A DNA stretch of 64,000 nt from a virus. Lineage: Duplodnaviria > Caudoviricetes. Positions 1-64,000 of the stretch are shown one piece after another. Below the pieces are notes generated by a model. That model did not search any database, had not been told where the DNA came from, and saw only the letters and a list, made by a program, of their open reading frames with translations. Every line of letters begins with the position of its first letter. Within the stretch, counting starts at the first letter, position 1. The translations under genes were made by a program, and so were the position numbers. The stretch is from the IMG/VR virus record IMGVR_UViG_3300008110_007313. The stretch is one strand, 5' to 3'.

Positions 1-342
1 ATGTAAATGAACTACTACCCTAACGTCATTGCTGTGTTGGCCTAGCTTCTTCTGCAAACCAAAGTGCAATGGCAGCTCGCCACTGGGTTTTAGTTTTTCG
101 CTAATATCGGTATAAACCAACTCCGTAGCAGAATGATATATTCGAGGAGGTTGGTCATAATAACCTTCTTCAATACCAATCTTTTTGAATTGATCTGGTT
201 GCATGGTCTGCTTACGAACGCCACTAGGTGTGATATAAAAGTGATCACGATCGTGATGACGAATTGAGACATTGCCATCACGACTGGTAATCCAGTTGCG
301 TCTATATGCTTCAACTAAGGTATCGCAAATGGTTTCTAACAT
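1..342 (-). CDS. Class II aldolase/adducin-family protein (N-terminal part; runs off the left edge)
   Basis: Not in the ORF track. ATG at 342 opens MLETICDTLVEAYRRNWITSRDGNVSIR...FYITPSGVRK...PSGELPLH...VVHLH with no stop to position 1. GNxS, ITPSG, PSxE and HxH are class II aldolase motifs. Confidence 0.8.
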   Translation of the reverse strand, partial: MLETICDTLVEAYRRNWITSRDGNVSIRHHDRDHFYITPSGVRKQTMQPDQFKKIGIEEGYYDQPPRIYHSATELVYTDISEKLKPSGELPLHFGLQKKLGQHSNDVRVVVHLH

Positions 343-357
343 TATGGTTTCCTTATT

Positions 358-513
358 TTAGAAAAACCCAATTAGTACCATTACAGCAATAAAACAAAGT
401 AAGGCAGTACCAAATTTGTCACCTCGGTGTTTTGTTTCTTCTTTAAAAGTAGACCTGGCTTTATATTTGTCTTTGTTGCGTTTGATTAAATTCTGTAACA
501 GTACTGGTAGCAT
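358..513 (-). CDS. Small (51 aa) protein with a C-terminal hydrophobic segment
   Basis: Read by hand: MLPVLLQNLIKRNKDKYKARSTFKEETKHRGDKFGTALLCFIAVMVLIGFF*. It fills the gap between ahpC and the aldolase. Confidence 0.5.
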   Translation of the reverse strand: MLPVLLQNLIKRNKDKYKARSTFKEETKHRGDKFGTALLCFIAVMVLIGFF

Positions 514-521
514 AATTTTAC

Positions 522-1061
522 TTAGAGTGTCTCTCCGCCTACAGTACGGTTACAAGCACACAGCTCGCCAGTTTGTAGCGCATCCAATACACGAAGTGTT
601 TCTTCTGGGCTACGACCAACGTTCAAGTTGTTGACAGTAACGTGCTGGATCTCGTTGTTGGGATCAACAATGAATGTTGCGCGAAGTGCGGCACCTGCTG
701 GAGCATAGAACACACCCAGTTGTTCAATCAAGCTCAACTCACCACGCTGTGTGTCAGCAAACTGGTGGTGGGTGATCTTTTGTAGATCACTGTGTGCTTT
801 TTGCCAAGCTACTTTACAGAACTCGTTGTCTGTTGAACCTGTTAGCAATACTGCATCACGATCGGCAAAGTCGCCTGCTAATTTGTCATAAGCTACAATT
901 TCTGTAGGGCAAACAAATGTAAAGTCTTTTGGATAGTAAACAATTACTTTCCACTTGCCTGAGAAAGATTCCTCATTGATAGTGTAAAAAGCATCATCAG
1001 GTTGACCAGGTTTTACGCCGGTAATGGCAAAGGGTGCCAGTTTGTCGCCAACTGTTTTCAT
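522..1061 (-). CDS. ahpC: Peroxiredoxin (alkyl hydroperoxide reductase C)
   Basis: YPKDFTFVCPTE peroxidatic motif, RATFIVDP, GRSPEETLRVLDALQ, C-terminal GELCACN. Confidence 0.95.
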   Translation of the reverse strand: MKTVGDKLAPFAITGVKPGQPDDAFYTINEESFSGKWKVIVYYPKDFTFVCPTEIVAYDKLAGDFADRDAVLLTGSTDNEFCKVAWQKAHSDLQKITHHQFADTQRGELSLIEQLGVFYAPAGAALRATFIVDPNNEIQHVTVNNLNVGRSPEETLRVLDALQTGELCACNRTVGGETL

Positions 1062-1161
1062 AAAATTTCCTTAGGTTAAAAAAGTGTATCAGTGTAACTA
1101 CTGAGTGTTTATTGTAATAGTATATATCAATGAAATCAATCTGATTTGTTGTTTTTTTCTG

Positions 1162-1194
1162 AAATTATTTTAATGGCTGTCATTAAAATAATTT
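1162..1194. repeat. Perfect 14-bp inverted repeat between tRNA-Arg and ahpC
   Basis: AAATTATTTTAATG-gctgt-CATTAAAATAATTT. Confidence 0.75.
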
Positions 1195-1203
1195 ATGGTA
1201 CAA

Positions 1204-1278
1204 TGGTCCGGCGTAGAGGAATCGAACCTCTATAAAGGGCTTAGAAGACCCGTGTATTATCCATTATACGAACGCCAG
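1204..1278 (-). tRNA. tRNA-Arg(UCU)
   Basis: Reverse complement CTGGCGT...GGGTCTTCTAAGCCC...GGTTCGATTCC...ACGCCGG-A-CCA: cloverleaf, anticodon TCT, encoded CCA. Confidence 0.93.
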
Positions 1279-1295
1279 GAATTTTATTTAACATA

Positions 1296-2372
1296 TCACA
1301 GACTCATCCATCCGTTACCGGTGTAGATTTCCTTGAGATCTGCAAACCAACTCTCAAACTGTGGAGCCACATTATCAAATGTATAGTCAAGCCCACGTGC
1401 TCGACAGTCAGCAGGATTTATAAGATGAGCATTGTGTATGGCCTGTACAAAATCGCGCAGAGTATTACACAAATATCCAGTTCGTCCTGCCAGTTGAATT
1501 TCAGCAAAAGCACCAAAGTGCGGAGTAATTATCGGAGTACCGCTCAGCAGGGCTTCAACTACCACACCGCCAAATGGCTCAAGATAGTTGGTAGCAATGA
1601 TCAAGGCACGAGCGTGGGCCAACAGTTGCCGTCGCATGGCTCTATCTGCGTAGCCTAGTTCTGTCACATGCGGCGGAGTCTGTGTCCATCCTACATCGCT
1701 GATACGACCTTGTCCGGCTATGATCAAGGGCATGCCTGCGGCTGCGGTAGCATGAATACAGGTTGAAATACCTTTGAGCTCGCTCACTCGACCCAGAAAC
1801 AAAACATAGTCTTGTTTTTGTTCAATGTAATCAAAATCACGTTGATCAAAATAGTTAGGAATCACACGGCTGTACCAGTTCTGCGGATTCGCACTTCCTT
1901 CTACTAGGTTTCGAACAGCATGGCTTTCATAGGCACGCCATTGAGCAAAGTGTCCACTGGAATACCCCACACCCGGTTCGCAAACTATAGCATCAGGCAC
2001 CGAGTCACAGATCGCTTGATGTCCGTTGCCCCAGTTGGCTAACACAAAATCGTGTTTTTGCACACGAGCCTGTAGTTCAGGAACACAGCGGCGTATAAAC
2101 TCTTGATTGGCATAGTCAGTGACATTGTGGGTAAATTCGTGACGGCTCCAGTCATGGTCGCCATAGGCTTGGCGTAACACACCATCATCAGTGACCGTGA
2201 CATGCTCGGTGCATTTTACATTACTGCGTTCGTGACCATAGTGTATTACAGTATGGCCTCGCGAGGTCATCATGTCAGCAAATTTCAACACCTTTTGTGT
2301 ATAGGCGCAGGCAACATAGTCATGATCAGTGACTGTGTGCGGAATGGCCAGATGATGAAAACGATAATGCAT
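1296..2372 (-). CDS. GT-B glycosyltransferase (GT4-like)
   Basis: FLGRVSELKG, EPFGGVVVEALLSGTPII and G.TGYL motifs. Confidence 0.85.
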   Translation of the reverse strand: MHYRFHHLAIPHTVTDHDYVACAYTQKVLKFADMMTSRGHTVIHYGHERSNVKCTEHVTVTDDGVLRQAYGDHDWSRHEFTHNVTDYANQEFIRRCVPELQARVQKHDFVLANWGNGHQAICDSVPDAIVCEPGVGYSSGHFAQWRAYESHAVRNLVEGSANPQNWYSRVIPNYFDQRDFDYIEQKQDYVLFLGRVSELKGISTCIHATAAAGMPLIIAGQGRISDVGWTQTPPHVTELGYADRAMRRQLLAHARALIIATNYLEPFGGVVVEALLSGTPIITPHFGAFAEIQLAGRTGYLCNTLRDFVQAIHNAHLINPADCRARGLDYTFDNVAPQFESWFADLKEIYTGNGWMSL

Positions 2373-2387
2373 GCTGATAATGTGTAA

Positions 2388-2464
2388 TGGTGCGCCCGGA
2401 GGGACTTGAACCCGCGACCAATGGATTATGAGTCCACTGCTCTAACCAACTGAGCTACAGGCGC
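2388..2464 (-). tRNA. tRNA with CAU anticodon (Ile2 or elongator Met)
   Basis: GCGCCTGTAGCTCAGTTGGTTAGAGCA-GTGGA-CTCATAA-TCCAT...GGTTCAAGTCC...CGGGCGC-A-CCA. C4-G69 suggests Ile2; identity not resolved. Confidence 0.92.
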
Positions 2465-2472
2465 AATGCTAT

Positions 2473-2502
2473 ATTATAGCAGAAAAACTAGTTAACTGTC
2501 AA
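2473..2502 (-). promoter_or_regulatory. Sigma70-type promoter for the tRNA-CAU / GT4 / tRNA-Arg unit
   Basis: TTGACA-N18-TATAAT with TGn extension, 9 nt upstream of the tRNA 5' end. Confidence 0.8.
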
Positions 2503-2506
2503 CATT

Positions 2507-2707
2507 TTAATCGTATTTCATTGGCAAATTGTATGCCTTTAAAATAGTTTCTCCGTAGGTGCCGCCGCCTTGTTTGGCAACGTGTCTGACCTGGTTTGCA
2601 CAGTCTTTTATCAGCAGTTCTGCAAACTTTTGTAAAAGTTCACCGCCAACTTCAGGGTAGTGCGAGCCACCGGCTTCTAGAGCAAGTTCTTTGATACGTG
2701 GGTGCAT
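2507..2707 (-). CDS. Hypothetical phage protein
   Basis: 66-aa ORF with an SD-like AGGAG; fits the gene packing. Confidence 0.65.
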   Translation of the reverse strand: MHPRIKELALEAGGSHYPEVGGELLQKFAELLIKDCANQVRHVAKQGGGTYGETILKAYNLPMKYD

Positions 2708-2761
2708 ATTGGTCTCCTACCCAATACTTATTCTGTAATTCAGTTGACAATGTTTGAAGGC

Positions 2762-3031
2762 TTATTTTAAGTCGCCTTTGAGAGCATGCCACATCTTGGG
2801 GTCGCACCCTAGATAAATGCGATACTGGGTATAGTTACGCCAACGACTAAGTTGGTTAACTTTGTTTTCTATCCAAGAAAACAGACTATCTCTAAACCAG
2901 AATGGATTGACGACGGCTATCAGCAAACAAAGACACACAGGAACAATCAGCAAGGCAATTATGCCCCAGTGAAAGGTTAGAGCCCGGTAATAGTTGCCTT
3001 CGCCAGGTCGCAGTTGAATTTCTTTTTTCAT
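2762..3031 (-). CDS. Hypothetical membrane protein
   Basis: 89 aa with one hydrophobic segment (WGIIALLIVPVCLCLLIAVV). Confidence 0.6.
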   Translation of the reverse strand: MKKEIQLRPGEGNYYRALTFHWGIIALLIVPVCLCLLIAVVNPFWFRDSLFSWIENKVNQLSRWRNYTQYRIYLGCDPKMWHALKGDLK

Positions 3032-3039
3032 GATTTTTA

Positions 3040-3414
3040 TCAGGCCGCTTTGCGGAAGTATTGATAGGGCAAGCCCAGAGTCCAGGCAAGATAGTCATCG
3101 TCGCCATTGGTTTCTTCGGCTTCGTGGATCCAACGCATGGCCATGGCCTTGTCTTTGGCACCGGTGCGAAGCAGTTCAAAAACTCTGCGTTCAAAAGTCT
3201 CAACGGCTGTGGTCTCGGCTTCTTTGCGGTCCTTATCGGCCGCTTCAATAACTGCACCAAGGTACTCAAACTCATTACGAAAATCTTCTACAGACCAAGT
3301 AGAAGTATCAACACCTCGTGGGCGAACACCGTAGGCGTCCTTGTACATGTCCCAGTAAGTGGCCTGGGCTTGTTCCAATTCTGTCATGTCTTCCCAAGAT
3401 GTAAATGCTGTCAT
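3040..3414 (-). CDS. Hypothetical early protein
   Basis: Start reassigned to ATG 3414 (MTAFTSWE), which follows AAGGAG in the repeated promoter cassette. Confidence 0.7.
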   Translation of the reverse strand: MTAFTSWEDMTELEQAQATYWDMYKDAYGVRPRGVDTSTWSVEDFRNEFEYLGAVIEAADKDRKEAETTAVETFERRVFELLRTGAKDKAMAMRWIHEAEETNGDDDYLAWTLGLPYQYFRKAA

Positions 3415-3420
3415 TTGTGG

Positions 3421-3475
3421 CTCCTTGTTTCTTACTATGTTCATATTATAGCAAATTGGCAATTATTAGTCAACC
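3421..3475 (-). promoter_or_regulatory. Promoter+RBS cassette, copy 1 (TTGACT-N17-TATAAT...AAGGAG)
   Basis: 55 nt, identical to 3705-3759 except at 2 positions. Confidence 0.85.
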
Positions 3476-3699
3476 AAACCTACACTTTTCTTGATCTCAT
3501 AGCGAGCAATCTTCTCGTCAAAGTACATAAGAACGCCTTCATTGTAAGGACTTGCTACAACAATCTCACCTAGCTCTACTGCAAGGGCTTGAGTGAAACG
3601 AGTGAGAATACTTTGAGTATCTTCTGACTGATCCAAAGGATCTCGGTCCAGAATTGCCTGATAATCGTTGATGAGTTTTTGTACGTTTTGATGCATCAT
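3466..3699 (-). CDS. Hypothetical early protein
   Basis: 77-aa ORF directly downstream of cassette copy 2. Confidence 0.65.
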   Translation of the reverse strand: MMHQNVQKLINDYQAILDRDPLDQSEDTQSILTRFTQALAVELGEIVVASPYNEGVLMYFDEKIARYEIKKSVGLVD

Positions 3700-3704
3700 T
3701 TTGA

Positions 3705-3759
3705 CTCCTTGTTTCTTACTATGTTCATATTATAGCAAATTGGTAATTATTGGTCAACC
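3705..3759 (-). promoter_or_regulatory. Promoter+RBS cassette, copy 2 (TTGACC-N17-TATAAT...AAGGAG)
   Basis: Near-identical to 3421-3475. Confidence 0.85.
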
Positions 3760-3777
3760 AAAAACGCAGTGTTGCAT

Positions 3778-4116
3778 TTAAGCAACACCACGCACATCAG
3801 TGTTCAAGTTGGGCTTGAGCTCACGAATCAGTGTACGCTCTGTGCGGTGAGCTTCGCTCTTGCCGCGAATCACAGCAACCACACGCACGGTGAAAGCACC
3901 AACACCACGCTCACGCATGGTTTCGTACAGCATCCAGCTCTTGTCTTCTGAACGCATACGATAGAAGTGCTTACGGCAACGAGTGATCACTGACTTCTTC
4001 ACAGTGCTTTCAGTCTTGGCAGTAACGCCAATGTAGAAGTCCGAACCGCTCTCAATCATGTAAATGATGTGAGTACGATCGCTACGCTTTTTACGGGTTA
4101 CTGTTTTTGTGTTCAT
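3778..4116 (-). CDS. Small GIY-YIG-family nuclease-like protein
   Basis: IIYMI...FYIG, conserved R (TRCRKH), E in AHRTERTLI, terminal PNLN. Confidence 0.7.
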   Translation of the reverse strand: MNTKTVTRKKRSDRTHIIYMIESGSDFYIGVTAKTESTVKKSVITRCRKHFYRMRSEDKSWMLYETMRERGVGAFTVRVVAVIRGKSEAHRTERTLIRELKPNLNTDVRGVA

Positions 4117-4122
4117 GTGTAT

Positions 4123-4151
4123 ATTATAGCAAATCGGCGAATTTTGGTCAA
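4123..4151 (-). promoter_or_regulatory. Sigma70-type promoter; probably gives a leaderless GIY-YIG mRNA
   Basis: TTGACC-N17-TATAAT; the ATG lies 7 nt after the -10 box, leaving no room for an SD. Confidence 0.75.
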
Positions 4152-4163
4152 CCGTTTTGCCAT

Positions 4164-4237
4164 AAAAGTAGTACTACAAAAGTACTACTTTTTGTAAGTA
4201 TTATCGATTATTATCGATAATATTATCGATTATTATC
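4164..4237. repeat. 12-bp perfect hairpin followed by a TATTATCGAT tandem array
   Basis: AAAAGTAGTACT-acaaa-AGTACTACTTTT at 4164-4192. TATTATCGAT at 4199, 4209 and 4221, with a partial copy at 4231. Confidence 0.85.
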
Positions 4238-4424
4238 CAGATATTTTCCGATAATCTGCTCGATAATAACACTCTGAATCACCGCTAAAATACTCTTTAC
4301 AGAATTGTTTTGCTTCTTCCTCATTATCAAAGTACTTCTCGCCCATGGGTCGCTGTCCATAACCCCGCTCATATTCAGTCATTGTGACTTTGAATAAGGG
4401 ACCATTAAGTCTAACTTCGGACAT
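4233..4424 (-). CDS. Hypothetical early protein
   Basis: 63 aa, SD AAAGGA, downstream of the promoter at 4466-4494. Confidence 0.65.
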   Translation of the reverse strand: MSEVRLNGPLFKVTMTEYERGYGQRPMGEKYFDNEEEAKQFCKEYFSGDSECYYRADYRKISG

Positions 4425-4465
4425 GATGCTTTCCTTTCTCGGAGTTATTAGGATGGTGTAGTTAC

Positions 4466-4494
4466 AGTATAAGCGATCGGGATTATTGGGTCAA
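4466..4494 (-). promoter_or_regulatory. Sigma70-type promoter
   Basis: TTGACC-N17-TATACT. Confidence 0.7.
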
Positions 4495-4519
4495 CCGTTT
4501 TTTCACGGTAAGTATTGCT

Positions 4520-5575
4520 ATGAATTTTGACCCTTACACCGGAGAACCCATACATCAAGCCGGAATTTGGCGCAGTGGATGTCTTGGTAAAGAAGCAGAC
4601 GCACAAAACTTTTTCTACAGCGTACTCCAAACACGCGGCTGGCAACAGAGCACGGAGTTCCACAAGATCTGGCACAAAGATGATCGCAAGGTTATTGTAT
4701 GCTTGGTCGACGATCTTCGCAGTTGCAGTGAAGACAAACACACTGACTTGCCTTATTTGTTTGATCGAAAAACCACTGTGATCACTGATGGCTGGATCGG
4801 CTGCCCCACTCAGTATCAAGTGTGGCAGTTGCCTCCTAGTTTTTACGGTATCTATGCCACTGACGATGCACCCGCTGAATGGTTACCTGACTTGCACTAC
4901 ACATTCAGTATCAATCGTATAGACACGCGACGACTCAAACTCATGCTGGAGTTGGCCAAACGAGTGCACCTTCATAAAGGCTACGTCAATTTCAACTGTC
5001 AATACGAATTTCATGGCGATAAGTTTCAAGGACAAGATCAAATTCCTGCTTACTTTGAACAACATTGGAACTATCTCAGTGAAGAAGATCAGAACAACTG
5101 GCGTGCCAGTTATGAACTGATCAAGGGTCAAGTGCCACTGAAAAACTACAGCGTAAGTCACGAAGAAATTTTTTCTCGCAGTTTTCTCAACATAGAGTGC
5201 GAAACCTACAGCAGTGATAATTCTGCTGCCTACAGTGAAAAAATATTTAGATTACTGACCACTCCGGTGCCGTGGACCTGCTATGCTGGTCGTTATGGTA
5301 TTGCTTATTTAGAAAGTCTAGGCTTTGACTGTATGAGTGATCTTATTGATCACAATCACTATGATCGTCTCAAAGAAGTAGAGAACAAAGTAGGCATTTT
5401 TATCTGGAAGAGCCTGCAAGTCAGCAAAGAGCTACGCACAGCAGATTTTGCACAGGTATCTCTGCGTTGCCAACAAGCAGCCGCCTACAACAGATCCTTG
5501 CTGAAACTGTACCAGGCTAATTGGGCACAAGAATTTGATCAGTGGCAACGAACTTTTTTGCCTTATCTTGAATAA
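4520..5575 (+). CDS. GT10/fucosyltransferase-like protein (paralog 1)
   Basis: C-terminal IECET...SEKIFR...PW...G...L..LGFD...D...YD block, shared with 6236 and 18041; resembles the GT10 E-N/T...TEK motif. Confidence 0.5.
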   Translation: MNFDPYTGEPIHQAGIWRSGCLGKEADAQNFFYSVLQTRGWQQSTEFHKIWHKDDRKVIVCLVDDLRSCSEDKHTDLPYLFDRKTTVITDGWIGCPTQYQVWQLPPSFYGIYATDDAPAEWLPDLHYTFSINRIDTRRLKLMLELAKRVHLHKGYVNFNCQYEFHGDKFQGQDQIPAYFEQHWNYLSEEDQNNWRASYELIKGQVPLKNYSVSHEEIFSRSFLNIECETYSSDNSAAYSEKIFRLLTTPVPWTCYAGRYGIAYLESLGFDCMSDLIDHNHYDRLKEVENKVGIFIWKSLQVSKELRTADFAQVSLRCQQAAAYNRSLLKLYQANWAQEFDQWQRTFLPYLE

Positions 5576-6207
5576 ATGTCCCAGTTGATGTAGTTTCTAG
5601 CCCAATCAACAGAGAACTCAAACGTATCTTCCTGTGTGTCAACATAGCGTTGCATCATGGCCACACGTTGACCAATATCATGTAGATGATGCGCAGTGGT
5701 ATGATCGCCTATTTCCAGCCAGTCTATAGCTTGTCCTGTGCCAGGTCTGACCAAGACATGAGCATTGCGACCAAACCCAGCGGCTTGCAACAGTTCTTGG
5801 TTGTTACAAATAGGTGTCCATTCTTCAAATTGCCGGGCATGAGATTTAGGTACAGTACACACCACACCAACCACACCAGGGTCAATCAACAAATTAAGAC
5901 TCATTAGACGAGTATCTCCGCAATCAACTACAAATTGATTCTGTTGCTGATGCACAACAATAGGTTTGCGTATGGGCTCTACACCAAGTCGTTGGTACAT
6001 CCAATTTACCCACAGCAGCCTGGCCGCTTCATCTTGTGCATGTTCAGACCAAGTGCTGAGATTTCTACTGTTGTTTTTGAGATGATAGTTCACAGTTTCT
6101 ACACACTGATCCAACGTGCACCCAGGCCGCAAATCCTCTACAGGCCAGGCAGCATGATAAAACATCAAGTACTGATCCCCCAAGGCTTGTTCAATAGTAT
6201 GAGTCAT
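5563..6207 (-). CDS. Hypothetical protein
   Basis: 214-aa ORF; no family recognised. Confidence 0.65.
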   Translation of the reverse strand: MTHTIEQALGDQYLMFYHAAWPVEDLRPGCTLDQCVETVNYHLKNNSRNLSTWSEHAQDEAARLLWVNWMYQRLGVEPIRKPIVVHQQQNQFVVDCGDTRLMSLNLLIDPGVVGVVCTVPKSHARQFEEWTPICNNQELLQAAGFGRNAHVLVRPGTGQAIDWLEIGDHTTAHHLHDIGQRVAMMQRYVDTQEDTFEFSVDWARNYINWDIYSR

Positions 6208-6211
6208 ACAG

Positions 6212-6228
6212 TATTTACGGATTAAATA
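6212..6228. promoter_or_regulatory. Back-to-back TAAATA boxes (putative divergent phage late-type promoters)
   Basis: TATTTA at 6212-6217 and TAAATA at 6223-6228 in a 28-nt divergent gap. The motif recurs before many genes. Confidence 0.55.
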
Positions 6229-6235
6229 CCAAGCT

Positions 6236-7219
6236 ATGGATTTTGGACACTTCTTTAATCAAACACTAGGTCCCATGGGCTTTGATGTTATTCCCAACAG
6301 GTATCATGCCTATCACGGCGAATTTGATCCTGAGCATGGATGGACGCTGTGGCTTGATCACATAGAGTTTACCCCAAAAACTTTATCAGTGGTTCACTTT
6401 CCAGATTTTGCCACTATCAAAGACAATCAGGTTCTCGAACTGGCCAAGATTGAGCAGTTTTATGGTGCCAACTGCCGCCAAGTTTTGGTCACTTACTGGA
6501 CCAGCGACATGCACAAGTATTACAATGGTCCGTTGAACCTGATCAAGTTTAGTAATCACAACTATGACCTTTGCAAAGAACTGGCTGCAAATTTTGATCA
6601 ATGGAAACACATCTTGAATCAACCGCGCACTCATGCCTGGCAGTGTTTGAATGGACGACTGTGTGTTAATCGAGTAGCAGTTGCTGAACTACTGAAAACC
6701 TTTGATCGAGGTTGGCTAAGTCTGGGCACTGAAATACCTCTACCGCACTTTAACTACAGCAATTATTTTGGCTGTGAAAACTATCCTAACTTTTTAGAAC
6801 TTGGATATGTGTACGGGTCGGCAGCAGTGAACATTGTGACTGAAACACAGTATTTTCAACCCACAGGAATTGTCACAGAAAAAACTCTGCTGGCCATTGC
6901 AGCCGAGCAGATACCCATAGTGATTGGTCATCCAGGCATAGTAGATCAATGTCGTCGCATGGGGTTTGACATGTTTGATGATATTGTGGACAACAGTTAC
7001 GATACCATCAGCAATGATCATGGACTTGTCAGAGCTGAGCAAGCAATCCAACGTAATCTCAGACTGATTCGTGGTCAGGTCGATATTGAATCTTACCAAG
7101 CTCGACTTCGTCGTAACAGAGAATTTCTATTGTGGGAATTTCCACAGCAAATGGAACGTGATTTTCAAACACAGGCTCGCGTTCTAGCAGATCGCTTATT
7201 GCCTAGCTATACCGCGTAA
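6236..7219 (+). CDS. GT10/fucosyltransferase-like protein (paralog 2)
   Basis: VNIVTET...VTEKTLLAI...PIVIGHPG...MGFDMFDDIVDNSYD. Confidence 0.5.
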   Translation: MDFGHFFNQTLGPMGFDVIPNRYHAYHGEFDPEHGWTLWLDHIEFTPKTLSVVHFPDFATIKDNQVLELAKIEQFYGANCRQVLVTYWTSDMHKYYNGPLNLIKFSNHNYDLCKELAANFDQWKHILNQPRTHAWQCLNGRLCVNRVAVAELLKTFDRGWLSLGTEIPLPHFNYSNYFGCENYPNFLELGYVYGSAAVNIVTETQYFQPTGIVTEKTLLAIAAEQIPIVIGHPGIVDQCRRMGFDMFDDIVDNSYDTISNDHGLVRAEQAIQRNLRLIRGQVDIESYQARLRRNREFLLWEFPQQMERDFQTQARVLADRLLPSYTA

Positions 7220-7561
7220 AAACTTTTCCACATCGCCATACAAGGCAAACAAACTGGCTTCTTTGCCACCGTAGATATAAATCTCTGGTGCTTTGCCTTG
7301 CGTTAGGTAGTAGGGACAGGTCATTTTGCGATCCAGTGTCAACAGCGTACTGGCCTTGGCATGTATGCTCGGCGGCAGTTGAAACTTGTGTCCTTCAATC
7401 TCAGCAAGACTAAAAATAAAAAAGCCTTCGTGACTTAGACGAAGGCCTGCATCCTCTCGGGGGTTTTTCCACCACTCTGCTAGTGCTTCTTCTAGACTAG
7501 GCTTGTGTGTGCCTTTGCAAACTTCTAGTACCGCACAAGTGATAGTTTCTTTAATGGACAT
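7196..7561 (-). CDS. Hypothetical protein
   Basis: 121-aa ORF coupled to the upstream gene. Confidence 0.7.
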   Translation of the reverse strand: MSIKETITCAVLEVCKGTHKPSLEEALAEWWKNPREDAGLRLSHEGFFIFSLAEIEGHKFQLPPSIHAKASTLLTLDRKMTCPYYLTQGKAPEIYIYGGKEASLFALYGDVEKFLRGIARQ

Positions 7562-7850
7562 CGGGGTATACCTGCGCCCCTTGTGTTAGCAACACCACTG
7601 TGAATTTTTCCGTCTTAAACTGAATGTTAAGTTTGCGAGCCAGATTGATTGCGTGACCAGGGTTTGAAAAACTAACCTTTTTGTACTTGGGTCCAGGATA
7701 CTGTGTCAGCATGTTGGATGTCTTAAGGTTAATTGGTTTGTTGTCGTAGAACACAGCCCACACCCCCTCCGACGCCAGCACTTGCTCGGTCTTATAAGTT
7801 TGTTTATTGGTATGCTCAACTAGCACACTAGGTTTGGGTCTACTCATCAT
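7551..7850 (-). CDS. Hypothetical protein
   Basis: 99 aa; SD AGGAG and a TAAATA box upstream. Confidence 0.75.
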   Translation of the reverse strand: MMSRPKPSVLVEHTNKQTYKTEQVLASEGVWAVFYDNKPINLKTSNMLTQYPGPKYKKVSFSNPGHAINLARKLNIQFKTEKFTVVLLTQGAQVYPDVH

Positions 7851-7886
7851 TAAACTCCTACATTTATTTATCTAAAAACATAGCAG

Positions 7887-8093
7887 TTAAAATGTTCCGC
7901 CAGTGAGTTCTACTTTGATCACGTCGTCTCTGTCGGCATTTTGTCGTTCACGTAGTGTCTCAACAACCAGCAATAACTTGGTGATATCGCTATGTAAATC
8001 TTTGGCATCTTTGAGGCTCATTGAAACATCGCGACCTCCACGACTTTCCTGCGCTTTGATTAGATCGATAAATCGGTTGATATGTATACTCAT
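7887..8093 (-). CDS. Hypothetical protein
   Basis: Start moved to 8093 (MSIHINRF), giving an ATGA overlap with the upstream stop. Confidence 0.65.
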   Translation of the reverse strand: MSIHINRFIDLIKAQESRGGRDVSMSLKDAKDLHSDITKLLLVVETLRERQNADRDDVIKVELTGGTF

Positions 8094-8437
8094 TGTTTGT
8101 TTCTTTCTGCCACAGCGGCATGATATCTGGACCAAAAACTATGATAACTCTCGTTGTCTTGGGCACTTATAGTGTTCATCCATTGAACATGAATTTCTTG
8201 GCTGCGCCATTTTATAGTGGCATTTTTAGGGTCAGGGGTATGTACTTCAGCATCACCCGCGGCCACTGCCGCATGTACAGCCGCTTCATGAATATCGTGT
8301 TGGCGCCACCATTCTTCCTGCTCAGCATCGCTGAGAGTGGCTACCCATTCTTCCATGGTAAATTCGCCACGACAAACTGTGATTACTTTGTCGTAGTTGG
8401 GATCTTGATCAAATGTGGTTATGACCTGTGTACTCAT
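8090..8437 (-). CDS. Hypothetical protein
   Basis: 115-aa ORF with ATGA coupling. Confidence 0.65.
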   Translation of the reverse strand: MSTQVITTFDQDPNYDKVITVCRGEFTMEEWVATLSDAEQEEWWRQHDIHEAAVHAAVAAGDAEVHTPDPKNATIKWRSQEIHVQWMNTISAQDNESYHSFWSRYHAAVAERNKQ

Positions 8438-8703
8438 TGTTCTATTTCAATCTCATCTTCAGTGGTTTCTATTAGTTCATCAACACCAGTTCCGCTGACC
8501 AAATCGTAAGTGACATCGCCTACTCGCCAAGTTTCTGTCCACAGATGCTGACTGTTGCTGGATTCTGATGGCATGAGCCTCAGCATGGTCAAGGTCTTTT
8601 CGCGCTCCTCGCCTCGAATCACACGCATGTTTTTAAGCAGGCCCGCACGTTTCAAGAACGCACGAGCCTGTTCCTTCGTTCTGAATTCCAAAGGATTGAC
8701 CAT
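8434..8703 (-). CDS. Hypothetical protein
   Basis: 89-aa ORF with TAATG coupling. Confidence 0.65.
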   Translation of the reverse strand: MVNPLEFRTKEQARAFLKRAGLLKNMRVIRGEEREKTLTMLRLMPSESSNSQHLWTETWRVGDVTYDLVSGTGVDELIETTEDEIEIEQ

Positions 8704-9074
8704 TACTTTGTCTTTGTCAAAAATTGTTCAAGATCAGGTGGTGTCCAACCCACTGGCTTGAGAACCTTGCCATCTTCACGCTTGCGAACTTTGCCTGTCT
8801 TTTTGTCAATCTTGGCAAAGTTGGTCTTCATGACTTCTTTCCAGGCACCTTCGCCGTCAAAACCTGCCGAATGAATAGCACCAATAGTAACAACCAGGAT
8901 GTCAATCAGTGCGTCTAATTGTTCTGTTCGGTCACCAGCAGCAACTGCTTCTTGCAGTTCTTTGTATTCTTCAGTGATAAGATTACGATACATTTCGTAC
9001 TGTGCATCGTCACCTGTAACGCATTGGTCACAGGCATTCATAAATTTTTCTTGATCACGAAACGGATTTGTCAT
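8703..9074 (-). CDS. MazG-like/PRA-PH-type all-alpha NTP pyrophosphohydrolase
   Basis: LITEEYKEL...EQLDALIDILVVTIG...VMKTNFAK...GKVLKP; start at 9074 (MTNPFRD). Confidence 0.85.
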   Translation of the reverse strand: MTNPFRDQEKFMNACDQCVTGDDAQYEMYRNLITEEYKELQEAVAAGDRTEQLDALIDILVVTIGAIHSAGFDGEGAWKEVMKTNFAKIDKKTGKVRKREDGKVLKPVGWTPPDLEQFLTKTK

Positions 9075-9507
9075 TGGCTTCTTCTTTGGAGTAAAAAGGT
9101 CCTTGGTACTTGTAACGTTCAAGTACAATGAGCTTTGGATTACGCACTGGTTTCCAGTTGCGATGTTGTTTGATCATGTACCAACCTGCGGCAAACCACG
9201 ATTTGCTTTTTTCTTCTTTGGTAAACAGTGGCAAACGGTGTTTGACATCCCAGATAGGATTAAAAACTTTGCACCCAGTATTGTACCCGTGCACCTGTTG
9301 ATCTTGGGGTTGACTCACATGTTCTGCAGGAACAAACTCAATATTCTCTCTGTTTCTCAACATAGGAATGGTTTTGTAGCTGGCAGTTTTGTTGTTGATG
9401 GTGATTTGATAACCATCATTTACAGCCTGTATGTTACCAACCTTTTGATCATTTTGTTTAATGATCCAATACTGTTCGTCTACTACAGGTTTAGCTATTA
9501 GTGTCAT
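9055..9507 (-). CDS. Hypothetical protein
   Basis: Likely start at 9507 (MTLIAKPVV), overlapping the RNase H stop. Confidence 0.7.
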   Translation of the reverse strand: MTLIAKPVVDEQYWIIKQNDQKVGNIQAVNDGYQITINNKTASYKTIPMLRNRENIEFVPAEHVSQPQDQQVHGYNTGCKVFNPIWDVKHRLPLFTKEEKSKSWFAAGWYMIKQHRNWKPVRNPKLIVLERYKYQGPFYSKEEANDKSVS

Positions 9508-10501
9508 CAAGGACTCCTTTGTAAGTTTCATTAAGCCAACGGCTGATAGGTTCCGCTTGCTCGCTGAGTTTGTTAAGCTCATATTTGCCACAGAACTTCA
9601 TGAAGTAGGCTCCTACCTGGCCTACATCCTTGTGACTAATCTGTTCACGGATGCAAGCGTCTACCGCGGCTTTGATCTCATCAGGCTGTGCTGTGAGATC
9701 AATCAAGGTACGATTGCGCTCGTAGTCGTCCAACACCCGGTGCTCAACTCCATTGTGGTCTGACCAACGTTGCAACATCATGTTGTTCCAGTTGTAGCCT
9801 TTTTGGTGTCGATCGGCAAATGCTTCACGGAGACCAACCTTATTCTTTGTGCCTTTCTCACGAACTCCTGGATATGCACTGAACACGTTGTCTGATGTGT
9901 CTCCACGCATACACTTCTCAAATAGTAACCAGGCCGGATCCGGAGCGGTTTTTGGAGCATTAGTTTTTTTATCAATGATAAGTTTGTCTTTGGCATCAAA
10001 AATACCTTCCAAGGTGAGCAATTCGTCAGTGATGCCATTATACTGGCGCACATTGTTGGCAACGAGTTGCACATAGTCTGTGTCTGAACTGATAATAATA
10101 TGTTCGTCTTGGGGATGTAATGAGATCCAACGTGCAATGATGTCATCTGCTTCGGCTGTTGCGCAACGGATTACACTGCAATTGGTTTTGTCTGACAAGT
10201 ATTTAGTCAGATTATCATAGCTTTCCCAGAACAGTTTGTCCTCTTCAGCTTCAGTTTCGCTCATTGCGGCACGAGCCACAGCCCGCTGTTTTTTGTAGGG
10301 TTCGTAGAAATCCTTGCGCCAGGAGCGTCCTTCCAGTGCGAAAATCACATGGTCTGCACCAAATCGTCGCGCAACCTTGTTTACACTCATCATTGTGACA
10401 TGTAGTGCAAACCCCAGTTTAGTCCAGGTGTCACTGGCTCTGTGAGCACTGTGGCGTGCTCGAAAAAACATGTTGGCAGTGTCAATAAGTAGGTATTTCA
10501 T
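9491..10501 (-). CDS. rnh: 5'-3' exonuclease / T4 RNase H-like (FEN family)
   Basis: LLIDTANMFFR, EG.SWRK..Y..YK..R, EADDIIA, SSDTDYVQL, GDTSDNV. Confidence 0.88.
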   Translation of the reverse strand: MKYLLIDTANMFFRARHSAHRASDTWTKLGFALHVTMMSVNKVARRFGADHVIFALEGRSWRKDFYEPYKKQRAVARAAMSETEAEEDKLFWESYDNLTKYLSDKTNCSVIRCATAEADDIIARWISLHPQDEHIIISSDTDYVQLVANNVRQYNGITDELLTLEGIFDAKDKLIIDKKTNAPKTAPDPAWLLFEKCMRGDTSDNVFSAYPGVREKGTKNKVGLREAFADRHQKGYNWNNMMLQRWSDHNGVEHRVLDDYERNRTLIDLTAQPDEIKAAVDACIREQISHKDVGQVGAYFMKFCGKYELNKLSEQAEPISRWLNETYKGVLDDTNS

Positions 10502-11210
10502 TGGAATTCAATAGTTGGTTGCGTTTAATGTATTGTAACAGATATTCGCCCCAAAAGCAATGGGCGTCTGGCCCAAAATGCCAACTATCTGGGTTAACCG
10601 TTTTGAATCCTTTTTCTCTTAGTACACTATTGTATGTTTGGGCAGGATCATATGGACCAATGTAGCAGTTTTCCCAATCATAACGATGTTGGACATCACC
10701 AAAATGGTTGTTGCCGTTGAACATCACATGCCGAATCCCTTGTGCTTTGAGTTCTTGGTGGAATTGCCAAATCTGTTCGTGCGCTTGCGCAGTACACGTT
10801 TTCCAGTCAATGTTGGTAATGTATTCTTTGTAGCGTTGTTTAAAATGTTCAGGAACTTCATCTACACCGCTGGCATTTACTTGCACCCAACCATCATTGC
10901 CATCGAACCATTCTTCGCGTTCCCAGGTTGACCACTGTATTACCAAAAACAAATCTTTGACGTCTTCTTGATCTAGCAACCACCGACGAGTGGTACGAAT
11001 GATACGACGATTGCTGCCACCGGCTTGTGCATCTAAATATAGAATAGCTCGCAACCAATTGGCAAGTTCGCAACCAAAACTCACACGTTCATTGTCAGGA
11101 TGAGGTTGTTGACCCAGACCATAAAACAATCCATCATCCTGTGCCCAGGCGTGTGGATTTACTGCTTCGGCAGCGGCAGCATGACTGTCGCCATTTACAT
11201 ATAATATCAT
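10482..11210 (-). CDS. SGNH/GDSL-like hydrolase (paralog 1)
   Basis: N-terminal YVNGDSH, A..GGSN, C-terminal DSWHFGPDAH. Confidence 0.6.
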   Translation of the reverse strand: MILYVNGDSHAAAAEAVNPHAWAQDDGLFYGLGQQPHPDNERVSFGCELANWLRAILYLDAQAGGSNRRIIRTTRRWLLDQEDVKDLFLVIQWSTWEREEWFDGNDGWVQVNASGVDEVPEHFKQRYKEYITNIDWKTCTAQAHEQIWQFHQELKAQGIRHVMFNGNNHFGDVQHRYDWENCYIGPYDPAQTYNSVLREKGFKTVNPDSWHFGPDAHCFWGEYLLQYIKRNQLLNSNEIPTY

Positions 11211-11902
11211 TGGTGTTTTCGCAAAGATGGATCACGTTCAAATATAATGGCATGTGCCGGGCTTGTGTTTATTTCGTTGATCAAAATATCAGCCCAGGCC
11301 TTGTGCCCAGCAGGCTCAAAGTGTTGCCAACCTGGCGTGAGTTCTTCATAGTTGTGCTCAATGCAGAATGGCACATAGCACTGACGTTCATTGTAAGGGC
11401 AGAAGAAGCAACAGTGCCAGTCTAGCCATTCCTTTTCGCTTTCTATCTGAAAGTGGTGAAATGCATTAAAGAACAGGTGAGGAATTTTTCGTTCGTACAT
11501 CCACATGTGCAAGTTGTAGATCTTGTTGTGCCAGTAGTAACTCATGACTCTGTGCCAGTTGGGATCTTTCTGAATGTGATTTTTCCAAAATTGGTATCTA
11601 CGTCTAAATTCATTTGGAATCTGTTGGCCTACATCTAACTGATTGATTTCGTGAAACTGATTTTCGAAATACCATTGCTCTCGACCGTGTTCGCTCCATC
11701 CAATTACAACTAAATCTGGTGCTGGATTAGTTTGCAAGTATTCCCAGGTTGACTGATAGATCAAGTCATTGCTGGCTCCGCTCACAGCAAGATTAGAAGA
11801 ACTTGCTCCATAGTAGTCAGCAATAACTCCAGCCATGCCGTGTTTTCGATCATCTAATTCTTCTCCGCTCATGTTGGAGTCACCGTTAAACAGTATGTGC
11901 AT
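11207..11902 (-). CDS. SGNH/GDSL-like hydrolase (paralog 2)
   Basis: LFNGDSN, NLAVSGASN, VVIGWS...R, WQHFEPAGH. Confidence 0.6.
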   Translation of the reverse strand: MHILFNGDSNMSGEELDDRKHGMAGVIADYYGASSSNLAVSGASNDLIYQSTWEYLQTNPAPDLVVIGWSEHGREQWYFENQFHEINQLDVGQQIPNEFRRRYQFWKNHIQKDPNWHRVMSYYWHNKIYNLHMWMYERKIPHLFFNAFHHFQIESEKEWLDWHCCFFCPYNERQCYVPFCIEHNYEELTPGWQHFEPAGHKAWADILINEINTSPAHAIIFERDPSLRKHQ

Positions 11903-12145
11903 TTATTCCTCGTGTGCAGGGTTCGGAACATCAAGCTCGAATACATGATATCGAGGTCTTGGCGTGATAGTAGTGTCTCGAAGCATTTCCACTGTGCGTT
12001 GAAACTCAGCTTCTTGATGGGTGGCAAAAAATCCTGTGCCTAGAGTTGATGCAGTGCTACTGAAGCCGATACCAGTGAATGTCAGTCCAGTCTGACGAAT
12101 CAGTGCATATATTTTGAGTGTGCTAGGTGGTTTTAACGGTTCCAT
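11903..12145 (-). CDS. Hypothetical protein
   Basis: 80-aa ORF in the operon. Confidence 0.55.
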   Translation of the reverse strand: MEPLKPPSTLKIYALIRQTGLTFTGIGFSSTASTLGTGFFATHQEAEFQRTVEMLRDTTITPRPRYHVFELDVPNPAHEE

Positions 12146-12614
12146 CTTTCAACACCTTGAATGTTTCTGCGGCCACTACACGTTTGCGTAGACTACTGGA
12201 ACTGAAGCTGTGATCACGACTATTGAACACATGCTGGATGCCACGATCGTGCCCTTCATACCTACCAGTAAATTCTTTATCCTCGTATTCAACACCAAGA
12301 ATACGAACATCTAATGGTAAGATGAGCAACAGGTCAACTAGGTCTTGTTCGGTCTGGTACACTACAACTTCATCTACATAGCGACAAGCACTTAGTTGTA
12401 TCTGGCGTTCCACAACACTTTGAATGGGATGATTCTTAGTGTCGGGTCGATCAATTGTGGGGTCTGTTTGCAAACCGGCAATCAAATAATCGCAATGATT
12501 CTTGGCTTCACTTAACATAGCAATATGCCCTGCATGTAGCATGTCAAATGTGCTAAAAGTGATACCAATTTTTTTGCCGTCTTGTTTGAGTTGTTTAATG
12601 TGATTGAAAATCAT
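12123..12614 (-). CDS. Cytidylyltransferase, TagD-like (HxGH)
   Basis: TFDMLHAGH, YLIAGLQTD, ER..QL.AC.YVDEV, final SSSSLR. Confidence 0.85.
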   Translation of the reverse strand: MIFNHIKQLKQDGKKIGITFSTFDMLHAGHIAMLSEAKNHCDYLIAGLQTDPTIDRPDTKNHPIQSVVERQIQLSACRYVDEVVVYQTEQDLVDLLLILPLDVRILGVEYEDKEFTGRYEGHDRGIQHVFNSRDHSFSSSSLRKRVVAAETFKVLKDGTVKTT

Positions 12615-13006
12615 GACACTTCACTCCTACCGTTGCCAATGTCTTTGCTTTGTACCCAGACGCCAGAGTTCTTAATTGCTTGCTCTTGCTCCCAAGTTTC
12701 CATCACAACGTGTCTGCACACATTCTGAAACCACTGATCTACAATGTCTGCATCTACCTTGCCCTGATATCCGGCTTTGATCAATCTGGCAACAAATATT
12801 TCGTTCCAATCCAGTTCAAAACTTCCTTGATGCAGATTAGCAGGATCAATATCCATGCCTAACACAGCAACATAAGGTTCACCAGCTTCTGTGGCCAACT
12901 GCTTGGCTGTTTTTTCAGGCGCTTTGACTTTAGGCGCAGGCGGTGCTTTGGCCTCTACAGGCTTCTCTACCTTCTTGGGTTTTAAGAAACGATCAAATAA
13001 TCCCAT
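12611..13006 (-). CDS. Hypothetical protein
   Basis: Start at 13006 (MGLFDRFLK), TAATG-coupled to queE. Confidence 0.7.
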   Translation of the reverse strand: MGLFDRFLKPKKVEKPVEAKAPPAPKVKAPEKTAKQLATEAGEPYVAVLGMDIDPANLHQGSFELDWNEIFVARLIKAGYQGKVDADIVDQWFQNVCRHVVMETWEQEQAIKNSGVWVQSKDIGNGRSEVS

Positions 13007-13851
13007 TATTTGCCCCAACCATTGCCCCAAAGATCCACGTGCAATCTTGGGCTGTACCAGTAACCACGCTTGAGTGCTTCGTCAGCCACGTTGATTCTAT
13101 TGCCGTCGTACACTGACACTACACCTCCCACAGGCATCACAAACACAGGACCAGCAAAGCCTGCTAGTCTATATTCGTCTACAGCTTGATCCAGTTCATC
13201 AAAGTCTGAGACTTTCTCAACCACAAACTTGAGATATGCAATGCCATGTGTTTCATAGTCAAACACAATTTCTGGACGAATAGCTTCTTCACGTTTTTCG
13301 CCGCTGACGCTGAGCTTGGGACTGACACTGAACGTGATTTCTCCATGCCAGTCGCTTAGATACATTCTAAACTCTCTTGACAGTTCTTGAGTACCGTTGG
13401 TCTCGAATGTGATGTGTCGCAGGCCACGAGCATGCAACAGGTCCAACAGTTCAGGATATGCTCGTTGCCAGCCCAGCAAAGGTTCACCACCTGTGATCAC
13501 CAAGTGTACAGGATTGCCATTGGGCTGTTGCCAGTTGCCATGCGGCAATAGTTCAGCCATTTTGTCTACTAGTTGTTCGGCAGTATAAGTTGGACTCAGG
13601 TGCTTGAACGCAGGATGCCAGCTTGCATAGCTATCACAGCCTGTGTTCACTAGTGGCAGCTCTTCAAATGTCTTGTACAGTTCCACCGTCTTGGCGACTT
13701 CATCTGCTTCTGTGCTCTTCTCGCCAGGCTTGCAACCAAATCCCGAACAGGTAAAGTTACATCCAAACATGCGAAGGAACACGCTGGGGACACCAACATA
13801 TCTGCCTTCACCTTGTGCTGAATAGAACAGTTCACTTACTTTAAATTTCAT
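13006..13851 (-). CDS. queE: 7-carboxy-7-deazaguanine synthase (radical SAM)
   Basis: ELFYSAQGEG..VG.PSVFLR..GCNFTC, ITGGEPLL, FETNGT, SVSPKL, RLHV.LWG. Confidence 0.92.
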   Translation of the reverse strand: MKFKVSELFYSAQGEGRYVGVPSVFLRMFGCNFTCSGFGCKPGEKSTEADEVAKTVELYKTFEELPLVNTGCDSYASWHPAFKHLSPTYTAEQLVDKMAELLPHGNWQQPNGNPVHLVITGGEPLLGWQRAYPELLDLLHARGLRHITFETNGTQELSREFRMYLSDWHGEITFSVSPKLSVSGEKREEAIRPEIVFDYETHGIAYLKFVVEKVSDFDELDQAVDEYRLAGFAGPVFVMPVGGVVSVYDGNRINVADEALKRGYWYSPRLHVDLWGNGWGK

Positions 13852-13852
13852 A

Positions 13853-14548
13853 TTATAGCCTTTTTAGTGTACAATCACTGGTTTTTATTTTAACCAGATT
13901 TTCAGATTCTTGTGCAATTTTAACACGAACTTCTTGTTTTGTCACGCTGCCTGGTAAAACTGTATCTAACCAGATTAGGTGTTCTGCTGGAGTAGGATGG
14001 CCGTCTTCACGATCAGCCCATCTATCTGGAAACAACACTTCTCTAAAACTTGGCAACCAGCCTTCAAACACATCTTTATATAGGTCAACCACATCTGGAA
14101 AGAAAGTTTTCTTGTCAGAATCCCATTGATCCATTTGCCAAGTAGTTTGATCCATACTGGTAAAATACCAATTCACGCCCTTGCATTGAAGAAATATTTT
14201 TACTGCTTTGATAAATGCAACATCTCTGATCAAATTTCCTCGCTCCGAAACTTGATGCTTTACAAACTTTGAATTATATAGTTCGGTAGTATACATGTTT
14301 CCGTAAGTTTGCCAGCAATTAGTGTAGCGATCTTCTCGCATGACATTGGTCCAACTTACAATGACAGTATCGCCGGGCACGAATTGATTACGTTGGTCTG
14401 CTTCCATTACACTGTTGAAGATGTAGTGATTACCTGCACCGCCTTGGCCCCAATTTTGGTATTCGTTGTAGTGGGCGCCTAGAATGTCTGCCCAGGTGCT
14501 CCAACGATAGTTTGTAAAACTACAACCAAAAGTAAACAGTCGACTCAT
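13853..14548 (-). CDS. SGNH/GDSL-like hydrolase (paralog 3)
   Basis: FTFGCSFT, NWGQGGAGN, SWT...RED, DGHPTPAEH. Confidence 0.6.
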   Translation of the reverse strand: MSRLFTFGCSFTNYRWSTWADILGAHYNEYQNWGQGGAGNHYIFNSVMEADQRNQFVPGDTVIVSWTNVMREDRYTNCWQTYGNMYTTELYNSKFVKHQVSERGNLIRDVAFIKAVKIFLQCKGVNWYFTSMDQTTWQMDQWDSDKKTFFPDVVDLYKDVFEGWLPSFREVLFPDRWADREDGHPTPAEHLIWLDTVLPGSVTKQEVRVKIAQESENLVKIKTSDCTLKRL

Positions 14549-15330
14549 ACTTTACGTGCTTTGACCAACAAATGCCAGCCCAGATACTCACGCACAGCCT
14601 GACGATGTGAGTCTGTCATGACTTCAAACCAAGGTTCAAGAACATAACGTCCTGCCTTGTACTCTTCTACGTTGTACATGAAACAGTGGTCTTGGCGTAG
14701 ACGTTCAATGTACCAACCGTTGTCGCTGTTCATTAGTTGATGAATTTCATCTTTGCTAAACGCTTGAGCATATGGACAGCCTGCTTGTGCTTCAAATTGA
14801 TCTAGACCCTTTTGGATCATAGCATACTTCCAGGAGTTCTTGGCATATACCATGTAACGGAACTCGCCACCTGGTTTAACCACAGCACGAACGTTGTCTA
14901 TGATCCGGTCAATACCCGGAAAGTGATGAATCACTCCATAGCTGTAAACCAAATCGAACTCGCCTAGCGTGGCCAAAGCAGCACCATCTGTAGCGTCAAT
15001 ATTGTAGAATTCGCCTTCAAGTCCTAGTGTTTCAAATCGTTGCTTGCTGAGTGCAATACTTTGATCGCTCAAGTCAATGCCTACATATTCGGCACCATGC
15101 TTGGCAAATTCTTCAGCGTCTGATCCAATGCCGCAGCCAATTTCCAGCACACGCTTGCCTGCCCACAAGTGGAAACCAGCAAACTCTGCAATGTGCGGTT
15201 CTACACGATATCTGCGTTCTGACACTTCACGAAAGAACTCTGGAGTGCCTATATCACTTTGTCCATGCTTGATGTTGCAAGGCTGTGTGTTCCAATAACG
15301 CTTAATACGTTCTTCAAGACTTTGCGACAT
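14545..15330 (-). CDS. Class I SAM-dependent methyltransferase
   Basis: VLEIGCGIG, GIDLS, FDLVYSYGVIHH, KPGG. Confidence 0.9.
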   Translation of the reverse strand: MSQSLEERIKRYWNTQPCNIKHGQSDIGTPEFFREVSERRYRVEPHIAEFAGFHLWAGKRVLEIGCGIGSDAEEFAKHGAEYVGIDLSDQSIALSKQRFETLGLEGEFYNIDATDGAALATLGEFDLVYSYGVIHHFPGIDRIIDNVRAVVKPGGEFRYMVYAKNSWKYAMIQKGLDQFEAQAGCPYAQAFSKDEIHQLMNSDNGWYIERLRQDHCFMYNVEEYKAGRYVLEPWFEVMTDSHRQAVREYLGWHLLVKARKV

Positions 15331-16177
15331 TAGTAGATCCTTTGAAGTGAGTATGCGGATTTTTAAACTGCACCATCTGTTTGTTTACATCGTTCTTGGC
15401 TAGCTTTTCCCAAGGATCCTGGGTACCAATGAAAACATTTTTTATAAACGAAATGTCTTGGCCAATACCATCTAAGTAGCCTGCAATTTTCAACGCATCT
15501 CTATGGCGTAGGTCCATTTGTTTAACACTGTGAAAATCGTTAGGATCACTAGGATTACCTTCTAGCATGGGACGATTTTGAAATGTAGCATCATTGTTGT
15601 TGCCAGTTAAATCATGTCGATCATGTAACACATCAACATCGATACGTTCCCAAATGTCCAGCATGTAGGCCTGTTGACTCAGCCATGCATCACTGATCTG
15701 GTGCGGACTTAGATAGCCCAGCAGGTCCAACCACTTGCGTGGCACAATAGGGAAGATGCTGTATGGATGATCTTTGTGTGTGTGGAACGCCAATAGTTTA
15801 AACTGTCCTTCCCAATCCATAATTTTGGTATCCCAGCTTTGGGTTTCCATCACTGCATCATCATTCCAAAACACTAACCAACGTGCATCACTTTTACGAG
15901 CCAGTTCGTTTACATACTCATTGAGACGAATGTATCCCATAGGATTGAATGTCATGGCTGTATAGTTGACTTTGTTAGCATCCAACCAGGGCTGTAGTTC
16001 TTCTACAAAATATTTTGTGCCAACTTCGTCGTCCTTGTCAAAGCCAAACATAATCTGAATGCGAATTGGAATGTCTGCCAATTCAATTAAACTTTTGACG
16101 CTGCGCTCTAGCATGCCATCTCTGCCCCTGGTGGGCAGTAGAATAGCAATATCATATTCAGGTGTGTTTTCTGTCAT
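15314..16177 (-). CDS. GT-A (GT2-like) glycosyltransferase
   Basis: ILLPTRGR, N.LA, WNDD DxD-like motif. Confidence 0.75.
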   Translation of the reverse strand: MTENTPEYDIAILLPTRGRDGMLERSVKSLIELADIPIRIQIMFGFDKDDEVGTKYFVEELQPWLDANKVNYTAMTFNPMGYIRLNEYVNELARKSDARWLVFWNDDAVMETQSWDTKIMDWEGQFKLLAFHTHKDHPYSIFPIVPRKWLDLLGYLSPHQISDAWLSQQAYMLDIWERIDVDVLHDRHDLTGNNNDATFQNRPMLEGNPSDPNDFHSVKQMDLRHRDALKIAGYLDGIGQDISFIKNVFIGTQDPWEKLAKNDVNKQMVQFKNPHTHFKGSTNVAKS

Positions 16178-16671
16178 GCAAATAAGTCCTCATTCCATTC
16201 TCTATGACCTTCTCTAAAAGCCATGTTTGCTTGTGTTTCGCGTACCTCCACTCGATAGCACCACAAGCGTTGTGCTTCACCCGGACCCCACATTTCAGGG
16301 ATGTACACGCCGTTGACATACTTGTACAGCATGTCGCTCAGGCCTTCGCAGCCTAGTTTTGGCAACACAACAATCTTGGCCATGTTCCGTTCTTGCAACA
16401 GTTGGAATGTTGCCATTTCTGGATCATCCTGTGCCACAATCAGTGTGTGATCAAATTGATCTTCTAGTGTTTTCTTGAGTTCTTTGAGACCACCATAGTC
16501 CGCGGCCCAGTTGCGCACATCCAGGTCATTGGTGCCAAAGTAAAACTTCATACTAAATGAGTAGCCATGAATTAAGTTACAGTGGCTGTCGGCACGCCAT
16601 TGTCTATACGCACATGGAAATGCGTCATGGTACTCTTTGGTCGAAGTGTATTTGTATATTACGGGTTGCAT
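16174..16671 (-). CDS. queD: 6-carboxy-5,6,7,8-tetrahydropterin synthase
   Basis: SHCNLIHGY, DYGGLKELK..LEDQFDH, EVRETQAN.A. Confidence 0.88.
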   Translation of the reverse strand: MQPVIYKYTSTKEYHDAFPCAYRQWRADSHCNLIHGYSFSMKFYFGTNDLDVRNWAADYGGLKELKKTLEDQFDHTLIVAQDDPEMATFQLLQERNMAKIVVLPKLGCEGLSDMLYKYVNGVYIPEMWGPGEAQRLWCYRVEVRETQANMAFREGHREWNEDLFA

Positions 16672-16746
16672 TGTTTGTCCTCCTATGACATTTTAGCATA
16701 GGCAGCAGAGTTTGTATAGCGGGATGATGCCGGACAGGCCGCTGGG
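16672..16746 (-). promoter_or_regulatory. Candidate structured leader RNA (riboswitch-like) of queD
   Basis: P1 AGCGG/CCGCU with an A-rich tail AUACAAACU; loop GGCAUCA complementary to UGCUGCC; CCUAUG/CAUAGG hairpin covering AGGAGG; TAAGTA box just upstream. Confidence 0.55.
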
Positions 16747-16753
16747 TTAATAC

Positions 16754-17155
16754 TTATACTGGCTTTGTGTAACCAGTAGCTTTATAGTTGGCTTGCCCGT
16801 GAATAACACCACGCACCCCGCCAATAGGATTGGCACAGTCTCCTACTCTACGTGGAATCAAATGCACATGCGGATACATCACTGTTTGTCCTGCAGCCTC
16901 TCCGCAGTTGATTCCTACATTGTAGGCGTCCCATTCACCTGACACAACTTTTTGGTGCCCAAATCGAAACGCATATTTCATTGCTTCTTCAATGATAACA
17001 TTTTTGTTCCAACGTGGCACAAATAACAAGTGCCCTTTGGTTACTGGATAAGCATCACGGAACACTGCCACGTGATAGTCCGAATGCTCTGTGGCCTCAT
17101 CTGACCATGGTGCGGCACCTGCGGCTGCGGCTTCTTCTAGTGTTTCGTATCTCAT
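16754..17155 (-). CDS. HIT-family hydrolase
   Basis: D.YPVT.GH.L.VP, G..AGQTV..PHVHLIPR. Confidence 0.92.
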   Translation of the reverse strand: MRYETLEEAAAAGAAPWSDEATEHSDYHVAVFRDAYPVTKGHLLFVPRWNKNVIIEEAMKYAFRFGHQKVVSGEWDAYNVGINCGEAAGQTVMYPHVHLIPRRVGDCANPIGGVRGVIHGQANYKATGYTKPV

Positions 17156-17976
17156 CTTGGGGCAAACTCCTGTTGTAATTTAATGTTGTCAAAGAACTCT
17201 TTCTTTACAGACGGATCAGTCTTGAATGCACCTTTGAGTACTGTGGTCTGTGTCAAGCTAGAGTGTGCCATGATGCCGCGATTCTCACAGCATCCGTGTG
17301 TGGCCTGAATGTACACTGCTACGTTTTCGGAGTCAGTAGCCTTGCTAATCTCGCGGGCAATGTCGTTACAAAGTTCCTCCTGGAGAGTTCCTCTTCGGGC
17401 GCACCATTGAGCGATTCGGGTATACTTGCTAAGACCGATAAGTTTATTAGCAGCAATAATACCAATATAAGCCACGCCAGCCACAGGTTGGTGATGATGG
17501 CTACACATACTGCGCAACTCACTACGTACAACAAGCATACCCTCATAACGATCCTGCGAATCGTTGGGAAATGCTGTGGCGTCTGGTCCTGGTTCATATC
17601 TACCTTCCATGATTTCGTTAAAGTACATCTTGGCCAGTCTACGTGCTGTGCCATGACTATTAGGATCATTTTCGCGATCAATCAGCAAACGATCGAGCAC
17701 CAGTTCAAATGCTTCTGTAGCTTCGTTTATCAAATGTTCTTTGTCTGTTTCGTGTAAGTAATCTGAGATGTTATCGCCAGCCCAGAATCTTTTACCATCT
17801 CGTTTCATTCTAGCACGGATTACATCTGAAAGATATGCTTCTTCGTAGCCTTTGTCGCTCATATCGTCTCCGGCTTTTACATACACTTCTTTGTTCAACG
17901 GTGTATATTCGTTTTTAACAAACTTCCGATTGTCGGAACCGTTTATTACAGGGTGCGGGATAAAGTCTTTTGTCAA
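17152..17976 (-). CDS. folE: GTP cyclohydrolase I
   Basis: SMCSHHHQP, GLSKY.R, QEEL, HGC...RG. N-terminal start uncertain (TTG at 17976). Confidence 0.95.
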   Translation of the reverse strand: MTKDFIPHPVINGSDNRKFVKNEYTPLNKEVYVKAGDDMSDKGYEEAYLSDVIRARMKRDGKRFWAGDNISDYLHETDKEHLINEATEAFELVLDRLLIDRENDPNSHGTARRLAKMYFNEIMEGRYEPGPDATAFPNDSQDRYEGMLVVRSELRSMCSHHHQPVAGVAYIGIIAANKLIGLSKYTRIAQWCARRGTLQEELCNDIAREISKATDSENVAVYIQATHGCCENRGIMAHSSLTQTTVLKGAFKTDPSVKKEFFDNIKLQQEFAPR

Positions 17977-18040
17977 TTTAGTTCTCCGAGTTAATGACGT
18001 GGATGTCTTTGTGCTATTGTAATGTATTTAGATCGCAGTG

Positions 18041-19126
18041 TCAATATCTACTGAATAACCATTGCTTCAATGGACCTAGGAAATATTGCCGATCTTGTAT
18101 GTGACGTTGATTGTGCTCTAATACGGGTTGTATTTTTTTGTACAGTTGCGGATGATTTTGATCGAACAACCACCTGACCTGTTCAAATGCCAATTCAAAT
18201 CTAAGAGTATTGTCTTCAATGAGATCATAGCTCTCATCAATGATACCGTCAAAGGTTTTGAACCCTAACTGTCTTAGGTCTTGCAGTTGTCCCTGTGCTC
18301 CAAAAAACACAAAAGGCCGACCTGCATAAAGTGGTTTTGCAGTTTTCTCGCTAAAAAAGAAATAATTTTCAAAATTAGTTTCTGTTACTATGCTGTACAG
18401 AGAACGTCGGTAAACCTCCCAAGGTACCAACTGTGCAACTCCCACACCTTGATTGGTTTTTACATAACCGTTGTACCCTTGATTCATTGTGATTGGTGCT
18501 AGGGTAGCTGTTGGCTCAAGATCATCTAGTTCGGGCGTTCGAAATATAGTCTTTACAATATCGGCTGAATATGCCGCAGTTGTTAGATTAACAAAGCATG
18601 CATTCAACAACATTTGGTGTTGCCCAAGTTTTTCAAAAACAAATCTTCTATGCATTTTCAATCCGCCTAGCAGAACATCAAACGTGCGTTGATGATCGCC
18701 GATGCTGTCAATTTGCTGTGTTTGATTATATCTCAGTATGTTTTGTAAAAAATACGGGTAAACATAGATGTTGTCATGACACGGCGGATATTTTTTATGG
18801 TAACCTCCGCACACAATCAAGATATTGCTGTTGTTGAATTTTTGTTGTAGTTTTTGTAGATATGTGTCTGACTCAGCATCTATGGCTTCTTCATCCAGCA
18901 CAATAACACTATTAAACTTAGACAAATCCAGATCTGGATATCGGTTGTCGGTAAATCTAACAGCACAGATTACCTTTGTGTAGTTTCGAACTTCGACTGG
19001 ATTCAGTTGAAAATTACTCAAGGTGGTATCATACACTGCAAACTTGTCAGAATCAAAAACTTCACCAGGATAATGCTCCAGTGATGTCAATGCATTATCA
19101 ATAGAAACAATGATGTTTTCTTTCAT
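18041..19126 (-). CDS. GT10/fucosyltransferase-like protein (paralog 3)
   Basis: YSIVTET...FFSEKTAKP...PF..FG....L..LGFKTF..IIDESYD. Confidence 0.5.
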   Translation of the reverse strand: MKENIIVSIDNALTSLEHYPGEVFDSDKFAVYDTTLSNFQLNPVEVRNYTKVICAVRFTDNRYPDLDLSKFNSVIVLDEEAIDAESDTYLQKLQQKFNNSNILIVCGGYHKKYPPCHDNIYVYPYFLQNILRYNQTQQIDSIGDHQRTFDVLLGGLKMHRRFVFEKLGQHQMLLNACFVNLTTAAYSADIVKTIFRTPELDDLEPTATLAPITMNQGYNGYVKTNQGVGVAQLVPWEVYRRSLYSIVTETNFENYFFFSEKTAKPLYAGRPFVFFGAQGQLQDLRQLGFKTFDGIIDESYDLIEDNTLRFELAFEQVRWLFDQNHPQLYKKIQPVLEHNQRHIQDRQYFLGPLKQWLFSRY

Positions 19127-19713
19127 CGATCTACTATGGTTATTTCACGTAGATCTGGGTAAGTCACTGGCACAGGTTTGGGTTTGGTTTCTTTGATGCC
19201 TTCTAGTAAAGCAAGGCCTTGTATAGCTTCTTCAGGTGTGGGTTTGTAGTGATAGCCCACATGAAATGTTTTTTGAATTTGCCAAGGTGAGACAGCAAGA
19301 TCACGACCGTCATAACGTTGACGGATTATGGCATCATATGCTCGTGCATCATCTAGCAAGATGGCACCACCACGACCTATGTGCAAGGGCTTGGTATGTC
19401 CAAAACTCAAGCACTGCATGGACCCGGCACGATACATGTTGTGTTCCAGTCTGCGAGCACTGTCCCAGATTCTAGTGCCATGAAACCTATACTCTCCGCA
19501 CCATTCTTCTTCCTTGTAGTAGTACTTGATGCCCAGCTTGTGCATGGTCATGGGGATGCTGAGATAGGTATACGGAGTCATTACAACTTCACGCACACGT
19601 TCATGTCGCAGGCACAGCTCAATGGCATGTGTGCAACAGTCAGTCATGATGGCATAAGGTGCGCCAGTGAACTCTGCCAGCTCTTGCTCAAATTTAAGAA
19701 TTTTATCAAACAT
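19123..19713 (-). CDS. Short DegT/DnrJ/EryC1/StrS-like PLP aminotransferase
   Basis: FEQELAEF.G, CT.A.ELCL, WDSA, LSFGHTKPL..GRGGA. Only 196 aa; start at 19713. Confidence 0.75.
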   Translation of the reverse strand: MFDKILKFEQELAEFTGAPYAIMTDCCTHAIELCLRHERVREVVMTPYTYLSIPMTMHKLGIKYYYKEEEWCGEYRFHGTRIWDSARRLEHNMYRAGSMQCLSFGHTKPLHIGRGGAILLDDARAYDAIIRQRYDGRDLAVSPWQIQKTFHVGYHYKPTPEEAIQGLALLEGIKETKPKPVPVTYPDLREITIVDR

Positions 19714-20650
19714 TGTACCAAGCCCATGCATGACGAATCATGTCATCTAGTTCATGATGTTTCCATTTGCCTGCAACCAATTCAAACTTGGCAGCACTGG
19801 CAGTCAGCACGGGCGGATCACCTGCTCGCTTTTCGCCTAATCGAATCATCACAGCATCGCCAGTGACCTGTTGTGCTGCATCAATAATTTCTCTGTTGCT
19901 GGTGCCTGTGTTGGATCCAAGATTGTATACACCAGCAGTAACCGACTGATCCAATGCCATGACATGTGCTCTAGCAATGTCTTCCACATGCACATAGTCA
20001 CGTACACAGGTTCCGTCAGGAGTGGGATAGTCAATACCGTTGAGCACGAAATCTTTGCTGTCACGAATGCTTTCTAACACTCTAGCAATGATGTGTGTGG
20101 CCCCAGGTTCTTGGCCGTGTCGTGCCCGGCTGTCAGCACCGCAGGCATTGAAATACCTAAACGCCACATAGTCCAGACCATATGCACGATGATAGCTTTC
20201 CAAGATCTGCTCTACCATCAGCTTGCTTTCACCGTAGGGACTGATGGGCTCTCGTGGATCAACTTCGTGGCACGGAGTCATGATAGGCTCACCGTAGACC
20301 GCAGCACTTGAACTAAAAATAAACCGCGTCCGGGGCACGGCTGCCATTATGATGTTCAGCAAGTTCAGTGTTTTGACCACATTGTTGTGGTAGTAGTCGC
20401 TGGGGTTTTTGATACTAGGCCCAACCAAGCTGGTACCAGCGCAATGTACAATAGCATCAGGACGAATATCCAGCAGTCTACGATATGACTCGTCGCTGTC
20501 AAAGTCTGCCTGCACAAAACTCATTGTACCCTGCAGGTGCCGGGGTAAAGGTCTGCGATCAATGCCAGTTACTGAGTGGCCAGCATCTTTGAGTTGTAGA
20601 GCAATTTGTCCGCCAATATAGCCAGCAGCGCCTGTTACCACAACGTTCAT
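19706..20650 (-). CDS. galE: UDP-glucose 4-epimerase
   Basis: VTGAAGYIG, FSSSAAVYG, YGESK, FRYFNACGAD, DGTCVRDYVHVED.A.AH. Confidence 0.92.
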   Translation of the reverse strand: MNVVVTGAAGYIGGQIALQLKDAGHSVTGIDRRPLPRHLQGTMSFVQADFDSDESYRRLLDIRPDAIVHCAGTSLVGPSIKNPSDYYHNNVVKTLNLLNIIMAAVPRTRFIFSSSAAVYGEPIMTPCHEVDPREPISPYGESKLMVEQILESYHRAYGLDYVAFRYFNACGADSRARHGQEPGATHIIARVLESIRDSKDFVLNGIDYPTPDGTCVRDYVHVEDIARAHVMALDQSVTAGVYNLGSNTGTSNREIIDAAQQVTGDAVMIRLGEKRAGDPPVLTASAAKFELVAGKWKHHELDDMIRHAWAWYNV

Positions 20651-21861
20651 GATTCAATCTTTACAACTTGATATTTTTCGTGAGCAGCGTGATCACGATA
20701 ACGATTGCCTGCTCGATTCCATTGCTCACCTTGACCAAGAATGATATCAACCACACGATCAACTGTGCCGTTGTTCCAGTCTGAGATCAGACCCATGTTG
20801 TGATGCGGTTCTTGCAAAAGATTTTGCATCTTGTGATAAGCGTCATCTATACTCCAAGGTACATATAATCGATTAGGATCATTTGCAAAAGTTTCAGGAA
20901 AACTACGATATGCAGGATAAAGAACGTTACACCCCAGGGTGTCGGCTTCGGATACAGTGTTAGATACCCAGTCTTGAAGAGCACAATTAAAGAGAACACG
21001 AGTATCATTAAGATGGGCGTAGTAATCATTTTTGCTTATGTTGTCGTAGATTTTGAGCTTGCCTTCTGCCTCCATACGGCGGGCACGTTCAACATACGCT
21101 GGATTGTTGGATCGTAGAGGTCCGCCACTGTAAATTGCAAACTCACACGGTTCGCTGGTGAGCTCACCATACATTTCAATAAGATCCATAAAGAAGCCAG
21201 GTTGCTTTTCTTGGTCGAACCTAGCTGCGAAACCCACCCTCCGCGGACGGCTATCAAACACCTTGATGTTTTCTGCACCGCCAATGCGTTCAAGAACTTC
21301 TGCTTTTCCAAATGCAAGGCCGGAAATGTTGTAGATCGGAGCAGTCCATCCAGCAATACGCATGTGGGCGACCATTTCCTCATTGGTAGCCAGTACTGCA
21401 CCCCCCGAGAAAGCCACCATTTCATTGACCATTTGTTCATATAAATTCATCCAGCGAGCCATGCCCCAAACATGCACAAAGTCATCGGGGTCGATGGCCT
21501 GTGCTAGACAGCGTACAAAGATACGTGGACATTGTTCTCGGGGGATTTGATTCATAATGTAACCGAGACTCTCGATGCCGGGTTGAAACATGTCTTCAAA
21601 GTAGATAACATCCGCACTAGTAACTTCTCCGTTTTTCATCAGTTGAACCAAATTCATCATCTGGCTCATGCTAAAATAACTGCGTCCGTGTGCGTCTAGC
21701 ACTTGGCCTACAGAAATAGCTTGGCTATTATCAATGGTTGTTCCGGGAACATACACAACGTCTAGACCTCGGCGGTCAAACACACGTCGGTTCCACTCTG
21801 TGAGCTGTAGTGTATAGCGGGCTTCGTAGCTCTCTAGGCCCATGTAAAACAGCTTTCTCAT
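20647..21861 (-). CDS. GT-B-fold glycosyltransferase
   Basis: FAARFDQEKQPGFF, QDWVSNTVSEA..LGC..LYP..RSFPE; start at 21861 (MRKLFYMG) with ATGA coupling. Confidence 0.7.
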   Translation of the reverse strand: MRKLFYMGLESYEARYTLQLTEWNRRVFDRRGLDVVYVPGTTIDNSQAISVGQVLDAHGRSYFSMSQMMNLVQLMKNGEVTSADVIYFEDMFQPGIESLGYIMNQIPREQCPRIFVRCLAQAIDPDDFVHVWGMARWMNLYEQMVNEMVAFSGGAVLATNEEMVAHMRIAGWTAPIYNISGLAFGKAEVLERIGGAENIKVFDSRPRRVGFAARFDQEKQPGFFMDLIEMYGELTSEPCEFAIYSGGPLRSNNPAYVERARRMEAEGKLKIYDNISKNDYYAHLNDTRVLFNCALQDWVSNTVSEADTLGCNVLYPAYRSFPETFANDPNRLYVPWSIDDAYHKMQNLLQEPHHNMGLISDWNNGTVDRVVDIILGQGEQWNRAGNRYRDHAAHEKYQVVKIES

Positions 21862-22085
21862 GCTGGACGATATCCTGCAAAGCGTCGAGTGTCCTCGTCC
21901 CACATGTTCTTGGCATTCTTGCCTTGAGCATATTTTGAGTACTGTTGCCAGGCATAACTCTTGAAGTTATACAGGTCCGCTTCGTTGAAACGGTATCCGT
22001 AGTCTACACAAAACTCTTGCAGTTTCTCAAGGTCTTCGAAGATCTCGCGAACACGAGCGTTGGGTTTGATTGTGATTTTTGCCAT
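21858..22085 (-). CDS. Hypothetical protein
   Basis: 75-aa ORF between the T-fold gene and the GT gene. Confidence 0.7.
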   Translation of the reverse strand: MAKITIKPNARVREIFEDLEKLQEFCVDYGYRFNEADLYNFKSYAWQQYSKYAQGKNAKNMWDEDTRRFAGYRPA

Positions 22086-22098
22086 GATAAAATAATCC

Positions 22099-22551
22099 TT
22101 AAATGGCTAGTTGTTGAACAGGTCGGTGAGTATTATATTTAATGAGTGCGCCGTTTTCACCATCTTCGGCAACCTCAATCCAGACCGCACGGCCAGGATA
22201 CTTTGCAGCGATCTGGTCATACAGATCGTCTGACATCATTTCACAGCTTTTGTAATCAAGCTGTAGGATACTGTCTCGGTAGAGATTTTCAAGCCATCGT
22301 TTGAACTGAATGAACTCAATGTCTCGGTCGTTGTGTAAGACATCAATCCATACACGGAAATGAAAAATATGACGATGAGGGACACCAAGGAAACTAACGT
22401 CATATTCATCGCCTGTGGCCAGTGCAGGGTCGGTTGCTGCGGCTGGATAGCGATGAATACCTTCCTTACAAAACGTAACCCAAATTTTACGTTTTGCATG
22501 TTGTTTGATTCTTTCGCGAGATTCGATTTGTGCTTGTTGGTGTTGATTCAT
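22099..22551 (-). CDS. Second QueD-like T-fold protein with an LxxxHRHxF motif (candidate CDG decarboxylase, DpdL-like)
   Basis: EGIHRYP...LGVPHRHIFHFRV...EFIQFKRWL...SCE parallels the PTPS H...HxH...DF..LK layout but lacks the QueD catalytic Cys. Confidence 0.6.
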   Translation of the reverse strand: MNQHQQAQIESRERIKQHAKRKIWVTFCKEGIHRYPAAATDPALATGDEYDVSFLGVPHRHIFHFRVWIDVLHNDRDIEFIQFKRWLENLYRDSILQLDYKSCEMMSDDLYDQIAAKYPGRAVWIEVAEDGENGALIKYNTHRPVQQLAI

Positions 22552-22572
22552 AGTGTTATAATAGCAAGTTAG

Positions 22573-23697
22573 TTAACGATTGTCAATGTAAGAATATACA
22601 TCTGGAAAAATTAGTCGGCTATCTAGTCCCCGACGTTGATCTAATTGTTGAATAAAATCCAAGAACACCTGTGGACCGACTGATTGCTTGGTCTGTTCAA
22701 GATTTCGAACAAGTCCTTGGATACCACTTAGACTCGAGTACTTAGGCTGTTGCGCACAGTCTAGTATTTTTTCTACAAAGTCTTGTCCTATCACTCTAGG
22801 GTCAAGTTCTAGTTGTGGTTTAGTGCCTTGATAGTACAAGTTAACCGAGCACTGTCCTGGCGCATATCCACGTTCCAAGATCCAGTCTACAAAGTTCCAC
22901 ATGCTCAATCCGTTTAATGCACACAACACACAGTTGAATCCAATTTGGTGTCGATCAAAGTCTTGTTCAATCTGTGTAAGATTTTCCACAAATTCAGACC
23001 AGTGGCCTCCATGTCTAATATAGTCAAATCTATTTCCCACGTCCTCGGCGCTGACAATCCAGAAAGTATTGCGAAACTTTTGCAGTTGTTGATACACTGC
23101 ATTAGTTGGCCGAGCATGACTGATATTGCTGTTTACGAAAATTCTTACCGTGGGTTTAACCTTGTAGAGTTCTTCCAGCAGTTCTGCATTTTCTTTCATC
23201 AGCAGAGGTTCGCCGCCAGCAAGATACACATGGTCAACATGATCTAGATTGCTCAAAATGTATTCTTTGAGCTTGGTCACTTGTTCAGAGTCCATGCGCT
23301 GATGAATGCCGAGTTCGGCTGCCCAGCTAGAACTAACAACATGCCCGCAGTATACACAAGCAAAATTGCAGGTGTTATGCCAACGTAGATCAAGATATTG
23401 AATTTGAAATTTGTTTACACTGTCGAATTTATCAGCAGTTTCGGGTCGGTAGTAGTCGTGTAAAAATCCATCTCGCATGGAATGCTGACTATCAGGCCAG
23501 CACTGTCTGCAAGAGTCAACTAGATTGCCTTCCAACATCTGCTGTTTAATCCAGATGTTTTTGTTGCCGTTGAACACATTAGAAATGTCATCGTCAACGG
23601 TGCCGATGTCTTCGCTGGCTACACAACAGTTGCGAATAGATCCAGTGGGATCTACATAGATAGAGTTCCATGCCGCAGGACAAAATGACTGGTTCAT
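22573..23697 (-). CDS. Radical SAM protein with an N-terminal SPASM/Twitch-like Cys cluster (paralog 1)
   Basis: FCPAAW...NCC...CRQC, CNFACVYC, AGGEPLL. Confidence 0.85.
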   Translation of the reverse strand: MNQSFCPAAWNSIYVDPTGSIRNCCVASEDIGTVDDDISNVFNGNKNIWIKQQMLEGNLVDSCRQCWPDSQHSMRDGFLHDYYRPETADKFDSVNKFQIQYLDLRWHNTCNFACVYCGHVVSSSWAAELGIHQRMDSEQVTKLKEYILSNLDHVDHVYLAGGEPLLMKENAELLEELYKVKPTVRIFVNSNISHARPTNAVYQQLQKFRNTFWIVSAEDVGNRFDYIRHGGHWSEFVENLTQIEQDFDRHQIGFNCVLCALNGLSMWNFVDWILERGYAPGQCSVNLYYQGTKPQLELDPRVIGQDFVEKILDCAQQPKYSSLSGIQGLVRNLEQTKQSVGPQVFLDFIQQLDQRRGLDSRLIFPDVYSYIDNR

Positions 23698-24212
23698 GCT
23701 ACGCTATCGTTGGTATACTTAGACCAGTCAGTAAATTTATTACGATTCATTAGCGTATGTAGGCTGTGACACCACACTCCAGGATTGGTAGCATCAAAGT
23801 CCTTGTCATCAATCTTTACTGTGGCATTGTAGTTCAGCAAGCGAACATATGGCATCTTGACCGAAATCATAGGAATGAAGTTGTTGTATTCGCAGAGACT
23901 ACTTTCAGCTAGTCCCTCTACAGATTTTACATCAATGTCTAAAGTGCAAAGATATCCTTTTTCAAGAAAAGGCACAATCATGTCTGTCCATGATTTCCAT
24001 GTAGCAAAGTCGTTGACTTCAGGATTTGGAAAACTCATGTTAGCACCAAAATAGATATGTTCAACTCCGCTGGGATTTCGATCAAAGTGGTGTGCAATCT
24101 CATTCACAGGTTGTATGCCAACTACAAATAGTGTTTGTTTTCCAAACGCTGGAGTATGTTCTACTTCAGTTCCGGTAAAGAACTCAACGTTGTTGTGACC
24201 TTCTCTATTCAT
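23694..24212 (-). CDS. Hypothetical protein coupled to dpdA
   Basis: 172 aa, ATGA overlap with the dpdA stop. Confidence 0.75.
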   Translation of the reverse strand: MNREGHNNVEFFTGTEVEHTPAFGKQTLFVVGIQPVNEIAHHFDRNPSGVEHIYFGANMSFPNPEVNDFATWKSWTDMIVPFLEKGYLCTLDIDVKSVEGLAESSLCEYNNFIPMISVKMPYVRLLNYNATVKIDDKDFDATNPGVWCHSLHTLMNRNKFTDWSKYTNDSVA

Positions 24213-25783
24213 TGCTGTTCCTGTTCAAGTTGATCCAATGCTGCGGTATCTAATTGTACATTATCATCTAAATCACTGTCAACTTCTGGTTCGTCAAAAC
24301 TAAACAGTGCGTTGAATTGTGTACGGGCATTCATAGTTTTCTTGCCTTTGAATCCTCGTGTGCCCACAATCTCCATCCAATAGCTTGAATATGTTTCGAT
24401 AATAGCTTCGGCTGTGGCACGATCTGGTGCCGCAAAGATCGCTTCCACAATGTCTTCAAACTTGGCATAGTCTCCACCCGACCTACGCATCATAGCAGGA
24501 TGTTCGCCAGCATCAAAGCGTCGATTGGCTTCTTGTACCGCAGTCAAGTGCATCCAAACATTGTGTCCCATGAGCAATGCATATGAGAAACTATCCCATG
24601 AAGTCTTGCCTTCCTTGCCAATCTTGTTTAGATCGCCGGGTTTGTAGATGCAGATATCCTTCATCTTAAACAAGTCGCTTAACGGACTGTCTTCCCAGCG
24701 TGGATAGATACCGTCAGCAACTACGCCTGTTGACCACTTTCGTGTGTCTGTGGCGTATTTTTTGTCATCGGCTGAAGGAGCCATGCGATACGACCATTTC
24801 GAGTCGTGCTCGAAGACATTTTCAAAATAGACTTGTCCATTTGCTGTTGCAAGGAACGGGCTGGCGCAGTCAAACGAGATAGTGAACGACGGGTTGACAT
24901 ATTTTCTTACGGCTCTCTGAATTACAGTTAATAAAACGGCCCACTCCAACTTGGAGGTTCCCAAGAAGTGCATCCAATCATGCACACCTTCTTGTAGTAG
25001 ATTATCATAACGCAATGCTACCAGGCGCTTTAGCACCAGGTGTACATCACACATGTTCTGACCACCCATTGACCAGCCATCAAAGTGTGTGTCTGGATAC
25101 TTCACAGGATCGCAGTATTCCTTCATGGTTTCATACCATGTATCGGCACTGGTATGATTGTCGCCTTGTAACACGTTCAAGAAACGAGCACCACCATTCT
25201 TCACACCTCGACGATGACGCATGAAGTATTCGTTATTGAACTTGGTAGCATCCACAGCTTCTTGCAGTGTGGTAATCTGACAGGCTGCACTGGCTTTCTT
25301 GTCATGAATAACCCAGGTAGGAATATCCAAGATCATGCCGTAGTCAGCAACTGTATCTAACCAGTTCAGGATCAGTTCACGCTTCTTTTGTGCCTTAGCA
25401 CAACCTGAGTTGGCTTTCCAGTCGCCTTCCCACAGGCCCTTGGCAATCTGGAATCCACCTGAGTCACCTAGTATAAATGTGCCTGATTCTCGATTGCGAA
25501 CCATGTCCTCTGACCAGTCCTGCTTGTTCAAGTCCAAGTTAGCGTGTCCACCAGAATACAGACTCCAACGATAGGGAAACAAGGCCTTTTGACTGTTGAG
25601 CCAGTTCATTTGTTCCATGTCCTTGAATCCTGTTGGGAATCTAGCAGGATCTACATATGGACCATTCACTGGATCGCGTTGCTTGCCTACGAATGTAGCA
25701 TAGAAGCCAGAGATAGCTGGCAAGAACACAGCATAGTCTGACTGCTTGGCAGTTAAGTTGTCTTGAACTACAGGCTCAGTCAT
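24209..25783 (-). CDS. dpdA: TGT-fold deazaguanine transglycosylase (DpdA-like)
   Basis: ILGDSGGFQ, MILDIP, NVLQG, DGWSMGG, HFLGTS, SFDCASP; sits with folE/queD/queE and the replication genes. Confidence 0.8.
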   Translation of the reverse strand: MTEPVVQDNLTAKQSDYAVFLPAISGFYATFVGKQRDPVNGPYVDPARFPTGFKDMEQMNWLNSQKALFPYRWSLYSGGHANLDLNKQDWSEDMVRNRESGTFILGDSGGFQIAKGLWEGDWKANSGCAKAQKKRELILNWLDTVADYGMILDIPTWVIHDKKASAACQITTLQEAVDATKFNNEYFMRHRRGVKNGGARFLNVLQGDNHTSADTWYETMKEYCDPVKYPDTHFDGWSMGGQNMCDVHLVLKRLVALRYDNLLQEGVHDWMHFLGTSKLEWAVLLTVIQRAVRKYVNPSFTISFDCASPFLATANGQVYFENVFEHDSKWSYRMAPSADDKKYATDTRKWSTGVVADGIYPRWEDSPLSDLFKMKDICIYKPGDLNKIGKEGKTSWDSFSYALLMGHNVWMHLTAVQEANRRFDAGEHPAMMRRSGGDYAKFEDIVEAIFAAPDRATAEAIIETYSSYWMEIVGTRGFKGKKTMNARTQFNALFSFDEPEVDSDLDDNVQLDTAALDQLEQEQQ

Positions 25784-26505
25784 TATTTGCTTTGTGCAGG
25801 AAGAATGTAGTTGTAAACAGCCAATCCACTGTCCACAGTGATCTGTGCAGCACCTGAATCACTGATCTTCATGGTCTTGTTACCGCTGAGACTCAAGATA
25901 TTAGCAATTTGAATAGCAGGATAACTCCAAGCACGTTTGAGTTGTCCGCTAACATCGTGTTGAAATACAAAGTTGCCAGCATGGCTTGAATGATCACCAA
26001 AGTAAAACTTGAGATCGTTGTCTTCGGTCTTGACTTGAAAATTAGGCTCTTCTGCATTGGCGCTCATCTGCATCTTGAGGCGCATGATACTGGCCACTGT
26101 GGGTTCAAATTCAATGTTCCAGGGCACCTGACTCATTTTAGCTGTTTTGAGTTTGTCGCTGACAATCTCTGAAGCCATGAAACGATAGTTGTTTTTAAAG
26201 TCGCCAGTTTTGTTTTCAAAATTGATACCATCGGGCGATCCGTCAGCCTTGCGGGTAATAGCAAGTTTGGCATTTTCTGCGTACTCGGGCAATTTGAGCA
26301 AGGTCTTGAGTTTGTTCAAGTTAGGCATACCAAACGTGCCTACAAAGTCGGGCACAGGATTGGCAAACTGCCCTTTGATTACTACGCTAAGGTCACTGGC
26401 AAGGCCTTCAATCTGTGTAGTGTTTTCGTCGCCCACAATCTTGATCAGGTCAATGCAACCAAGATCAAAAGTGTGTTCTACCAAGTCAAGTAAGTTATCT
26501 CTCAT
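25783..26505 (-). CDS. Probable DNA polymerase sliding clamp (gp45-like)
   Basis: 240-aa beta-rich protein two genes downstream of polB; Y.Y..PA C-terminus. Positional plus weak motif evidence. Confidence 0.5.
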   Translation of the reverse strand: MRDNLLDLVEHTFDLGCIDLIKIVGDENTTQIEGLASDLSVVIKGQFANPVPDFVGTFGMPNLNKLKTLLKLPEYAENAKLAITRKADGSPDGINFENKTGDFKNNYRFMASEIVSDKLKTAKMSQVPWNIEFEPTVASIMRLKMQMSANAEEPNFQVKTEDNDLKFYFGDHSSHAGNFVFQHDVSGQLKRAWSYPAIQIANILSLSGNKTMKISDSGAAQITVDSGLAVYNYILPAQSK

Positions 26506-26555
26506 AATGTTCTCCTAAGTGTTTAAGTTTACAGGGTTTATTTAGAAAATGCAAG

Positions 26556-27491
26556 TCATTTGCGAACAATTTGTGCTAGAGTTTGTCCACCTCGCAAACT
26601 AGTAATTTGTCCAGGTTTGCGAAACTCTAACCAAGCTAGGTCCCCTTTTCCGATATAGTGATAGATCAAATCAAACCCTATGTCTTCGGCGTGGTTCTTG
26701 ATTCTATGGCCCGGGGTGTAGCACATAAAATTTTTTTCAAATAACTCAACTCCATGGGCTTGATCACAGTCGTTGTAGGTAAACAACAAGACTCCGCCAG
26801 GCCTTAGGCACTCATAGAGTTCTTTGAGATAGCGTTCAATCAATTCAATGGGTCGATAGTTGAAAAAATTATATGAAAAAATGCAACCAAACTGTTGTTG
26901 CGGTAGTTCATTGAGCATGGTATAGCGTGACTCGTCAATCTGGTAGCAACGTAATCTCGCACGATACTGCTCGTTGAACTTGTTAACAGCCGGCAACATC
27001 AAGTCTTGATTGACATCCAAAACATACAACGGATCCAAGGGCACCATGTCTTCGATGAAGGATTCGTGTCCGGGATGTATAATCATCCCGGGAGTGCGCC
27101 AGTCAGTGTAGTTTCTCAATCGACTGCGTAGAATCATGTTGCTTTCGTCGTCGATTCCCAGTCTGCGATTTAACACATGTTCGTCGGTGTCATACTGCAT
27201 GGCAGTTTGGTATAATTTGGTGCTGTTTTTGTAATAGTCTTTTTCTTGGTTACGTACGGTTTGTGCCAGCTCATCTTTTAAATTTTTAAACACCTGTTGA
27301 TATTGATGCAAAGCTTCGATCACAGTGTCGTGTCGTTTTTGAATACGTGCTTTGTAAAATCCAATGTTGGTGTCGTGTGCAGAAACTACATAATTTATAG
27401 CCGACAGGTTGTGCTGAGCCTGGCCACTAACTTCTGAAAAGTCAATGGCTTCAAGTTCATTAAGATATCTAACTATGTTGCTCAGGCTCAT
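26556..27491 (-). CDS. Protein with a C-terminal class I methyltransferase-like domain and an N-terminal helical region
   Basis: CIFSYNFFNY...LKELYECLRPGGVLLFTY. Confidence 0.6.
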   Translation of the reverse strand: MSLSNIVRYLNELEAIDFSEVSGQAQHNLSAINYVVSAHDTNIGFYKARIQKRHDTVIEALHQYQQVFKNLKDELAQTVRNQEKDYYKNSTKLYQTAMQYDTDEHVLNRRLGIDDESNMILRSRLRNYTDWRTPGMIIHPGHESFIEDMVPLDPLYVLDVNQDLMLPAVNKFNEQYRARLRCYQIDESRYTMLNELPQQQFGCIFSYNFFNYRPIELIERYLKELYECLRPGGVLLFTYNDCDQAHGVELFEKNFMCYTPGHRIKNHAEDIGFDLIYHYIGKGDLAWLEFRKPGQITSLRGGQTLAQIVRK

Positions 27492-30154
27492 TCAAAACTA
27501 AACAATGAAGTAAATGTATTGTCTGTGTTGGTAGCAGACGCAAGGTCCCAATCCAACACACTCAACAGATTGTCAACTTTGCCGTCGACTACAGTGGCTT
27601 CCATTTCGGCATTGTCAAACGGCAAATCTTTAAACCACTGCGGAAGCCTCTGTTCATCTGTGGGATAACCAATAGACGTCCAGCCCAGTGCATTAGGTCG
27701 CAGTTTGCACACAATAGTTTTCATGCCGTCCACAATCTGCATGGAATAATTGTCTCCGTTCATACGACGAAGATTGTTCCAGTTCAGTGCCGCTCGCACA
27801 TGCCCGGGCATGTTGGCTTTGCCAGTTTTACTGTTGGCTTCATCTGCACCATACTTGGTCAAGTTGTTCACACGCTTGGGCGAACCTTTCTCCCAACCTG
27901 GCCGCTCTTTGAATTCATACTTGAATTCTCTAATGCGTTCTACAATCTCGTCTCGGCCAGCACCAGCCAGCAGTTTATTTAGAATTTCCAACAAGAAATC
28001 TTGAATAACTTTAGGAGTGTCACTACGCTTTAGATCCAATCCTGTGGCCTTGGTCTTACCAATCTTGCCTTTGACGTCAAGGCGGTTGCCTTCGATGTCA
28101 ATGGCGTTGACAGCATAGCGTTTCTTAGTAATAAACAATCCACGGTCCGCAACAGTTTCACGACCAGCTTTAATCAACGATCCCATGTCTCTAGGGCAAT
28201 GAAACGCTTGTTCCATAAATCCAGGAAAGCTAGCATTGACCTGTTCAGCGATACTATCGTAGAGCTGAATACAAATCTCTTTTGACCAAGCCATTTTTCC
28301 TTGTTCTACATCTTCTTTGAGCACTGGCCATGCGCTGAAATAACAAGAGTCTGTGTCACCGTAGATGATGGATTTGCCAACGTGGTCGTATTCGCCAGTG
28401 ATACATTCATTGAGATAAGCATCCATGTGTTTGGCAATACTGCGACCTGTTAAGGTAGTTGACTGTCCAATACGCTTGTCAAAGAACCTACAACCTGGAT
28501 TAAGAATAGCGCCATATAAACTATTTAGGTTAATTTTCTTAACCAACTGACGTTTGTCCCAGAATGCAATTTCTTTGGGGTCAGTGGCTTCTTTTTTCTT
28601 GGCCTGTAGTTCTTTGCGTTCACTGTACCAGCGTTCTAGCAGCCCGGGAATAATGCCTTTCTTCTCATAGGTCATTATAGTGCCATTGGCAGTCAATATC
28701 CAAGGTTGGTTGCTATCAAAAATCATGTACCAGATTTCGGACGCCGAGTGTACAGTCTCCTCACCATTCTCCCAGTCAATGGTGATGCTTGTACCTCGCT
28801 GTTGTTCCATCACTGCGGTGTATTCTACAGTGGCAAACAATCCTTCCCACGCGGCTGCAAAGCTCATACCAGATGCCATGCGTTCTCGAATCAAGCGATC
28901 AGTGGCACTGAGCCTTAGTTGTCCTATAATGGTTTCTGGACCCATGTTCAAGGCTCGAATCGCTGACGGATACAGACTGTTAATGTCCACTGATCCAATC
29001 CACTCATGCACGCCTTTCTTGGGATAAGCAACATAGGCGCCGGCTGCTTGTACATCTTCGTTGTCGTTGCGTTGTTTGCGATTGGGCACTACCATGCCAC
29101 GCTCATGAGCTTCGTTGATAATGGCCTGTTCTGTTACTGCCACAGCACCCATGGTGGTCTGCAACAGCACAGTGTTCGCGTGTGCCAGTTCACTTGCTAG
29201 TGATAAGAACTGTAGTTTACGATCTAGTTTGTGTACCAGCAAAGTATCTTGACGGTTGTATTCAATGAACTTTTTAAAGTGTTGATTGTATAATTGATCC
29301 AAGGTACCTTCGAACTGTGTCTTGCGTTCATTGAGCTCGTACTCGCCAATGGCATCCAGACTGTAGCTGTGACGTTCTTCATAGGTATACTTGCGGTACA
29401 ATTGCATATAATCCATGTGCACCCGACCAATCAAGTCGTAAGTTTCGTTTTCTGCACCAAAACGTTCAAACATACGTTTCTTGGGTAGCTGTCCCCAGAG
29501 ACAGAACTTACGAGTATCGTCTTTGCTGAGCACACGAGTGCAACGGTTTATGGTATAAGGAATGTCATAGCCTTCTGAGTTCCAACCGCTGAGTACATCT
29601 GCATCGTCAATAAGATCAAGAAACATCTTGATCATGTCTTCTTCTCGATCAAACAAGAAAGTGTTGTCAAACTCGCTGACCAGTTCTTGTGCGGTTTCCC
29701 AAGTCAGTCCTTTAGGTGGTACCGCTAGGGTGATCAACTGACCTAACCAGTCTAAGTAAACTGAAATAGCTGTGATAGGATTAAAAGGATCTTCTACAGG
29801 GCTGAAACCCCGTTCCTTGTCAAACGCGACCTCAATGTCAAAAAATGCTGTGTGCAGTTCGGGCGCATTTTGATCTTTGTAGTTGTCTTCTAGGCAACGA
29901 AAGATAGGGTTGATATCACTCTCATACAGTTTCTTGTTAGAGTGCATGCGAACTTCTTTACGAAATTCCTTGTTGTTACGAGTGCTGAATCTCGAAACTG
30001 GGGTACCATAGATACTGCGAAACTTACCTCGGGGGTCGTCGTAGTAGAATGTGTATTGTGCAGGATACTCTTGATACTTGCGAACGCCATCTCGGCGTTC
30101 TACAATGTGGATGCGATCGTGTTCACGATCAAAAAGTGCGTCTATGTAACTCAT
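27488..30154 (-). CDS. Family B DNA polymerase (T4 gp43-like)
   Basis: FFDIEV, WNSEGYDIPY, YNRQD, DINSLYPS, KINLNSLYG, YGDTDS, KKRYA. Confidence 0.97.
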   Translation of the reverse strand: MSYIDALFDREHDRIHIVERRDGVRKYQEYPAQYTFYYDDPRGKFRSIYGTPVSRFSTRNNKEFRKEVRMHSNKKLYESDINPIFRCLEDNYKDQNAPELHTAFFDIEVAFDKERGFSPVEDPFNPITAISVYLDWLGQLITLAVPPKGLTWETAQELVSEFDNTFLFDREEDMIKMFLDLIDDADVLSGWNSEGYDIPYTINRCTRVLSKDDTRKFCLWGQLPKKRMFERFGAENETYDLIGRVHMDYMQLYRKYTYEERHSYSLDAIGEYELNERKTQFEGTLDQLYNQHFKKFIEYNRQDTLLVHKLDRKLQFLSLASELAHANTVLLQTTMGAVAVTEQAIINEAHERGMVVPNRKQRNDNEDVQAAGAYVAYPKKGVHEWIGSVDINSLYPSAIRALNMGPETIIGQLRLSATDRLIRERMASGMSFAAAWEGLFATVEYTAVMEQQRGTSITIDWENGEETVHSASEIWYMIFDSNQPWILTANGTIMTYEKKGIIPGLLERWYSERKELQAKKKEATDPKEIAFWDKRQLVKKINLNSLYGAILNPGCRFFDKRIGQSTTLTGRSIAKHMDAYLNECITGEYDHVGKSIIYGDTDSCYFSAWPVLKEDVEQGKMAWSKEICIQLYDSIAEQVNASFPGFMEQAFHCPRDMGSLIKAGRETVADRGLFITKKRYAVNAIDIEGNRLDVKGKIGKTKATGLDLKRSDTPKVIQDFLLEILNKLLAGAGRDEIVERIREFKYEFKERPGWEKGSPKRVNNLTKYGADEANSKTGKANMPGHVRAALNWNNLRRMNGDNYSMQIVDGMKTIVCKLRPNALGWTSIGYPTDEQRLPQWFKDLPFDNAEMEATVVDGKVDNLLSVLDWDLASATNTDNTFTSLFSFE

Positions 30155-30226
30155 CTAACTCCATTTGTGGCTGGTCGGCCGTGATTCATGCTCGTAACGT
30201 GAGCGACTCGCTGTGTAAAACAGTAC

Positions 30227-30487
30227 TTATAGTGTTTTGCCAACAGTCTCAAGAATAGTTTCCAGCAGCTCGTGATCTTGTTTGGCCTTGCCAAATTCGG
30301 CCTTGTGTGCCAGCTTGATGGCTTTTTTCAGTACTCCAGGTTTGATCTCCAGCTCCTCAGCCACTGCTTTGATGGTGTCATTGAGGCCGCCGGTCAGCGT
30401 TTCGATCTCTTGAGTGACCTGCATACCTTCGTTGATGATTTGAATCAGCTTGATCTTTTGATCACCGTTGAATGTTTTTGCTTCCAT
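30227..30487 (-). CDS. Small DsbA/GapR-like dsDNA-binding protein
   Basis: 86 aa from ATG 30487 after AAGGAG; helical pattern (IK.VAEELEIKP.VLKKAIKLAHK) recalls T4 DsbA. Confidence 0.55.
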   Translation of the reverse strand: MEAKTFNGDQKIKLIQIINEGMQVTQEIETLTGGLNDTIKAVAEELEIKPGVLKKAIKLAHKAEFGKAKQDHELLETILETVGKTL

Positions 30488-30534
30488 AAAATACTCCTTG
30501 TGAGCTGCTATTGTAGCTGATACTGTTTGAAAAA

Positions 30535-31623
30535 TCAACTCATATACTTGCCGATTTGCAGAACTGATCGCCAATTTGTACCACGTCGAGTTTCCATTTC
30601 TGACATTAGTCGATGATATGTTATCATTTCTTTACGATAACGATCATGATCCAACCGAGCCTGTACTGTGGGCAACAAGTTGGTCAAGTCTGAATATGCA
30701 CTCAAACGTGCCAACGCTGGCTCTACCATTTCGGGAGGAATTAGTGCCGGCGCAAAGTATGGTTTGTGGTTTACCTGAAAATGTACCGCGAGATTGGAAT
30801 CATGACTGTGCACAAAGTCTATGACATCTGCCAACTCAAATAGATTGTAGTTGCTGGCGCAACTGATGAATCCAATTTTCAAGTGCGGCATTTGATTTCG
30901 CAACTCAAAAAATCGAGCAATGTTGGCAGCAATTTGTTCCCACTTGGCTGGCCAGCGTATGAGCTCGCATGCGGCACCAGTGGCATCCAGACTGATCACA
31001 AGGTCTATGGCCTTGACCTGACTCCAGGTATCTAGCACACGCTGGTCAGGAAAAAATGTACCATTGGTGTTGTAGCTGATGTGCAGTTGGCTCAGCGGCG
31101 AAGATTCTGCATAGATGCCCAGCATCTTCAAATGCTCAGTGCTCATTAGTGGTTCGCCGCCGGTGAAATGCATTTGATACACATGAGAAAAATCCAGCTT
31201 ACGAAACAGTTGTAGCTTGTCTTCATAACTGTAGTCTTGATCTGTTAGTCCTTCTTCTCGAGCCCATAAACTACTGCTGTAACTGCTGCACATGATACAG
31301 GCTAGATTACATACATTTTGTGTGGTCACATCAATGCGATTGAGTTCAACACGAATGTCTTGATTGTGATTCTGATTGCTAAAAAATCTACGACTAGGAG
31401 GATTTTGTGCTTCTTGCCTCCAGCAATTGCTACAAGCTGCCGTTGGCTTATCTGCCAATGTGTCTTGACGAGTTGATTGTAAAAAATCATTATGTTCAAA
31501 ATTAAAATTTTCAGCAATCACTGGTTGAGTCTGCGCAGCACAGCAAGGGCTGACCAGCACTTGCCCACTGCTGGTTGATCTGATGTGTAAAGTTTTGAAT
31601 TGGTCTCGGCAGTAGTATTTCAT
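30535..31623 (-). CDS. Radical SAM/SPASM-like protein (paralog 2)
   Basis: YYC...PCC...CSNCW, CNLACIMC, TGGEPLM; start at 31623 by ATGA coupling. Confidence 0.85.
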   Translation of the reverse strand: MKYYCRDQFKTLHIRSTSSGQVLVSPCCAAQTQPVIAENFNFEHNDFLQSTRQDTLADKPTAACSNCWRQEAQNPPSRRFFSNQNHNQDIRVELNRIDVTTQNVCNLACIMCSSYSSSLWAREEGLTDQDYSYEDKLQLFRKLDFSHVYQMHFTGGEPLMSTEHLKMLGIYAESSPLSQLHISYNTNGTFFPDQRVLDTWSQVKAIDLVISLDATGAACELIRWPAKWEQIAANIARFFELRNQMPHLKIGFISCASNYNLFELADVIDFVHSHDSNLAVHFQVNHKPYFAPALIPPEMVEPALARLSAYSDLTNLLPTVQARLDHDRYRKEMITYHRLMSEMETRRGTNWRSVLQIGKYMS

Positions 31624-32513
31624 TTTAGATATGTAACGTTGATAGGGCAAGCGGGATGCTCATTGAGATAATCAATCACTGGCTGTATTTGACTCCAGTC
31701 TTTGAGATTTCCAATAGGAAAATCATAATATAGATCTACTGCGTTGTGTTTGGACAACCAGCTTTGAAAATGCTCGCTGTTGTAGATCTGTTGTCTTGTG
31801 TTGTTCAAACAAATCTGTAAACCACCTGCCGAATAATGATGACCCGAAGTGTCCCAGTCTGTGGGATCGTCGCCATCAATGTAACTTTGAAGCAGAGTTT
31901 TTCCCAACACTTCAGGCCCTAGTATAACATCGCAAGATTGATCACTGTGATATTGTCTATACGGAGTCAAATCGACCCATCCTGATGCATTGAATTCAGT
32001 AGCACGATACAATTTAATTTCAACTAAAGAGTCTACTACAATATTGCCATGCGACCTTGTACAGTAATGTTCCATTTGATGTACACAATGATTTAGATCT
32101 TGTAACTGTTGTATTATCTGTTTGATTACAGGCAGTCGCCCGTTTGGATCTTGATATTGTTGACTCAGCTGAGCCTGTAAAACATTATACTCTTGTTGAG
32201 TGTGTGTAAAAAATCGATGCAGTTGATTCAAGCAATTTGCATCTACATGTGCAGGTGTGCAAGGAACAGGTCCAACAAAATCCACGCCCAACTCAGACAA
32301 GCCATTTAGTATTTGTAAGCAATGCTGTCTTGGCAGATCGTAAACGTCTTCGTTGGAAACATTTATTTCTGGCACATACAAATGATCATGAATCATTGCT
32401 TGTGTTTGATACTGATCAAATGCATTGATCCAGGCTTGTGCACCAGGATTGGCAACTACATCAACATCTACCAAAACACAGTGGCCAGGCAATACAAATT
32501 CTAAACGCATCAA
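31620..32513 (-). CDS. Hypothetical protein
   Basis: 297-aa ORF; no family recognised. Confidence 0.65.
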   Translation of the reverse strand: MMRLEFVLPGHCVLVDVDVVANPGAQAWINAFDQYQTQAMIHDHLYVPEINVSNEDVYDLPRQHCLQILNGLSELGVDFVGPVPCTPAHVDANCLNQLHRFFTHTQQEYNVLQAQLSQQYQDPNGRLPVIKQIIQQLQDLNHCVHQMEHYCTRSHGNIVVDSLVEIKLYRATEFNASGWVDLTPYRQYHSDQSCDVILGPEVLGKTLLQSYIDGDDPTDWDTSGHHYSAGGLQICLNNTRQQIYNSEHFQSWLSKHNAVDLYYDFPIGNLKDWSQIQPVIDYLNEHPACPINVTYLK

Positions 32514-32521
32514 GAATTTAT

Positions 32522-32625
32522 CATAAAAGAGAGGAAGTGCTCACTTTTGCTGTTTGGGTAGCGAATCCATTGAGCAGGGCAGCAGCCGCCCACACCACGG
32601 TAACAAGTACCGGTCCTAAGGTGTG
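32522..32625 (-). ncRNA. Candidate structured RNA (multi-stem) after the LysM gene
   Basis: CACACC/GGUGUG enclosing CGGUA/UACCG; GGCG/UGCC hairpin; UGCUCA/UGAGCA; alternative AAAAGUGAG/CUCUCUUUU stem. Confidence 0.5.
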
Positions 32626-35328
32626 TTAGTTGCCGACACTGCTGGCATGCATTCTGCGTCGAATTGACCCTACATGAGTAATATGATCCATTAACTTTTT
32701 GCGATACTGAACAGTGTTTTCTGTCAGTCCAATAGTTGCAAATTGTTGATCAACATATTTTTTGATTCGATCCACATCACTCTTGGTTTGCACAGATTCA
32801 AGCATCTTTGACACTTGTTTTTTGGTAGCTTCCAGTTGTGGTTGTAGTTGTTTTTGTATGTCTGCAGGAAGGTCTTTTAAGGCCACTGCGCTCTTGCCAT
32901 CTATCTTGGCTGCACCAGTTTTGGGATTGTAAGTTCCGCCGGAGCCTGCAGTTACAGTAGGAACTGTTGGTGCAGTTGGCGCATTGGGTGCTGCCGGAGC
33001 TTTGAATGTGGTTGTGGTCTTGCCGTACCCAGTAGGACCAGCACCAAAGTTGGCGGTCTTGGCAGGAGCTGCTGGTGCAGTCTTGGCATATTTTTGCATG
33101 CCAGGCATTTGCATGACATTAGATGCATTGAACGTAGCACCACCAGTTGACGGAGTAGTTGTTGTTGTAGTATTAACTGGAGGAGTTTGTTTTGTAGCGG
33201 CTGCTTTGGCCTGCAATTCATCCACAGTCCAGGGTTTCTTTGTGGCTGGATTTATACCATAGTAAGGCAATTGTGTTTGTGCACCACCTTTGTTTGTTTG
33301 GCCTTGCACTGGCGCAGGAGTAGGTGCAGGAGTAGGCGTAGGTGCAGGGATACCCATGCTGCCATAAACATCACCAATCACATTCTGCGGAACACCTTGT
33401 TTGGCCAAGAACGCAGCAATTGCATCGCTGTCACTGGGCTTGCCGGCCTGATGCCAATCCATCTTGAGTTTTTCTTTGGTAACTTTGGTAGTAAACTGAT
33501 GACCAAATTTGCTCAACGCACCGCCCACTTTGCCAGTGGCACGGTCCAGCCAATCAAGTCCCTTGCCGACAATGCCTTTTTTGCTCTTGTCATAACCTCC
33601 AGCGCCGCCGGGCATGTCAGGACGAAACTCATCAGGCAAGTCAGGACGACCTGGGCCTACCGCTTCTTTGACCACAGCTCGGGCATAACGGTTGACGTTT
33701 TCAAACACTGTGTAAACACCAAGTGTAGTAAGGTGTACACTTTGGCCTTGTGGCTTGCCTACACTTTCATTCAATGCCCAAGACATCACTGTTAGTTTGT
33801 CGTCAAGCAGTTTATCAGCAGGCAGAGTTTTAAAGTTAATGGATTCTCTAAATCCTGTACGCAATGCATTTCTCACAGAGGCCTGGTCCGCTTGCAGCTT
33901 GGCAGGATCTGCAACTTTACCTGTGCTGGCATCGACCCAAGAACCGTCAGGTTGTGGGATATAACGTTGAGTAGTTCCGCCAGTTGCATCTATTGGACTA
34001 GGCGCTTGTTTCATTGTCCAACCTGGGGGAATATTATCTGGATTAAAATTTGGTCCAAGATTTGTTGGGCCTGCGGGACTTGCACTAGAACCTGCAGGAC
34101 TCATACCTGCTGTTTGCCCAGCCGCTTTGTCTCCATACATACCGCCCTTGTAGTCAGACCACACACTGCCTTGGCTGGGAGTGCTAGCAGGTAAATTAAG
34201 TTCTGTGCCAGGCTTTAGTGCTTTGGCAAAATCAATATCTGGATTTGCTGCGCGAATTGCTTCAGGTGTTGTACCTTGCGCTTGGGCAATAAATCCCAGT
34301 TGGTCACCTTTTATCACAGTATAAGTGCCGCCAGGTCCACCAAGCCCAGGATTCAGTTTAACTAGTTCTTCTGGTGGCACACCAATTTGTTGTGCAATAT
34401 CATTGAGCGTCTCGCCTGGCTGTGCCTGCCATACATTGCCATTGCATGATCCCAACGGACATCTTACAGTGGCTCCTTGTGGCAACGGAGTATCTGTATT
34501 CACTATGGATTCCCCTGGGCTCAGACTATCTAATGCGCTAACTGCACCTAGGTTAGTGCCTGAAGAGCCCAGGGTACCTGCGGCTTGCTGAGCAGCAAAT
34601 TCAGCTTGTGTTAACGTTGTGGTAGGATTAGCAGTAACAAAGTTATCATAACTGTAGTCCATAACACCTGGACGAGTACCAGTGGTCGCTGCGGCCGCAG
34701 AATCTCCGCCAGACATCGCTCCAGAAATAGCTTGACCAGCCCAGGTAACAGCACTAGCACCAACACCTTTGCCAAGAACGCTGCTTAGTTTATCTCCACG
34801 GATGGCTGAATCAAGTGCATAGGTCAAGCCTGCAATGGCGGGCAAACCTGCACCGCCTGTGGCTAGACCAGCGATAGCAACCAGGGCTGCCTTGGCAAAA
34901 CCGGCTGCTTTGGGATATTCTTTCACCAGGTTACGATAACCTTTGATGGCCTGCATTACCTTGGTTTGTTGTCCGCCTGTGAGGTTGGCCACAGCATCAG
35001 TGGCCTGATCGTAGGCAACATCAACGGCCTGCACAGGAGCACTGTTCTGAATGCTGCTCATTACACTGTTGAACGCATCTTTGGCATTGGTAAATGCTTT
35101 TGTGGTTACATCTTTGCCTCGGCCCGCCCAGGTACGATTGGCACCTGTGTCTTTGTTGGTCAGACCTGTTTCAATTTTGCCGAACAAATCAAGAATCTCA
35201 GGTTCGGTCATCTTGCGTTCAGCAATGATACGACCTACCTTTTGCCACTGCTCAAACAACGGATCTTTGTAAACGTAAGATTCAACTAATCTTTCGCGTT
35301 CTGTTTTGTATATTTGTTCGAATATCAT
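32626..35328 (-). CDS. 900-aa LysM-domain protein, probably virion-associated
   Basis: Two LysM repeats (WQAQPGETLNDIAQQIG..., YTVIKGDQLGFIAQAQG...), a Gly/Ala hydrophobic hairpin, and Pro/Thr linkers. Confidence 0.75.
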   Translation of the reverse strand: MIFEQIYKTERERLVESYVYKDPLFEQWQKVGRIIAERKMTEPEILDLFGKIETGLTNKDTGANRTWAGRGKDVTTKAFTNAKDAFNSVMSSIQNSAPVQAVDVAYDQATDAVANLTGGQQTKVMQAIKGYRNLVKEYPKAAGFAKAALVAIAGLATGGAGLPAIAGLTYALDSAIRGDKLSSVLGKGVGASAVTWAGQAISGAMSGGDSAAAATTGTRPGVMDYSYDNFVTANPTTTLTQAEFAAQQAAGTLGSSGTNLGAVSALDSLSPGESIVNTDTPLPQGATVRCPLGSCNGNVWQAQPGETLNDIAQQIGVPPEELVKLNPGLGGPGGTYTVIKGDQLGFIAQAQGTTPEAIRAANPDIDFAKALKPGTELNLPASTPSQGSVWSDYKGGMYGDKAAGQTAGMSPAGSSASPAGPTNLGPNFNPDNIPPGWTMKQAPSPIDATGGTTQRYIPQPDGSWVDASTGKVADPAKLQADQASVRNALRTGFRESINFKTLPADKLLDDKLTVMSWALNESVGKPQGQSVHLTTLGVYTVFENVNRYARAVVKEAVGPGRPDLPDEFRPDMPGGAGGYDKSKKGIVGKGLDWLDRATGKVGGALSKFGHQFTTKVTKEKLKMDWHQAGKPSDSDAIAAFLAKQGVPQNVIGDVYGSMGIPAPTPTPAPTPAPVQGQTNKGGAQTQLPYYGINPATKKPWTVDELQAKAAATKQTPPVNTTTTTTPSTGGATFNASNVMQMPGMQKYAKTAPAAPAKTANFGAGPTGYGKTTTTFKAPAAPNAPTAPTVPTVTAGSGGTYNPKTGAAKIDGKSAVALKDLPADIQKQLQPQLEATKKQVSKMLESVQTKSDVDRIKKYVDQQFATIGLTENTVQYRKKLMDHITHVGSIRRRMHASSVGN

Positions 35329-35329
35329 A

Positions 35330-36067
35330 TTATTTCTCTTCTATGTAATCTTGTCCACGATCTCGTTGGGCTCTACGACGCTGAAACAATTTCAATGCTG
35401 TGTTAGCTTGATTGATGTCAGAAAACCTTGTAGGCAGGCTACGTCCACTGTGACGTATTTCAAATCCAGAATTGTCGTCGCCGTGTATTTCAAATACCAC
35501 ACTGTCTTCTATGGCCACTGTTTGCACAGGCATTGACTCTGGCAGTGTGGGGTTTTGTACAGGAGCAGGCGGTGGTTCCACAGACAACTCCTGCTGTGTG
35601 GGATCTTCGTACATGTCCTCTTCAGCTTCGCCACGTTCCACGGCTGATCTTGCTTTGTCTACTAGATCACGATCTACTGACTGTTTCTTTTCCAACTTGT
35701 CAAGATTTGGAGTTTCACGATCTCTAAGATCATCGTCGTGACGAATTTTCTTTTCTAACTTGTCAAGATAGCTGATGAAATCACCTTTGATTTTGCCCAG
35801 CATGTCTTCTTCAACTTCTTGCATGGCTTCTTCCAACGGCGACTTTGTGGGCTCTACTGAGTCGCCTACTAGCTTGCCATCCATGGGGTGTTTTTGATAA
35901 GGCTTTTTGGTTAGTGTTGGACTAATGTTCTTGGGTTTGAACAGCGCAGGCAATTGGTCCACAGACTTTTGCTGTTTGTTCAATCCGTGCTTGACCGTGA
36001 CAGGAGTAAGTTTACTTTCTACTGTGGCCAAACGATCAAGTATTGATCTAATATCTGTGGAACTCAT
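35330..36067 (-). CDS. Acidic hypothetical protein (putative head/core protein)
   Basis: 245 aa, Glu-rich; C-terminal QDYIEEK resembles EDYIDEK in 53929. Confidence 0.65.
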   Translation of the reverse strand: MSSTDIRSILDRLATVESKLTPVTVKHGLNKQQKSVDQLPALFKPKNISPTLTKKPYQKHPMDGKLVGDSVEPTKSPLEEAMQEVEEDMLGKIKGDFISYLDKLEKKIRHDDDLRDRETPNLDKLEKKQSVDRDLVDKARSAVERGEAEEDMYEDPTQQELSVEPPPAPVQNPTLPESMPVQTVAIEDSVVFEIHGDDNSGFEIRHSGRSLPTRFSDINQANTALKLFQRRRAQRDRGQDYIEEK

Positions 36068-36507
36068 GCTCTGGCGTCTTTCAAGAAACTTCTCAACATC
36101 CAGCCATGCTTGCCGTGTGCATCAATGCGCTCAGCAATAAAGTTAGCAATGCCTTCTTGTTTTTCGTTTTGTGCGATTTCAAAGGTCTTGTTGAGTAAGT
36201 CTATCATTTGGCCATTGTTGGCCAGCAATTCTTCAATCATGAGTCGGGCACGTGGAATTTTAGTTTGGCCTGAAATAATTGACAGTTCTTGAAAACGTTC
36301 AAAACTGCCAGGTGTGTAATCTTCTAGTGTGCGTATGTATTCTGCTGTGCGGTCAATTGAGTTATTGTAGACTTCTTCGTAGATGCCCCCAAAAAATTCG
36401 TGCAGTTGAGCAAAGTCAGGACCCTCCACGTTCCAGTGAAATAGCTGGGCTTTGATTACGAATGCGTATTCAGTTGCCAGGAGAGTTTTTAAAGCGTCCG
36501 CTAACAT
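36064..36507 (-). CDS. dps: Dps/ferritin-like protein
   Basis: FHWNVEGPDF.QLHEFF..IYEE..D..AE.IR, H.K..WML.S; start at 36507. Confidence 0.9.
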   Translation of the reverse strand: MLADALKTLLATEYAFVIKAQLFHWNVEGPDFAQLHEFFGGIYEEVYNNSIDRTAEYIRTLEDYTPGSFERFQELSIISGQTKIPRARLMIEELLANNGQMIDLLNKTFEIAQNEKQEGIANFIAERIDAHGKHGWMLRSFLKDARA

Positions 36508-36682
36508 TCTTGTTCCTTTTGTATTCTTTCGGAGTATTGGGAGTAGGATCCGTGCTATATTTACCACTCAACAAGCTGCCGCCATTTCTTGAAACCGTGC
36601 CCATGGGCTGAGTCACAGTGGCCATACTGCCTGCGGCAGTGCTGCCTGCTGACGCTGTTTCCATGATTTCTTTAAATCTCAT
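36470..36682 (-). CDS. Small protein with a CTS-like N-terminus (MRFKEIME)
   Basis: 70 aa; acidic propeptide-like start followed by a basic, Gly/Thr-rich body. Confidence 0.6.
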   Translation of the reverse strand: MRFKEIMETASAGSTAAGSMATVTQPMGTVSRNGGSLLSGKYSTDPTPNTPKEYKRNKNVSGRFKNSPGN

Positions 36683-36962
36683 CGCGAATCCTTACCACGT
36701 TGTGTGCTATAAACTCTGCTGGTCCAGATATTACTCGTGGATTCTGAGCTGTCAAATGTGCATTAGTGTCAATCATTTCGTATTTGATCACATAGTCGCC
36801 AGGTACTGCATTAACGGGAATCACTTCTTCTAGATACGACTGCACAAAATTAAAAGTGCGTTCAGTAAACAGTTCTCCTTGCACATACAATCGATAACGC
36901 GGAGGCGGCCCTGCCCAATCGCAAAACACATCATACTGTACCTGAACACTTTGTGGCTTCAT
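36672..36962 (-). CDS. Hypothetical protein
   Basis: 96 aa, TAAATA upstream. Confidence 0.65.
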   Translation of the reverse strand: MKPQSVQVQYDVFCDWAGPPPRYRLYVQGELFTERTFNFVQSYLEEVIPVNAVPGDYVIKYEMIDTNAHLTAQNPRVISGPAEFIAHNVVRIRDEI

Positions 36963-36969
36963 ATGGTAT

Positions 36970-37620
36970 TTAGCGGGATATTTGCATCAACCGCTGCTGA
37001 TAATACCGAAACTCTGTGCTGTTGAAATAGTCACAAAAATCTTGAGCACTACGTTTTCTGCACTGCGAATATGCCGCATGCGCTTTGGCAGCATAATCAT
37101 ACAAATTACTAAAGCCAAATGTTGCTGTCAGTTGCTGGTAAAAATTGCGGTCCAACACTGAATCAAACACAGTATCGCCATTGACAAAATTAAACAACGG
37201 TGTCTGACGCTGTTTGATATCTTGCATTGCATTATCACGAAGTAAAAATTTTGTTTTGATCTGATCAGGAGTGGTAGAATTCATGCCCAAGTTTATGTGA
37301 AAATAATGTGTAATAGGCAGCTGGTAATCAGCAAAAGTAATAAACAAAGTGGGATGATTTGTTAAGGACTGCCAGTCTTGGTAGTTGTGCGAAAGATTGA
37401 TGCCACCGTCCAGCATGTGACGATGACGCCATTCGTACTGCAACCAAGTGTTCCAGGTACGCTCTTTAGGGTACACTTGTTGTTGAATAAACAGTAGTTT
37501 ATCTTCGGGAGTTAGATAATTGTTAAACGGGTCTGTGTATTTTGGGTCTAAGAACAGTAACCAACGCAGATGATTGCCGCCAGCGCCTTCGGGAAAAATA
37601 ATATTACCGTGAAATGTCAT
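36970..37620 (-). CDS. Hypothetical protein
   Basis: Likely start at 37620 (MTFHGNIIF.EGAGGNHL); the longer track ORF runs antisense into 37706. Confidence 0.6.
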   Translation of the reverse strand: MTFHGNIIFPEGAGGNHLRWLLFLDPKYTDPFNNYLTPEDKLLFIQQQVYPKERTWNTWLQYEWRHRHMLDGGINLSHNYQDWQSLTNHPTLFITFADYQLPITHYFHINLGMNSTTPDQIKTKFLLRDNAMQDIKQRQTPLFNFVNGDTVFDSVLDRNFYQQLTATFGFSNLYDYAAKAHAAYSQCRKRSAQDFCDYFNSTEFRYYQQRLMQISR

Positions 37621-37705
37621 ACGTTTACTTAATCTATAATTACACCCACTATTTCTTTGCTCTAAAGCAATAAATATTAGGATAATAATTATAAGGTGAG
37701 CAAAA

Positions 37706-38833
37706 ATGAAAAGAAAAATAGCCATGGGCCTAGCCAGCCTTGTGGTTGCAGCCGCTGCTACGGCACAGACCACTAATACCAGTACTGCCAGCACCACAGG
37801 CGGTACAACCACCAACAATACTACTTTGATCAATCAAGGTACCTACGACTCAAAAACATTGGTTGACACCAACAGCACGTCAAACAGCACCAGTACTGTG
37901 ACGTCAAACAGCAATACCAACAGCACGTCAACTAGTACCAGTGCTAGCACAGTTAATAGCACCAGTGCTAATACTAATACTAACACCAGTACCAGTGTGA
38001 ATACCAACAACAACGTTCAAAGTGGAACTGTTACTAACAACAATGTCAACACTGGAACAATGACGTATAATAACAACAACGTTAACTCAGGTACAATGAC
38101 CTACAACAACAACAATGTGAATACCAGTACCAGCAACAATACTAATACTAACCACAACATTAACTCAGGTACAATGACCTACAACAACAACAATGTCAGT
38201 ACCAGTACCGCTACAAACAACAACAACAATGTGAGTACCAGCACAGCCACTAACAACAACATCAACACTGGCGACATGACCAACCGTAATATTAACACCA
38301 GTACAAGTACCAGCAATAATGTAAACAACAACGTGAATACCAGTACTGCTGTGAACCAAAATGTGCAGACTGGCGACATGACCAACCGTAATATCAACAC
38401 TACCGAAATCACGCAACGTGTGATTCAGCCACCACCTACTGCTGTGGCACCTGCTATGCTGAGTGGCGGCAATGCTGACTTATGTTCAACTGGTAGCTCG
38501 GGTAGTGTGCAAACTCAAGTATTTGGTGTTAGTGGCGGTGGTACCGTACGTGACCTGAACTGCGAACGCTTGAAGTTATCTAAAACGTTATATGACATGG
38601 GCATGAAGGTAGCCGCTGTGGCAACTATGTGTCAGGATCGCAGAGTGTTTGATGCCATGATGGCTGCTGGCACACCTTGCCCATACGAAGGCAAAATTGG
38701 CGAGCAAGCTCGCGCTGAGTGGACTGCTAACCCAGACAAAATTCCCGCACCAGACAAGGTAAAACTAGATGAGAATTATAAGAAAATTGGCCTTGGCGCT
38801 TTACTTGGCGTTGTTGTCCATAAGTTATTCTAA
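37706..38833 (+). CDS. Exported Asn/Thr-repeat protein with a Cys-containing C-terminal domain and anchor
   Basis: Signal peptide (MKRKIAMGLASLVVAAAATA), N/T/S repeats, four Cys, hydrophobic tail. Confidence 0.8.
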   Translation: MKRKIAMGLASLVVAAAATAQTTNTSTASTTGGTTTNNTTLINQGTYDSKTLVDTNSTSNSTSTVTSNSNTNSTSTSTSASTVNSTSANTNTNTSTSVNTNNNVQSGTVTNNNVNTGTMTYNNNNVNSGTMTYNNNNVNTSTSNNTNTNHNINSGTMTYNNNNVSTSTATNNNNNVSTSTATNNNINTGDMTNRNINTSTSTSNNVNNNVNTSTAVNQNVQTGDMTNRNINTTEITQRVIQPPPTAVAPAMLSGGNADLCSTGSSGSVQTQVFGVSGGGTVRDLNCERLKLSKTLYDMGMKVAAVATMCQDRRVFDAMMAAGTPCPYEGKIGEQARAEWTANPDKIPAPDKVKLDENYKKIGLGALLGVVVHKLF

Positions 38834-40442
38834 TAGTCAACAAATTGACGTTACTGGTAACCTGACTAACTTTACTAATCAGGCCAATGGTACAACCTCA
38901 ACTTGGCAAAACGCAGGTACTATCGGAGATCCACTGACCTGCTGGGCACAGGGTGATCCAGGCTATTGCGGTCCACTGCCTAGAGTCGCTGCCTGGGGCA
39001 CAGGTTCAAACATCATCAACTTCTCCTATGGCTTGACAGATTTGTATCAAGTAGTCAACATCAAAAACGCATTGCCTAATTCAGGTACAGGCTTACAAGT
39101 TAACGGGTTTAACTTTAGCTTTAGTGCCAAGAATGGCAATGGATGGGACAATGGCCAACCAGACCAGTTATCAGCATACGTTAACATCTACGATAACAAA
39201 AACTCAGCAGTGTTAGAATCATACAATTATAATCTAAATGGCAAATACAACTGGACACAATTCTACTATTCCGAAACATTCAAATCACCATATGGTGTTC
39301 CTAGTCTAGGCAATGCTCAGTATGGATTTGTGGGTCAAGATAACAACTACTGGGTTGGCCCATATGGTCCAGAAATAACTGCGGTAAGTTTTAGTTTAAA
39401 ATACAGTGTTGACCCATGTGCAACAAACCCGTTGTATTCACCTACTTGCAAAGGTTACATGGATGCATTGGCAAAATTAAGCCCCACTGCTTCGACCTCT
39501 ACTGATACATTTTCTCCACCACCTCCTCCGGAAGATGGTGTACCTCCACCAGGCAGTCCTCCACCACCTGGTAACTCACAGCAGTCTGGGCCTCCACCAC
39601 CTCCTGGTAGTCCGCCTCCTCCTGTGGGATCTCAACCACGTGCAAATGATACTAAAACCGCCAGTGAAAATCAAACAGGGCCTAGCTTAGGTTCAGTGTT
39701 AAACATGATTGGTGCTAATCAAGCTAGAATTAGCAATGAAGCCAAGTCTGTTGTGCAGTCTGCAGAATCCGCTGCCGCACAGGCAGCAACATCAACTCAG
39801 CAACAAGCAGAATCAGTAGCAGGATCATTAACTGCTCAAAGTATTTCTGACAGCATGACACAGTCTTCCGTAGGTACATCAACCGTGGCTGCATCTAGTG
39901 CTCAATCACAAACAACAGTGGCGAATGTATCTAATATGTCACAGACTAACGCGGTCAACATTGGCGGATTACGAGCTCCTGCTGCCAGTACATTTGCTGA
40001 CACTGTGTCTGCGCTGCCACAAGGTATGACACAAGTACAAATTGATATGTACAGTTTGCAGTCTCCACAAGGACGCAACAACACGCAGTTTGAACCAGAA
40101 GCGCCACAGCTTGAAGGCATCAAAATTGGTGAGCGTTCTGTATTGAATGATGCTATAGAACAACGTCCTGTGTTGCAGAACACTGCACAAGAACAACGCA
40201 CTGAAACAGTAAACCGTAATGTACAAAACAATGAACTTGCAGGCGGCGTTGACATTGCTGCTATAAACCAACAACCAGTGGGATTTCAAAACTACTCGTT
40301 TGTACTGACAGATGCACAATTTTACGCACCGCGTGAGATTTACCGCAATCAACGCACAGTGGACAATGCCAGAGCACTGCGTCAATTAACCAACGACGGT
40401 AGACATCGTGAAATGGTTGAGCAACAATACAAGAGGAATTGA
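38769..40442 (+). CDS. Exported protein with a beta-rich N-domain, Pro-rich linker and Gln/Ser-rich tail
   Basis: Signal peptide, DPC..NPLYSP.C motif, PPPPG repeats. Confidence 0.75.
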   Translation: MRIIRKLALALYLALLSISYSNSQQIDVTGNLTNFTNQANGTTSTWQNAGTIGDPLTCWAQGDPGYCGPLPRVAAWGTGSNIINFSYGLTDLYQVVNIKNALPNSGTGLQVNGFNFSFSAKNGNGWDNGQPDQLSAYVNIYDNKNSAVLESYNYNLNGKYNWTQFYYSETFKSPYGVPSLGNAQYGFVGQDNNYWVGPYGPEITAVSFSLKYSVDPCATNPLYSPTCKGYMDALAKLSPTASTSTDTFSPPPPPEDGVPPPGSPPPPGNSQQSGPPPPPGSPPPPVGSQPRANDTKTASENQTGPSLGSVLNMIGANQARISNEAKSVVQSAESAAAQAATSTQQQAESVAGSLTAQSISDSMTQSSVGTSTVAASSAQSQTTVANVSNMSQTNAVNIGGLRAPAASTFADTVSALPQGMTQVQIDMYSLQSPQGRNNTQFEPEAPQLEGIKIGERSVLNDAIEQRPVLQNTAQEQRTETVNRNVQNNELAGGVDIAAINQQPVGFQNYSFVLTDAQFYAPREIYRNQRTVDNARALRQLTNDGRHREMVEQQYKRN

Positions 40443-40680
40443 GGTGATTGATCCTTTGTACTGCATTAAAATTATTGTTGTATTGACATTACTTTCTTTT
40501 TTTACAGTGAGTGCTGTGCCAAAACAAGACAATACATTGAAAAAAGATGAAGTATGGCAATGTGTTAGATGGGCGTGGACTGATCAAGAATCACGTAGAA
40601 AAGTAATATGTCTGGATTGGCGCAAAGAAGACTGTGCCAACCGATTGCACAAAGAGATATGCAAAGGAAGTAAACAATGA
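40408..40680 (+). CDS. Small exported Cys-containing protein
   Basis: Hydrophobic N-terminal segment; WQCVRWAW...CLDW..EDC...C. Start uncertain. Confidence 0.55.
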   Translation: MKWLSNNTRGIEVIDPLYCIKIIVVLTLLSFFTVSAVPKQDNTLKKDEVWQCVRWAWTDQESRRKVICLDWRKEDCANRLHKEICKGSKQ

Positions 40681-41171
40681 TTGATCCCATAACAGCTCTA
40701 GCAGGAATACAAAGTGCGGTGGCATTGATAAAAAAAGTATCAAAAACAGTAGACGATGTATCATCTCTGGGTCCTGTGCTGGGCAAATATTTTGATGCCA
40801 AAAGTACAGCAAGCAAGGCCATCGTGCAGGCCAAAAACAGTGGCAAAAAATCTGCCATGGCCACTGCAATCGAAATTGAGTTGGCCATACACCAGGCAGA
40901 ACAGTTTGAAAAACAACTACAGTTATTGTTTATGCAAACTGGAAAAATAGATGTGTGGAACAAGATAAAATCCAGAGCAGCAGCCATGGACATCGAGGCT
41001 GCACACGATGCTCGTCGCGAAAAAGAATCCATTGCAAAGCGAAAAAAACAATTTGCTGAAGCAGTAGAATATACGTTGGCTGGTACTTTTTTATTGGTTG
41101 CGTTTATAGGAATGATATGGGTAACAGCCGAATTGATACAGTATTGCAGTCAAGTACAATGCGGAAAATAA
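40677..41171 (+). CDS. Hypothetical membrane protein
   Basis: MIDPITALAG start, coiled coil, C-terminal TM. Confidence 0.7.
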   Translation: MIDPITALAGIQSAVALIKKVSKTVDDVSSLGPVLGKYFDAKSTASKAIVQAKNSGKKSAMATAIEIELAIHQAEQFEKQLQLLFMQTGKIDVWNKIKSRAAAMDIEAAHDARREKESIAKRKKQFAEAVEYTLAGTFLLVAFIGMIWVTAELIQYCSQVQCGK

Positions 41172-41182
41172 AAGGAGAAAAA

Positions 41183-41803
41183 ATGACAGAAGAAATCAAA
41201 AACGTCAACGCCAAGATTGACGAAGCAGAAGCAGCCGTAAAAAAGTATGCCAGCAAAGACACAGTGATCAGTATTGGCGGCTACGAATTCACACCAGCCA
41301 AACTCATGGTAGCTGCTACAATTGTGAGCTCAACCTTAGGTGGTTTATATGGAACCTTTGAAGTGTACAAGGACTATCAAAGCATGAAGAAAAAGATTGC
41401 TTCCTATGAAGCACCTGACCTTTCAGAGTTTGACAAGCGTCTAGCAGTAATTGAAGAAAATTCTAGCAAGACCAGCGACTACACTCGCGACATCAAGACT
41501 GATTTGAAGAATGATATTCGCCGTAATGAAACTGTGACTGAACAAGTAGAACGCAGTGTCAAAACAGCACAACGCGAGACAGAACAAGAAATGCGAGACA
41601 TGCGCAAGGCAGTTCGTGAAGATCTAGAACGTGCCAGAACTGAAGCAGCAGCTATTCGTCGTGACATGGAAACAACTCGTAAAGAAATCAACAGTGAATT
41701 TACATCTGCTCGTAGAGAAATTACCCGCGAAGTTGAAACACTCAAACGCGAAGTTGACAACAAGATTCAGAAGGCCATAGACAATCCGTTAGCCAATAAA
41801 TAA
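41183..41803 (+). CDS. Membrane-anchored coiled-coil protein
   Basis: Start at 41183 after AAGGAG; one TM followed by a long heptad-rich region. Confidence 0.75.
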   Translation: MTEEIKNVNAKIDEAEAAVKKYASKDTVISIGGYEFTPAKLMVAATIVSSTLGGLYGTFEVYKDYQSMKKKIASYEAPDLSEFDKRLAVIEENSSKTSDYTRDIKTDLKNDIRRNETVTEQVERSVKTAQRETEQEMRDMRKAVREDLERARTEAAAIRRDMETTRKEINSEFTSARREITREVETLKREVDNKIQKAIDNPLANK

Positions 41804-41818
41804 TTCAAAGGATTTGAT

Positions 41819-42289
41819 ATGGAACTAACTCTAGACACAATCACCAAAGGTATAGGAGTTATCACAGCTAGTTTAGCACTAGCAGGTGGCGGCTATTCAC
41901 TCTGGGATAAAATGAAAGCCCCAGAGCCTATATTGACTTGGCACGGAGAGTATTTTAAAATTCAGTCAGGCCCAGCAAATGGCGAGTTTGCAGTGGTAGT
42001 TGCTAGAGAAAAACACCGAGATGATTGCGAAGTCAAGGAGTTCAAGCTAGAAGTAAAAGATTCAGAATTTCAAGTACACACTGCCAAGAGCTCTGTTAGT
42101 GTATTTTCGGGTCCTGCTTCAAACAAAGTTGATAAATTTGGGTATCGTATCACACTAGCTGACCCTGCACGAGTTGCACCTGGTACAGCCACGCTGATGG
42201 CCAATATCAAATACAAGTGCCCAGAAGGTGAAGTGATTGTGAATTATCCCGATCATCCCAATTTAACATTCGACATAACAAGGAAATAA
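41819..42289 (+). CDS. N-terminally anchored beta-rich protein
   Basis: TM segment, then an Ig-like region with two Cys. Confidence 0.65.
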   Translation: MELTLDTITKGIGVITASLALAGGGYSLWDKMKAPEPILTWHGEYFKIQSGPANGEFAVVVAREKHRDDCEVKEFKLEVKDSEFQVHTAKSSVSVFSGPASNKVDKFGYRITLADPARVAPGTATLMANIKYKCPEGEVIVNYPDHPNLTFDITRK

Positions 42290-42290
42290 A

Positions 42291-42812
42291 ATGACAGAAG
42301 AAAAGAAACCCCTATCAAGATCAGAGCGTGAAGCTCAAATCAAAGACCGTGCAGGTTTTGTTATTGTGGTGCTGGCAGCACTACTAGCCATCAACACCAT
42401 GATTGGTGGACAAAACTCTAGCAAGACCATGAACAACACCATAGCAGCCAACAATCAGTGGGCATGGTATCAGGCCAAGAACATGCGTCAAGTACTGTAT
42501 GAAACAGCGGCTGTAGAAAGCAAGATTCCAGCAAACAAAGAAAAGTTTGAAGCAGAAGCTGTTAGAATGAAAGCAGACAAAGAAGAAATCATGGCCAAGG
42601 CCAAGGCTCTAGAAGCTGAACGCGATGTTGCTCGTCAGAAGTCGCCTTGGTTTACCTGGGGCGGTAGTGTGCTACAAATTGGTATTGTGTTGTTGACTGC
42701 TAGTATTCTAGCTGTGAGCATGCCCATGTTCTGGGTCAGTATTGTGGTAGGATCTGTAGGAGCAGTTTTAGTTAGTCAAGCCCTATGGATGTGGATGCCA
42801 CTAAGTATGTAA
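42291..42812 (+). CDS. DUF4337-like membrane protein
   Basis: NQWAWYQAK motif, three hydrophobic segments. Confidence 0.65.
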   Translation: MTEEKKPLSRSEREAQIKDRAGFVIVVLAALLAINTMIGGQNSSKTMNNTIAANNQWAWYQAKNMRQVLYETAAVESKIPANKEKFEAEAVRMKADKEEIMAKAKALEAERDVARQKSPWFTWGGSVLQIGIVLLTASILAVSMPMFWVSIVVGSVGAVLVSQALWMWMPLSM

Positions 42813-43525
42813 TGACTTATCTAATATACACCTTGATAGTCACGCACATTACAATAGTGTGCGTGACTTTGTTTTTGCATCGTAGCCAAGCACACAGAAG
42901 CATAGAATTTCATCCTGCTGTGAGTCACTTCATGCGTTGTTGGCTGTGGCTCACAACCGGCATGGTTACCAAACAGTGGGTAGCCATACACCGCAAACAC
43001 CATCGCAGCACTGATGTTGCAGGCGATCCACATAGTCCACATGTGGAAGGTATTTGGAAAGTATTGTTCAAAGGAGCAGGGTTGTATCATGCAGCATCAA
43101 AAGATACGGTCATGGTTGATTCATACGGTCGTGGTACTCCTGCTGATTGGATGGAGCTTCACGTATACAGTGCTCATAGTAGACTTGGCATTGGCCTTCT
43201 CTTTTTGTTCAACACCCTAGTGTTTGGTTGGATCGGTGCTGCAATCTGGTTGATTCAAATGGCCTGGATACCGTTCTGGGCAGCAGGTGTTGTAAATGGT
43301 GTGGGACACTGGTGGGGTTATCGCAATTTCGATACCAAGGATCGCAGTACCAACATTGTGCCGTGGGGTATTGTAATAGGCGGCGAAGAACTGCACAACA
43401 ATCATCACAATGATCCTGCTAGCCCAAAACTCAGTAGAACTGCAGGAGAATTTGACGTTGGCTGGATGTATGTTCAGTTGTTGTCCGCGGCAAAACTAGC
43501 ACAGGCCAAACCTGCAAATCACTAA
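42812..43525 (+). CDS. Membrane fatty-acid (acyl-CoA, delta-9-type) desaturase
   Basis: Three His boxes, HRSQAH, HRKHH and HNNHH; DPHSP; NG.GH.WGYRN. ATG at 42812. Confidence 0.92.
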   Translation: MTYLIYTLIVTHITIVCVTLFLHRSQAHRSIEFHPAVSHFMRCWLWLTTGMVTKQWVAIHRKHHRSTDVAGDPHSPHVEGIWKVLFKGAGLYHAASKDTVMVDSYGRGTPADWMELHVYSAHSRLGIGLLFLFNTLVFGWIGAAIWLIQMAWIPFWAAGVVNGVGHWWGYRNFDTKDRSTNIVPWGIVIGGEELHNNHHNDPASPKLSRTAGEFDVGWMYVQLLSAAKLAQAKPANH

Positions 43526-43568
43526 ATAAACACGAACATCAGTGTTCACAACTCACGGAGAATTCCCT

Positions 43569-44294
43569 ATGAAATTACGCATTACTATGATTGCCGCAAC
43601 TGTGATGTTGCTGGCAGGTTGTGCAACCAACAAAGACTATCAATTGTATGCTGAAACTCAGCAAAAAATTGCTCATGCTAACGCCATGGCAGAAACTGCA
43701 AGATATGCAGCACTAGCAGAAATTGCTAAGTCTGCAGATCCGGGTGCTAGAGTTGCAGCCGTTATGAGCATTAACTTTGGAGCGCAGGGCTCAAACGGTC
43801 TACGACCCAATCAGATTGCTGCCCCAAAAACGTTCGGAGACACTGCCCTACAATGGGCCAGCGTATTGCTACCTAGCGTAACCAGTTTGTATGGTATCAA
43901 CGCTAATCGTCAAGTCTCTATTACACAGAGCAATAATGCAACCGAAGTAGCTAAAAGCACAAATGCAACAATTGCCGCAATGAACAACAACATGGCCACA
44001 TCCAACACCGCCATAGCCAATTCAGGATTTACAGCCGTAACCGATGTAGCTAAGACTGGTATTACACAAGTAGGCACAACCGCGGCCGCTGGATTAACAC
44101 AAGTAGGCACAACCGCGGCCGCTGGATTAACAGCAGTTACCAATGTCAGCAATGCAGCTAACACCAGCATTCAAACGCTGGCCAATGCTTTAAAAGACAT
44201 TCAACCTAACATTACCACAACTACTACCACAACTACTACCACTAATAATCAATGCGGTAGTAACACAGCAGGTGGATCTGTTAACTGTCCATAA
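43569..44294 (+). CDS. Lipoprotein with an Ala/Thr-rich repeat region
   Basis: Lipobox LLAGC; exact 33-bp tandem duplication at 44064-44129 (TQVGTTAAAGL x2). Confidence 0.8.
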   Translation: MKLRITMIAATVMLLAGCATNKDYQLYAETQQKIAHANAMAETARYAALAEIAKSADPGARVAAVMSINFGAQGSNGLRPNQIAAPKTFGDTALQWASVLLPSVTSLYGINANRQVSITQSNNATEVAKSTNATIAAMNNNMATSNTAIANSGFTAVTDVAKTGITQVGTTAAAGLTQVGTTAAAGLTAVTNVSNAANTSIQTLANALKDIQPNITTTTTTTTTTNNQCGSNTAGGSVNCP

Positions 44295-44295
44295 G

Positions 44296-44318
44296 AAAGC
44301 CCCGAAAGGGGCTTTTTT
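44296..44318 (+). terminator. Rho-independent terminator
   Basis: AAAGCCCC-GAAA-GGGGCTTTTTT right after the stop. Confidence 0.9.
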
Positions 44319-44319
44319 G

Positions 44320-44820
44320 TATCAAGTCACTCTAACCCATAATATCCAATATAAACGGATTGCGATGCAATCCAAGCTTCGCCTTTGGCTCGCTTATTTT
44401 TAAACAAACTCAGTGAGATATTTCGCTAGATTGTGACGCCATACGACACCCAGATTCTGGGCGTCAAGACATTCGCTGAGTTGCTCAGCCACACTTGTGA
44501 CAATAGGTATTTGGATTGCATGTCTCTGGGCTCTGTACCTTACCCCACCTACTACGATTTTTAAGAGAACTTCGGTGTCATCTGTTCTCATGGACATATT
44601 GCATCTAAGTCAGCTCTCGCTGCACTCAACCTGTACGACTATGCAAACGTAAAACCCACAGGGGCAACATTTCAAGGCATCTCAAGTCGTGGCTTGAGGT
44701 AGTGCATAGAAGTCTTTTGCGGAGGAAAAGAAATGGTTGCCGTCACACATCAGAACGGATTCACCAGCAGTATTTTAGCCCGGCCTGCCAACCTTGAGTC
44801 ACGCTTTTTACTACAATGTC
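44320..44820. ncRNA. ~500-nt non-coding, hairpin-rich island (large ncRNA or origin candidate)
   Basis: No credible ORF; at least 7 stems (see findings). Confidence 0.4.
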
Positions 44821-44876
44821 TAAGTATACAGGCGAACCAAAATGATCACAAATGATCTTTTGGTCAACTTTGCCTT

Positions 44877-45101
44877 TCAAGAAATCCTGGTGATTCCACT
44901 GACCACTGAGTCTTTGCCGTATTGTCCTTGCAACAACAGCTTGGCCATGGCAGGACTTTTTGCAAAAACTGCCACGTCGATGCTGGTATTATAGTCGGGA
45001 TTCTTTACTCGCACTCGAGCTTGATAGACTTGAAATCCTGGAGCCACAGATTCATTGAGATTGTACTGTGAACCGGTTGCTTTGGTTGCATACTGTTTCA
45101 T
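44877..45101 (-). CDS. Hypothetical small protein
   Basis: 74 aa, ATGA-coupled; contains LNE. Confidence 0.6.
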   Translation of the reverse strand: MKQYATKATGSQYNLNESVAPGFQVYQARVRVKNPDYNTSIDVAVFAKSPAMAKLLLQGQYGKDSVVSGITRIS

Positions 45102-46024
45102 TTTTTACGTCCTGATTTCATGTTGGCACACCAGTGATACATCTTGGCTCGTTCACCTGATGCGTTCTTGGCACGACGACGCAGATCAGTTACTGATCCG
45201 TTGCAACTAGCGCCTGCACGTTTCACACGTCCTGGACGGCTCTTGCCTCGGACTTTGCCATCAGCAAAGTTTTCAGTTAGCGTTTGTGCAAATTTTAAAG
45301 CTGCTTCCAGGTCTGCACGGCTAAATGGTCGAAGTTCTCCTCGAGCAACATCTGCTCTTATGTCATCAATTGTATAATCAACAAATTGTGTTTCTACCCC
45401 GCCAGTTTCATCTGGTCCTACAAGTTCTTGTTCGCTGTCAAAACGTCCGCGACAATCATAAGCTGAACCGTCAGGTGCCACAATATACACATGATCAATG
45501 CGATAGTCTTCGTCATCCTTGGCTTCTTCTTCCCAGCCAACATGTGCTTTTAATTTCCAATCTGGGTGTAATTTTTTCAATGCCAAAGCCATGACATGGC
45601 AGTGACCTGTCATGTAATCTGGAGAAGCAGTATCTTCTTTGATGTAGACATTTTGCAAGGCAGCAGCCACACCAGGATGCAAGGGTTGTGGCCAATGGCC
45701 CAGTTCTACCCAACAGTAGTCTTGCCATTCATTGTCAGGCCGCGGTTCAAATTCTTTTGGCACTGTGCCAATAAATGTGACATATTTGGCATTTTCGCCA
45801 ATACGCTTTAGTTCAATGGGACCAGTGTAACCGCCTTCTTCTGCAAGTTCACGTTTGGCACATTGTTCCAGCGACTCGCCGGGTTTTCTGCCACCACCCC
45901 AGGCTGCCCATAACCCACCGTCATTGATTGAGTCGCTGCGTTGTTGTAGGCCGTAACGCCCTGTGTCCTCTGCGTAGAGCACAATGCCAGCGGCTTGTTG
46001 TTCTGCAAATTCTTTTGCTCTCAT
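45098..46024 (-). CDS. Nudix hydrolase fused to a Cys-His-Asp domain and a basic C-terminal tail
   Basis: Nudix box GGRKPGESLEQCAKRELAEEGG; GHC...DHVY...YDCRG; N-terminus MRAKEFAE. Confidence 0.85.
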   Translation of the reverse strand: MRAKEFAEQQAAGIVLYAEDTGRYGLQQRSDSINDGGLWAAWGGGRKPGESLEQCAKRELAEEGGYTGPIELKRIGENAKYVTFIGTVPKEFEPRPDNEWQDYCWVELGHWPQPLHPGVAAALQNVYIKEDTASPDYMTGHCHVMALALKKLHPDWKLKAHVGWEEEAKDDEDYRIDHVYIVAPDGSAYDCRGRFDSEQELVGPDETGGVETQFVDYTIDDIRADVARGELRPFSRADLEAALKFAQTLTENFADGKVRGKSRPGRVKRAGASCNGSVTDLRRRAKNASGERAKMYHWCANMKSGRKK

Positions 46025-46563
46025 TGCTGACCTCTAACTCGATCAAAAAAGGTAGGTGCTGGACGACCTTTGACTAGACCGTGACGTTGATGTTGACTTG
46101 CATAGTCATAGTAACGACCAATAACATCAAATCCTGGCTCAAAAAATATAGCAGCTGGTGGGTTACTGTAACGCATAATTCCCACACGTTGTTTGCCTTG
46201 CGGAGGATTGACCACACCTGCGGCACCACGACGAGCGGGTTGTAACCAAGCTGTATCTTTGAGTTTAACTAACCAAACATAAGGACTTTCTGTTGCGTAT
46301 AAGTTTTTGGCGTTGAGATACTCGTTGACTGGATAAAACCAAAGTGCTGGACGACCTTTGCCTGCACCAATGTAGTCTACGTCAAATGCAGGATCATCCA
46401 TGTCGGGTGATCGACCAAATTTTTGTCTGGCGCTGAATCCCAGTTTGTCTACAGCAGTTACACGCACAAAATACTCACCAGGGCCATTCTTTTTTACGTC
46501 AGCACGAATCTGATCACTCACTGACGGAACACGGGCTTCAATGACAAACTCTTGTGCTCTCAT
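46021..46563 (-). CDS. Hypothetical protein with a CTS-like N-terminus (MRAQEFVIEARV)
   Basis: 180 aa, coupled to its neighbours. Confidence 0.7.
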   Translation of the reverse strand: MRAQEFVIEARVPSVSDQIRADVKKNGPGEYFVRVTAVDKLGFSARQKFGRSPDMDDPAFDVDYIGAGKGRPALWFYPVNEYLNAKNLYATESPYVWLVKLKDTAWLQPARRGAAGVVNPPQGKQRVGIMRYSNPPAAIFFEPGFDVIGRYYDYASQHQRHGLVKGRPAPTFFDRVRGQQ

Positions 46564-46567
46564 TGCA

Positions 46568-49500
46568 TTATCCCATTACTGGAACTACTTCAACACCAGC
46601 TTGCATATTTTGCGGATTTCTACGTAACCAATCCATGGCCACACGGTTAGCGTCACCTTGGTTGTTGCCCACACCTGAGAATCGATAGATCACACGACCT
46701 TCAGGGCCAACTATTTGCCACTCGCCTGTGAATGTTTGTTGACCTTGTCCAGGACGAGTCAGTGTCTGTGGTACATTGTATGGTGATATGTCTGGTCCAA
46801 TGTCAATGATGCCACCTTGTGCTGCGTCTGTACCACCAACACCTTCGCGAGTTCTTACTTCAAAGTCAGCTTCGTTGTGACCGTTTTGTCTCAACCAAGT
46901 TCTTGATTGTGACTCTGCTTCAATAGGATTACTGCTTGGTGGGTTGTAATAAACTTGGTTGTTGTCTCGGTTAGCAACTTCCCAAGGTCCAGGACCACTT
47001 GGTGTTAGTGTGTCTATGTCTGGCGAAGTGTTAGCTGTAGCACGTTGACGTTGCAAGTCTAGTGTACTTCCTGGAATAGGTTCAGCTGGCTCAATCTCAC
47101 GCACTTCAATATCACTTCGCATGTTGGGACGTTCAGCACGTTGTTGTTCTATCCATTGTTCTGCGGCAGCACGAGTTGGGAATCTATAGAATGGTGGTGT
47201 TTCACTTCTCGAATATGACCCAGGTTGATTAGCAAAGCGATTAGAATTGATTATCCAGATACCCCAGTTGCCTTGATCTGTTGATGCAGCAGGCTGTTGT
47301 GCTTGGGGTTGACCAAGGCGTTGGGTAGGATCTTGTGCATACATCCACTCACCGCCGGGGTTGGCCGCGATCCATTGGCGTAATACACTAAATGCATCAT
47401 TGCTGTCTGCGGCTGCATAGCGATATACCGGTGTCTCTCGGTCTTGTCGATCAATAATAATCCACCTGCCGTTGGGATTGCTGGGACGACCGTTTAGTGT
47501 TGGACCTGCTGCCTCAGGTGTTTGTGGTTCCTGATATGGACGTAGGGGAGTAGCAGTCATGTCTCGGGCATTGCGCCAGTCTGGATATTCTTGTTTGCCT
47601 TTTTCAATGGCTTCTTCTTTGCTGCTAGCAACAACTTCAACGCTGGCAAAATATCCAGGTCGTGCCACGTTCCACCACATCTTGCCTGTGACTTTGCCCT
47701 TTTCAACATTGCGAGCCAACTGCTTTTCACGCACTTGTCGAATTAGTGCTGCTTTGTCCAGCTCACCTGCCGAGTAGTTGGCAAACAGTTGCAGCACATC
47801 TGGCCCGCCTTTTGTTTGACTGCCTTCTAGTAGCTTGTATAGCTTTTTCAAATATTCTTGACGATAGGCTTTGGGATCAATAGCAGCTGACAACGCCACA
47901 GTGAATCGCAACAAGGTGTTTTCAATCTTGTCAAAGTTAGCATCCAACCAGTCGCCACCTGGACTACGGAATTCAATGTAGCCAGTCTTGGTGTTAATAC
48001 TAGTGTATTTGTCTGTAGTACCTGAGTGGATGGCCTTGGTAGCAATATCTTCCATGTGCTCACGCATTTTGTCCATGACCTGCGGAGCAATATCAGGATT
48101 TCTTTGCAACATGGTTTTGATCTTGCCAATAGCTGATTTAGCATAGGTGTTGCCTGAACGCCCAAACAATTCCAGCACATATTCGTCGCCCATGAGCAAG
48201 GCCAGTTTGACATAGTCCAGCTTGGCAAGAGTGTAGTTGGGCACACTGATGTTGATGTGCAGGCCAGTTGAATCGTTGGTGTAGCAACCTTCTCGCTTGG
48301 CCCAGGCTTTGACCTTGTTTAGGTCAGAGATCATTTCATCTATGGGCATGGGTGGGCTTACAAATTCCAGACCGCCATCACCAGGATTGTCGCCTTCTAG
48401 GCTACCATCAGGCTCTACCACATAGTGTCCGGCTTCACGTCGGCCACCATGATACTGTCTGCTGGCATTTACAGGCTTACCAATAGAGTTACTAAAATCA
48501 TCAGCCACTTGATCTATATCCATTTCACCATCTTGGCCATCATTGATGTCGTAGTAGTGAGGCCAACTAATATCAAAGTTGCTTTGAATGTCACTCATAG
48601 TTTGATACTTGTCATCCAAGAAACTGCGCTCGTCGTATTCTTCGTCTTGTTCGTCTGAAAACTCTTCAAATGCTTGATCGTGTATGCGGCCACGATCTTC
48701 AAATGCAGTATCGGCGAATTCAGTCTCCATTTCGTTCAGTCTAGCACTCAGCAATTCTGTGAATTCTTCCGACTCCGGTGGCAGATCTGGGTTGGCATCC
48801 ATAATTTCATCACGAGCCTGTGCCATGGCTTCGTCGCGATCAAACAGGTCGTTGTTAGCAACATAGTCCCGCACATAGTCTGCACCATCGCGTTCCCAAG
48901 CTTCAGCTATTTGTTCTTGTTTCCATTCCTGATATTCCCCGTCAAGTTCTTCAATCAGTCGGTCAGCGTCCCGACGGCTGTTATAGTCCCCGTCATAGAA
49001 AAAGTCTCGCACATCACCAAAACTACGACTGCGTTGATCCTGATCCCAGTCTGGTTCGTATTCGGGTTCTAGATCTTGTTCGATGTTGGGCACAATCATT
49101 TCAAATTCCATACCAGCTATGGCACCAGTCTTGGCAGCTTCAGCTCGCAGGTTCTTGCCAGTCATTTTGATTTCGCCTAGGAACTCATCTTCCAGCAAGG
49201 CAAATTCTTGACGCAAGCTTTCTACTAGTTCATCTTCGTCTGTATTTTGGCGAATTTTTGTCAGCTCAAATTCTACTTTGTCATCATGGTCAAAACTTCT
49301 AGCTTGATATCCCCAAGTTCCGGCATAACGCTGAACCAGTTTGTTGTATAACTTGGATCTGCTGCCTGTAGGATCGTCTTCCTTTACCGCAGAGAAACTT
49401 ATGTTTGCTGGCTGTTCCTGTTTTAAAAACTGTTGAATAGCGGCCAACACTGTGGCAAATATGCGTTGTGCATCACCTTCGCCTGTGACTTCTTGGCTGT

Positions 49501-51850
49501 TGTTTCTCCAAAAAGAAACAGCAACTTCATAGGGAGTAGTGTGCTCAAACATTATGCTCAAGTGCGTACCATCGTCCAGTGTAGCCAGTGCATCATAATC
49601 TCCGTACTCGCTTTTTTCCCATTTGATAGGATAAGGTTGATCAAATGTTTCGGACACATTGTAAGTAGGATCTGTCTTGATCTTGCGCATGCCTGGGGGT
49701 TGCGTAGGATCAGCAGGATCGATATCAGTAACATCCAGCCCTGTGGCTTTGAGATCCTTGATAAACTTGTGTTCAGTTTCTTCATCGCCAAACGAAATAA
49801 CTGAACTTGGTGGTCCTGCGCCAAAGTCGTGCTTGCCCAGACCCTTCATGTTTGAAATATGCTGACCCAGTTTGTACCAGTCATACATGTCGCTGACATC
49901 AATTCGCACTGTGCCAGCAGGCATAGTAGGCGGCGTTTCAGGTCCCAGGGGTTGATTCAAATCTCTATACTTTCCCTGTCCTTGACTGGGCTGTGGCATG
50001 CGACCTTCGCGCAAGTTGGCAGTCTTCATCAGCAGTGCTGGACGACCTTGAGCATCAGTTTTCAACGACATTTTGTTGGCATTCTTGCCTGTAGCACCTG
50101 GACGAACATCGGGGCTAAGAGCCATCACAAAGCGTGGATCATTCTTTTCGGCATCAGTGGGAATGTAACCAGATGCTTCCGCAATGTCTTCGCGTTGATA
50201 CTGATTGCCCGTCCAAGGTTGTTGCTGTGGTTGTTGACGTTGTTGTTGACGTTGTTGTAGTTGCCAAACACGGCTTTGATTCTGTGCTCCGGGATCTCCT
50301 TGTTGAGCCCGTATGTAATTTTTAAATTCTTGATTGAGTTCTTCTTCAGCACCAGCACGAGTCACATTGTGTTTGAGTCTGTATAAGGTACGAGCAACGT
50401 TGAGTATCTGTATTGGATTTAGTTGCCCTTGTTGTTGAACCTGTGGCTGTTGATCTTGTGGCAAGTAGTCTTGTGCCTGTGCGGGGGACATAGCCACCGC
50501 CGCAGCCAAGGCAGCAGCAGCGCCGGCTCGACTCATAACGCCTTCGTCAATTTCTTGACGCATGAACAATTCTGGATGAGCATCAGCATAGTCACGCATG
50601 ACAATGCCGGCTATGGCATGCGCTTCGTTTTCATAATCGCTGCCGGTATCTCCGGCATCATCGGGTAGAGATTCACGTTGATTTTGAGCACAATGAGCTA
50701 ATTCGTGTGCAGTGGTCCGCAGGATGTCCAAGAGATGACGATTGCCCAGACTCACATGTAGCTCATGTGATTCGGGTTTGTACATTCCAAAACTCTTGTT
50801 TTGTTGACTCCATTCAGGATCACGATGCAGTTCTACTCGTGGCAGGCGTTGTATGCCTAATTTTTCAGCGGTGTCTTTGATAAAGTTTTGTACAATATCT
50901 TCATGGTCTTGGTCAGTTTCACTGAGGAATTCTTGAGTGTCTGGGCTCACGCCGTCCCAGGTACTTTGAGCTCCTGCATCACCAATGGCGCTGCCTTGAG
51001 CCATGCCGGTGTTATCTTCGTACATGCTTTCGCCGCCGCCATCGCCACCTCCGGCGTCCCCTTCGCTGCCAAATCCAAACCCAGGATACCAGTAACCGCC
51101 AAGTCCATAGCGCACTTTTTTCTTCTTTTTCTTGCGCTCTTGTAAACTGAGTTCAGCATCTCTAGCAGCGTTACGAGCGTCGATCAGTTTCTTGATATAG
51201 CCTTGATTGCGCAGAACTTTGAAAGCCAAGTTGTCAGACCCGTACTCGCCTTGTTGTTCGAGACCCGACTGTCTCATTGTTTTGATCTTTTTGTGCAGAT
51301 CTGTGATGCGTTGATAATCGTTGGATTTTACAGCATCATCTATCCTTGCTGCAAGATCTTCAACTTTACTGTGAACGCTGACATCATCTATTTCAGGTTT
51401 TCTGCGCTTGGGCACAGATACCCAGTTATTTTTTGACAAGCTGTAGATGCCCTGACTGTGATGTTCTTGATTGGGATCTTGTACATAGAGTTCAACATCG
51501 TACCCGCCTATTTTGATATTGTGCATGTCGTTGTACTGATACTTTTTAGCATCAAACAACTCGCGAAATACTTCACTACTGTCGGCTTCGGGTAAGTCTA
51601 CTACAAGATGTAGATCAATATCGCTGTTGGGGGTGTAGTTGTAGGCAGCATTGGATCCTGACACAGTGATGTCTTTGACATCAAGATCAGGTACGCCTAA
51701 AAATTCTTGGAAATCTGCTGCTATTTCCAGCAGTTTGCTTTTTACTTCAGAACGCAGGTGTTCGTTTTCGTCCCACAACCGGGGATTTAACCGGTTATGG
51801 AACTTTACTGAATCGCTGAGGCGGTAATTGTCTAACTCTGTGATATTCAT
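46568..51850 (-). CDS. 1760-aa multidomain protein: Pol-beta-type NTase, zincin, putative amidoligase and C-terminal repeats
   Basis: GSNAAYNY...SDIDLH; TAHELAH; GMEFEM...EPDGSL...LEFVSPP...TGLHIN...IEFRSPGG; five W-containing repeats. Confidence 0.85.
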   Translation of the reverse strand: MNITELDNYRLSDSVKFHNRLNPRLWDENEHLRSEVKSKLLEIAADFQEFLGVPDLDVKDITVSGSNAAYNYTPNSDIDLHLVVDLPEADSSEVFRELFDAKKYQYNDMHNIKIGGYDVELYVQDPNQEHHSQGIYSLSKNNWVSVPKRRKPEIDDVSVHSKVEDLAARIDDAVKSNDYQRITDLHKKIKTMRQSGLEQQGEYGSDNLAFKVLRNQGYIKKLIDARNAARDAELSLQERKKKKKKVRYGLGGYWYPGFGFGSEGDAGGGDGGGESMYEDNTGMAQGSAIGDAGAQSTWDGVSPDTQEFLSETDQDHEDIVQNFIKDTAEKLGIQRLPRVELHRDPEWSQQNKSFGMYKPESHELHVSLGNRHLLDILRTTAHELAHCAQNQRESLPDDAGDTGSDYENEAHAIAGIVMRDYADAHPELFMRQEIDEGVMSRAGAAAALAAAVAMSPAQAQDYLPQDQQPQVQQQGQLNPIQILNVARTLYRLKHNVTRAGAEEELNQEFKNYIRAQQGDPGAQNQSRVWQLQQRQQQRQQPQQQPWTGNQYQREDIAEASGYIPTDAEKNDPRFVMALSPDVRPGATGKNANKMSLKTDAQGRPALLMKTANLREGRMPQPSQGQGKYRDLNQPLGPETPPTMPAGTVRIDVSDMYDWYKLGQHISNMKGLGKHDFGAGPPSSVISFGDEETEHKFIKDLKATGLDVTDIDPADPTQPPGMRKIKTDPTYNVSETFDQPYPIKWEKSEYGDYDALATLDDGTHLSIMFEHTTPYEVAVSFWRNNSQEVTGEGDAQRIFATVLAAIQQFLKQEQPANISFSAVKEDDPTGSRSKLYNKLVQRYAGTWGYQARSFDHDDKVEFELTKIRQNTDEDELVESLRQEFALLEDEFLGEIKMTGKNLRAEAAKTGAIAGMEFEMIVPNIEQDLEPEYEPDWDQDQRSRSFGDVRDFFYDGDYNSRRDADRLIEELDGEYQEWKQEQIAEAWERDGADYVRDYVANNDLFDRDEAMAQARDEIMDANPDLPPESEEFTELLSARLNEMETEFADTAFEDRGRIHDQAFEEFSDEQDEEYDERSFLDDKYQTMSDIQSNFDISWPHYYDINDGQDGEMDIDQVADDFSNSIGKPVNASRQYHGGRREAGHYVVEPDGSLEGDNPGDGGLEFVSPPMPIDEMISDLNKVKAWAKREGCYTNDSTGLHINISVPNYTLAKLDYVKLALLMGDEYVLELFGRSGNTYAKSAIGKIKTMLQRNPDIAPQVMDKMREHMEDIATKAIHSGTTDKYTSINTKTGYIEFRSPGGDWLDANFDKIENTLLRFTVALSAAIDPKAYRQEYLKKLYKLLEGSQTKGGPDVLQLFANYSAGELDKAALIRQVREKQLARNVEKGKVTGKMWWNVARPGYFASVEVVASSKEEAIEKGKQEYPDWRNARDMTATPLRPYQEPQTPEAAGPTLNGRPSNPNGRWIIIDRQDRETPVYRYAAADSNDAFSVLRQWIAANPGGEWMYAQDPTQRLGQPQAQQPAASTDQGNWGIWIINSNRFANQPGSYSRSETPPFYRFPTRAAAEQWIEQQRAERPNMRSDIEVREIEPAEPIPGSTLDLQRQRATANTSPDIDTLTPSGPGPWEVANRDNNQVYYNPPSSNPIEAESQSRTWLRQNGHNEADFEVRTREGVGGTDAAQGGIIDIGPDISPYNVPQTLTRPGQGQQTFTGEWQIVGPEGRVIYRFSGVGNNQGDANRVAMDWLRRNPQNMQAGVEVVPVMG

Positions 51851-51875
51851 AACAGAGTATTTACCGCAGTTTGTG

Positions 51876-52757
51876 TTAGGCTGCTTTCTTGCTAGAAGCC
51901 AGAACTTCTGTTTCTACAGCAGGTGTAGGCTCTGCAGCCAAGGCATGTGGGGTACCAGCGGCTGGTGCAACAGTGGGGTCTACAGCCTGTGGCATACTTT
52001 TTGGCAGTTGCCCGGCCTGTGCCATAGCGTGCAGATCTTGATAGAGCTTTTCGTGTGTGCCAAAATCAAAGGTGTATGTGCCCACGTGGCGCAACAGCAC
52101 ACGCTTGTCCACAAATACTTGGCCACCAATGTCGCGCCAGTTTTCACAGAATGTCCAGTCTTCTGAGTAGTAACGTCCTTCGCGAACTGCGGTGTCAAAG
52201 TAGGTTTTCATGTGTACGTTGAGTGCAGGGTCAAGACCAATGTCGTTGGTAAATGGCTTCACAGCAGGGTGAGCATTGAGTTTTTCAAAAACTTCGCGTT
52301 TCATCAACAAGAAGCCTGTGCCTGTTTTTGTAACTTCAATCAAGCCCGATGGATCATCTTCAGGAGCACCTGGGATGCCATTTACGCACCATTTAACAGG
52401 CAAGCTCTTCATTGGGTACAAGCCGCCCACAACATCTTTGTCATGATTCAGCAAGGCCAGTAAGTGCCAGGGCTCCCAGCCAATATCAGCATCAATGAAC
52501 ATCAGGTGTGTTGAGCCTTCGGTGTTCAAAAACTTGGCGGTGAGTGTGTTTCGAGCACGACTAATTAGACTTTCATTGGTCATTGTTTCCACAGTCCAAT
52601 CAATGCCCAGTTGTCGGCAAGTATTACCCCATTTGATAAAACTCATAAAGGTCTGCTCAGTGAGCTGGCCTCCATAACAAGGCATACAGATATGTACTCG
52701 AGTGGTACGCAGATAATCGAGGTTAACTTGAATTTGTTGTTGCTGTGATTCAGCCAT
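51876..52757 (-). CDS. GT-A-fold glycosyltransferase-like protein
   Basis: SLISRARN, FIDADIGW, GTGFLLMKREVF, SEDWTFC. Confidence 0.8.
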   Translation of the reverse strand: MAESQQQQIQVNLDYLRTTRVHICMPCYGGQLTEQTFMSFIKWGNTCRQLGIDWTVETMTNESLISRARNTLTAKFLNTEGSTHLMFIDADIGWEPWHLLALLNHDKDVVGGLYPMKSLPVKWCVNGIPGAPEDDPSGLIEVTKTGTGFLLMKREVFEKLNAHPAVKPFTNDIGLDPALNVHMKTYFDTAVREGRYYSEDWTFCENWRDIGGQVFVDKRVLLRHVGTYTFDFGTHEKLYQDLHAMAQAGQLPKSMPQAVDPTVAPAAGTPHALAAEPTPAVETEVLASSKKAA

Positions 52758-52811
52758 TGGGATCTCCAGTAAAATTGTAGCAATATTTAATGCTAGCGGC
52801 CAGCAGCGGCA

Positions 52812-54026
52812 TTATTTTAACACACCGGCCTGTTGTACAGATTGATATAAATTGGGTAAAGTAGTGCGCCAATCAAGAGATCTGCGTTGGTCCAATTGAT
52901 GCAACCGATCAATCCATTGATTGTTACCGTTGGCAGATTGCAAACTGCTCGATATTAACTGTGCTACAGCATCTGATTGAGAAGAAAATTCCCGCAGTAA
53001 TTGTTCTTTGAGTGCAAGACTGGCAGTGTCAATACCCAGTAGTCCTACTACCAATTGATAGGTATTGTGTATCTTGATTCTTTCTTGATAAGGTTGAGTA
53101 AACTTCACCCACCAATCTTGTGTTTGTTGAGCAAGATGTACATTGTGTATTCCCAGTGCAGTGGACATGACCACATGGTCAAATCCAAGTTCAATGACTT
53201 TTTGAATGTTTTCAGTTACAGTGTTCCATTTCAGTGGATACCGTATGTATTCAAACTGCGGTCCTGTGCCGTCTATACTAAAATACACAGTGACATGAGC
53301 AGCTTGTTTGAGCAATGCAATCATCTCATCTGACGGCATGCAACTGCCATTCATGTTGAAGCCCACATCAATTTGATTTAGTTTACCCAAATCAGACAGT
53401 TTTTGTAAAATTTTTACAGGGTCTTGACTCAGCACCGGCTCACCGCCGTTGAAATACACACGAACAATGTTTTCAAAGTTTATATGATCAATTATGTTGT
53501 TGTCGCGAGCAGTGGCAGCACTGCGACTGATAGGAAATGCAGTATCTGAAAATTTTTGATCTTCTGCTAACCAGGAACTACTGTGATAGTTGCTGCAAAT
53601 AATACATTTGGCATTGCAAATGGGCTCAACATTCCAGTCGAGATTTTGCAAACCTGGTTGTTGATATTGAGAATAAAATTCAATACTACTGATCCTTAAA
53701 CTGCGTCCAGTGTACTTTTCTTGATTCCAACATACTGAGCATTCTTTGCTGGCAATGCCGGCTTGATTTTCTTGTCTGAGTCGCAGCAAAAATGGATTAG
53801 TATCAAAGTTCACCTGATCATTAGAACAAGATTGGCCTTGAGCTGCACAACAGGGTGCAACCACGCTGGTGTCAGCATCACGCCGCTCCACGTACATGCT
53901 TTTGAATATTGCAGGACAGTAATAAGGATTATTTTTTTCTTCCAGCACAGTGAGCTCTTTGACTGAATCCTTGTGGGCGATCGCAATTGATTGATTGTTT
54001 GTACTTGTCACTCCATTTTTCATCAA
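52812..54026 (-). CDS. Radical SAM/SPASM-like protein (paralog 3); true start probably nearer 53950
   Basis: YYCP...PCC...CSVCW, CNAKCIIC, NGGEP. Confidence 0.85.
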   Translation of the reverse strand: MMKNGVTSTNNQSIAIAHKDSVKELTVLEEKNNPYYCPAIFKSMYVERRDADTSVVAPCCAAQGQSCSNDQVNFDTNPFLLRLRQENQAGIASKECSVCWNQEKYTGRSLRISSIEFYSQYQQPGLQNLDWNVEPICNAKCIICSNYHSSSWLAEDQKFSDTAFPISRSAATARDNNIIDHINFENIVRVYFNGGEPVLSQDPVKILQKLSDLGKLNQIDVGFNMNGSCMPSDEMIALLKQAAHVTVYFSIDGTGPQFEYIRYPLKWNTVTENIQKVIELGFDHVVMSTALGIHNVHLAQQTQDWWVKFTQPYQERIKIHNTYQLVVGLLGIDTASLALKEQLLREFSSQSDAVAQLISSSLQSANGNNQWIDRLHQLDQRRSLDWRTTLPNLYQSVQQAGVLK

Positions 54027-56598
54027 TGTAATCTTCGTTTGTGGGTTGATCTTTTGTCTTAATATGATTTACAACTGCAGGAGTTTTTTTCTTGTCGGGA
54101 GCAACATACACATTCTGTTTAGTCTGTGTCTGTGTGTTTTGTATTCTCAATGACTTTGCTACTGGTTCTACTTTGATGTTTTCTGCTTCAGTTACACGTG
54201 GTGCTCGACGGAGATAATTTACAGCCATGCTCAACGCCTGGCCCACTGCAACAGTGGGCTTTTTACCAGGTACAGCATCGGCCACTACCACTCGCAGTTT
54301 GACCTTGCCGCTGGGCAACACATCGACCACTTTGGCATGTACCCGTTGATGATTAGAAAAGTTCTTGGTCAGGTCTAACACTTGTCCTGTGGACTCTTCC
54401 AAGGTAGCAGCCCAGCCTTGGTTTTCCCCTACAGCAGACTCTGCAGCAGTACCAATCAGATGCTTTGCATCGCCTGCCTTTTCCCAAGCGGCCCACATTG
54501 CTTTGCCTTGACTTGTTTGATTATAACTGGCTCGAATATCATTGCCTAACATTTTAGCATACGCATACATTGTGGATGCAATGCCTTTGTTTCTATATGC
54601 TGGATCAACCTCAGTGCCGCCACTTTCTAAGTAATCTGCGGATGGCATTCTTCTTCCGCCCGGAGATCTTACAATTATTTCAAATAGGATATGACCTATT
54701 TCCTTATTGCCGTCATAGGCTTTGATCCACAACAATGGAGCACCTTCAAAGTCCTCAGCGGTTGCTGTGTAAGTGTAATCACCAATTTTTTGTTTGTGTT
54801 TGAATCTTGGATTGAGTATGGCCGAGTTTATTGTTTCCGCCACACCTTGCGGTTGTGTTGCATTTACTTTATAGAACGGCTCAGAACCAAGTTTAGCAAG
54901 AAATGCATTAACACGTTTTTTAAATTCATCTGGGTTTGCACTAACCTCAGAATGTCCCATTGGCTGTAAATCTTTGTTGATGATTGCATCACCGGTCTTT
55001 TTCATAAAAGGTATTTGCGCTTCTACACTAGATAAATCGCCTAAAGCATTGTTTAGTCTAGCTGCACCGAGTGCTAACATTTTGCTGCCGTAAAATTTGT
55101 TAATTGAGTCTTCGCCGCCCTTGTTCAACCAGCCCGAAGAGTGCCGGCCAAACACAGGATACCACTTACCTGTTGGAACCGAAGCCTTGCCGCCGCCACC
55201 AGTACTAATATAATAAGGAACGTTAACACCGAGAACATTCATAACTACCATGATTCTGTCACCGGTGTTAACTACTTTGGCAGTACCTTTAGGATTAGTG
55301 GAAGAAGTAAATACAGGCAAGTCCACCAGACCTGATAGTTTATCTGCGTATTCAAGGCCTTCTGTCACACCTTCGTCATACTCATCACGACCCCAGGGTT
55401 CGCCGTATATCTTTTCCCAGTCTTGGTTGAGCGGTAGATCATTTTCCTGCCAGTATGAACCCAGTTGATCCTTTAACTGTGTGTCGCCTTGCAGGTATGC
55501 ATCAAACCCTGTCTTTAGTCCTTTTAAGAAACCATCACGAACTTGCTCAAAATGTGCTATGTCAGCTGCCTGACTTTGCAGTGTGCCAGCTTGTGCTAAG
55601 TCTTGTTTGGTCCATCCAGCATCTATTAGGTCCTGTAGTTCTTCTTGTTTTTGCTGGGAGAAATCATTGACAAAGTTTGCAGTAACAGCGTAATAACTTG
55701 AAGCAGAATCGCCGCCGGGTGCAAATTCATTTAGAGAGCCTTCCGCTACACCTTGGTCACCTCGACCAACCAATCTAATTAGATAACCTTGTTTGAAATG
55801 CACTGGATGATACATGACCACATTCATAGTACTGTCGTTATTCCAGGATATTTTTACATCGCCGCCAGCTGCGCGAATTTTGCCCATTATGTTTTCTATC
55901 TCTTGCTTGTTCTTATTAGGACCATACAAGGCATTGCCAAGATCATCTGCTAGTTGTAACAAATATGACTTTTCGTCTCCGCCATCGCCACTGGACGGAG
56001 CAAACTCGTTTAGTTCTGTGCCCATAGCTGTGTCTAATAGTTTGACCACTGTGGCAGCTAGTTTGGGATTGGCTTGTGTTCGGGGATACAGACTCATCAC
56101 AAGAGCCTGTTTTCGTTTGTCATTTAGCCGGGGCCATGCACCACGAATCTCTGTGGCCGATGTCATACCAGGACCAAACTCCACTGTGGGCAGGTAGGCC
56201 ATATAGGCATGTTGAGCAAACGGCTCAACATTTTTGCCTGTCCAGGGCTGTAGGTAACTGGGACTGCCATCTTTCTTTACCCCGCCTGGTCGTGGAGGCG
56301 ACCCACGATCTTTGTCACTGCGCACAAAGATCAGGGTATCTTGCTCAGGATTGTATCGGGCTGTTACTTCTTCGGCCTTGAACGGGCTTTTGACCTGGAC
56401 AAATCTGTTGGGTGCAACACCAGCTAGCTTGGCTAATTTTTCTTTGATTGCAAACGGAAATGGTCTAGCACTGGTGTCGTTGGTGGCCGCAACATAAACG
56501 TCAGCGTCGGGAAACGCATCTACTGCACTTTTGTACAGTGCATAGTGTCCTGCGTGAAACGGATGAAACCCACCGGGCATGATTACAATTGTGGTCAT
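53929..56598 (-). CDS. 889-aa modular protein: HxGH nucleotidyltransferase, unknown modules, GNAT and a basic Cys tail
   Basis: PGGFHPFHAGH; EVDPAYRNKGIAS (GNAT motif A); repeated GV(A/T)E and LNEFAP linkers; KWSDKYKQSINC...HCAGRKK. Confidence 0.85.
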   Translation of the reverse strand: MTTIVIMPGGFHPFHAGHYALYKSAVDAFPDADVYVAATNDTSARPFPFAIKEKLAKLAGVAPNRFVQVKSPFKAEEVTARYNPEQDTLIFVRSDKDRGSPPRPGGVKKDGSPSYLQPWTGKNVEPFAQHAYMAYLPTVEFGPGMTSATEIRGAWPRLNDKRKQALVMSLYPRTQANPKLAATVVKLLDTAMGTELNEFAPSSGDGGDEKSYLLQLADDLGNALYGPNKNKQEIENIMGKIRAAGGDVKISWNNDSTMNVVMYHPVHFKQGYLIRLVGRGDQGVAEGSLNEFAPGGDSASSYYAVTANFVNDFSQQKQEELQDLIDAGWTKQDLAQAGTLQSQAADIAHFEQVRDGFLKGLKTGFDAYLQGDTQLKDQLGSYWQENDLPLNQDWEKIYGEPWGRDEYDEGVTEGLEYADKLSGLVDLPVFTSSTNPKGTAKVVNTGDRIMVVMNVLGVNVPYYISTGGGGKASVPTGKWYPVFGRHSSGWLNKGGEDSINKFYGSKMLALGAARLNNALGDLSSVEAQIPFMKKTGDAIINKDLQPMGHSEVSANPDEFKKRVNAFLAKLGSEPFYKVNATQPQGVAETINSAILNPRFKHKQKIGDYTYTATAEDFEGAPLLWIKAYDGNKEIGHILFEIIVRSPGGRRMPSADYLESGGTEVDPAYRNKGIASTMYAYAKMLGNDIRASYNQTSQGKAMWAAWEKAGDAKHLIGTAAESAVGENQGWAATLEESTGQVLDLTKNFSNHQRVHAKVVDVLPSGKVKLRVVVADAVPGKKPTVAVGQALSMAVNYLRRAPRVTEAENIKVEPVAKSLRIQNTQTQTKQNVYVAPDKKKTPAVVNHIKTKDQPTNEDYIDEKWSDKYKQSINCDRPQGFSQRAHCAGRKK

Positions 56599-56611
56599 GC
56601 CTGTATTTAGT

Positions 56612-57049
56612 TTACATATTTTCCAACAGCCAAAGGTAAGCAGGGGTAGTAAACTTCAAACTTACTGTGCCGTTGCAGCCTAATGTATTGTAAAATTTAT
56701 GATCTGAGTGTTCACTAGCACTGTTGAAACTGTGGCTGTATACCGCTTGTTCTCGAACAACTTGATCAATGTCGATGTCATCTATCTTGAAGTTGTTGAC
56801 TTCAATTAGGCTGTCGCTGATGATTTCTAATTTTTCATTGACCTGCGTGTGTTGCGTAGTTTTGTTTTTCAACACAATTTTTATTGTGTGCGGTTGCTCA
56901 ATCTCATCGTCAAATTCGTGGGTGACATGCAGGGTGTTGGTCACTTGATTGTGATCAAGCAAACATTGGGCATTAACCCAAACTTCCATGCCCAGTGGTT
57001 GTTGTACATTGCTGGGCACAATGTCAAACTCTAAGAGTGAAATGGTCAT
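56612..57049 (-). CDS. Hypothetical protein
   Basis: 145-aa beta-rich ORF. Confidence 0.65.
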   Translation of the reverse strand: MTISLLEFDIVPSNVQQPLGMEVWVNAQCLLDHNQVTNTLHVTHEFDDEIEQPHTIKIVLKNKTTQHTQVNEKLEIISDSLIEVNNFKIDDIDIDQVVREQAVYSHSFNSASEHSDHKFYNTLGCNGTVSLKFTTPAYLWLLENM

Positions 57050-57411
57050 TAGTAATTGATTGTTACAGAATTGATAGTGCCGCCTGAGAATCCTTCTACG
57101 CGGATTCTCATCCAGGTAAAATTACCAGTGATTGTGGTGGGATGATAATCAGTTAATGGGATAGTGGACCCATCGCCGTACACGTAGGTTTCAAACCACA
57201 CAGCATTGTCGGCGTTGCTGTCTAACGTGGCTTCTAGTCTCATGATGCCTTCAAAACCAGACACGCTGAACGTGATGGTCTGTAATCCGCCTCGACCGCG
57301 ATAGTAGTTGGCAGCTTTGACAGCATCTGACGGCCAATCTTGGCTGCTTCCGTCATAGTTGCCGGAAGGCACACCGTAGTCAGTGCTGCCAAGAATGATT
57401 TCAGTGGTCAT
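57049..57411 (-). CDS. Hypothetical, probably structural beta-sandwich protein
   Basis: 120 aa, Gly/Thr/aromatic-rich (GNFTWMR). Confidence 0.65.
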   Translation of the reverse strand: MTTEIILGSTDYGVPSGNYDGSSQDWPSDAVKAANYYRGRGGLQTITFSVSGFEGIMRLEATLDSNADNAVWFETYVYGDGSTIPLTDYHPTTITGNFTWMRIRVEGFSGGTINSVTINY

Positions 57412-57581
57412 TGTTTGAGTTCAACTTCTACAACAACACCAGCACCCACAAGCTCTTCGCTCACAGCAGTGATAGCCTGCACAACATCAGCACTGGCAAT
57501 GGTGCCAGGACCTGTGGGTTCGTCGTCTTTCATCAGCTTGGAAAGTTTGATGGTAATGATTTCTTCGTGTATTTTAGCCAT
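57408..57581 (-). CDS. Small 57-aa protein missing from the ORF track
   Basis: MAKIHEEIITIKLSKLMKDD...VVVEVELKQ*, ATGA-coupled, TAAATA upstream. Confidence 0.65.
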   Translation of the reverse strand: MAKIHEEIITIKLSKLMKDDEPTGPGTIASADVVQAITAVSEELVGAGVVVEVELKQ

Positions 57582-57587
57582 AGTGTA

Positions 57588-58235
57588 TTATTTAGCCTTG
57601 ATGGTTAGAGTTTTGCGTACAATGCCTGGACAAACCAGTTGTAACATCACAAGATCTTGCATGTTGTTGTGATCCACAAAATAGTGACTCAAAGTATAAA
57701 AGTTGTTGCCTTTGCTGAGTTTGCGATGTAGTTCTTCAGTTATTCTAAAACAGTCACCGCGACTCAGTAAAAACTTAGACAAAATGTTCATGTTTTCTTT
57801 GGTCATGAAGCGTTCTCTAAGAAAAGTGCGATATTGATATTTGGGATTTTTCAACAGCAAGGTATCACGAGCACGATTTATAACAGCTTGCGTGGCCCAA
57901 CAATCTTGAGCATAGGGCAATGCACTCAAGCTTTGTAGGTCAGCCACAGAGTTGCTGTAAATGTAAACATGGTCATAGGTGAACACCACTTTGTGCTCGC
58001 CAAGGCTGACTAGACGATCTATTAGATCATGCAGATTTTTTTTAGCATCATCGTCTACCGTAGATGTATAGCGTCTAGGAGAATGCGTATTGTGCCAATG
58101 AACTCTGTGATCAATAAATTCATGGCTGAGTCCTCGCACGAAACTAACATGTTTGAGTTTAAAAGTCAGTCCGTATTCGTACTTGTCGTAGAATAGCCGG
58201 TCTTTAAAAGTTGGGTTAAAGATTAACGTTTCCAT
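57588..58235 (-). CDS. Hypothetical protein
   Basis: Likely start at 58235 (METLIFNPT), overlapping the clpA stop. Confidence 0.65.
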   Translation of the reverse strand: METLIFNPTFKDRLFYDKYEYGLTFKLKHVSFVRGLSHEFIDHRVHWHNTHSPRRYTSTVDDDAKKNLHDLIDRLVSLGEHKVVFTYDHVYIYSNSVADLQSLSALPYAQDCWATQAVINRARDTLLLKNPKYQYRTFLRERFMTKENMNILSKFLLSRGDCFRITEELHRKLSKGNNFYTLSHYFVDHNNMQDLVMLQLVCPGIVRKTLTIKAK

Positions 58236-60489
58236 TTTCGACTCGGATAAAACCATCAGCGTCCACAGTAGGCACAATGTTGGCAGTTACAACAAATTCA
58301 ATACTGTTGTTAACCCAGTCAGCTCGAACTGAACAATCACTCAGTCGATCAAACAAGATTTTCTTTGATAACGGAACTTTGATTAGTTCGTCAATCTTAC
58401 GTGCCAGGGGTCTTGCTCCCATTTTAGGATCGTAGCCTTTTTCGGCTAGAACGTCTATTACTGCTTCAGTGAGATCCAGTCGAATGTTCTTGGCATTCAA
58501 ACTTGTTTTGAGCTGGTCTACAAATTTTAACACAACTTTCTTGATACTGAGCTTGTCTAACTTGTTGAATCGGCAAATTTGATCAATACGATTGCGTAGT
58601 TCTGGCTTGAAGAACTCTTTCATTGCTCGGTCTTCGTTGCCTGTTTTTTCAAAACTACCAAAGCCAATGTTGTTGTTTTCATTGTCTCTAGCACCCAGGT
58701 TGGATGTCATGATGATCAAGGTATTCTTGCAGTCCACTCGCTTGCCATTGGCACCTGTGACGTGTCCTTCGTCCAGCATCTGCAACAGAATGTTGGTAAC
58801 ATCAGGGTGTGCTTTTTCAATCTCGTCAAACAAGATGATGGCATACGGGTTCTTGCTGAGATCTGAGATCAGCTTGCCGCCGCCCACGTTGCCATCTTCA
58901 AAGCCCACATAGCCTGGAGGAGCACCAATCAGCGAACTCACAGTGTGCTTCTCTTGAAACTCACTCATGTCATAGCGCAACAACGGCATGTCCAAGTTGT
59001 CACTCAACAGACGAGCTAGTTCTGTTTTACCTGTGCCAGTTGGTCCCAGGAACAAGAAGCTGGCCATGGGTTTTTTCTCATTGGCGATACCAGCAAAGCT
59101 GATGTACACACGCTCTAGCACAGCATCCACGGCTTGATCCTGTCCGTAGAGCTTTTGTTTGATATTGCTTTCAAGTTCAACAATTTTAGCACTGCGTTCA
59201 TTCTGCAAACGATCTGCAGGCACGCCTGTTGCACGGCTCAACTGTTGCTCGATCATGTCTTTGGTGATGGTGACCAAGCCTGCATCTTTTACACGCTCTC
59301 GAGCACAGGCAGCATCAATCAAGTCAATGCTTTTGTCGGGATTCTTTTTGTCATGAATATAACGATTAGCCAAATCTACCGCAGCGGTCATGGCCTCAGT
59401 TTCGATGAGAACATTATGGAACTGTTCAAGTCTGGGGCTGAGACCAATCAGGATCTGCTCAGTGGTTGCAGCATCAGGTTCATCAATGGCCAAGCGATAG
59501 AATCTGCGCATAAGAGCACGATCTTTCTCAAAGCTTTCATAGAACTCTTCCCAGGTAGTCGATGCAATGACTTTGAGATTGCCCTTGGTAATGGCTGGTT
59601 TCAGCATGTTGGCAAAGTCTAGACTGCTGTTAGAGCTAGCACCTGCGCCCTTCATGGTATGTGCTTCGTCCACAAACAAAATGCAATTCTTCTTAGACTC
59701 TAGTGCAGAAATTACAGCCTTGAACTTTTCTTCAAATTCGCCACGATACTTAGAACCTGCCAACAACGAGCCAATTTCTAAACTCCATACTTCGTGTCCT
59801 TTGAGAAACTCAGGTACACGACCTGCGTGAATTTCCTGGGCAAGGCCATCAATGATGGCAGTTTTACCCACGCCCGGGTCACCAACCATGAGCACGTTGG
59901 CCTTGAAACGTCGGGCCAGCACAGCAATCATATCTTCCAATTCTTGGCTACGGCCAATCAGCGGCTCCAGTTTATTGCCAGCGGCCTGTACAGAAATGTT
60001 TGTACAGTATTCGTTGAGAATGTCATTGGCTTGATCAGTGCTGAGTTTGGCCTCACTCTGTTGATAGTGTTTGTGCCAGAACTCTACAAACTCGGATTTT
60101 TTGACACCGTATTTGAGCAAGAAATAGTGTGCATGACTATTGGTTTCGGCCATGATACTAAGATACAGATCAACTGTTGTGAGCTGTCGCCGGCCAGTGA
60201 ACATGACCTGTACATTAGCACGATTAAAAATACGCTCCAGGGTTTGTGTTTTGCGAGGTTGATAATCAGTCTTGTCACTGACTAGATTGGATTGACTCAG
60301 TAGATAAGCCAACAATTCGTGGTCCAAGGTTTCAACATCGGTGCCGAATTTGTCAAGTACTCGACGAAACGGTTGGTGCCTGATTAGACTCAACAGCAGA
60401 TGTTCAGTTAACACATATTCATGTGAGTGATCCTTGGCCAGCTTTATAGCTGCATCTACCAACTGTTCAATTTCGGGATTGTTTTGCAT
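58216..60489 (-). CDS. clpA: ClpA-type Hsp100 AAA+ ATPase
   Basis: N-domain, GDPGVGKT, GPTGTGKT, DEIEKAHP, IGF loop (NIGFG), GARPL. Confidence 0.93.
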   Translation of the reverse strand: MQNNPEIEQLVDAAIKLAKDHSHEYVLTEHLLLSLIRHQPFRRVLDKFGTDVETLDHELLAYLLSQSNLVSDKTDYQPRKTQTLERIFNRANVQVMFTGRRQLTTVDLYLSIMAETNSHAHYFLLKYGVKKSEFVEFWHKHYQQSEAKLSTDQANDILNEYCTNISVQAAGNKLEPLIGRSQELEDMIAVLARRFKANVLMVGDPGVGKTAIIDGLAQEIHAGRVPEFLKGHEVWSLEIGSLLAGSKYRGEFEEKFKAVISALESKKNCILFVDEAHTMKGAGASSNSSLDFANMLKPAITKGNLKVIASTTWEEFYESFEKDRALMRRFYRLAIDEPDAATTEQILIGLSPRLEQFHNVLIETEAMTAAVDLANRYIHDKKNPDKSIDLIDAACARERVKDAGLVTITKDMIEQQLSRATGVPADRLQNERSAKIVELESNIKQKLYGQDQAVDAVLERVYISFAGIANEKKPMASFLFLGPTGTGKTELARLLSDNLDMPLLRYDMSEFQEKHTVSSLIGAPPGYVGFEDGNVGGGKLISDLSKNPYAIILFDEIEKAHPDVTNILLQMLDEGHVTGANGKRVDCKNTLIIMTSNLGARDNENNNIGFGSFEKTGNEDRAMKEFFKPELRNRIDQICRFNKLDKLSIKKVVLKFVDQLKTSLNAKNIRLDLTEAVIDVLAEKGYDPKMGARPLARKIDELIKVPLSKKILFDRLSDCSVRADWVNNSIEFVVTANIVPTVDADGFIRVENGNVNL

Positions 60490-60546
60490 GAACTTCCTTT
60501 TTTTAACAACACAAAGTTTTTTTATTATAACGCAATTTCACATGAA

Positions 60547-61329
60547 CTAGCGATGTTTTTGGATGGCTTCGGCTAAATCACTGCTAATTTTATCCGGAAT
60601 CTGGGCCAGTAGTCGTACCATCATATCACCTTTTCTGCCCTGTTGATCTCGTAGTCCTTGCTCTCGTAGTCGCAACTGTGTGCCCGGCTGACAACGTGCC
60701 GGCACACGAATGGTTAATTTTTCACCGTAGATATTTTCTACCACAATGTCACCGCCCAGTATCAAATCCCAAACCACCACACGATGATCTCTAGTGAGAT
60801 TCAGGGCCTGTCTGTGCCACACAGAATCTGGATGTATTCTAAAACTAATTACCAAATCTTGGCCACCAGGTCCCACACCCGGATATTGAACATTGTCACC
60901 ATCATTGAGTCCCAAGGGAATGTCAATTTCCAAAGTTTGATTGCCTTGAGCACTGTTTACTGCAATGGTTTTGCGTCCGCCTTGGGCAACATCTTGTAGA
61001 CGCACCCACAGACTCATACGAAGATGATTGCGTCTGGGATGTTGTCCAAATCCTGCGCCGCCGAACATCTGACTAAAAATGTCATTGATGTTAACATGTC
61101 CGCTGTCGCTGAATCCACTGAAGCCGTTGAACTGTGGTCTGGGATTGTCGTATTCACTTCGTTTCTGGTCATCGCTGAGTACAGCATAGGCAGCTTGTAC
61201 TTCTTGGAATCGAGCCTTGTCTCCTCCTTTGTCAGGATGGTGCTGGCTGGCTAACCGACGATAGGCCTTCTTGATTTCATCTTGACTGGCACCGCGAGAT
61301 ACTCCCAATGTTGCATAGTGGTCTGTCAT
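60547..61329 (-). CDS. Class II J-domain protein (DnaJ/CbpA-like, no Zn finger)
   Basis: DHYATLGV...HHPDKGG; G/F region; C-terminal peptide-binding domain; start at 61329. Confidence 0.9.
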
Positions 61330-61856
61330 TGTTCTTCTAACATTTTTTTGACTTCTAAACACTTGTCACATTTGCCGCAGTTCTTATAAAAAAAGCAACT
61401 GCTGACCAAGGGTTTGACATCATCGGGAATCTGATTCCATTGTTCCCGTTTGCTCATGTGTTCAAAAGGACGATAAAATTTTACATTAGGATGCAACAGC
61501 GTCCAGGCCTCAAACACGTTGGCTGGTCTTGCAGGTCCGTCTATATCGCCGCTGTGTCGACCTGCCCAGACTTCAGTGATTTTTGGATCCTTGGCACACC
61601 ATAGATTGGCCACGCTAATAAAGGTTCTAATTTGATGCACAAAGTGATAGGGTTCAGGTTCAATGGGAATGTGTATGCGTGCATAATTTATTTTGAACCC
61701 AAGTTTCTCTGCAATTTTTTCAGCAGATTCTTTCCTAAATGTAGGTATGCCGTAGGGATAGGTAGGTTCGATTGTGACCACAGTATCCATGGGATCTGCT
61801 TCACACAGTAGCAAGGTGCTTTCTACACCGCCGCTGAAAAGAATAAGTCTGCTCAT
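61326..61856 (-). CDS. Divergent QueC-like PP-loop ATPase
   Basis: [18 protein letters not shown]...CGKCDKC; lacks YGQRH, PARN and YPDC. Confidence 0.6.
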
Positions 61857-61885
61857 AATATTATTTACAAGCAGACTGTGATGTC

Positions 61886-62101
61886 TTATTTCTTTTCAGG
61901 TACTTTAGTGCCTTCTAACTTTTTGTGTTGTTTGACTTCTTTGCAGTTCTGTTTGACTTTTTTAGTCTTTGGATCTATTACATCTTTGCCGTCTTTGTCT
62001 TTGACATCGACGCAGATTCTTTTGGTTTCTTTGGCAGGCTCTTCAGCAATGACAAATTGACTACCTAGAGCTAGTGCTAATGCAAGTATGATTTTTTTCA
62101 T
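61886..62101 (-). CDS. Small exported Lys-rich protein
   Basis: Signal peptide MKKIILALALALGSQFVIA; two Cys. Confidence 0.7.
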   Translation of the reverse strand: MKKIILALALALGSQFVIAEEPAKETKRICVDVKDKDGKDVIDPKTKKVKQNCKEVKQHKKLEGTKVPEKK

Positions 62102-62103
62102 GA

Positions 62104-62676
62104 TTATCTTTCTGGATAAAAGTCAGGCTGTGGTGGAGCAAGTTTGCCCCCAAAGCCTGCGGTTACTTGGCCGGATGCGCCAAAACTGTTGCCCATAGGT
62201 GGTGTTGCACCATATCCGGGTTGATATCCACCGGTGCTGCCGCCCATGACGGGGGTTGTGCCCCAGGAGTTTGTGCCTGGTGAATTATACGAGCCGCCGG
62301 GTTGGCTGAGACCTGGCGCAGGTTGGCCAAATGTTGTTGTGACGCTTTGTGATACGGGTTGTAGTGCATTTGATCCTCCTGATACGCCAGCCATTTTTTC
62401 TTGTCCGCGACTCCATGCACTGACACCCAGTACTGCACCCATGGCCACGTGGAACAGACCACCGCCTTGCAGTGTTATAGGTGCCCATTGACGGAACGCA
62501 TCGTTTTGTACAGCAGTTTCCCAGAATTGAACAACTGTGAACATTATTGGGAAAAACACAAAGTCAAACAAGCAGGCAGTCATGTACATGATGGCCATCA
62601 TGGGACGCCACTTCTTGGTCATCCAGTCTTCTTCGCTCTTGGTTATCTTGCTTGGGGGTAATTCTTTTTTGCTCAC
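62104..62676 (-). CDS. Putative holin (GTA 3TM-like) with a low-complexity tail
   Basis: WMTKKWRPMMAIMYM..C.FDF..FP...L.GGGLFH.AMGAVLGVSAW; near the endolysin. Confidence 0.65.
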   Translation of the reverse strand: MSKKELPPSKITKSEEDWMTKKWRPMMAIMYMTACLFDFVFFPIMFTVVQFWETAVQNDAFRQWAPITLQGGGLFHVAMGAVLGVSAWSRGQEKMAGVSGGSNALQPVSQSVTTTFGQPAPGLSQPGGSYNSPGTNSWGTTPVMGGSTGGYQPGYGATPPMGNSFGASGQVTAGFGGKLAPPQPDFYPER

Positions 62677-62710
62677 TGTTGGCTCCTTGTTGTAGTTGTT
62701 TTATTATTGT

Positions 62711-63442
62711 TCAATATCCAAATCTAGCTTTGTATTGATTGTACAGTCCTTGCACATCTGCTAGTGTGAGTATACCGTTGTAGGCCTTGACAAAACCTAT
62801 GTCGCCAGTTTGTACTTCTGTGCCTGCTGCTCTACTAAACAGTCGTATCTGATTAGGGCCACCGCCGCTGCCTAGATTAGTGACTGCAAACGCAGTGCCA
62901 ACGGGCTGAGTGCTTGTTGCTGTGTACAGTTGGCCCAGGCCTGTGCTAGCGTTCCAGGTACCCCAGGCAAAGTTCCATACAGTGTTTGCGCCTGAGCTAG
63001 GCAAGTTAACTGCATAGTTGGGGTAGAATGTATTTACAAAACCGTTGTAGGCCCCCAACAACCAGTCTCTAGTAGCTTCACTTTGTGTGTTCAACAATCT
63101 ACCTGCTGACGTGGCTGACAGTTTGTAGGCTGTGAATACACTGTAACTCTGCCCGGTGCTCCAGTTGGGACCACCGTAGATAACATCTGTCCCGGTGGCA
63201 TTGCTTTTTCTAAACAGTCCACCATTGGCTGAGTTCCAGCTAATACTGCCACCAGCATTGGCCACAGTGAGTGTGCGTTGACCCGTGGTCCCTGTTCCGT
63301 CGGCAACAGATCCATTCACAGGCACAGCAGAATAGTTGGCAGCGTCTAGATCATATACCAGGTCCACTGATGTAGAAAATCCTCGTTCAACGGTTATACC
63401 ATTGCCTATTTCAATGCCGGGTCCTATTACTATTGGCATCAA
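62711..63442 (-). CDS. ConA/LamG-like lectin-domain protein
   Basis: YDLDAANY, beta-rich, GDIG.VK.YN..LT..DV..LYN..K.RFG. Confidence 0.65.
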   Translation of the reverse strand: MMPIVIGPGIEIGNGITVERGFSTSVDLVYDLDAANYSAVPVNGSVADGTGTTGQRTLTVANAGGSISWNSANGGLFRKSNATGTDVIYGGPNWSTGQSYSVFTAYKLSATSAGRLLNTQSEATRDWLLGAYNGFVNTFYPNYAVNLPSSGANTVWNFAWGTWNASTGLGQLYTATSTQPVGTAFAVTNLGSGGGPNQIRLFSRAAGTEVQTGDIGFVKAYNGILTLADVQGLYNQYKARFGY

Positions 63443-64000
63443 TGATCTCCTAGTACATGCAGTGCATGATTGGTGTGTTTGATACGATCCTCTAGGCCAA
63501 TAAATCCACCGTTGATGGCACGAGTTAACCCTTTGACATCATTGGCGTCAGCAAAGCGATTGAGATTGTTTTGTTCCCAGAAGAAACAGGCACTTTGTGC
63601 CGCGCCTTCAAATGTGGCCAGATATTCGGCAGCCTCTTCTACTGATATACCCAGGCTGCCAGCAAAAAATGTGTAGTTGTCTTTGCCTGTGAGTTGGATC
63701 AAGCCGCGACCACAATAGCGCCAACCATCACCTGATGCTTCGTCGCCGTTGCCCATTCTGCTGGCATACACTCGGTTGGCAATCCTCTCAGGCTTGTTGG
63801 CATACTCGGCTGCCAAGGCGTCTGTGGGGAAATACTTGGGGAATACCTTGCGCAGGCTCACTGCTTTGTAGTTGAGATTCTCTTTGATGAACACAAAGTT
63901 TCCTGACTCATGTGCGCATTGTGCTATAAAGTGTGCAACTCGCAATGGAGTATCAATGCCATAGTCTGGCAGCAGTTGATCCAGTGCTTCATGCCAGTGG
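63439..64000 (-). CDS. Glycoside hydrolase family 19 endolysin (5' end outside the window)
   Basis: VAHFIAQCAHES, ENLNY, GRGLIQLTGKDNY, INGG..GL.DR. Confidence 0.92.
   Translation of the reverse strand, partial: HWHEALDQLLPDYGIDTPLRVAHFIAQCAHESGNFVFIKENLNYKAVSLRKVFPKYFPTDALAAEYANKPERIANRVYASRMGNGDEASGDGWRYCGRGLIQLTGKDNYTFFAGSLGISVEEAAEYLATFEGAAQSACFFWEQNNLNRFADANDVKGLTRAINGGFIGLEDRIKHTNHALHVLGDH

Follow-up and report, generated by a model that had tools for sequence, protein, structure and literature searches.

Which base does a phage carry in its DNA when genes for 7-deazaguanine synthesis, a putative transglycosylase and a series of sugar enzymes are interleaved in its genome? This question is raised by positions 13006-25783 of the window, by which we mean the whole 64,000-nucleotide stretch of DNA analysed here; its source is an uncultured freshwater (lake-water) jumbo phage, a distant relative of Pseudomonas phage PA5oct. 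An earlier sequence-only reading had named folE, queD, queE, DpdA, GT-B, GalE, DegT, GT2, methyltransferase and HIT genes in this region, and every one of them is present on the minus strand in the place it was given. On balance, the genes point to a DpdL-type 7-deazaguanine DNA-modification module in which a GT4 glycosyltransferase may add a hexose to the deazaguanine.

The deazaguanine genes form a single minus-strand run (13006-30154) with polB and a clamp-like gene, which begins with:

27488..30154, minus strand, family B DNA polymerase (polB), head of the run; Pfam DNA_pol_B 9.7e-35, DNA_pol_B_exo1 1.2e-19
25783..26505, minus strand, clamp-like protein, 240 aa; phrog_12062, 3.1e-32
24209..25783, minus strand, DpdA-like transglycosylase with TGT fold, 524 aa (P0001); predicted structure

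The polymerase is about 50% identical to that of PA5oct, and the clamp-like protein is homologous to the 'sliding clamp beta' of Phosso (6.6e-33) and to PA5oct gp170. P0001 has no match in Pfam, PHROG or NCBIfam and was recognized by its AlphaFold (AF2) model (pLDDT 90.8), for which all 50 of the 50 PDB matches listed by Foldseek are tRNA-guanine transglycosylases (probability 1.0). Among 62 aligned relatives D107 (GDSGGFQ), H272 and D305 (SFDC) are invariant and D153 is nearly so; we take D107, D153 and D305 to be the counterparts of TGT D102, D156 and D280.

A fold shared with tRNA-guanine transglycosylase is what one would expect of an enzyme that acts on tRNA in a queuosine-like modification and leaves the DNA canonical. 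However, neither P0001 nor G001, a related genome, gives a match to Pfam TGT (PF01702), for P0001 even at E values up to 10, and the TGT zinc site CxCxxC...H was not found, no cysteine being invariant or nearly invariant in the 62 relatives. Profile comparison instead ties P0001 to the phage DpdA families (hhalign 97.5% to the DpdA type of Acidovorax phage ACP17 and a weak 78% to DpdA3 of Cellulophaga phage phiST), and its gene has polB and the clamp-like gene as neighbours. PA5oct, which has a homologue 35% identical to P0001, reportedly has DNA resistant to G-site restriction enzymes (PMC12191111). These observations lend indirect support to the earlier proposal that DNA rather than tRNA is modified, and we regard a tRNA target as very improbable.

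The precursor would be supplied by four further enzymes:

17152..17976, minus strand, FolE (GTP cyclohydrolase I); Pfam GTP_cyclohydroI 2.2e-39, residues 97-265
16174..16671, minus strand, QueD (CPH4 synthase); Pfam PTPS 3.7e-15, 56.4 bits against a cut-off of 22.4; PHROG QueD-like 1.3e-35
13006..13851, minus strand, QueE-like radical SAM enzyme (CDG synthase); phrog_2076 QueE-like 5.5e-55
22099..22551, minus strand, DpdL, a QueD paralogue of 150 aa (P0127) and proposed CDG decarboxylase; motif and homology to published DpdLs

FolE is extended at its N-terminus by about 90 aa and matches NCBIfam FolE models at up to 1.6e-39. QueD is of the phage subtype with a CxxxHGY motif, which here reads C-N-L-I-H-G-Y and is shared with the QueD of phiST, ACP17 and BUCT-ZZ01. 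For the QueE-like protein, NCBIfam QueE models give 1e-11 to 1e-14, below their cut-offs, and the comparison with solved QueE structures gives 6nhl (8.2e-9); its family profile matches the QueE of PA5oct, ACP17, phiST, Xanthomonas phage X1 and BUCT-ZZ01. In DpdL, residues 55-63 read L-G-V-P-H-R-H-I-F, that is, the LxxxHRHxF motif that replaces the CxxxHGH of QueD, and tblastn identity is 60% to PA5oct gp166, 53% to ACP17 gp125 and 35% to phiST CGPG_00067.

DpdL has been defined as the proposed CDG decarboxylase leading to dDG, and phiST DNA contains about 100% dDG made by FolE, QueD, QueE, DpdL and DpdA3 (Hutinet, Cui et al., NAR 2023, PMC10516641). The sequence-only reading had synthesis either stopping at CDG or branching from it; the DpdL homologue upholds the branch and speaks against the stop, since its presence in the cluster indicates the published dDG-type pathway, and dCDG is thus unlikely as the DNA base. 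Taking each step from family membership, FolE, QueD and QueE would convert GTP to 7-carboxy-7-deazaguanine (CDG), DpdL would decarboxylate CDG to 7-deazaguanine, the step already proposed in phiST, and the DpdA-like enzyme would swap guanine in phage DNA for 7-deazaguanine, with restriction protection as the result.

No QueC, QueF or ArcS is encoded within 13006-25783. For queF and arcS this agrees with what had been noted from the sequence. The reported lack of queC stands for the cluster and for relative G001 (95% complete, 86% related), which keeps the whole cluster in identical order and has no QueC, no QueF and one PTPS gene; it does not extend to the window, which contains a distant candidate:

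61326..61856, minus strand, unlinked short QueC-family protein, 176 aa (P0520); Pfam QueC 25.4 bits against a cut-off of 22

In this genome P0520 might draw CDG off towards ADG or preQ0, and if it completed the classical route the DNA would carry dADG or dPreQ0 rather than a base derived from DG. Besides scoring above the Pfam cut-off, the protein retains a PP-loop-like SGGVES near its N-terminus (consensus SGGxDS) and a C-x2-C-x2-C zinc motif, C-G-K-C-D-K-C, near its C-terminus, and the clusters that resemble it in the Atlas are viral ones with a QueC domain. However, its 176 aa cover only positions 150-207 of the 210 in the profile, the C-terminal quarter with the zinc ribbon; its gene lies 35 kb from the cluster beside chaperone genes; and it is absent from G001, PA5oct, ACP17, X1, BUCT-ZZ01 and the phage collection, while DpdL is conserved throughout. 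We therefore consider a QueC-derived base improbable.

What, then, would the sugar enzymes contribute? Two of them have overlapping genes (4 bp):

20647..21861, minus strand, GT4-type GT-B glycosyltransferase (P0129), 404 aa from the likely start; predicted structure
19706..20650, minus strand, GalE, UDP-glucose 4-epimerase; TIGR01179 300.8 bits against an equivalog cut-off of 262.3; Pfam Epimerase 2.2e-58

The open reading frame of the GT4 spans 20647-21903, with 21861 as the likely true start. Its AF2 model (pLDDT 84.7) is matched by Foldseek to BshA, MshA, PimA and glycogen synthase with probability 1.0, the top PDB and Swiss-Prot matches all being GT4 enzymes. P0129 itself scores 17 bits on PF13692 against a cut-off of 27, and 31 of its 37 aligned homologues match Glycos_transf_1 (PF00534). 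Read by eye, its C-terminal domain appears to have D-x7-E (D-W-V-S-N-T-V-S-E) where relatives have E-x7-E.

The distribution of this enzyme bears directly on its role. Six cultured lineages, which belong to different virus families (PA5oct, ACP17, Xanthomonas X1, BUCT-ZZ01, Phosso and BCSR5), have a homologue next to DpdL or DpdA, and the gene is at the deazaguanine locus in all three metagenome contigs sampled. In the whole genomes of PA5oct, ACP17, BCSR5 and Phosso there is a single copy, always at that locus, which shares nucleotides with the dpdA stop codon in both PA5oct and ACP17. Across 80 relatives its conservation equals that of DpdA. These sequence comparisons mark the GT4 as a conserved, built-in component of the module in this form. 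The gene is absent from the whole phiST genome and from five other DpdL-bearing phages; given the plain dDG of phiST, the GT4 is thus not needed for the base itself.

Further sugar and accessory genes follow in the same run:

19123..19731, minus strand, short DegT/DnrJ-like protein, 202 aa; Pfam DegT_DnrJ_EryC1 1e-16, part of the profile covered
16754..17155, minus strand, HIT-family (HinT-like) nucleotide hydrolase or transferase; Pfam HIT 1.7e-9; NCBIfam HinT 3.3e-12, below cut-off
15314..16177, minus strand, GT2-like glycosyltransferase; phrog_14945 glycosyltransferase 6.6e-12; Pfam Glycos_transf_2 0.12
14545..15330, minus strand, class I SAM-dependent methyltransferase; Pfam Methyltransf_12 7.5e-20; phrog_22502 8.8e-60

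The DegT-like protein also has weak matches to NCBIfam sugar aminotransferases and is 50-94% identical in relatives. Neither these four nor GalE has a full counterpart outside this phage group; the sole outside match is a partial one, of the GalE N-terminus to a 172-aa ORF of PA5oct, and no HIT counterpart was found near DpdL in other phage lineages. The expectation that the glycosyltransferases accompany dpdA across genomes is thus borne out for the GT4 and not for the GT2, which like GalE, the DegT-like protein, HIT and the methyltransferase is confined to this group.

Five proteins complete the run:

23694..24212, minus strand, conserved 172-aa protein with no assigned family, 4-bp overlap with dpdA
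22573..23697, minus strand, Twitch-domain radical SAM protein, itself a variable insert in the run; NF033640, 3.7e-73, above cut-off
21858..22085, minus strand, conserved 75-aa protein; 30-85% identity in relatives, mostly 58-85%
18041..19126, minus strand, 361-aa protein, variable between relatives and present in few
13853..14548, minus strand, 231-aa protein, 54% identical in G001

The 172-aa protein is found, at 49-81% identity, in every relative with enough flank and is homologous to ACP17 gp122 (profile, 1e-44), which lies directly upstream of ACP17 DpdA; family profile searches gave it no match, and the Atlas no lead. The Twitch radical SAM protein is absent from relatives or only 19-38% identical in them, and it has a paralogue at 30535-31650. 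The 75-aa protein had no match in Pfam or PHROG family searches, nor did the 361-aa and 231-aa proteins in profile searches. By eye, an FEN...SEK stretch in the 361-aa protein seems to resemble a fucosyltransferase motif.

In the mechanism that we favour, GalE, coupled to the GT4 in this phage group, would supply UDP-galactose, and the GT4 would transfer a hexose to deazaguanine, whether this is already part of the DNA or still a free base awaiting insertion. The GT2-like protein, the short DegT-like protein, the methyltransferase and the variable 361-aa protein might then lengthen or shorten the sugar. Of all the steps, sugar transfer is the least secure. 7-Deazaguanine has neither a hydroxyl nor a side-chain amine at C7, and a sugar could be placed on it only through a C-glycosidic bond, by attachment at N2 or O6, or after an extra hydroxylation step. 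GT4 enzymes, moreover, often act on small molecules, so that DNA need not be the acceptor. Since the GT4 accompanies the deazaguanine genes in several phages that are not related to one another, the DNA may contain a purine with a sugar attached; we regard a glycosylated deazaguanine in DNA as plausible but tentative.

FolE, the PTPS protein and the GT4 might instead produce a glycosylated pterin, comparable to cyanobacterial biopterin glucoside, with no DNA base involved. FolE and PTPS proteins do begin pterin synthesis as well, the tetrahydrobiopterin glucosyltransferase of Synechococcus PCC 7942 comes up at rank 30 among the matches to the GT4 model, and BUCT-ZZ01 infects that organism. Many other GT4 enzymes outscore the pterin enzyme, however, and the GT4 is conserved together with QueE, DpdL and the TGT-fold protein; the PTPS protein has the QueD motif of phiST, and the cluster showed no sepiapterin-reductase-like gene. 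A pterin product is accordingly most unlikely.

A stronger competitor is that the DNA contains plain dDG, as in phiST, and that the GT4 and sugar genes build other glycans, on virion proteins, the host envelope or a small molecule, their position in the module reflecting shared early expression or historical linkage. The lack of an obvious acceptor group on deazaguanine fits this account, as does the ability of phiST to reach its dDG level with no glycosyltransferase; GalE, GT2, HIT and the methyltransferase are lineage-specific, and other glycosyltransferase or sugar genes are found in the window at 1296-2372, 51876-52757 and 53929-56598. It sits poorly with the behaviour of the GT4 subfamily described above: single copies found solely at the deazaguanine locus in the four whole genomes searched, adjacency to DpdL or DpdA in unrelated cultured lineages and in the metagenome contigs, and overlap with dpdA. 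Furthermore, co-expression of ACP17 DpdL and DpdA without the glycosyltransferase yielded no dDG (PMC10516641). We hold plain dDG with unrelated glycans to be possible but less likely.

Among known systems, those of phiST, ACP17 and PA5oct come closest to this module. The phiST dDG system (PMC10516641) has in common with it FolE, a CxxxHGY QueD, QueE, an LxxxHRHxF DpdL and a TGT-like transglycosylase, a cluster without QueC, and adjoining replication genes. The transglycosylases differ, however, being only weakly related and 524 aa long here against 259 aa for phiST DpdA3; the GT4 and the 172-aa protein are missing from the whole phiST genome, and GalE, the DegT-like, GT2-like and HIT proteins and the methyltransferase are additions here. 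ACP17 (gp122-gp126) and PA5oct (gp168-gp162) share the core of DpdA-like enzyme, GT4, DpdL and QueE. The 172-aa protein likewise has a homologue in ACP17, and PA5oct keeps the order DpdA, glycosyltransferase, DpdL, QueE within a larger shared arrangement that starts with polB and the clamp-like gene and reaches the exonuclease. Both lack GalE, DegT-like, GT2, HIT and methyltransferase genes, apart from the PA5oct ORF with the partial GalE match. FolE and QueD were not found in the 25-kb stretch of PA5oct searched, and its PTPS/QueD gene, gp230, has been placed outside the cluster (preprint PMC12191111). For neither phage did searchable papers give a chemical identification of the modified base.

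A sugar-bearing deazaguanine purine in DNA was not described in the literature searched; parallels come from tRNA and from pyrimidines. The tRNA-queuosine mannosyltransferase QTMAN is likewise a GT4 enzyme and glycosylates a 7-deazaguanine derivative, but it attaches its sugar to the queuosine cyclopentenediol, a group that cannot be formed here. QTMAN clusters do occur among the Atlas look-alikes of our GT4 (score 0.97, ranks 32 and 44), with generic GT4 clusters higher; an assignment as QTMAN was rejected, as none of the 37 aligned members matched QTMAN_N (PF12038) at E up to 0.1. The T4 alpha- and beta-glucosyltransferases acting on 5hmC and the arabinosylated 5-hydroxycytosine system (PMC13326640) glycosylate DNA after replication and likewise pair a phage GT-B enzyme with a sugar-nucleotide supply gene beside base-modification genes. 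There the sugar is placed on the hydroxyl of a pyrimidine made by a thymidylate-synthase homologue, a rival acceptor for which no such homologue was found in G001, ACP17, X1 or BUCT-ZZ01, whereas the base here would be a purine analogue without an evident hydroxyl. Such glycosylation serves restriction evasion, a purpose that the present module would share if its DNA is glycosylated.

On its minus strand the window carries a near-unbroken gene run that spans 9.5-36 kb. Within it lies the deazaguanine cluster (13006-25783), and family searches bore out each of the genes that the sequence-only reading had named in this run:

13006-13851, minus strand: QueE-like radical SAM enzyme
16174-16671, minus strand: QueD
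17152-17976, minus strand: FolE
27488-30154, minus strand: polB
within the cluster, minus strand: class I SAM methyltransferase, HIT protein and GT2-like protein
within the cluster, minus strand: DegT-like protein of 202 aa
within the cluster, minus strand: GalE, passing the NCBIfam equivalog cut-off
adjoining polB, minus strand: 240-aa gene, homologue of a Phosso protein annotated as sliding clamp

A megablast search against phage records gave no nucleotide match of the region to a cultured phage. At the protein level, the window belongs to a very abundant group of uncultured jumbo phages, with about 8000 relatives scored for each of the DpdA-like and GT proteins, on contigs of up to about 365 kb. 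The stretch turns up in lake-water and freshwater sequencing runs from many studies. The closest cultured relative is Pseudomonas phage PA5oct, which shares with the window the gene order polB, clamp-like gene, DpdA-like gene, DpdL, QueE and exonuclease. The entire cluster, in unchanged order, is also present in G001, a 331 kb IMG/VR contig rated 95% complete whose DpdA is 86% identical. Elsewhere the window encodes a ClpB-like ATPase, DnaJ, a ferritin-like protein, an AhpC peroxiredoxin and a fatty-acid desaturase (58216-61362, 36064-36567 and 522-1061 on the minus strand, 42785-43525 on the plus strand). Auxiliary host-like genes of this kind are typical of jumbo phages.

The transglycosylase assignment depends on structure and profiles. 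The 524-aa product of 24209-25783 (P0001) had no match in sequence searches of Pfam, PHROG, NCBIfam or PDB. It contains the stretches GDSGGFQ, LDIPT and SFDC, which resemble the catalytic-Asp motifs of bacterial TGT. In an alignment of 62 representatives (26-60% identity), the invariant positions include D107, S108, G110, H272 and D305, with no cysteine among the conserved residues. The model predicted from this alignment (pLDDT 90.8) matched tRNA-guanine transglycosylases in all 50 PDB entries listed, each with probability 1.0. Compared as profiles, the family and the DpdA of the ACP17, X1 and BUCT-ZZ01 type are related (97.5%, E 9e-12), with a weaker link to phiST DpdA3 (78%). BLASTP against ACP17 gp123 and phiST DpdA3 was not significant, so that the tie to these two proteins comes solely from profile and fold methods. 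By these same methods, the earlier call of a TGT-fold DpdA was right.

The 150-aa ORF at 22099-22551 contains L-G-V-P-H-R-H-I-F. The motif LxxxHRHxF is the signature of DpdL, a proposed CDG decarboxylase, and the DpdLs named in that work are the ACP17 and phiST proteins (Hutinet, Cui and colleagues, PMC10516641). Identity of the window protein is 60% to PA5oct gp166, 53% to ACP17 gp125 and 35% to phiST CGPG_00067. In phiST DNA, dG is fully replaced by dDG. Synthesis had been expected to stop at CDG or to branch from it; because a DpdL homologue sits in the cluster, the branch is favoured and dCDG is unlikely, the expected base being derived from DG. The window QueD reads C-N-L-I-H-G-Y in place of CxxxHGH. 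The identical variant occurs in the QueD of phiST, ACP17 and BUCT-ZZ01, so it is a phage subtype rather than a defect. At four comparison loci the DpdL domain belongs to a longer protein (265-393 aa), suggesting that it is fused to a further domain (L095 4345-5238; L096 4322-5119; L090 9221-10402; L094 9428-10312). Between queE and queD, BUCT-ZZ01 has a gene whose annotation is xanthine-guanine phosphoribosyltransferase (L086 7093-7554). It hints at a nucleotide-level, pre-replicative deazapurine route in that phage, which some such systems may share.

The absence of queC that was noted from the sequence for the cluster holds there; for the genome as a whole it is less certain, a short QueC-family gene of 176 aa lying at 61326-61856. 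Its product, P0520, scores 25.4 bits on Pfam QueC against a cut-off of 22, with the match confined to the zinc-ribbon end. It carries SGGVES and a C-x2-C-x2-C zinc motif (CGKCDKC), and the Atlas clusters that resemble it are viral ones with a QueC domain. The neighbouring genes encode DnaJ and ClpB-like chaperones. No relatives were found in G001, PA5oct, ACP17, X1, BUCT-ZZ01 or the phage collection, nor by an IMG/VR pattern search, and we read P0520 as a lineage-specific accessory gene. G001 has one PTPS gene, no QueF and no Pfam TGT; a weak PP-loop match was rejected as its QueC, as it appears NAD synthetase-like. X1-type clusters share a conserved PP-loop protein, PAPS-reductase-like and about 175 aa long, whose gene lies close to those of FolE and the GT at the following comparison loci:

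L087, 8338-8871: PAPS-reductase-like PP-loop protein
L095, 3918-4433: PAPS-reductase-like PP-loop protein
L096, 3777-4325: PAPS-reductase-like PP-loop protein
L092, 11099-11923: PAPS-reductase-like PP-loop protein

This protein could activate the CDG carboxylate. P0520 was considered as its kin and set aside, the similarity being not significant.

The cluster also includes the glycosyltransferase gene GT4 (20647-21861). Its product is modelled with a GT-B fold (pLDDT 84.7) matching BshA, MshA, PimA and glycogen synthase, and Pfam Glycos_transf_1 matches 31 of 37 aligned relatives. A kinship to QTMAN, raised by Atlas look-alikes, lacked Pfam support and was dropped. Homologues of GT4 adjoin DpdL or DpdA in six cultured lineages:

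BUCT-ZZ01: GT4 homologue, 64% identical
Xanthomonas X1 and BUDD: GT4 homologue
ACP17: GT4 homologue gp124, between DpdA and DpdL
PA5oct: GT4 homologue gp167, in the same position as in ACP17
Phosso: GT4 homologue
BCSR5: GT4 homologue

Whole-genome family-profile searches found exactly one copy per genome, at the deazaguanine locus, in PA5oct, ACP17, BCSR5 and Phosso, and none in phiST, RHph_I1_18, Bakedbeans, Ahp1, D479 or MA9V-3. Three large metagenome contigs were chosen solely for encoding an X1-like GT; in all three, P0001-family DpdA and/or DpdL, FolE or QueE adjoins that gene. Across 80 relatives of the window, GT4 is conserved to the same extent as DpdA. Transglycosylases are 416-540 aa long in GT-bearing phages and 259-290 aa (the short DpdA3) in GT-free ones, a comparison of length rather than phylogeny that covers the four GT-bearing and three GT-free lineages with an identified transglycosylase.

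The remaining sugar and accessory genes behave differently. GalE and the DegT-like, GT2-like, HIT, methyltransferase and 231-aa genes are kept within this phage group and have no full counterpart near DpdL in other lineages; the sole match outside the group is a partial one, of the GalE N-terminus to a 172-aa PA5oct ORF. Of the cluster's sugar genes, therefore, GT4 alone accompanies dpdA across genomes, as the sequence-only reading had required of its GTs. The twitch radical SAM and 361-aa genes vary even inside the group. The Atlas gave nothing above noise level for the conserved 172-aa protein (scores of about 0.8), and a weak-hit Pfam scan of the unknown proteins gave nothing usable. Twitch-domain radical SAM paralogues (NF033640) lie at 22573-23697 and 30535-31650, both minus strand, the former being a variable insertion that separates the 172-aa gene from dpdL; one more radical SAM gene lies at 52812-54026 (minus). 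Nucleotide hydrolases are encoded at 8703-9128 (MazG/PRA-PH-like), 45098-46024 (NUDIX) and 16754-17155 (HIT), all minus strand, and could serve in dGTP clearance or deazapurine-nucleotide handling. In phiST a MazG/dUTPase-like gene adjoins dpdL. The window is generally rich in glycosylation genes, and the GT and sugar genes beyond the cluster are unrelated to it:

1296-2372, minus strand: second GT4
12123-12614, minus strand: RfaE-domain-II-like nucleotidyltransferase
51876-52757, minus strand: Anp1-like protein
53929-56598, minus strand: 889-aa protein with cytidylyltransferase and GNAT domains

An Rfam search of 12000-27000 with E up to 1 gave no match, including for a preQ1-I-like riboswitch in the HIT-queD spacer (16672-16756). 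Promoter and terminator counts were not above those of shuffled sequence; among them are three sigma-70-like 11/12 matches a short way upstream of dpdL (22586-22558), folE (18044-18016) and the 172-aa gene (24282-24253), all minus strand.

What the glycosyltransferase acts on can be narrowed down. The pyrimidines that usually accept sugars in DNA, with a 5-hydroxymethyl or 5-hydroxy group, require thymidylate-synthase homologues for their formation. No such homologue was found in G001, ACP17, X1 or BUCT-ZZ01, so the remaining candidates are deazaguanine or its precursors, and acceptors other than DNA. It is possible, if rather unlikely, that in phages combining a long DpdA with GT4 and DpdL a sugar-bearing 7-deazaguanine replaces guanine in packaged DNA; this would cover the present lake-water jumbo group, PA5oct, ACP17, Xanthomonas X1, BUDD, BUCT-ZZ01, BCSR5 and Phosso. 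GalE, whose gene overlaps that of GT4 by 4 bp, would supply UDP-galactose. In this phage group one would then expect a hexose of the galactose type, which the products of the GT2-like and variable GT genes might lengthen. Deazaguanine lacks a side-chain hydroxyl. Its glycosylation would call for a C-glycosidic linkage to the pyrrole carbon, a bond at N2 or O6, or hydroxylation by one of the uncharacterised proteins.

If this is true, no glycosylated purine would have been described from any DNA before this one; the chemistry would be new to nucleic acids, and so would the means of escaping restriction, CRISPR and nucleases that depend on modification. Such a base would account for the finding that ACP17 DpdL and DpdA expressed without neighbouring genes yield no dDG (PMC10516641). 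It would also account for the modification of PA5oct DNA sensed by END nucleases: this DNA is reported to withstand G-site restriction enzymes and to be a target of nucleases sensing hypermodified DNA, the base not being named (2025 preprint, PMC12191111). The question is directly testable, as at least six cultured phages carry the module, among them PA5oct, which is relevant to phage therapy. The module is also abundant, DpdA and the GT each having thousands of close metagenome relatives.

The literature searched, whose journal coverage is incomplete, yielded no description of glycosylated deazaguanine in DNA and no mention of a GT within such deazaguanine clusters; glycosylated DNA bases in the searchable literature are all pyrimidines. 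The core of the cluster is probably a system of known kind, DpdL-type deazaguanine DNA modification; what sets it apart as a new form of that module is the conserved GT4.

Follow-up and report, generated by a model that had tools for sequence, protein, structure and literature searches.

A conserved pseudoknot in the 5' leader of giant-phage queD, a candidate translational switch

The queD locus and its leader

The window analysed here is a 64,000-nucleotide stretch of phage DNA (Duplodnaviria; Caudoviricetes; IMG/VR record IMGVR_UViG_3300008110_007313), in which folE, a HIT gene, the queD leader, queD, several further genes and queE follow one another in this order. A T-fold protein with the DpdL signature (LGVPHRHIF) is encoded at 22099-22551. 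QueD is a step in the making of modified DNA guanines, namely the first committed step of the DNA-guanine replacement pathway. When 25 ORFs on the side of the window that holds queD were scanned with PHROG or Pfam, neither QueC nor TGT/DpdA was detected, and the Pfam models of QueC and TGT gave nothing credible in four complete phage genomes.

The 5' leader of queD harbors a 53-nt element that forms a small H-type RNA pseudoknot in front of the gene in these giant phages. A preliminary description of the locus had quoted its sequence in the RNA sense; this proved to be an exact reading of the minus strand, and all the helices drawn there lie where they had been placed. The features of the leader, in window coordinates and with the evidence for each, are as follows.

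16751..16758, minus strand: TATAAGTA box, similar to a T4-type late promoter (sequence)
16739..16743, minus strand: P1 5' strand, AGCGG, pairing with CCGCU at 16722-16718 (paired in 116/116 variants)
16732..16738, minus strand: L1, CCUGUCC (family consensus YCU, then 0-6 variable nt)
16725..16731, minus strand: P2 5' strand within the hairpin loop, GGCAUCA (anchored register and pair counts)
16723..16724, minus strand: L2, UC, ending in the invariant C that abuts the P1 3' strand
16718..16722, minus strand: P1 3' strand, CCGCU (P1 pair counts and covariation)
16708..16717, minus strand: L3, AUACAAACUC, A-rich tail of 10 nt (family consensus WUAYAAAYUC)
16701..16707, minus strand: P2 3' strand, UGCUGCC (register, pair counts and platform folds)
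16690..16718, minus strand: nested sigma70-like promoter signal, TATACA, 17 nt, TG-n-TAAAAT (9/12 matches plus the TG)
16682..16702, minus strand: hairpin sequestering the Shine-Dalgarno (SD) sequence, CCUAUG 16702-16697 with CAUAGG 16687-16682, loop CUAAAAUGU (RNAalifold consensus)
16679..16684, minus strand: SD sequence, AGGAGG (sequence)
16669..16671, minus strand: queD start codon, AUG (ORF 16174-16671, PTPS/QueD family)

The aptamer-like core spans window positions 16743-16701 on the minus strand. Both strands of P2 have a tripartite layout: in the 5' strand GGCA forms the variable helix, U the conserved mismatch and CA the inner pairs, and in the 3' strand UG forms the inner pairs, C the mismatch and UGCC the variable helix. 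The final CC of the 3' strand also belongs to the SD hairpin, so that this strand doubles as an anti-RBS strand. It is located 23-31 nt upstream of the AUG, and the SD itself lies outside P2.

Conservation of the pseudoknot and its association with queD

A degenerate pattern of the motif, searched against IMG/VR, yielded at least 120 matches, and 116 distinct variants were used in the analyses. The database holds more than 594 related queD loci, and the element precedes queD in hundreds of uncultured phage contigs, mostly from freshwater. The 120 matches listed all lie upstream of queD-type ORFs, with a single ORF inserted between motif and gene at two loci (L097 and L191). Matches are confined to one strand, always in the queD sense. 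The phage genomes that carry the element span 200-520 kb, and in five complete or near-complete ones the motif occurs solely upstream of queD. The window gave one model match, of 64 bits. A weak second one at 36468-36504 (15 bits), lacking the loop and lying within a ferritin-like ORF, was taken as chance. When 596 Gb of bacterial genomes were scanned with the pattern, 55 matches were found, no more than the roughly 100 estimated for chance, and one of them has the full motif. Isolated phages showed no nucleotide similarity at the leader, and the isolates closest in QueD, Acidovorax phage ACP17 and Sinorhizobium phage Phosso, did not match the leader model. The RNA-library contigs that cover the leader come from relatives only, carry no 5'-end information and may be of DNA origin. 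The pseudoknot is exclusively associated with queD.

P1 is paired in 100% of the distinct variants, with changes on both sides in three of its five pairs (four of five in the model-based alignment A2); the versions seen are AGCGG/CCGCU, ACCGG/CCGGU, AGAGG/CCUCU, AGUGG/CCACU and UGCGG/CCGCA. The P2 core is 87-89% paired in the same variants, with double-sided changes in three of four pairs. The covariation score exceeded that of every one of 500 shuffles, and controls in which the register was slid were paired in just 33-50%. In an anchor-based register, used without optimisation, P2 positions 1-4 are paired in 89-91% of the variants with three to five pair types each, and position 0 is U·C in 115/116. 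The inner CA/UG pairs are replaced by CG/CG in five sequences, with no exceptions, and the mean length of the P2 helix is 4.11 in native leaders vs 3.42 +/- 0.08 when loop and tail partners are permuted.

Of the 53 columns, 13 are invariant and a further 13 nearly so, and many of the conserved columns are unpaired, as with the YCU that opens L1, the last C of L2, the U·C mismatch of P2 and, in L3, UA.AAA.UC. L1 begins with UCU in 60 variants, CCU in 39, ACU in 13 and other triplets in 4 (n=116). L2 takes the forms UC, UUC, CUC, AC, CC, UCC and CCC, all 116 ending in C, and the base before this C is U in 106, C in 6 and A in 4. The leader is conserved even though the downstream QueD proteins diverge to 33-58% identity.

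These results confirm a real, conserved and covarying pseudoknot in the queD 5' leader. The preliminary description had offered conservation and covariation in homologous leaders as a check, and both were found. The single-sequence fold of the window leader is no better than chance (MFE z = +0.26), and its nested MFE favours a different pairing, of CAGCGG with CUGCUG. This pairing of the invariant CUGC with GCGG of the P1 5' strand was rejected for its absence of covariation, because P1 varies while CUGC stays fixed.

The possibility that the locus carries no functional RNA but only DNA-level signals (promoter hexamers and the SD) or chance resemblance can practically be discarded: promoter-like hexamers do extend into L3 and the hairpin loop, and the window leader folded alone has an ordinary z-score, but promoter and SD constraints cannot yield compensatory changes in two interleaved helices, the helices are kept in leaders devoid of the nested promoter, the matches are one-stranded in the queD sense, and the alignments comprise 116 distinct variants with protein identity down to 33% rather than a few clonal sequences.

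Predicted wiring to the ribosome-binding site

In 106/116 leaders, the minimum free energy fold of the expression platform has two or more nucleotides of the P2 3' strand paired, with the SD in 72 and with the AUG region in 34; the other 10 fell outside this count for technical reasons, 9 of them because the script assigned no P2 3' strand. Three platform designs were observed, and in each the P2 3' strand is also complementary to the SD or to the start-codon region. In the design of the window, the last two C's of the strand open the 6-bp hairpin CCUAUG/CAUAGG, which buries the AGG of the SD. The competition between the loop-tail helix and an SD-burying hairpin, proposed from the window alone, is supported; the final CC of UGCUGCC is common to both. 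In the other designs the strand pairs with the start-codon region (GAUGGCA or AACAAUGGC), giving anti-AUG helices of -9 to -14 kcal/mol that covary with the bases 5' of the AUG (..AUC/GAU.. vs ..AUUG/CAAU..). Only in leaders whose P2 3' strand has to pair with the GG of the SD as well are the outer P2 pairs confined to G-C, A-U or G·U, with YC as the 3' side. At the level of sequence, the P2 3' strand is demonstrably complementary to two partners.

The SD hairpin of the window is worth -5.3 kcal/mol with its 6 bp and +0.9 kcal/mol when the two pairs common to P2 are removed. With the aptamer blocked, the predicted unpaired probability of the SD rises from 0.25, when the P2 3' strand is free, to 0.97 when this strand is blocked as well; withdrawing the strand raises mean predicted SD accessibility in the window-type group from 0.32 to 0.67. 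Platform segments fold better than their shuffles (mean z = -1.96). RNAalifold showed only one-sided, wobble-type changes in the window-type SD hairpin and no compensatory pair, and the hairpin may in part be conserved on account of the SD and of the nested promoter-like TG-n-TATAAT. Altogether, mutually exclusive pairings linked to the aptamer are predicted in three designs. A terminator reading was rejected, the U-tract being absent after both hairpins. A leader peptide was rejected as well: most relatives have AUG-CUA-UAA starting at the AUG in CCUAUGCUA, whereas the window has a different frame there, so it is not conserved.

Our main reading, to which we assign a probability of about 0.6, is that the H-type pseudoknot makes the queD leader a translational switch acting in cis, most likely triggered by a small molecule and on when P2 forms. 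Here GGCA-U-CA of the loop would pair with UG-C-UGCC of the tail, which requires the 10-nt A-rich L3 to cross the P1 minor groove. Since the P2 3' strand also pairs with the SD or the start codon, formation of the pseudoknot should free the ribosome site: with P2 formed the anti-RBS strand would be taken up, leaving SD and AUG free for translation, and with P2 open the RBS would be sequestered and translation off. This ON direction follows from the folding models and, like the metabolite nature of the trigger, is what we infer rather than observe. The trigger would most likely be a small molecule with a guanine-like face, bound at the P1/P2 junction, where the invariant C of L2 lies. Candidates suggested by the gene context are 7-deazaguanine, CDG, preQ0 and preQ1, or else a pterin, H2NTP or CPH4; our best guess is a 7-deazaguanine or pterin intermediate. 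The leader presents the generic marks of a riboswitch, namely a conserved and covarying 5'-leader structure, conserved unpaired nucleotides, a single gene class and, as predicted from sequence and thermodynamic models, mutually exclusive platform pairings. Its place in the transcript, shortly behind a promoter-like box in about 80% of leaders, also speaks for this reading. It counts against the switch model that biosynthetic genes seldom carry an ON switch and that physiology gives no clear reason to prefer any one ligand.

Alternative explanations and relation to known RNAs

Among the alternatives, the one that survives best, though we regard it as unlikely, is a protein-binding translational operator, in which access to the RBS would depend on a phage or host protein that stabilises P2 or melts it, on the model of the T4 gene 32 leader pseudoknot or of RegA-type control. 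The leader of T4 gene 32 mRNA contains a pseudoknot, at the 5' end and about 30 nt before the AUG, that nucleates binding of the gene's own product, an ssDNA/RNA-binding protein. Like it, the queD element is an H-type pseudoknot from a T4-related phage and sits where the mRNA begins, some tens of nucleotides (again about 30) before the start codon; the present phage belongs to a world of T4-type polymerases and late promoters. However, queD encodes a T-fold enzyme, and invariant unpaired nucleotides are numerous in the RNA: around half of its positions are invariant or nearly so, including junction nucleotides and an internal mismatch, which is typical of metabolite pockets. The element also stays with one metabolic gene family throughout genomes of 200-520 kb whose QueD proteins can be just 33% identical, and no conserved candidate partner protein was found.

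Slightly less probable still is a structural element that works independently of any ligand, as a constitutive anti-anti-RBS device, a stabiliser of the mRNA 5' end or a device of folding kinetics or temperature. Such an element could set unlike translation rates for transcripts from an upstream and from a nested promoter, and the leaders do contain signals of both kinds. Upstream, the TATAAGTA box of the window ends 7 nt before P1 and overlaps the stop codon (16756-16754) of the HIT gene; a TAA(A/G)TA box ends 3-13 nt upstream of P1 in 80/116 distinct leaders and a sigma70-like promoter does so in 15/116, so that a promoter-like box of one kind or the other precedes P1 at this distance in about 80% of them. 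The promoter-like box that had been noted just upstream of the element is in this way recovered across the family, and to judge from its sequence it probably acts as a promoter. The nested sigma70-like signal, with its -35 within L3 and its extended -10 within the loop of the SD hairpin, is near consensus and is found in 86 of the 95 distinct window-type leaders, 59 having a perfect TATAAT; it too may be a promoter, and its frequency makes two transcript classes, with and without the aptamer, plausible. The two states of the leader, moreover, have similar predicted stability. A ligand-independent element does not account for the restriction of the motif to queD, for the U·C mismatch or for the invariant unpaired nucleotides of L1, L2 and L3, and leaders in which the nested promoter is absent retain the full pseudoknot.

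The third alternative, an ordinary member of preQ1-I that binds preQ1 or preQ0 and switches queD off, appears very improbable. The preliminary description had called the leader a preQ1-I-like variant, and the likeness holds for its 5-bp P1, its A-rich tail and the invariant C before the P1 3' strand. Like the element, preQ1-I RNAs (RF00522; types I-III, e.g. B. subtilis queC, T. tengcongensis, C. antarcticus and E. coli) fold into a small H-type pseudoknot in which G-C pairs close a 5-bp P1 (GG/CC at its end in the element), an A-rich L3 follows the P1 3' strand and P2 joins the hairpin loop to the 3' tail. They also share a gene of the GTP-to-7-deazaguanine pathway, in keeping with the queuosine-pathway link of queD, and action at the translational level, which for the element is presumed. 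The specificity C of preQ1-I lies directly 5' of the P1 3' strand, as UC in type I and AC in types II and III (PMC11625349); the L2 C of the element occupies the same position, and the base before it is mostly U, again as in type I. In some relatives the sequence is even AGAGG...C-CCUCU-AUAAAAA.

The differences are nevertheless extensive. The preQ1-I pocket uses a U (UU in types I and III) directly after the P1 5' strand, U6/U7 (PMC8752633), whereas L1 of the element starts with YCU (CCU in the window, the second base being C). Also unlike preQ1-I, the element has an L2 of only 2-3 nt, a P2 of 6-10 bp in which a U·C mismatch and two inner pairs, CA/UG, are conserved, and a tail reading AAAYUCUGC instead of AAAAAACUA. 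In preQ1-I the P2 3' strand contains the SD, or P2 favours a terminator, whereas in the element this strand is the anti-SD or anti-AUG; as it antagonises the SD, binding is predicted to switch expression on, the reverse of the known preQ1 riboswitches, which are OFF switches. Finally, the element occurs almost solely in uncultured phages that, judging from the genomes searched, lack queC and would not make preQ0 or preQ1.

Searches with covariance models point the same way, and the cmscan that the preliminary description had suggested did not place the leader in the Rfam PreQ1 family. RF00522 (gathering threshold 39 bits) gave no match at E<=10 in searches of 121-131 nt covering window positions 16655-16775 (121 nt) and an AGAGG-type leader (L014), and in five whole phage genomes it gave sub-threshold matches only, all away from the queD leaders; in a control on 14 named genomes, one scored above the cut-off. 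A search for a host preQ1 riboswitch in a Haliscomenobacter MAG found nothing above the cut-off. Compared by cmscan with the 4227 families of Rfam 15, the leader gave nothing at E<=10, and the models of preQ1-II/preQ1-III, SAM-II/SAM-V, fluoride, guanidine-III and THF-I/THF-II did not match it. The literature searched contained no description of the motif, and no Rfam family corresponds to it.

Two further systems are related in logic or in metabolic setting. The add adenine riboswitch of Vibrio vulnificus is a translational ON switch whose aptamer, a three-way junction, sequesters the anti-SD strand. The arrangement proposed here is analogous: an aptamer strand and the RBS would compete for one complementary strand, and ligand-stabilised folding would release the RBS. 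The folds are unrelated, a three-way junction in add vs a pseudoknot in the element. The THF-I and THF-II (folE motif) riboswitches, which are OFF switches in bacteria, are like the element cis-regulatory RNAs tied to GTP cyclohydrolase and pterin metabolism, and their ligands share with our candidates a guanine-like 2-amino-4-oxo face; their folds differ from that of the element, which has no Rfam match to either.

A more specific form of the switch reading, which we advance tentatively and at somewhat less than even odds, is that the leader represents an undescribed and essentially phage-specific riboswitch class: a preQ1-I-shaped ON pseudoknot that would sense a 7-deazapurine or pterin other than preQ1 and gate DNA hypermodification, with a nested host-type promoter in many genomes and only one transcript class regulated. 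Examples of such ligands are 7-deazaguanine, CDG, CPH4 and H2NTP.

Phage-encoded riboswitches are rare, and the few known copy bacterial classes, such as the glutamine riboswitches of marine phages (PMC9004378). The queD element is unlike these in being abundant, with hundreds of variants, in being nearly confined to uncultured large phages and in being tied to the first committed step of the DNA-guanine replacement pathway. Replacement of guanine protects phage DNA from restriction (PMC10516641). If the element binds a metabolite, it would constitute a new class of ligand-sensing RNA, or else give the smallest known riboswitch fold a new specificity and an ON logic, and would offer synthetic biology a compact (~50 nt) ON-type pseudoknot scaffold; it would also imply that phages regulate their anti-restriction DNA chemistry by RNA sensing.

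The queD leader and its conserved pseudoknot

The leader is an 82-nt gap on the minus strand of the window, between a HIT-domain ORF and a PTPS/QueD ORF. A preliminary description had proposed a preQ1-I-like riboswitch controlling queD at this site, and the RNA-sense leader sequence it gave is an exact match to the window minus strand. The GTP cyclohydrolase I gene lies directly upstream of the HIT-domain ORF and the leader, and a QueE-like gene is found farther downstream, separated from queD by a glycosyltransferase-like ORF, a methyltransferase and an ORF without known function. The element is an H-type pseudoknot of about 53 nt, with helices P1 and P2 and loops L1 to L3.

Features of the window (all on the minus strand)
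1204-1278, tRNA-Arg(TCT) gene
2388-2464, tRNA-Met(CAT) gene
13006-13851, QueE-like radical-SAM gene, same strand as queD
16174-16671, PTPS/QueD ORF
16671-16669, queD start codon AUG
16684-16679, Shine-Dalgarno sequence (SD) AGGAGG
16702-16697 / 16687-16682, SD hairpin CCUAUG / CAUAGG
16690-16718, nested sigma70-like signal TATACA-17-TG-n-TAAAAT, extended -10 type, near-consensus
16707-16701, P2 3' strand UG-C-UGCC
16717-16708, L3 AUACAAACUC
16724-16723, L2 UC
16731-16725, P2 5' strand GGCA-U-CA
16738-16732, L1 CCUGUCC
16743-16739 / 16722-16718, P1 AGCGG / CCGCU
16758-16751, TATAAGTA box
16754-17155, HIT-domain ORF
17152-17976, GTP cyclohydrolase I (folE)
22099-22551, T-fold paralogue, 150 aa, LGVPHRHIF (LxxxHRHxF signature)

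The minimum free energy of the window leader alone is not below that of shuffled sequences (z = +0.26) and an Rfam scan of this leader gave no match; it is comparative evidence, not single-sequence folding, that sets the element apart from chance. With the QueD protein as query, more than 594 loci were found in IMG/VR, and the leader element was present in every checked fetched locus with upstream DNA (80 loci). A degenerate DNA pattern derived from the leader tail yielded at least 120 further places, all in the queD sense and each with an SD and an ORF downstream. Among the matches listed, 116 of 118 of these ORFs belong to the QueD family by BLASTP, and in the remaining two loci a single inserted ORF separates the motif from queD.

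In an alignment of 116 distinct leader variants (A1), every P1 cell is paired (100%), and three of the five pairs show changes on both sides (AGCGG/CCGCU, ACCGG/CCGGU, AGAGG/CCUCU, UGCGG/CCGCA), and a further version, AGUGG/CCACU, is seen in a model-based alignment (A2). The four-pair core of P2 is paired in 87-89% across the 116 variants, and three of its four pairs change on both sides; the observed covariation score was reached by none of 500 shuffles, and slid controls were paired in only 33-50% of cells. When the P2 register was set solely by the invariant CA and UG, without optimisation, positions 1-4 were paired in 89-91%, position 1 occurring as AU (39), GC (30), UA (29), CG (3) and GU (2), and 115 of 116 having U·C at position 0; sliding this register by one base brought pairing to 10-28% at positions 0-2. 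In five sequences the inner CA/UG pairs are replaced by CG/CG, always both together. Covariation in homologous leaders, which the preliminary description had proposed to look for, is therefore present as compensatory changes in both helices. Thirteen of the 53 columns are invariant and 13 more are at least 90% conserved, and identity of the downstream QueD proteins to that of the window goes down to 33-58%; judged from these sequences, the leader RNA is much more strongly constrained than the queD it precedes. We consider the pseudoknot to be a functional RNA, with a probability of about 0.97.

Expression platforms and comparison with preQ1-I riboswitches

In each of three platform designs, the P2 3' strand is also complementary to part of the ribosome-binding site (RBS). 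In type 1, that of the window (95 of 116 variants), its last two nucleotides (CC, or UC with loop partner GA) open the CCUAUG/CAUAGG hairpin, which covers the AGG of the SD, and the earlier claim that P2 excludes this SD-burying hairpin is supported by the shared CC. The hairpin helix contributes -5.3 kcal/mol at 6 bp and +0.9 kcal/mol without the two shared pairs. With the aptamer blocked, the predicted unpaired probability of the window SD goes from 0.25 when the P2 3' strand is free to 0.97 when it is blocked as well, and the type 1 group mean from 0.32 to 0.67. In type 2 (L010, L014, L030, L055 and other leaders), UGUCGUC, UGUCAUC or UGCCAUC pairs with GAUGGCA, that is, with the start codon and the next codon, in a hairpin of -9 to -14 kcal/mol that includes an inner CCUU/AAGG anti-SD helix. 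In type 3 (L037, L048, L067, L069, L074), the P2 3' strand and the following AUUG(UU) pair with (AA)CAAUGGC(A). The bases before the AUG are GAG in type 2 and ACA in type 3, with compensating differences in the bases that follow the P2 3' strand. For 106 of 116 variants, the platform minimum free energy structure has two or more nucleotides of the P2 3' strand paired with the SD or the AUG region; in nine of the ten exceptions the script assigned no P2 3' strand and the structure still pairs the CC of that strand, and in the tenth, L149, a different pairing is adopted.

The P2 loop strand would act as a mimic of the RBS and the tail strand as an anti-RBS, an ON-switch wiring. Given this dual complementarity of the P2 3' strand, to the P2 loop and to the RBS, P2 formation should free the RBS, and together with nearest-neighbour models it makes it probable that P2 formation turns translation on.

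As for the proposed preQ1-I likeness, the element shares the overall class I fold and has the invariant C in place; membership of the Rfam PreQ1 family (RF00522), L1, L2, P2 and the SD logic do not agree with it. In the Rfam check that had been suggested, RF00522 gave no match at E<=10 in a 121-nt leader search, and none at the leaders of five phage genomes, in a search with a control set of 14 named genomes, one over the cut-off. L1 starts with YCU in place of U/UU, L2 has 2-3 nt instead of 4-6 nt, P2 comprises 6-10 bp with an internal mismatch as against 3-4 bp, and the P2 3' strand would counteract the SD, whereas in preQ1-I that strand is the SD itself. In all preQ1 classes of a 2024 review, binding leads to SD burial or terminator formation (PMC11625349); the element is predicted to act in reverse. 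No family of Rfam 15 matches it, and our literature search found no published description.

Distribution and promoter context

Applied to the 64-kb window, a covariance model derived from A1 (R1) identifies a single true copy (64 bits, E = 2e-19). In each of five phage genomes of 208-525 kb, complete or nearly so, it places the motif ahead of queD and nowhere else. One of these genomes, a 524,565-bp phage record (G001), has two queD paralogues with a motif each, at 29503-29554 (plus strand) and 500078-500128 (minus strand), whose P2 sequences differ (GGCG/CGCC in one copy, GGACA/UGCC with one mismatch in the other). A weak R1 match in the window (36468-36504, minus strand; 15 bits, rough E = 0.003), with AGCG..CGCU followed by UUAAAAACUCU, lacks the loop and lies within a ferritin-like ORF, and is probably a chance match rather than a second copy.

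Scanned against 596 Gb of bacterial and archaeal genomes, the DNA pattern gave 55 matches, against roughly 100 estimated by chance, and just one carries the full motif (L211:4380-4433, minus strand). The 183-kb contig carrying it was assigned to a Haliscomenobacter MAG and may be mis-binned phage DNA or a clue to the host. The phage DNA polymerase is closest (47-51%) to those of jumbo phages such as Sinorhizobium phage Phosso and Agrobacterium phage Atu_ph07; no QueD more than 52% identical was found among isolated phages, and the motif is absent from both isolated phages checked.

At one locus, the HIT gene and its TATAAGTA box are followed by a degenerate second copy (L061:1876-1927, plus strand; 30 bits); next come an inserted methyltransferase-like gene (309 aa) and then the intact motif with queD, an order that looks like leader duplication upon gene insertion. 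ORFs inserted between motif and queD (L097:7776-8624 and L191:5208-6173, both minus strand; 282 or 321 aa), one of them with a faint DUF559/Vsr-like endonuclease match, may represent insertion of a mobile endonuclease gene into the leader.

A TAAGTA box directly upstream of the element had already been pointed out. Of 116 distinct leaders, 80 have a TAA[AG]TA box, similar in sequence to the T4 late-promoter core (TATAAATA), with its end 3-13 nt upstream of P1; another 15 have a TTGACA-N17-TATAAT-type promoter at the same position relative to P1. This placement makes it most likely that the pseudoknot forms the extreme 5' end of an mRNA. A strong sigma70-like promoter just upstream of folE (TTGACA-17-TACAAT, 18044-18016, minus strand, 11/12) makes folE-HIT-queD read-through transcripts carrying the element internally possible.

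A nested promoter signal, with its -35 in L3 (TTTACA or TATACA) and TG-n-TATAAT in the SD-hairpin loop, occurs in 86 of 95 window-type leaders, with a spacer of 16-18 nt, mostly 17 nt, and a perfect TATAAT in 59 leaders. Leaders without it have the L3 C replaced by U or A, and often a sigma70-type promoter upstream of P1. A host-type promoter may thus lie inside the switch and produce short unregulated transcripts that bypass it, those from the upstream box being regulated. The nested signal also lends some plausibility to a ligand-independent structural device.

Candidate ligands and the phage pathway

We rather favor a small molecule as the trigger of the switch, as indicated by nucleotides at the P1/P2 junction that are unpaired but invariant (the L2 C, the CU of L1 and the AAAYUC of L3), the conserved P2 U·C mismatch and the exclusive tie to one metabolic gene. 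An operator bound by a protein accounts less well for this conservation pattern and gene specificity, and is a less well supported, if conceivable, reading. Promoter signals only, or chance, are contradicted by the compensatory changes in two interleaved helices.

For a metabolite-triggered switch, the invariant L2 C corresponds in position to the Watson-Crick specificity base of preQ1-I riboswitches (PMC11625349; PMC8752633), so that, by analogy, a ligand with a guanine-like face is the natural guess. The window encodes FolE, QueD, QueE and the T-fold paralogue, which matches PHROG 17812 (unknown function, E = 3.5e-33) and has no Pfam match; its LxxxHRHxF signature has been proposed for DpdL, the CDG decarboxylase of QueC-less phages with 7-deazaguanine DNA (Cui et al., PMC10516641). 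Neither QueC (PF06508) nor TGT/DpdA (PF01702) was found in four complete motif-bearing genomes (G001-G004) or in PHROG or Pfam scans of 25 queD-side window ORFs (13006-27500), and the same kinds of scan gave no family match for ORFs 18041-19126, 20647-21903 and 24209-25783. Since no QueC was found and a DpdL-signature protein is present, the phage pathway would proceed through H2NTP, CPH4, CDG and 7-deazaguanine, not via preQ0 or preQ1. Possible ligands are these four compounds, host preQ0/preQ1 or guanine, the pathway context narrowing the field only a little.

Overall, the queD leader carries a genuine structured RNA, phage-borne and abundant, that shows the hallmarks of a riboswitch and is probably a variant of the preQ1-I kind of pseudoknot switch, with predicted inverted logic.

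Follow-up and report, generated by a model that had tools for sequence, protein, structure and literature searches.

A T4-like leader and module junctions suggest an injected enzyme kit in a lineage of freshwater jumbo phages

A T4-like leader at the N-terminus of unrelated enzymes, together with long chains whose modules are joined at [V/L/I]-x-E junctions, makes it probable that an uncultured freshwater jumbo phage of the T4 superfamily injects a shuffled enzyme kit along with its DNA. The stretch that we analyzed, referred to as the window, comprises 64,000 nucleotides and covers part of the phage genome. Two near-complete relatives of about 350 kb, G001 and G002, encode orthologues of a 180-aa leader-bearing protein of the window with 86% and 67% identity, respectively. 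The cargo interpretation is supported by comparison, but unproven: we infer packaging, cleavage by the prohead protease, injection and all enzymatic activities.

Results

The five N-termini that a first-pass annotation had singled out are all found in the translations of the genes it named, all on the minus strand (Table 1). Three of these genes have leader-type starts (MRAKEFAE, MRAQEFVIEARV and MRFKEIME). The pattern ^MRA.E[FL] has 2 matches in the window, 5 in G001 and 6 in G002, where 0.004, 0.017 and 0.012 are expected, an enrichment of more than 300-fold in the three genomes, and a scan for the leader at the DNA level gave 6 matches in G001 but none when the control was the reversed sequence. 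MIFEQIYKTE bears a loose likeness to the leader, and the chain P0005 is leaderless.

The leader is nine residues long, M-R-A-x-E-F-(I/L/V)-x-E, and is not hydrophobic. Positions 7-9 of the listed leaders read [ILVF]-x-E, with the exception of the G001 Nudix protein (MRANEFTQP), which has no second Glu. As a short propeptide that resembles MKTYQEFIAE and ends in an (L/I)-x-E-type site, at which cleavage is only predicted, it is common to unrelated bodies: Nudix, GNAT, the ART-like protein, the FDQPY module, a zincin chain and proteins without known family. Its codons differ synonymously among genes and the DNA 5' of it is unconserved, which speaks for selection on the peptide.

Inspection of the T4 sequences bore out the starts given in the first-pass annotation, MKTYQEFIAEARV for IPII and MELITEL for Alt. 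IPIII begins MKTYQEFIAEASV, the consensus of IPII and IPIII is MKTYQEFIAEA(R/S)V, and gp24 begins MAKINELLRE. Residues 4 and 7 of the T4 capsid targeting sequence (CTS) serve targeting, and residues 8 and 10 control cleavage (PMC9026906). Leader positions F6, h7, E9 and A10, kept across 120 listed homologue clusters of the 180-aa protein, align with T4 F7, I8, E10 and A11. The alignment supports the view that the leader is a genuine cross-family signal, with conserved positions that map to functional CTS residues. A pattern scan found the exact MRAxEF word absent from Atu_ph07, nt-1, S-SM2 and DSL-LC02, a group with other leader flavours (MKTLKQFLKE, MKTFQDFLEE and MIEFLTE).

The 180-aa protein has 275 homologues. 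The 120 best listed have 102 distinct N-terminal 13-mers, which retain E5, F/I/L6, I/L/V7, E9 and A10. Glutamate occupies position 9 in 70 of the 84 regular leaders in the family, and most others are one residue shorter. In the AF2 model, pLDDT is 82 overall and 47 for the first 10 residues, the leader. VIA matched the model at Z 5-6 to diphtheria toxin, MbcT, ParT and RES folds, and ART, PARP or RES folds make up most of the 50 listed matches. A Foldseek comparison with the PDB gave none at E <=0.001 (E values were 0.1 or higher). R34 and S44 are invariant in the family, and no Glu beyond the leader is. An ADP-ribosyltransferase-like fold of the body is thus suggestive only.

Two other leader-bearing proteins are informative through their G001 orthologues. 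That of the Nudix protein, with 182 aa, is without the middle module and retains L-S-E, NFADGK and the tail. That of the 70-aa protein begins MKMREIMET; the sequence past the leader of the window protein, TASAGSTAAGSMATV, is similar to the junction in the G001 capsid protein, LKE|NASAGSTSAGNIATL.

Table 1. Features in the window; residue numbers are those of the protein named.
Feature	Position	Strand	Description
P0001, 900 aa	32626-35328	-	Start MIFEQIYKTE; two LysM (Pfam LysM 5e-16)
245-aa acidic protein	35330-36067	-	Ends ...DYIEEK; ending words also precede the P0005 Cys tail
Dps/ferritin-like protein	36064-36507	-	No leader; Pfam Ferritin 1.4e-21; orthologues in G001 and G002
70-aa basic protein	36470-36682	-	Leader MRFKEIME (translation)
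96-aa protein	36672-36962	-	First gene of operon; TAAATA box 5'
TAAATA box	36967-36972	-	10 nt 5' of 96-aa gene start codon
74-aa protein	44877-45101	-	Last gene of P0004 operon; no leader
Nudix protein, 308 aa	45098-46024	-	MRAKEFAE leader, Nudix (Pfam NUDIX 7.6e-15), middle module, basic two-Cys tail
308-aa protein junction	45272-45283		L-T-E + NFADGK
180-aa protein	46021-46563	-	Leader MRAQEFVIE + ARV (translation)
P0004, 1760-aa polyvalent chain	46568-51850	-	Start MNITEL (domain searches and relatives)
P0004 NTase module	residues 1-237		PHROG 4e-47
P0004 zincin-like module	HELAH 382-386		Then ENEAH (motif and relatives)
P0004 signal-peptide-like segment	residues 437-459
P0004 SGYIP module
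P0004 FDQPY module	residues 735-875
P0004 amidoligase	about residues 876-1345		Pfam 2e-5; then C-terminal W-repeats
P0004 junctions	LSE311, IDE436, IAE558, VSE734, LVE877
TAAATA box	51858-51863	-	13 nt 5' of P0004 start codon
Glycosyltransferase-like gene	51876-52757
Radical SAM gene	52812-54026
P0005, 889-aa modular chain	53929-56598	-	No leader; begins directly with HxGH fold
P0005 HxGH nucleotidyltransferase	residues 1-195		Pfam 4e-4, borderline
P0005 interior			Three modules without assigned function
P0005 GNAT	about residues 589-720		Pfam 4e-4, borderline
P0005 beta module			C-terminal part
P0005 basic two-Cys tail	residues 861-889
P0005 junctions	LNE198, GVAE286/LNE291, GVTE413, GVAE588, VGE725, IDE860
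TAAATA box	56604-56609	-	11 nt 5' of P0005 start codon

The first-pass annotation had also described the domains as separated by hydrophobic-x-Glu (h-x-E) sites, which proved correct for the position of the sites and not for their number. P0004 has 30 such sites (29.8 in shuffles), P0005 has 11 (10.8), and the Nudix protein has no excess over shuffles either; because of this lack of enrichment we dropped site counting as evidence. The sole excess among the four proteins tested is that of P0001 (13 vs 5.6). Homology breakpoints between cassette-like modules, however, coincide exactly with [V/L/I]-x-E. The best 150 of about 4,000 P0005 matches provided at least 91 distinct contexts downstream of the HxGH domain, in which the motif was counted 6-18 residues past a conserved ..LLD. 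[LIVMF]-x-E was present in 90 of 91 (18% in random windows; P about 2e-65), and the P3 residue is Val in 46 of the contexts and Leu in 38.

One and the same module is found either as a free-standing protein preceded by the leader or within a longer chain, where a linker precedes it, and its N-terminal boundary is always [V/L/I]-x-E. The GNAT module follows MRAQEFVGE|K in G001 and QGVAE|T within P0005; module 4 has the leader, QGVAE or the HxGH domain upstream; and the FDQPY module follows MRASEFITE|A, GILE|A or NVSE|T, whereas in Vibrio phage nt-1 this place is taken by NLTE|A.

P0005, which combines the unrelated HxGH transferase and GNAT domains in one chain, matches about 4,000 database representatives. 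The boundaries of these matches (1-197, 288-411, 409-588 and 580-889) coincide with the junctions, and all six junctions lie in linkers with pLDDT below 50 between folded domains of the AF2 model (segments 196-207, 264-302, 389-445, 580-588, 714-733 and 809-861). Related proteins range from 245 to 1149 aa, have the first domain as their sole common part and vary strongly in domain order, as polyvalent proteins do. P0004 likewise unites unrelated domains, with NTase and amidoligase alongside one HExxH and one DUF6934-like module. Individual modules of it also exist as stand-alone genes, namely in those of cyanophages, Cr30, KVP40-like phages, Atu_ph07 and RsoM2USA. The amidoligase homologue of Atu_ph07 is gp196; 112 extra virion-associated proteins have been described for the virion of that phage (PMC6102473). 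The middle and C-terminal parts of P0004 had no matches in Pfam or PHROGs.

Most of the domains proposed in the first-pass annotation were recovered, LysM, Nudix and amidoligase by Pfam and NTase by PHROGs, with the HxGH transferase and GNAT at borderline values (Table 1). The zincin claim stands on the HELAH motif and on similarity to modules of G002 and cyanophages; the Pfam search gave no match.

Related basic two-Cys tails, as noted earlier, end two proteins (...HCAGRKK and ...WCANMKSGRKK). The Cys-tail module comes after h-x-E in T4-like cyanophages, and in S-SM2 it lies within a structural-module protein that starts MKTLKQFLKE. It had no matches in Pfam or PHROGs, nor had the 70-aa and 74-aa proteins and P0002.

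P0001 also contains regions of low complexity and a segment that is apolar and rich in Gly and Ala. It has no orthologue in G001 or G002 and is missing at the syntenic site of G001. The Dps/ferritin-like gene shares its operon with the 70-aa and 96-aa genes. The glycosyltransferase-like and radical SAM genes have neither leader nor junctions, though they lie within the range of the cargo candidates. TAAATA heads all three operons and, in G001, also portal, core and tail genes; at the portal and gp67-like genes of G001 its distance is that of the P0004 box. Some non-structural genes have TAAATA upstream as well. These positions support TAAATA as a putative late-promoter-like box common to head genes.

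The lineage falls into the T4 core-gene group, with Atu_ph07, Phosso and Rak2-like phages as neighbours. A gp21-type protease and gp23, for which the first-pass annotation had asked, were seen in the relatives only: both G001 and G002 encode gp23, a gp22-like scaffold and a Peptidase_S77 protein, which scores 80 and 99 bits, respectively. Identity between the protease of G001 and T4 gp21 is 31%, and the GE.xHP and GVSSRG motifs are retained. The capsid propeptide junctions of G001 and G002 are L-K-E (LKE|N) and L-A-E (LAE|S), and their small core proteins begin MLLQEF and MKLFEMF. The protease gene alone was found in 338 related metagenome stretches; a 364-kb lake contig bears it. Searches of cultured phages gave zero matches for 44.8-56.7 kb (megablast) and for the 180-aa protein (tblastn), and an exact 50-mer had no match in IMG/VR.

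Discussion

Together, our data suggest a model in which the region is late-expressed cargo of a T4-type head, a reading that we hold to be somewhat better than evenly likely. The leader would act like the CTS of T4 internal proteins and tether its protein to the prohead scaffolding core, and a gp21-type prohead protease would then remove it by cutting after Glu. P0004 and P0005 would be sets of cassette-like enzyme modules on flexible linkers, each with [V/L/I]-x-E, which the protease would cut into separate NTase, zincin, amidoligase, GNAT and HxGH transferase units and basic Cys peptides. The released units would exit the head together with the DNA during infection, and some of them may start with a signal-peptide-like or membrane segment. 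The polyprotein cargo first proposed for this region is favoured by the leader, the head genes in relatives, the module junctions, the flexible linkers and TAAATA; site counting provides no evidence for it, and chains of the P0005 type, without leader, make head entry its weak point. We also counted against it the frequent Val at P3, the lack of a second Glu in the G001 Nudix protein, the TAAATA boxes at non-structural genes and the location of the genes outside the structural module.

The GVAE linkers are conserved as DNA, in rare codons. The word GGTGTGGCGGAA is identical at non-orthologous sites, with 4 copies in G001 and 4 in G002. It contains GCG, which makes up 6-7% of Ala codons, and GTG, which in G002 makes up 10% of Val codons. 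Protease recognition alone is insufficient to explain this conservation, and the linkers may therefore double as recombination joints. We tentatively consider, as a possibility of rather modest probability, a combinatorial cargo in which the linker is both prohead-protease site ([V/L/I]-x-E) and recombination joint (GGTGTGGCGGAA), and in which cleavage within the head exposes internal Sec-/Tat-like signal peptides, so that the host re-exports some injected modules (LysM or lysozyme units, for example) to the periplasm. Such a dual role would let the lineage exchange its enzyme cassettes among polyproteins and genes with a leader.

The same word, its rare codons and the free variation of module order among relatives would also suit polyvalent proteins that act or are delivered whole, or that process themselves through a zincin-like metallopeptidase in place of the prohead protease, with linkers that are mainly recombination joints. 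Self-processing by zincin-like domains has been proposed (PMC5512222), and an HExxH module is present in P0004 and in one leader-bearing protein of G002. However, most junctions are not GVAE; [V/L/I]-x-E alone is common to them, and P2 and the codons vary, which suits a peptide signal better than a DNA joint. Junctions are also present where there is no zincin, in P0005 and in many proteins with a leader, and the last three leader residues replace the linker exactly. We judge this explanation unlikely and regard it partly as an addition, since the two roles of the linkers are compatible.

It is also conceivable, but quite improbable, that the N-terminus is another signal (a tag for Clp/Lon-type proteases of the phage itself, a signal for the membrane or for secretion, or a context for translation initiation) and that the proteins work unpackaged in the cell. 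A 757-aa ATP-dependent protease is encoded beside the region, the cargo-candidate genes sit amid replication and metabolic genes, cyanophage NTase homologues adjoin the DNA polymerase gene, and P0005 is leaderless. Yet T4 internal-protein genes are likewise distant from the T4 head genes, the leader is non-hydrophobic and has synonymously varying codons and unrelated upstream DNA, its conserved positions are the targeting and cleavage positions of T4 (PMC9026906), and the head-core protein and capsid junction of the lineage use its words. Chance, or paralogy of a few recent duplicates with a common N-terminus, is very improbable indeed. The 180-aa protein and its orthologues are one family, in which conservation is weak proof, but the presence of the leader on unrelated bodies, its enrichment and the junction statistic all contradict this explanation.

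If the cargo reading is true, a widespread freshwater lineage delivers a large, fast-reshuffled enzyme set at infection, a payload far richer than the three internal proteins and Alt of T4. For one lineage, this would answer how polyvalent proteins enter the capsid and get cut into units. It predicts exact mature N-termini, right after the named Glu residues. Short leader and junction could be a natural design for loading multiple proteins into T4-type heads. What appears to be new is the joining of T4 internal-protein targeting with polyvalent proteins.

Comparison with known systems

Mullaney and Black reportedly described in 1996 the capsid targeting sequences of T4 IPI, IPII, IPIII and Alt and their cleavage by gp21. 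The targeting and gp21 cutting of T4 internal proteins and Alt have been reviewed (PMC3012670, PMC9026906). The lineage, known here from sequences alone, resembles this system in its short, constant leader at the head of unrelated, variable cargo, in the Q/N-E-F core followed by hydrophobic-x-Glu and then Ala, and in its gp21-family protease, gp22 scaffold and gp23 (seen in relatives). The ART-like protein, if cargo, would parallel Alt. Unlike in T4, the leader (MRAxEF...) is one residue shorter, Val at P3 is commoner than T4's Leu/Ile, and the cargo would take in metabolic and modifying enzymes. The lineage has chains as long as 1760 aa with several internal junctions; T4 internal proteins have none.

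The polyvalent proteins that phages and conjugative elements encode (Iyer, Burroughs, Anand, de Souza and Aravind, 2017; PMC5512222) share with the lineage many unrelated effector-type domains per chain (Pol-beta NTase, GNAT, zincin-like peptidase and, in G001 paralogues, ParB-like), extremely variable domain order, and predicted packaging and delivery with DNA. For them, processing by their own metallopeptidase was proposed and no targeting signal was named. The lineage goes beyond them with a T4-type leader, a matching prohead protease (seen in relatives) and [V/L/I]-x-E wherever two modules meet, and its repertoire adds amidoligase, HxGH transferase and basic Cys tails.

In phiKZ, 201phi2-1 and SPN3US, ejection or inner-body proteins are cut by gp21-like proteases (PMC5694885, PMC10052503). 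These too are giant phages with many head-loaded proteins and a gp21 homologue that cuts behind the Glu of a three-residue motif (loading and cutting are putative here), and SPN3US gp47 is a mature ejection protein that begins with a membrane helix. Unlike the lineage, which belongs to the T4 core-gene group, they have (S/A/G)-x-E, propeptides of 80-130 residues, no recognised gp22 and no cassette-like multi-enzyme chains.

In 2010, Arbiol, Comeau and Krisch reportedly described PeSL-type mobile cassettes as agents of gene shuffling in T4-type genomes. Conserved short words of DNA where modules meet could be recombination joints here as well, but in this lineage the word is part of reading frames, sits where domains adjoin and also codes for a putative protease site.

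Phage identity and head genes

The window's family-B DNA polymerase has its nearest counterparts in jumbo phages that carry T4 core genes (51% identity to Sinorhizobium phage Phosso, 47% to Agrobacterium phage Atu_ph07 and about 42% to Rak2/PBECO4-like phages), and at the DNA level no cultured phage matches the window's 44.8-56.7 kb stretch. Lake-metagenome contigs encode an identical copy of its 180-aa protein (46021..46563, minus strand), and two near-complete relatives are available in IMG/VR, G001 (349 kb; 180-aa protein 86% identical) and G002 (367 kb; 67%), whose full sequences served as stand-ins for the phage's own genome. The window encodes three radical SAM paralogues, one of which overlaps the end of the P0005 gene, and G001 at least eight related ones. 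An opposite-strand island separates the two regions of putative cargo genes; among its products are a fatty-acid desaturase, a DUF4337 protein and proteins with Thr/Asn/Ser-rich repeats and segments of signal-peptide or membrane type.

The gp21-type protease and gp23 sought by the first-pass annotation were both found, in the stand-in relatives. There, the head genes follow the T4 order: portal, small core protein (N-terminus MLLQEFWKK in G001, MKLFEMF in G002), acidic core protein, Peptidase_S77, a coiled-coil scaffold rich in hydrophobic-x-Glu (h-x-E) sites, and gp23. The peptidases, of 211-212 aa, exceed the Pfam cut-off, and the G001 enzyme shares 31% identity with T4 gp21 and retains the GE.xHP and GVSSRG motifs. 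Among 338 related metagenome stretches, the best 80 match the protease at 83-97% identity, and one of them lies on a 364-kb contig. Aligned to LTE↓AEIGG of T4 (arrows mark predicted cuts), the capsid propeptide junction reads LKE↓NASAGST in G001 and LAE↓SSAGTT in G002, and the 70-aa protein of the window has near-identical words, MRFKEIME↓TASAGST. After its leader, this protein (TASAGSTAAGSMATV; 36470-36682) is similar to the mature N-terminus predicted for the G001 capsid protein (NASAGSTSAGNIATL; L015:1342-2538).

N-terminal leader

All five N-termini reported by the first-pass annotation are where it had placed them. The MRAQEFVIEARV of the window closely matches a genuine T4 leader, since in the T4 record IPII starts MKTYQEFIAEARV, IPIII MKTYQEFIAEASV, gp24 MAKINELLRE and Alt MELITEL. 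Gene starts of the form MRA.E[FL] number two in the window, five in G001 and six in G002, where the motif's internal frequency predicts 0.004, 0.017 and 0.012; a scan of G001 with the leader as a DNA pattern gave six hits, and the reversed control gave none. The leader is not due to chance. The DNA upstream of leader genes shows no relatedness and the leader codons vary synonymously (AGA/CGA, GCA/GCT/GCC, GAA/GAG, TTT/TTC), which argues that selection acts on the peptide. Unrelated bodies follow it: Nudix, GNAT, a zincin chain, an ART-like protein and several without known family.

Among the best 120 of 275 homologues of the 180-aa protein, there are 102 different N-terminal 13-mers, and the kept positions are E/D5, F/I/L6, I/L/V7, E9 and A10. 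Targeting of T4 IPIII is governed by residues 4 and 7, and its cleavage by residues 8 and 10 (PMC9026906); allowing a one-residue offset, the conserved leader positions coincide with these. The leader's second Glu is missing in one orthologue.

Module junctions

The first-pass annotation had also noted h-x-E sites between domains. Their position at module borders is real, but their abundance is at chance level: there is no excess over shuffled sequences in P0004, P0005 (modular chains of 1760 and 889 aa) or the Nudix protein (30 vs 29.8 in P0004; 11 vs 10.8 in P0005), so that a list of LNE, LTE and the like is no evidence per se. Homologous modules are found behind varied upstream partners, and the homology begins at [V/L/I]-x-E every time (see table).

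When P0005 was compared with all 1.84 billion representatives, 3,978 relatives were obtained. Its first domain is 53-92% identical in proteins of 245-1149 aa whose remaining parts differ; the match borders, at about residues 197, 288, 410 and 585, are the linkers. In 90 of 91 distinct downstream contexts, [LIVMF]-x-E ends 6-18 residues past the conserved ..VVK(L/M)LD, with a peak at 9-11, against 18% of random same-size windows (binomial P = 2e-65). At the junctions after the HxGH domain P3 is V (46), L (38), M (3) or I (3), mostly Val where T4 prefers Leu/Ile, and at P1' G, S, D, F or A predominate. In the AF2 model of P0005 (mean pLDDT 66), segments with pLDDT below 50, including 196-207, 264-302, 389-445, 580-588, 714-733 and 809-861, lie between folded domains, and a proposed junction falls within each of these six. 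Both the leader family and the junction motif are thus genuine features and strongly non-random.

GVAE linkers are kept as the DNA word GGTGTGGCGGAA, four times each in G001 and G002, at non-orthologous sites. Orthologous proteins are only about 65% identical between these two genomes, and the word's codons are rare (GCG, 6-7% of Ala codons; GTG, 10% of Val codons in G002). That diverged genomes have rare codons of this word in common suggests that selection acts on the nucleotide sequence, for instance on a recombination joint through which modules are exchanged. Protease recognition cannot explain this DNA conservation, which points to a second role of the linkers as such a joint, consistent with free module reshuffling.

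Positions and sequence contexts of junctions, linkers, promoter-like boxes and neighbouring genes
Feature	Location	Position or sequence	Remark
GNAT module	G001	MRAQEFVGE↓K	free-standing
GNAT module	P0005	QGVAE↓T	internal
GNAT module	G002	MRASEFITE↓A	
FDQPY module	P0004	NVSE↓T	internal
FDQPY module	G002	MRASEFITE↓A	after leader
FDQPY module	G002	GILE↓A	internal
FDQPY module	Vibrio phage nt-1 (T4-like)	NLTE↓A	
P0005 module 4 (GLEYADKL...)	database proteins	MRATEFIVEGLAE↓, MRATEFIIEGVAE↓	after leader
P0005 module 4		QGVAE↓	after linker
P0005 module 4		DLAE↓	immediately after HxGH domain
GVAE linker DNA	window	55741-55752, 55360-55371, 54835-54846	
GGTGTGGCGGAA copies	G001	285377, 285776, 293995, 294349	
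GGTGTGGCGGAA copies	G002	190406, 255283, 255421, 255631	
TAAATA box	window	56604-56609	11 nt upstream of P0005
TAAATA box	window	51858-51863	13 nt upstream of P0004
TAAATA box	window	36967-36972	10 nt upstream of first gene, 36.9-32.6 kb operon
Family-B DNA polymerase	window	27488-30154	minus strand
Radical SAM paralogues	window	22573-23697, 30535-31650, 52812-54026	last overlaps P0005 end
Opposite-strand island	window	37706-44294	plus strand

Proposed cargo proteins

P0004 comprises a Pol-beta-type NTase (PHROG 4e-47), a HELAH zincin-like module, two modules of unknown function, an amidoligase (Pfam 2e-5) and W-repeats, and its single modules are separate genes in cyanophages, Cr30, KVP40-like phages, Atu_ph07, RsoM2USA, Lak and other very large uncultured phages. 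In cyanophages the NTase begins MNLQEFV, and the adjoining 57-aa gene MKTFQDFLEE. A Nudix gene neighbours an NTase homologue both in the window (45098-51850) and in the unrelated flavobacterial Maribacter phage Molly_1 (L058; gp024-gp026), a neighbourhood that hints at a functional pair. Directly after junction IDE436 of P0004 there is a signal-peptide-like segment (residues 437-459; 50474-50542), which reads IDE↓GVMSRAG..., then an Ala-rich stretch, then ...SPAQA; homologues (P0139, P0184, P0138, P0177) have LDE↓DMSRRGFLKGLGA... (twin-arginine-like) or LDE↓GWKNAIAGGAMALSALGAG... Such segments could be used as N-terminal export or membrane signals only once cleaved.

P0005 contains an HxGH nucleotidyltransferase, unknown modules, GNAT and a 29-aa basic tail; its G001 counterpart has ParB-like and other modules instead. 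The basic Cys tails of the first-pass annotation are indeed present, in P0005 (53929-54018) and the Nudix protein (45098-45271). This two-Cys module of some 30 aa, WS.KYK.SI.C..P.GFSQ(R/K)AHCAG(R/K)KK, has no Pfam or PHROG family, and is 55-79% identical in T4-like cyanophages, again after h-x-E: in S-SM2 (L055:2174-2602) as the C-terminal end of a structural-module protein starting MKTLKQFLKE, in P-TIM68 (L056:1994-3115) inside a gene adjoining the capsid gene. If released by cleavage, it would give a small basic peptide within the head. A 245-aa protein (35330-36067) has the C-terminus ...DYIEEK (...DYIEEH in G001), words also found before the P0005 tail, as if the gene stopped at a junction open to tail-cassette attachment.

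The 180-aa protein gives a good model (pLDDT 82) in which the leader is floppy (pLDDT 47). Nearly all of its best structural neighbours have folds of the ADP-ribosyltransferase type, with Z of only 5-6, and it has no conserved catalytic Glu; a parallel to Alt should be taken as a lead only. A leader-bearing chain of G002 ends in LysM and a lysozyme-like domain with an apolar segment in front, which would suit cell-wall action at entry.

Probable late expression

The late promoter of T4 is TATAAATA. In G001 and G002, TAAATA is 20-30-fold enriched immediately upstream of genes, genome-wide at two preferred distances from the ATG (10-13 and 22-29 nt), and in G001 it precedes portal, core and large tail genes. 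The window's DNA polymerase gene has no such box before it; some non-structural genes are also preceded by one. The placement of the boxes fits late expression of the putative cargo genes. Those at 10-13 nt leave no space for a Shine-Dalgarno site, so many late messages may be leaderless or nearly so.

Proposed mechanism and relation to known systems

We propose that the leader-bearing proteins and the chains are packaged into the head and cleaved by the prohead protease, which is the best-supported mechanism and, in our judgement, somewhat more probable than not. The leader may instead serve some non-packaging role, and P0005-type chains, which would also have to enter the head, have none. 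It is also possible that P0004 is cleaved by its own zincin-like module, as the concept of polyvalent proteins would have it (PMC5512222); however, this cannot apply to the many junction-bearing proteins without a zincin.

Polyvalent proteins are the nearest published concept to these chains: their packaging was predicted and self-cleavage by the zincin domain proposed (PMC5512222), whereas we propose the prohead protease as the cutting enzyme. The proposal is new in that it combines polyvalent proteins with the targeting of T4 internal proteins, both of them known ideas.
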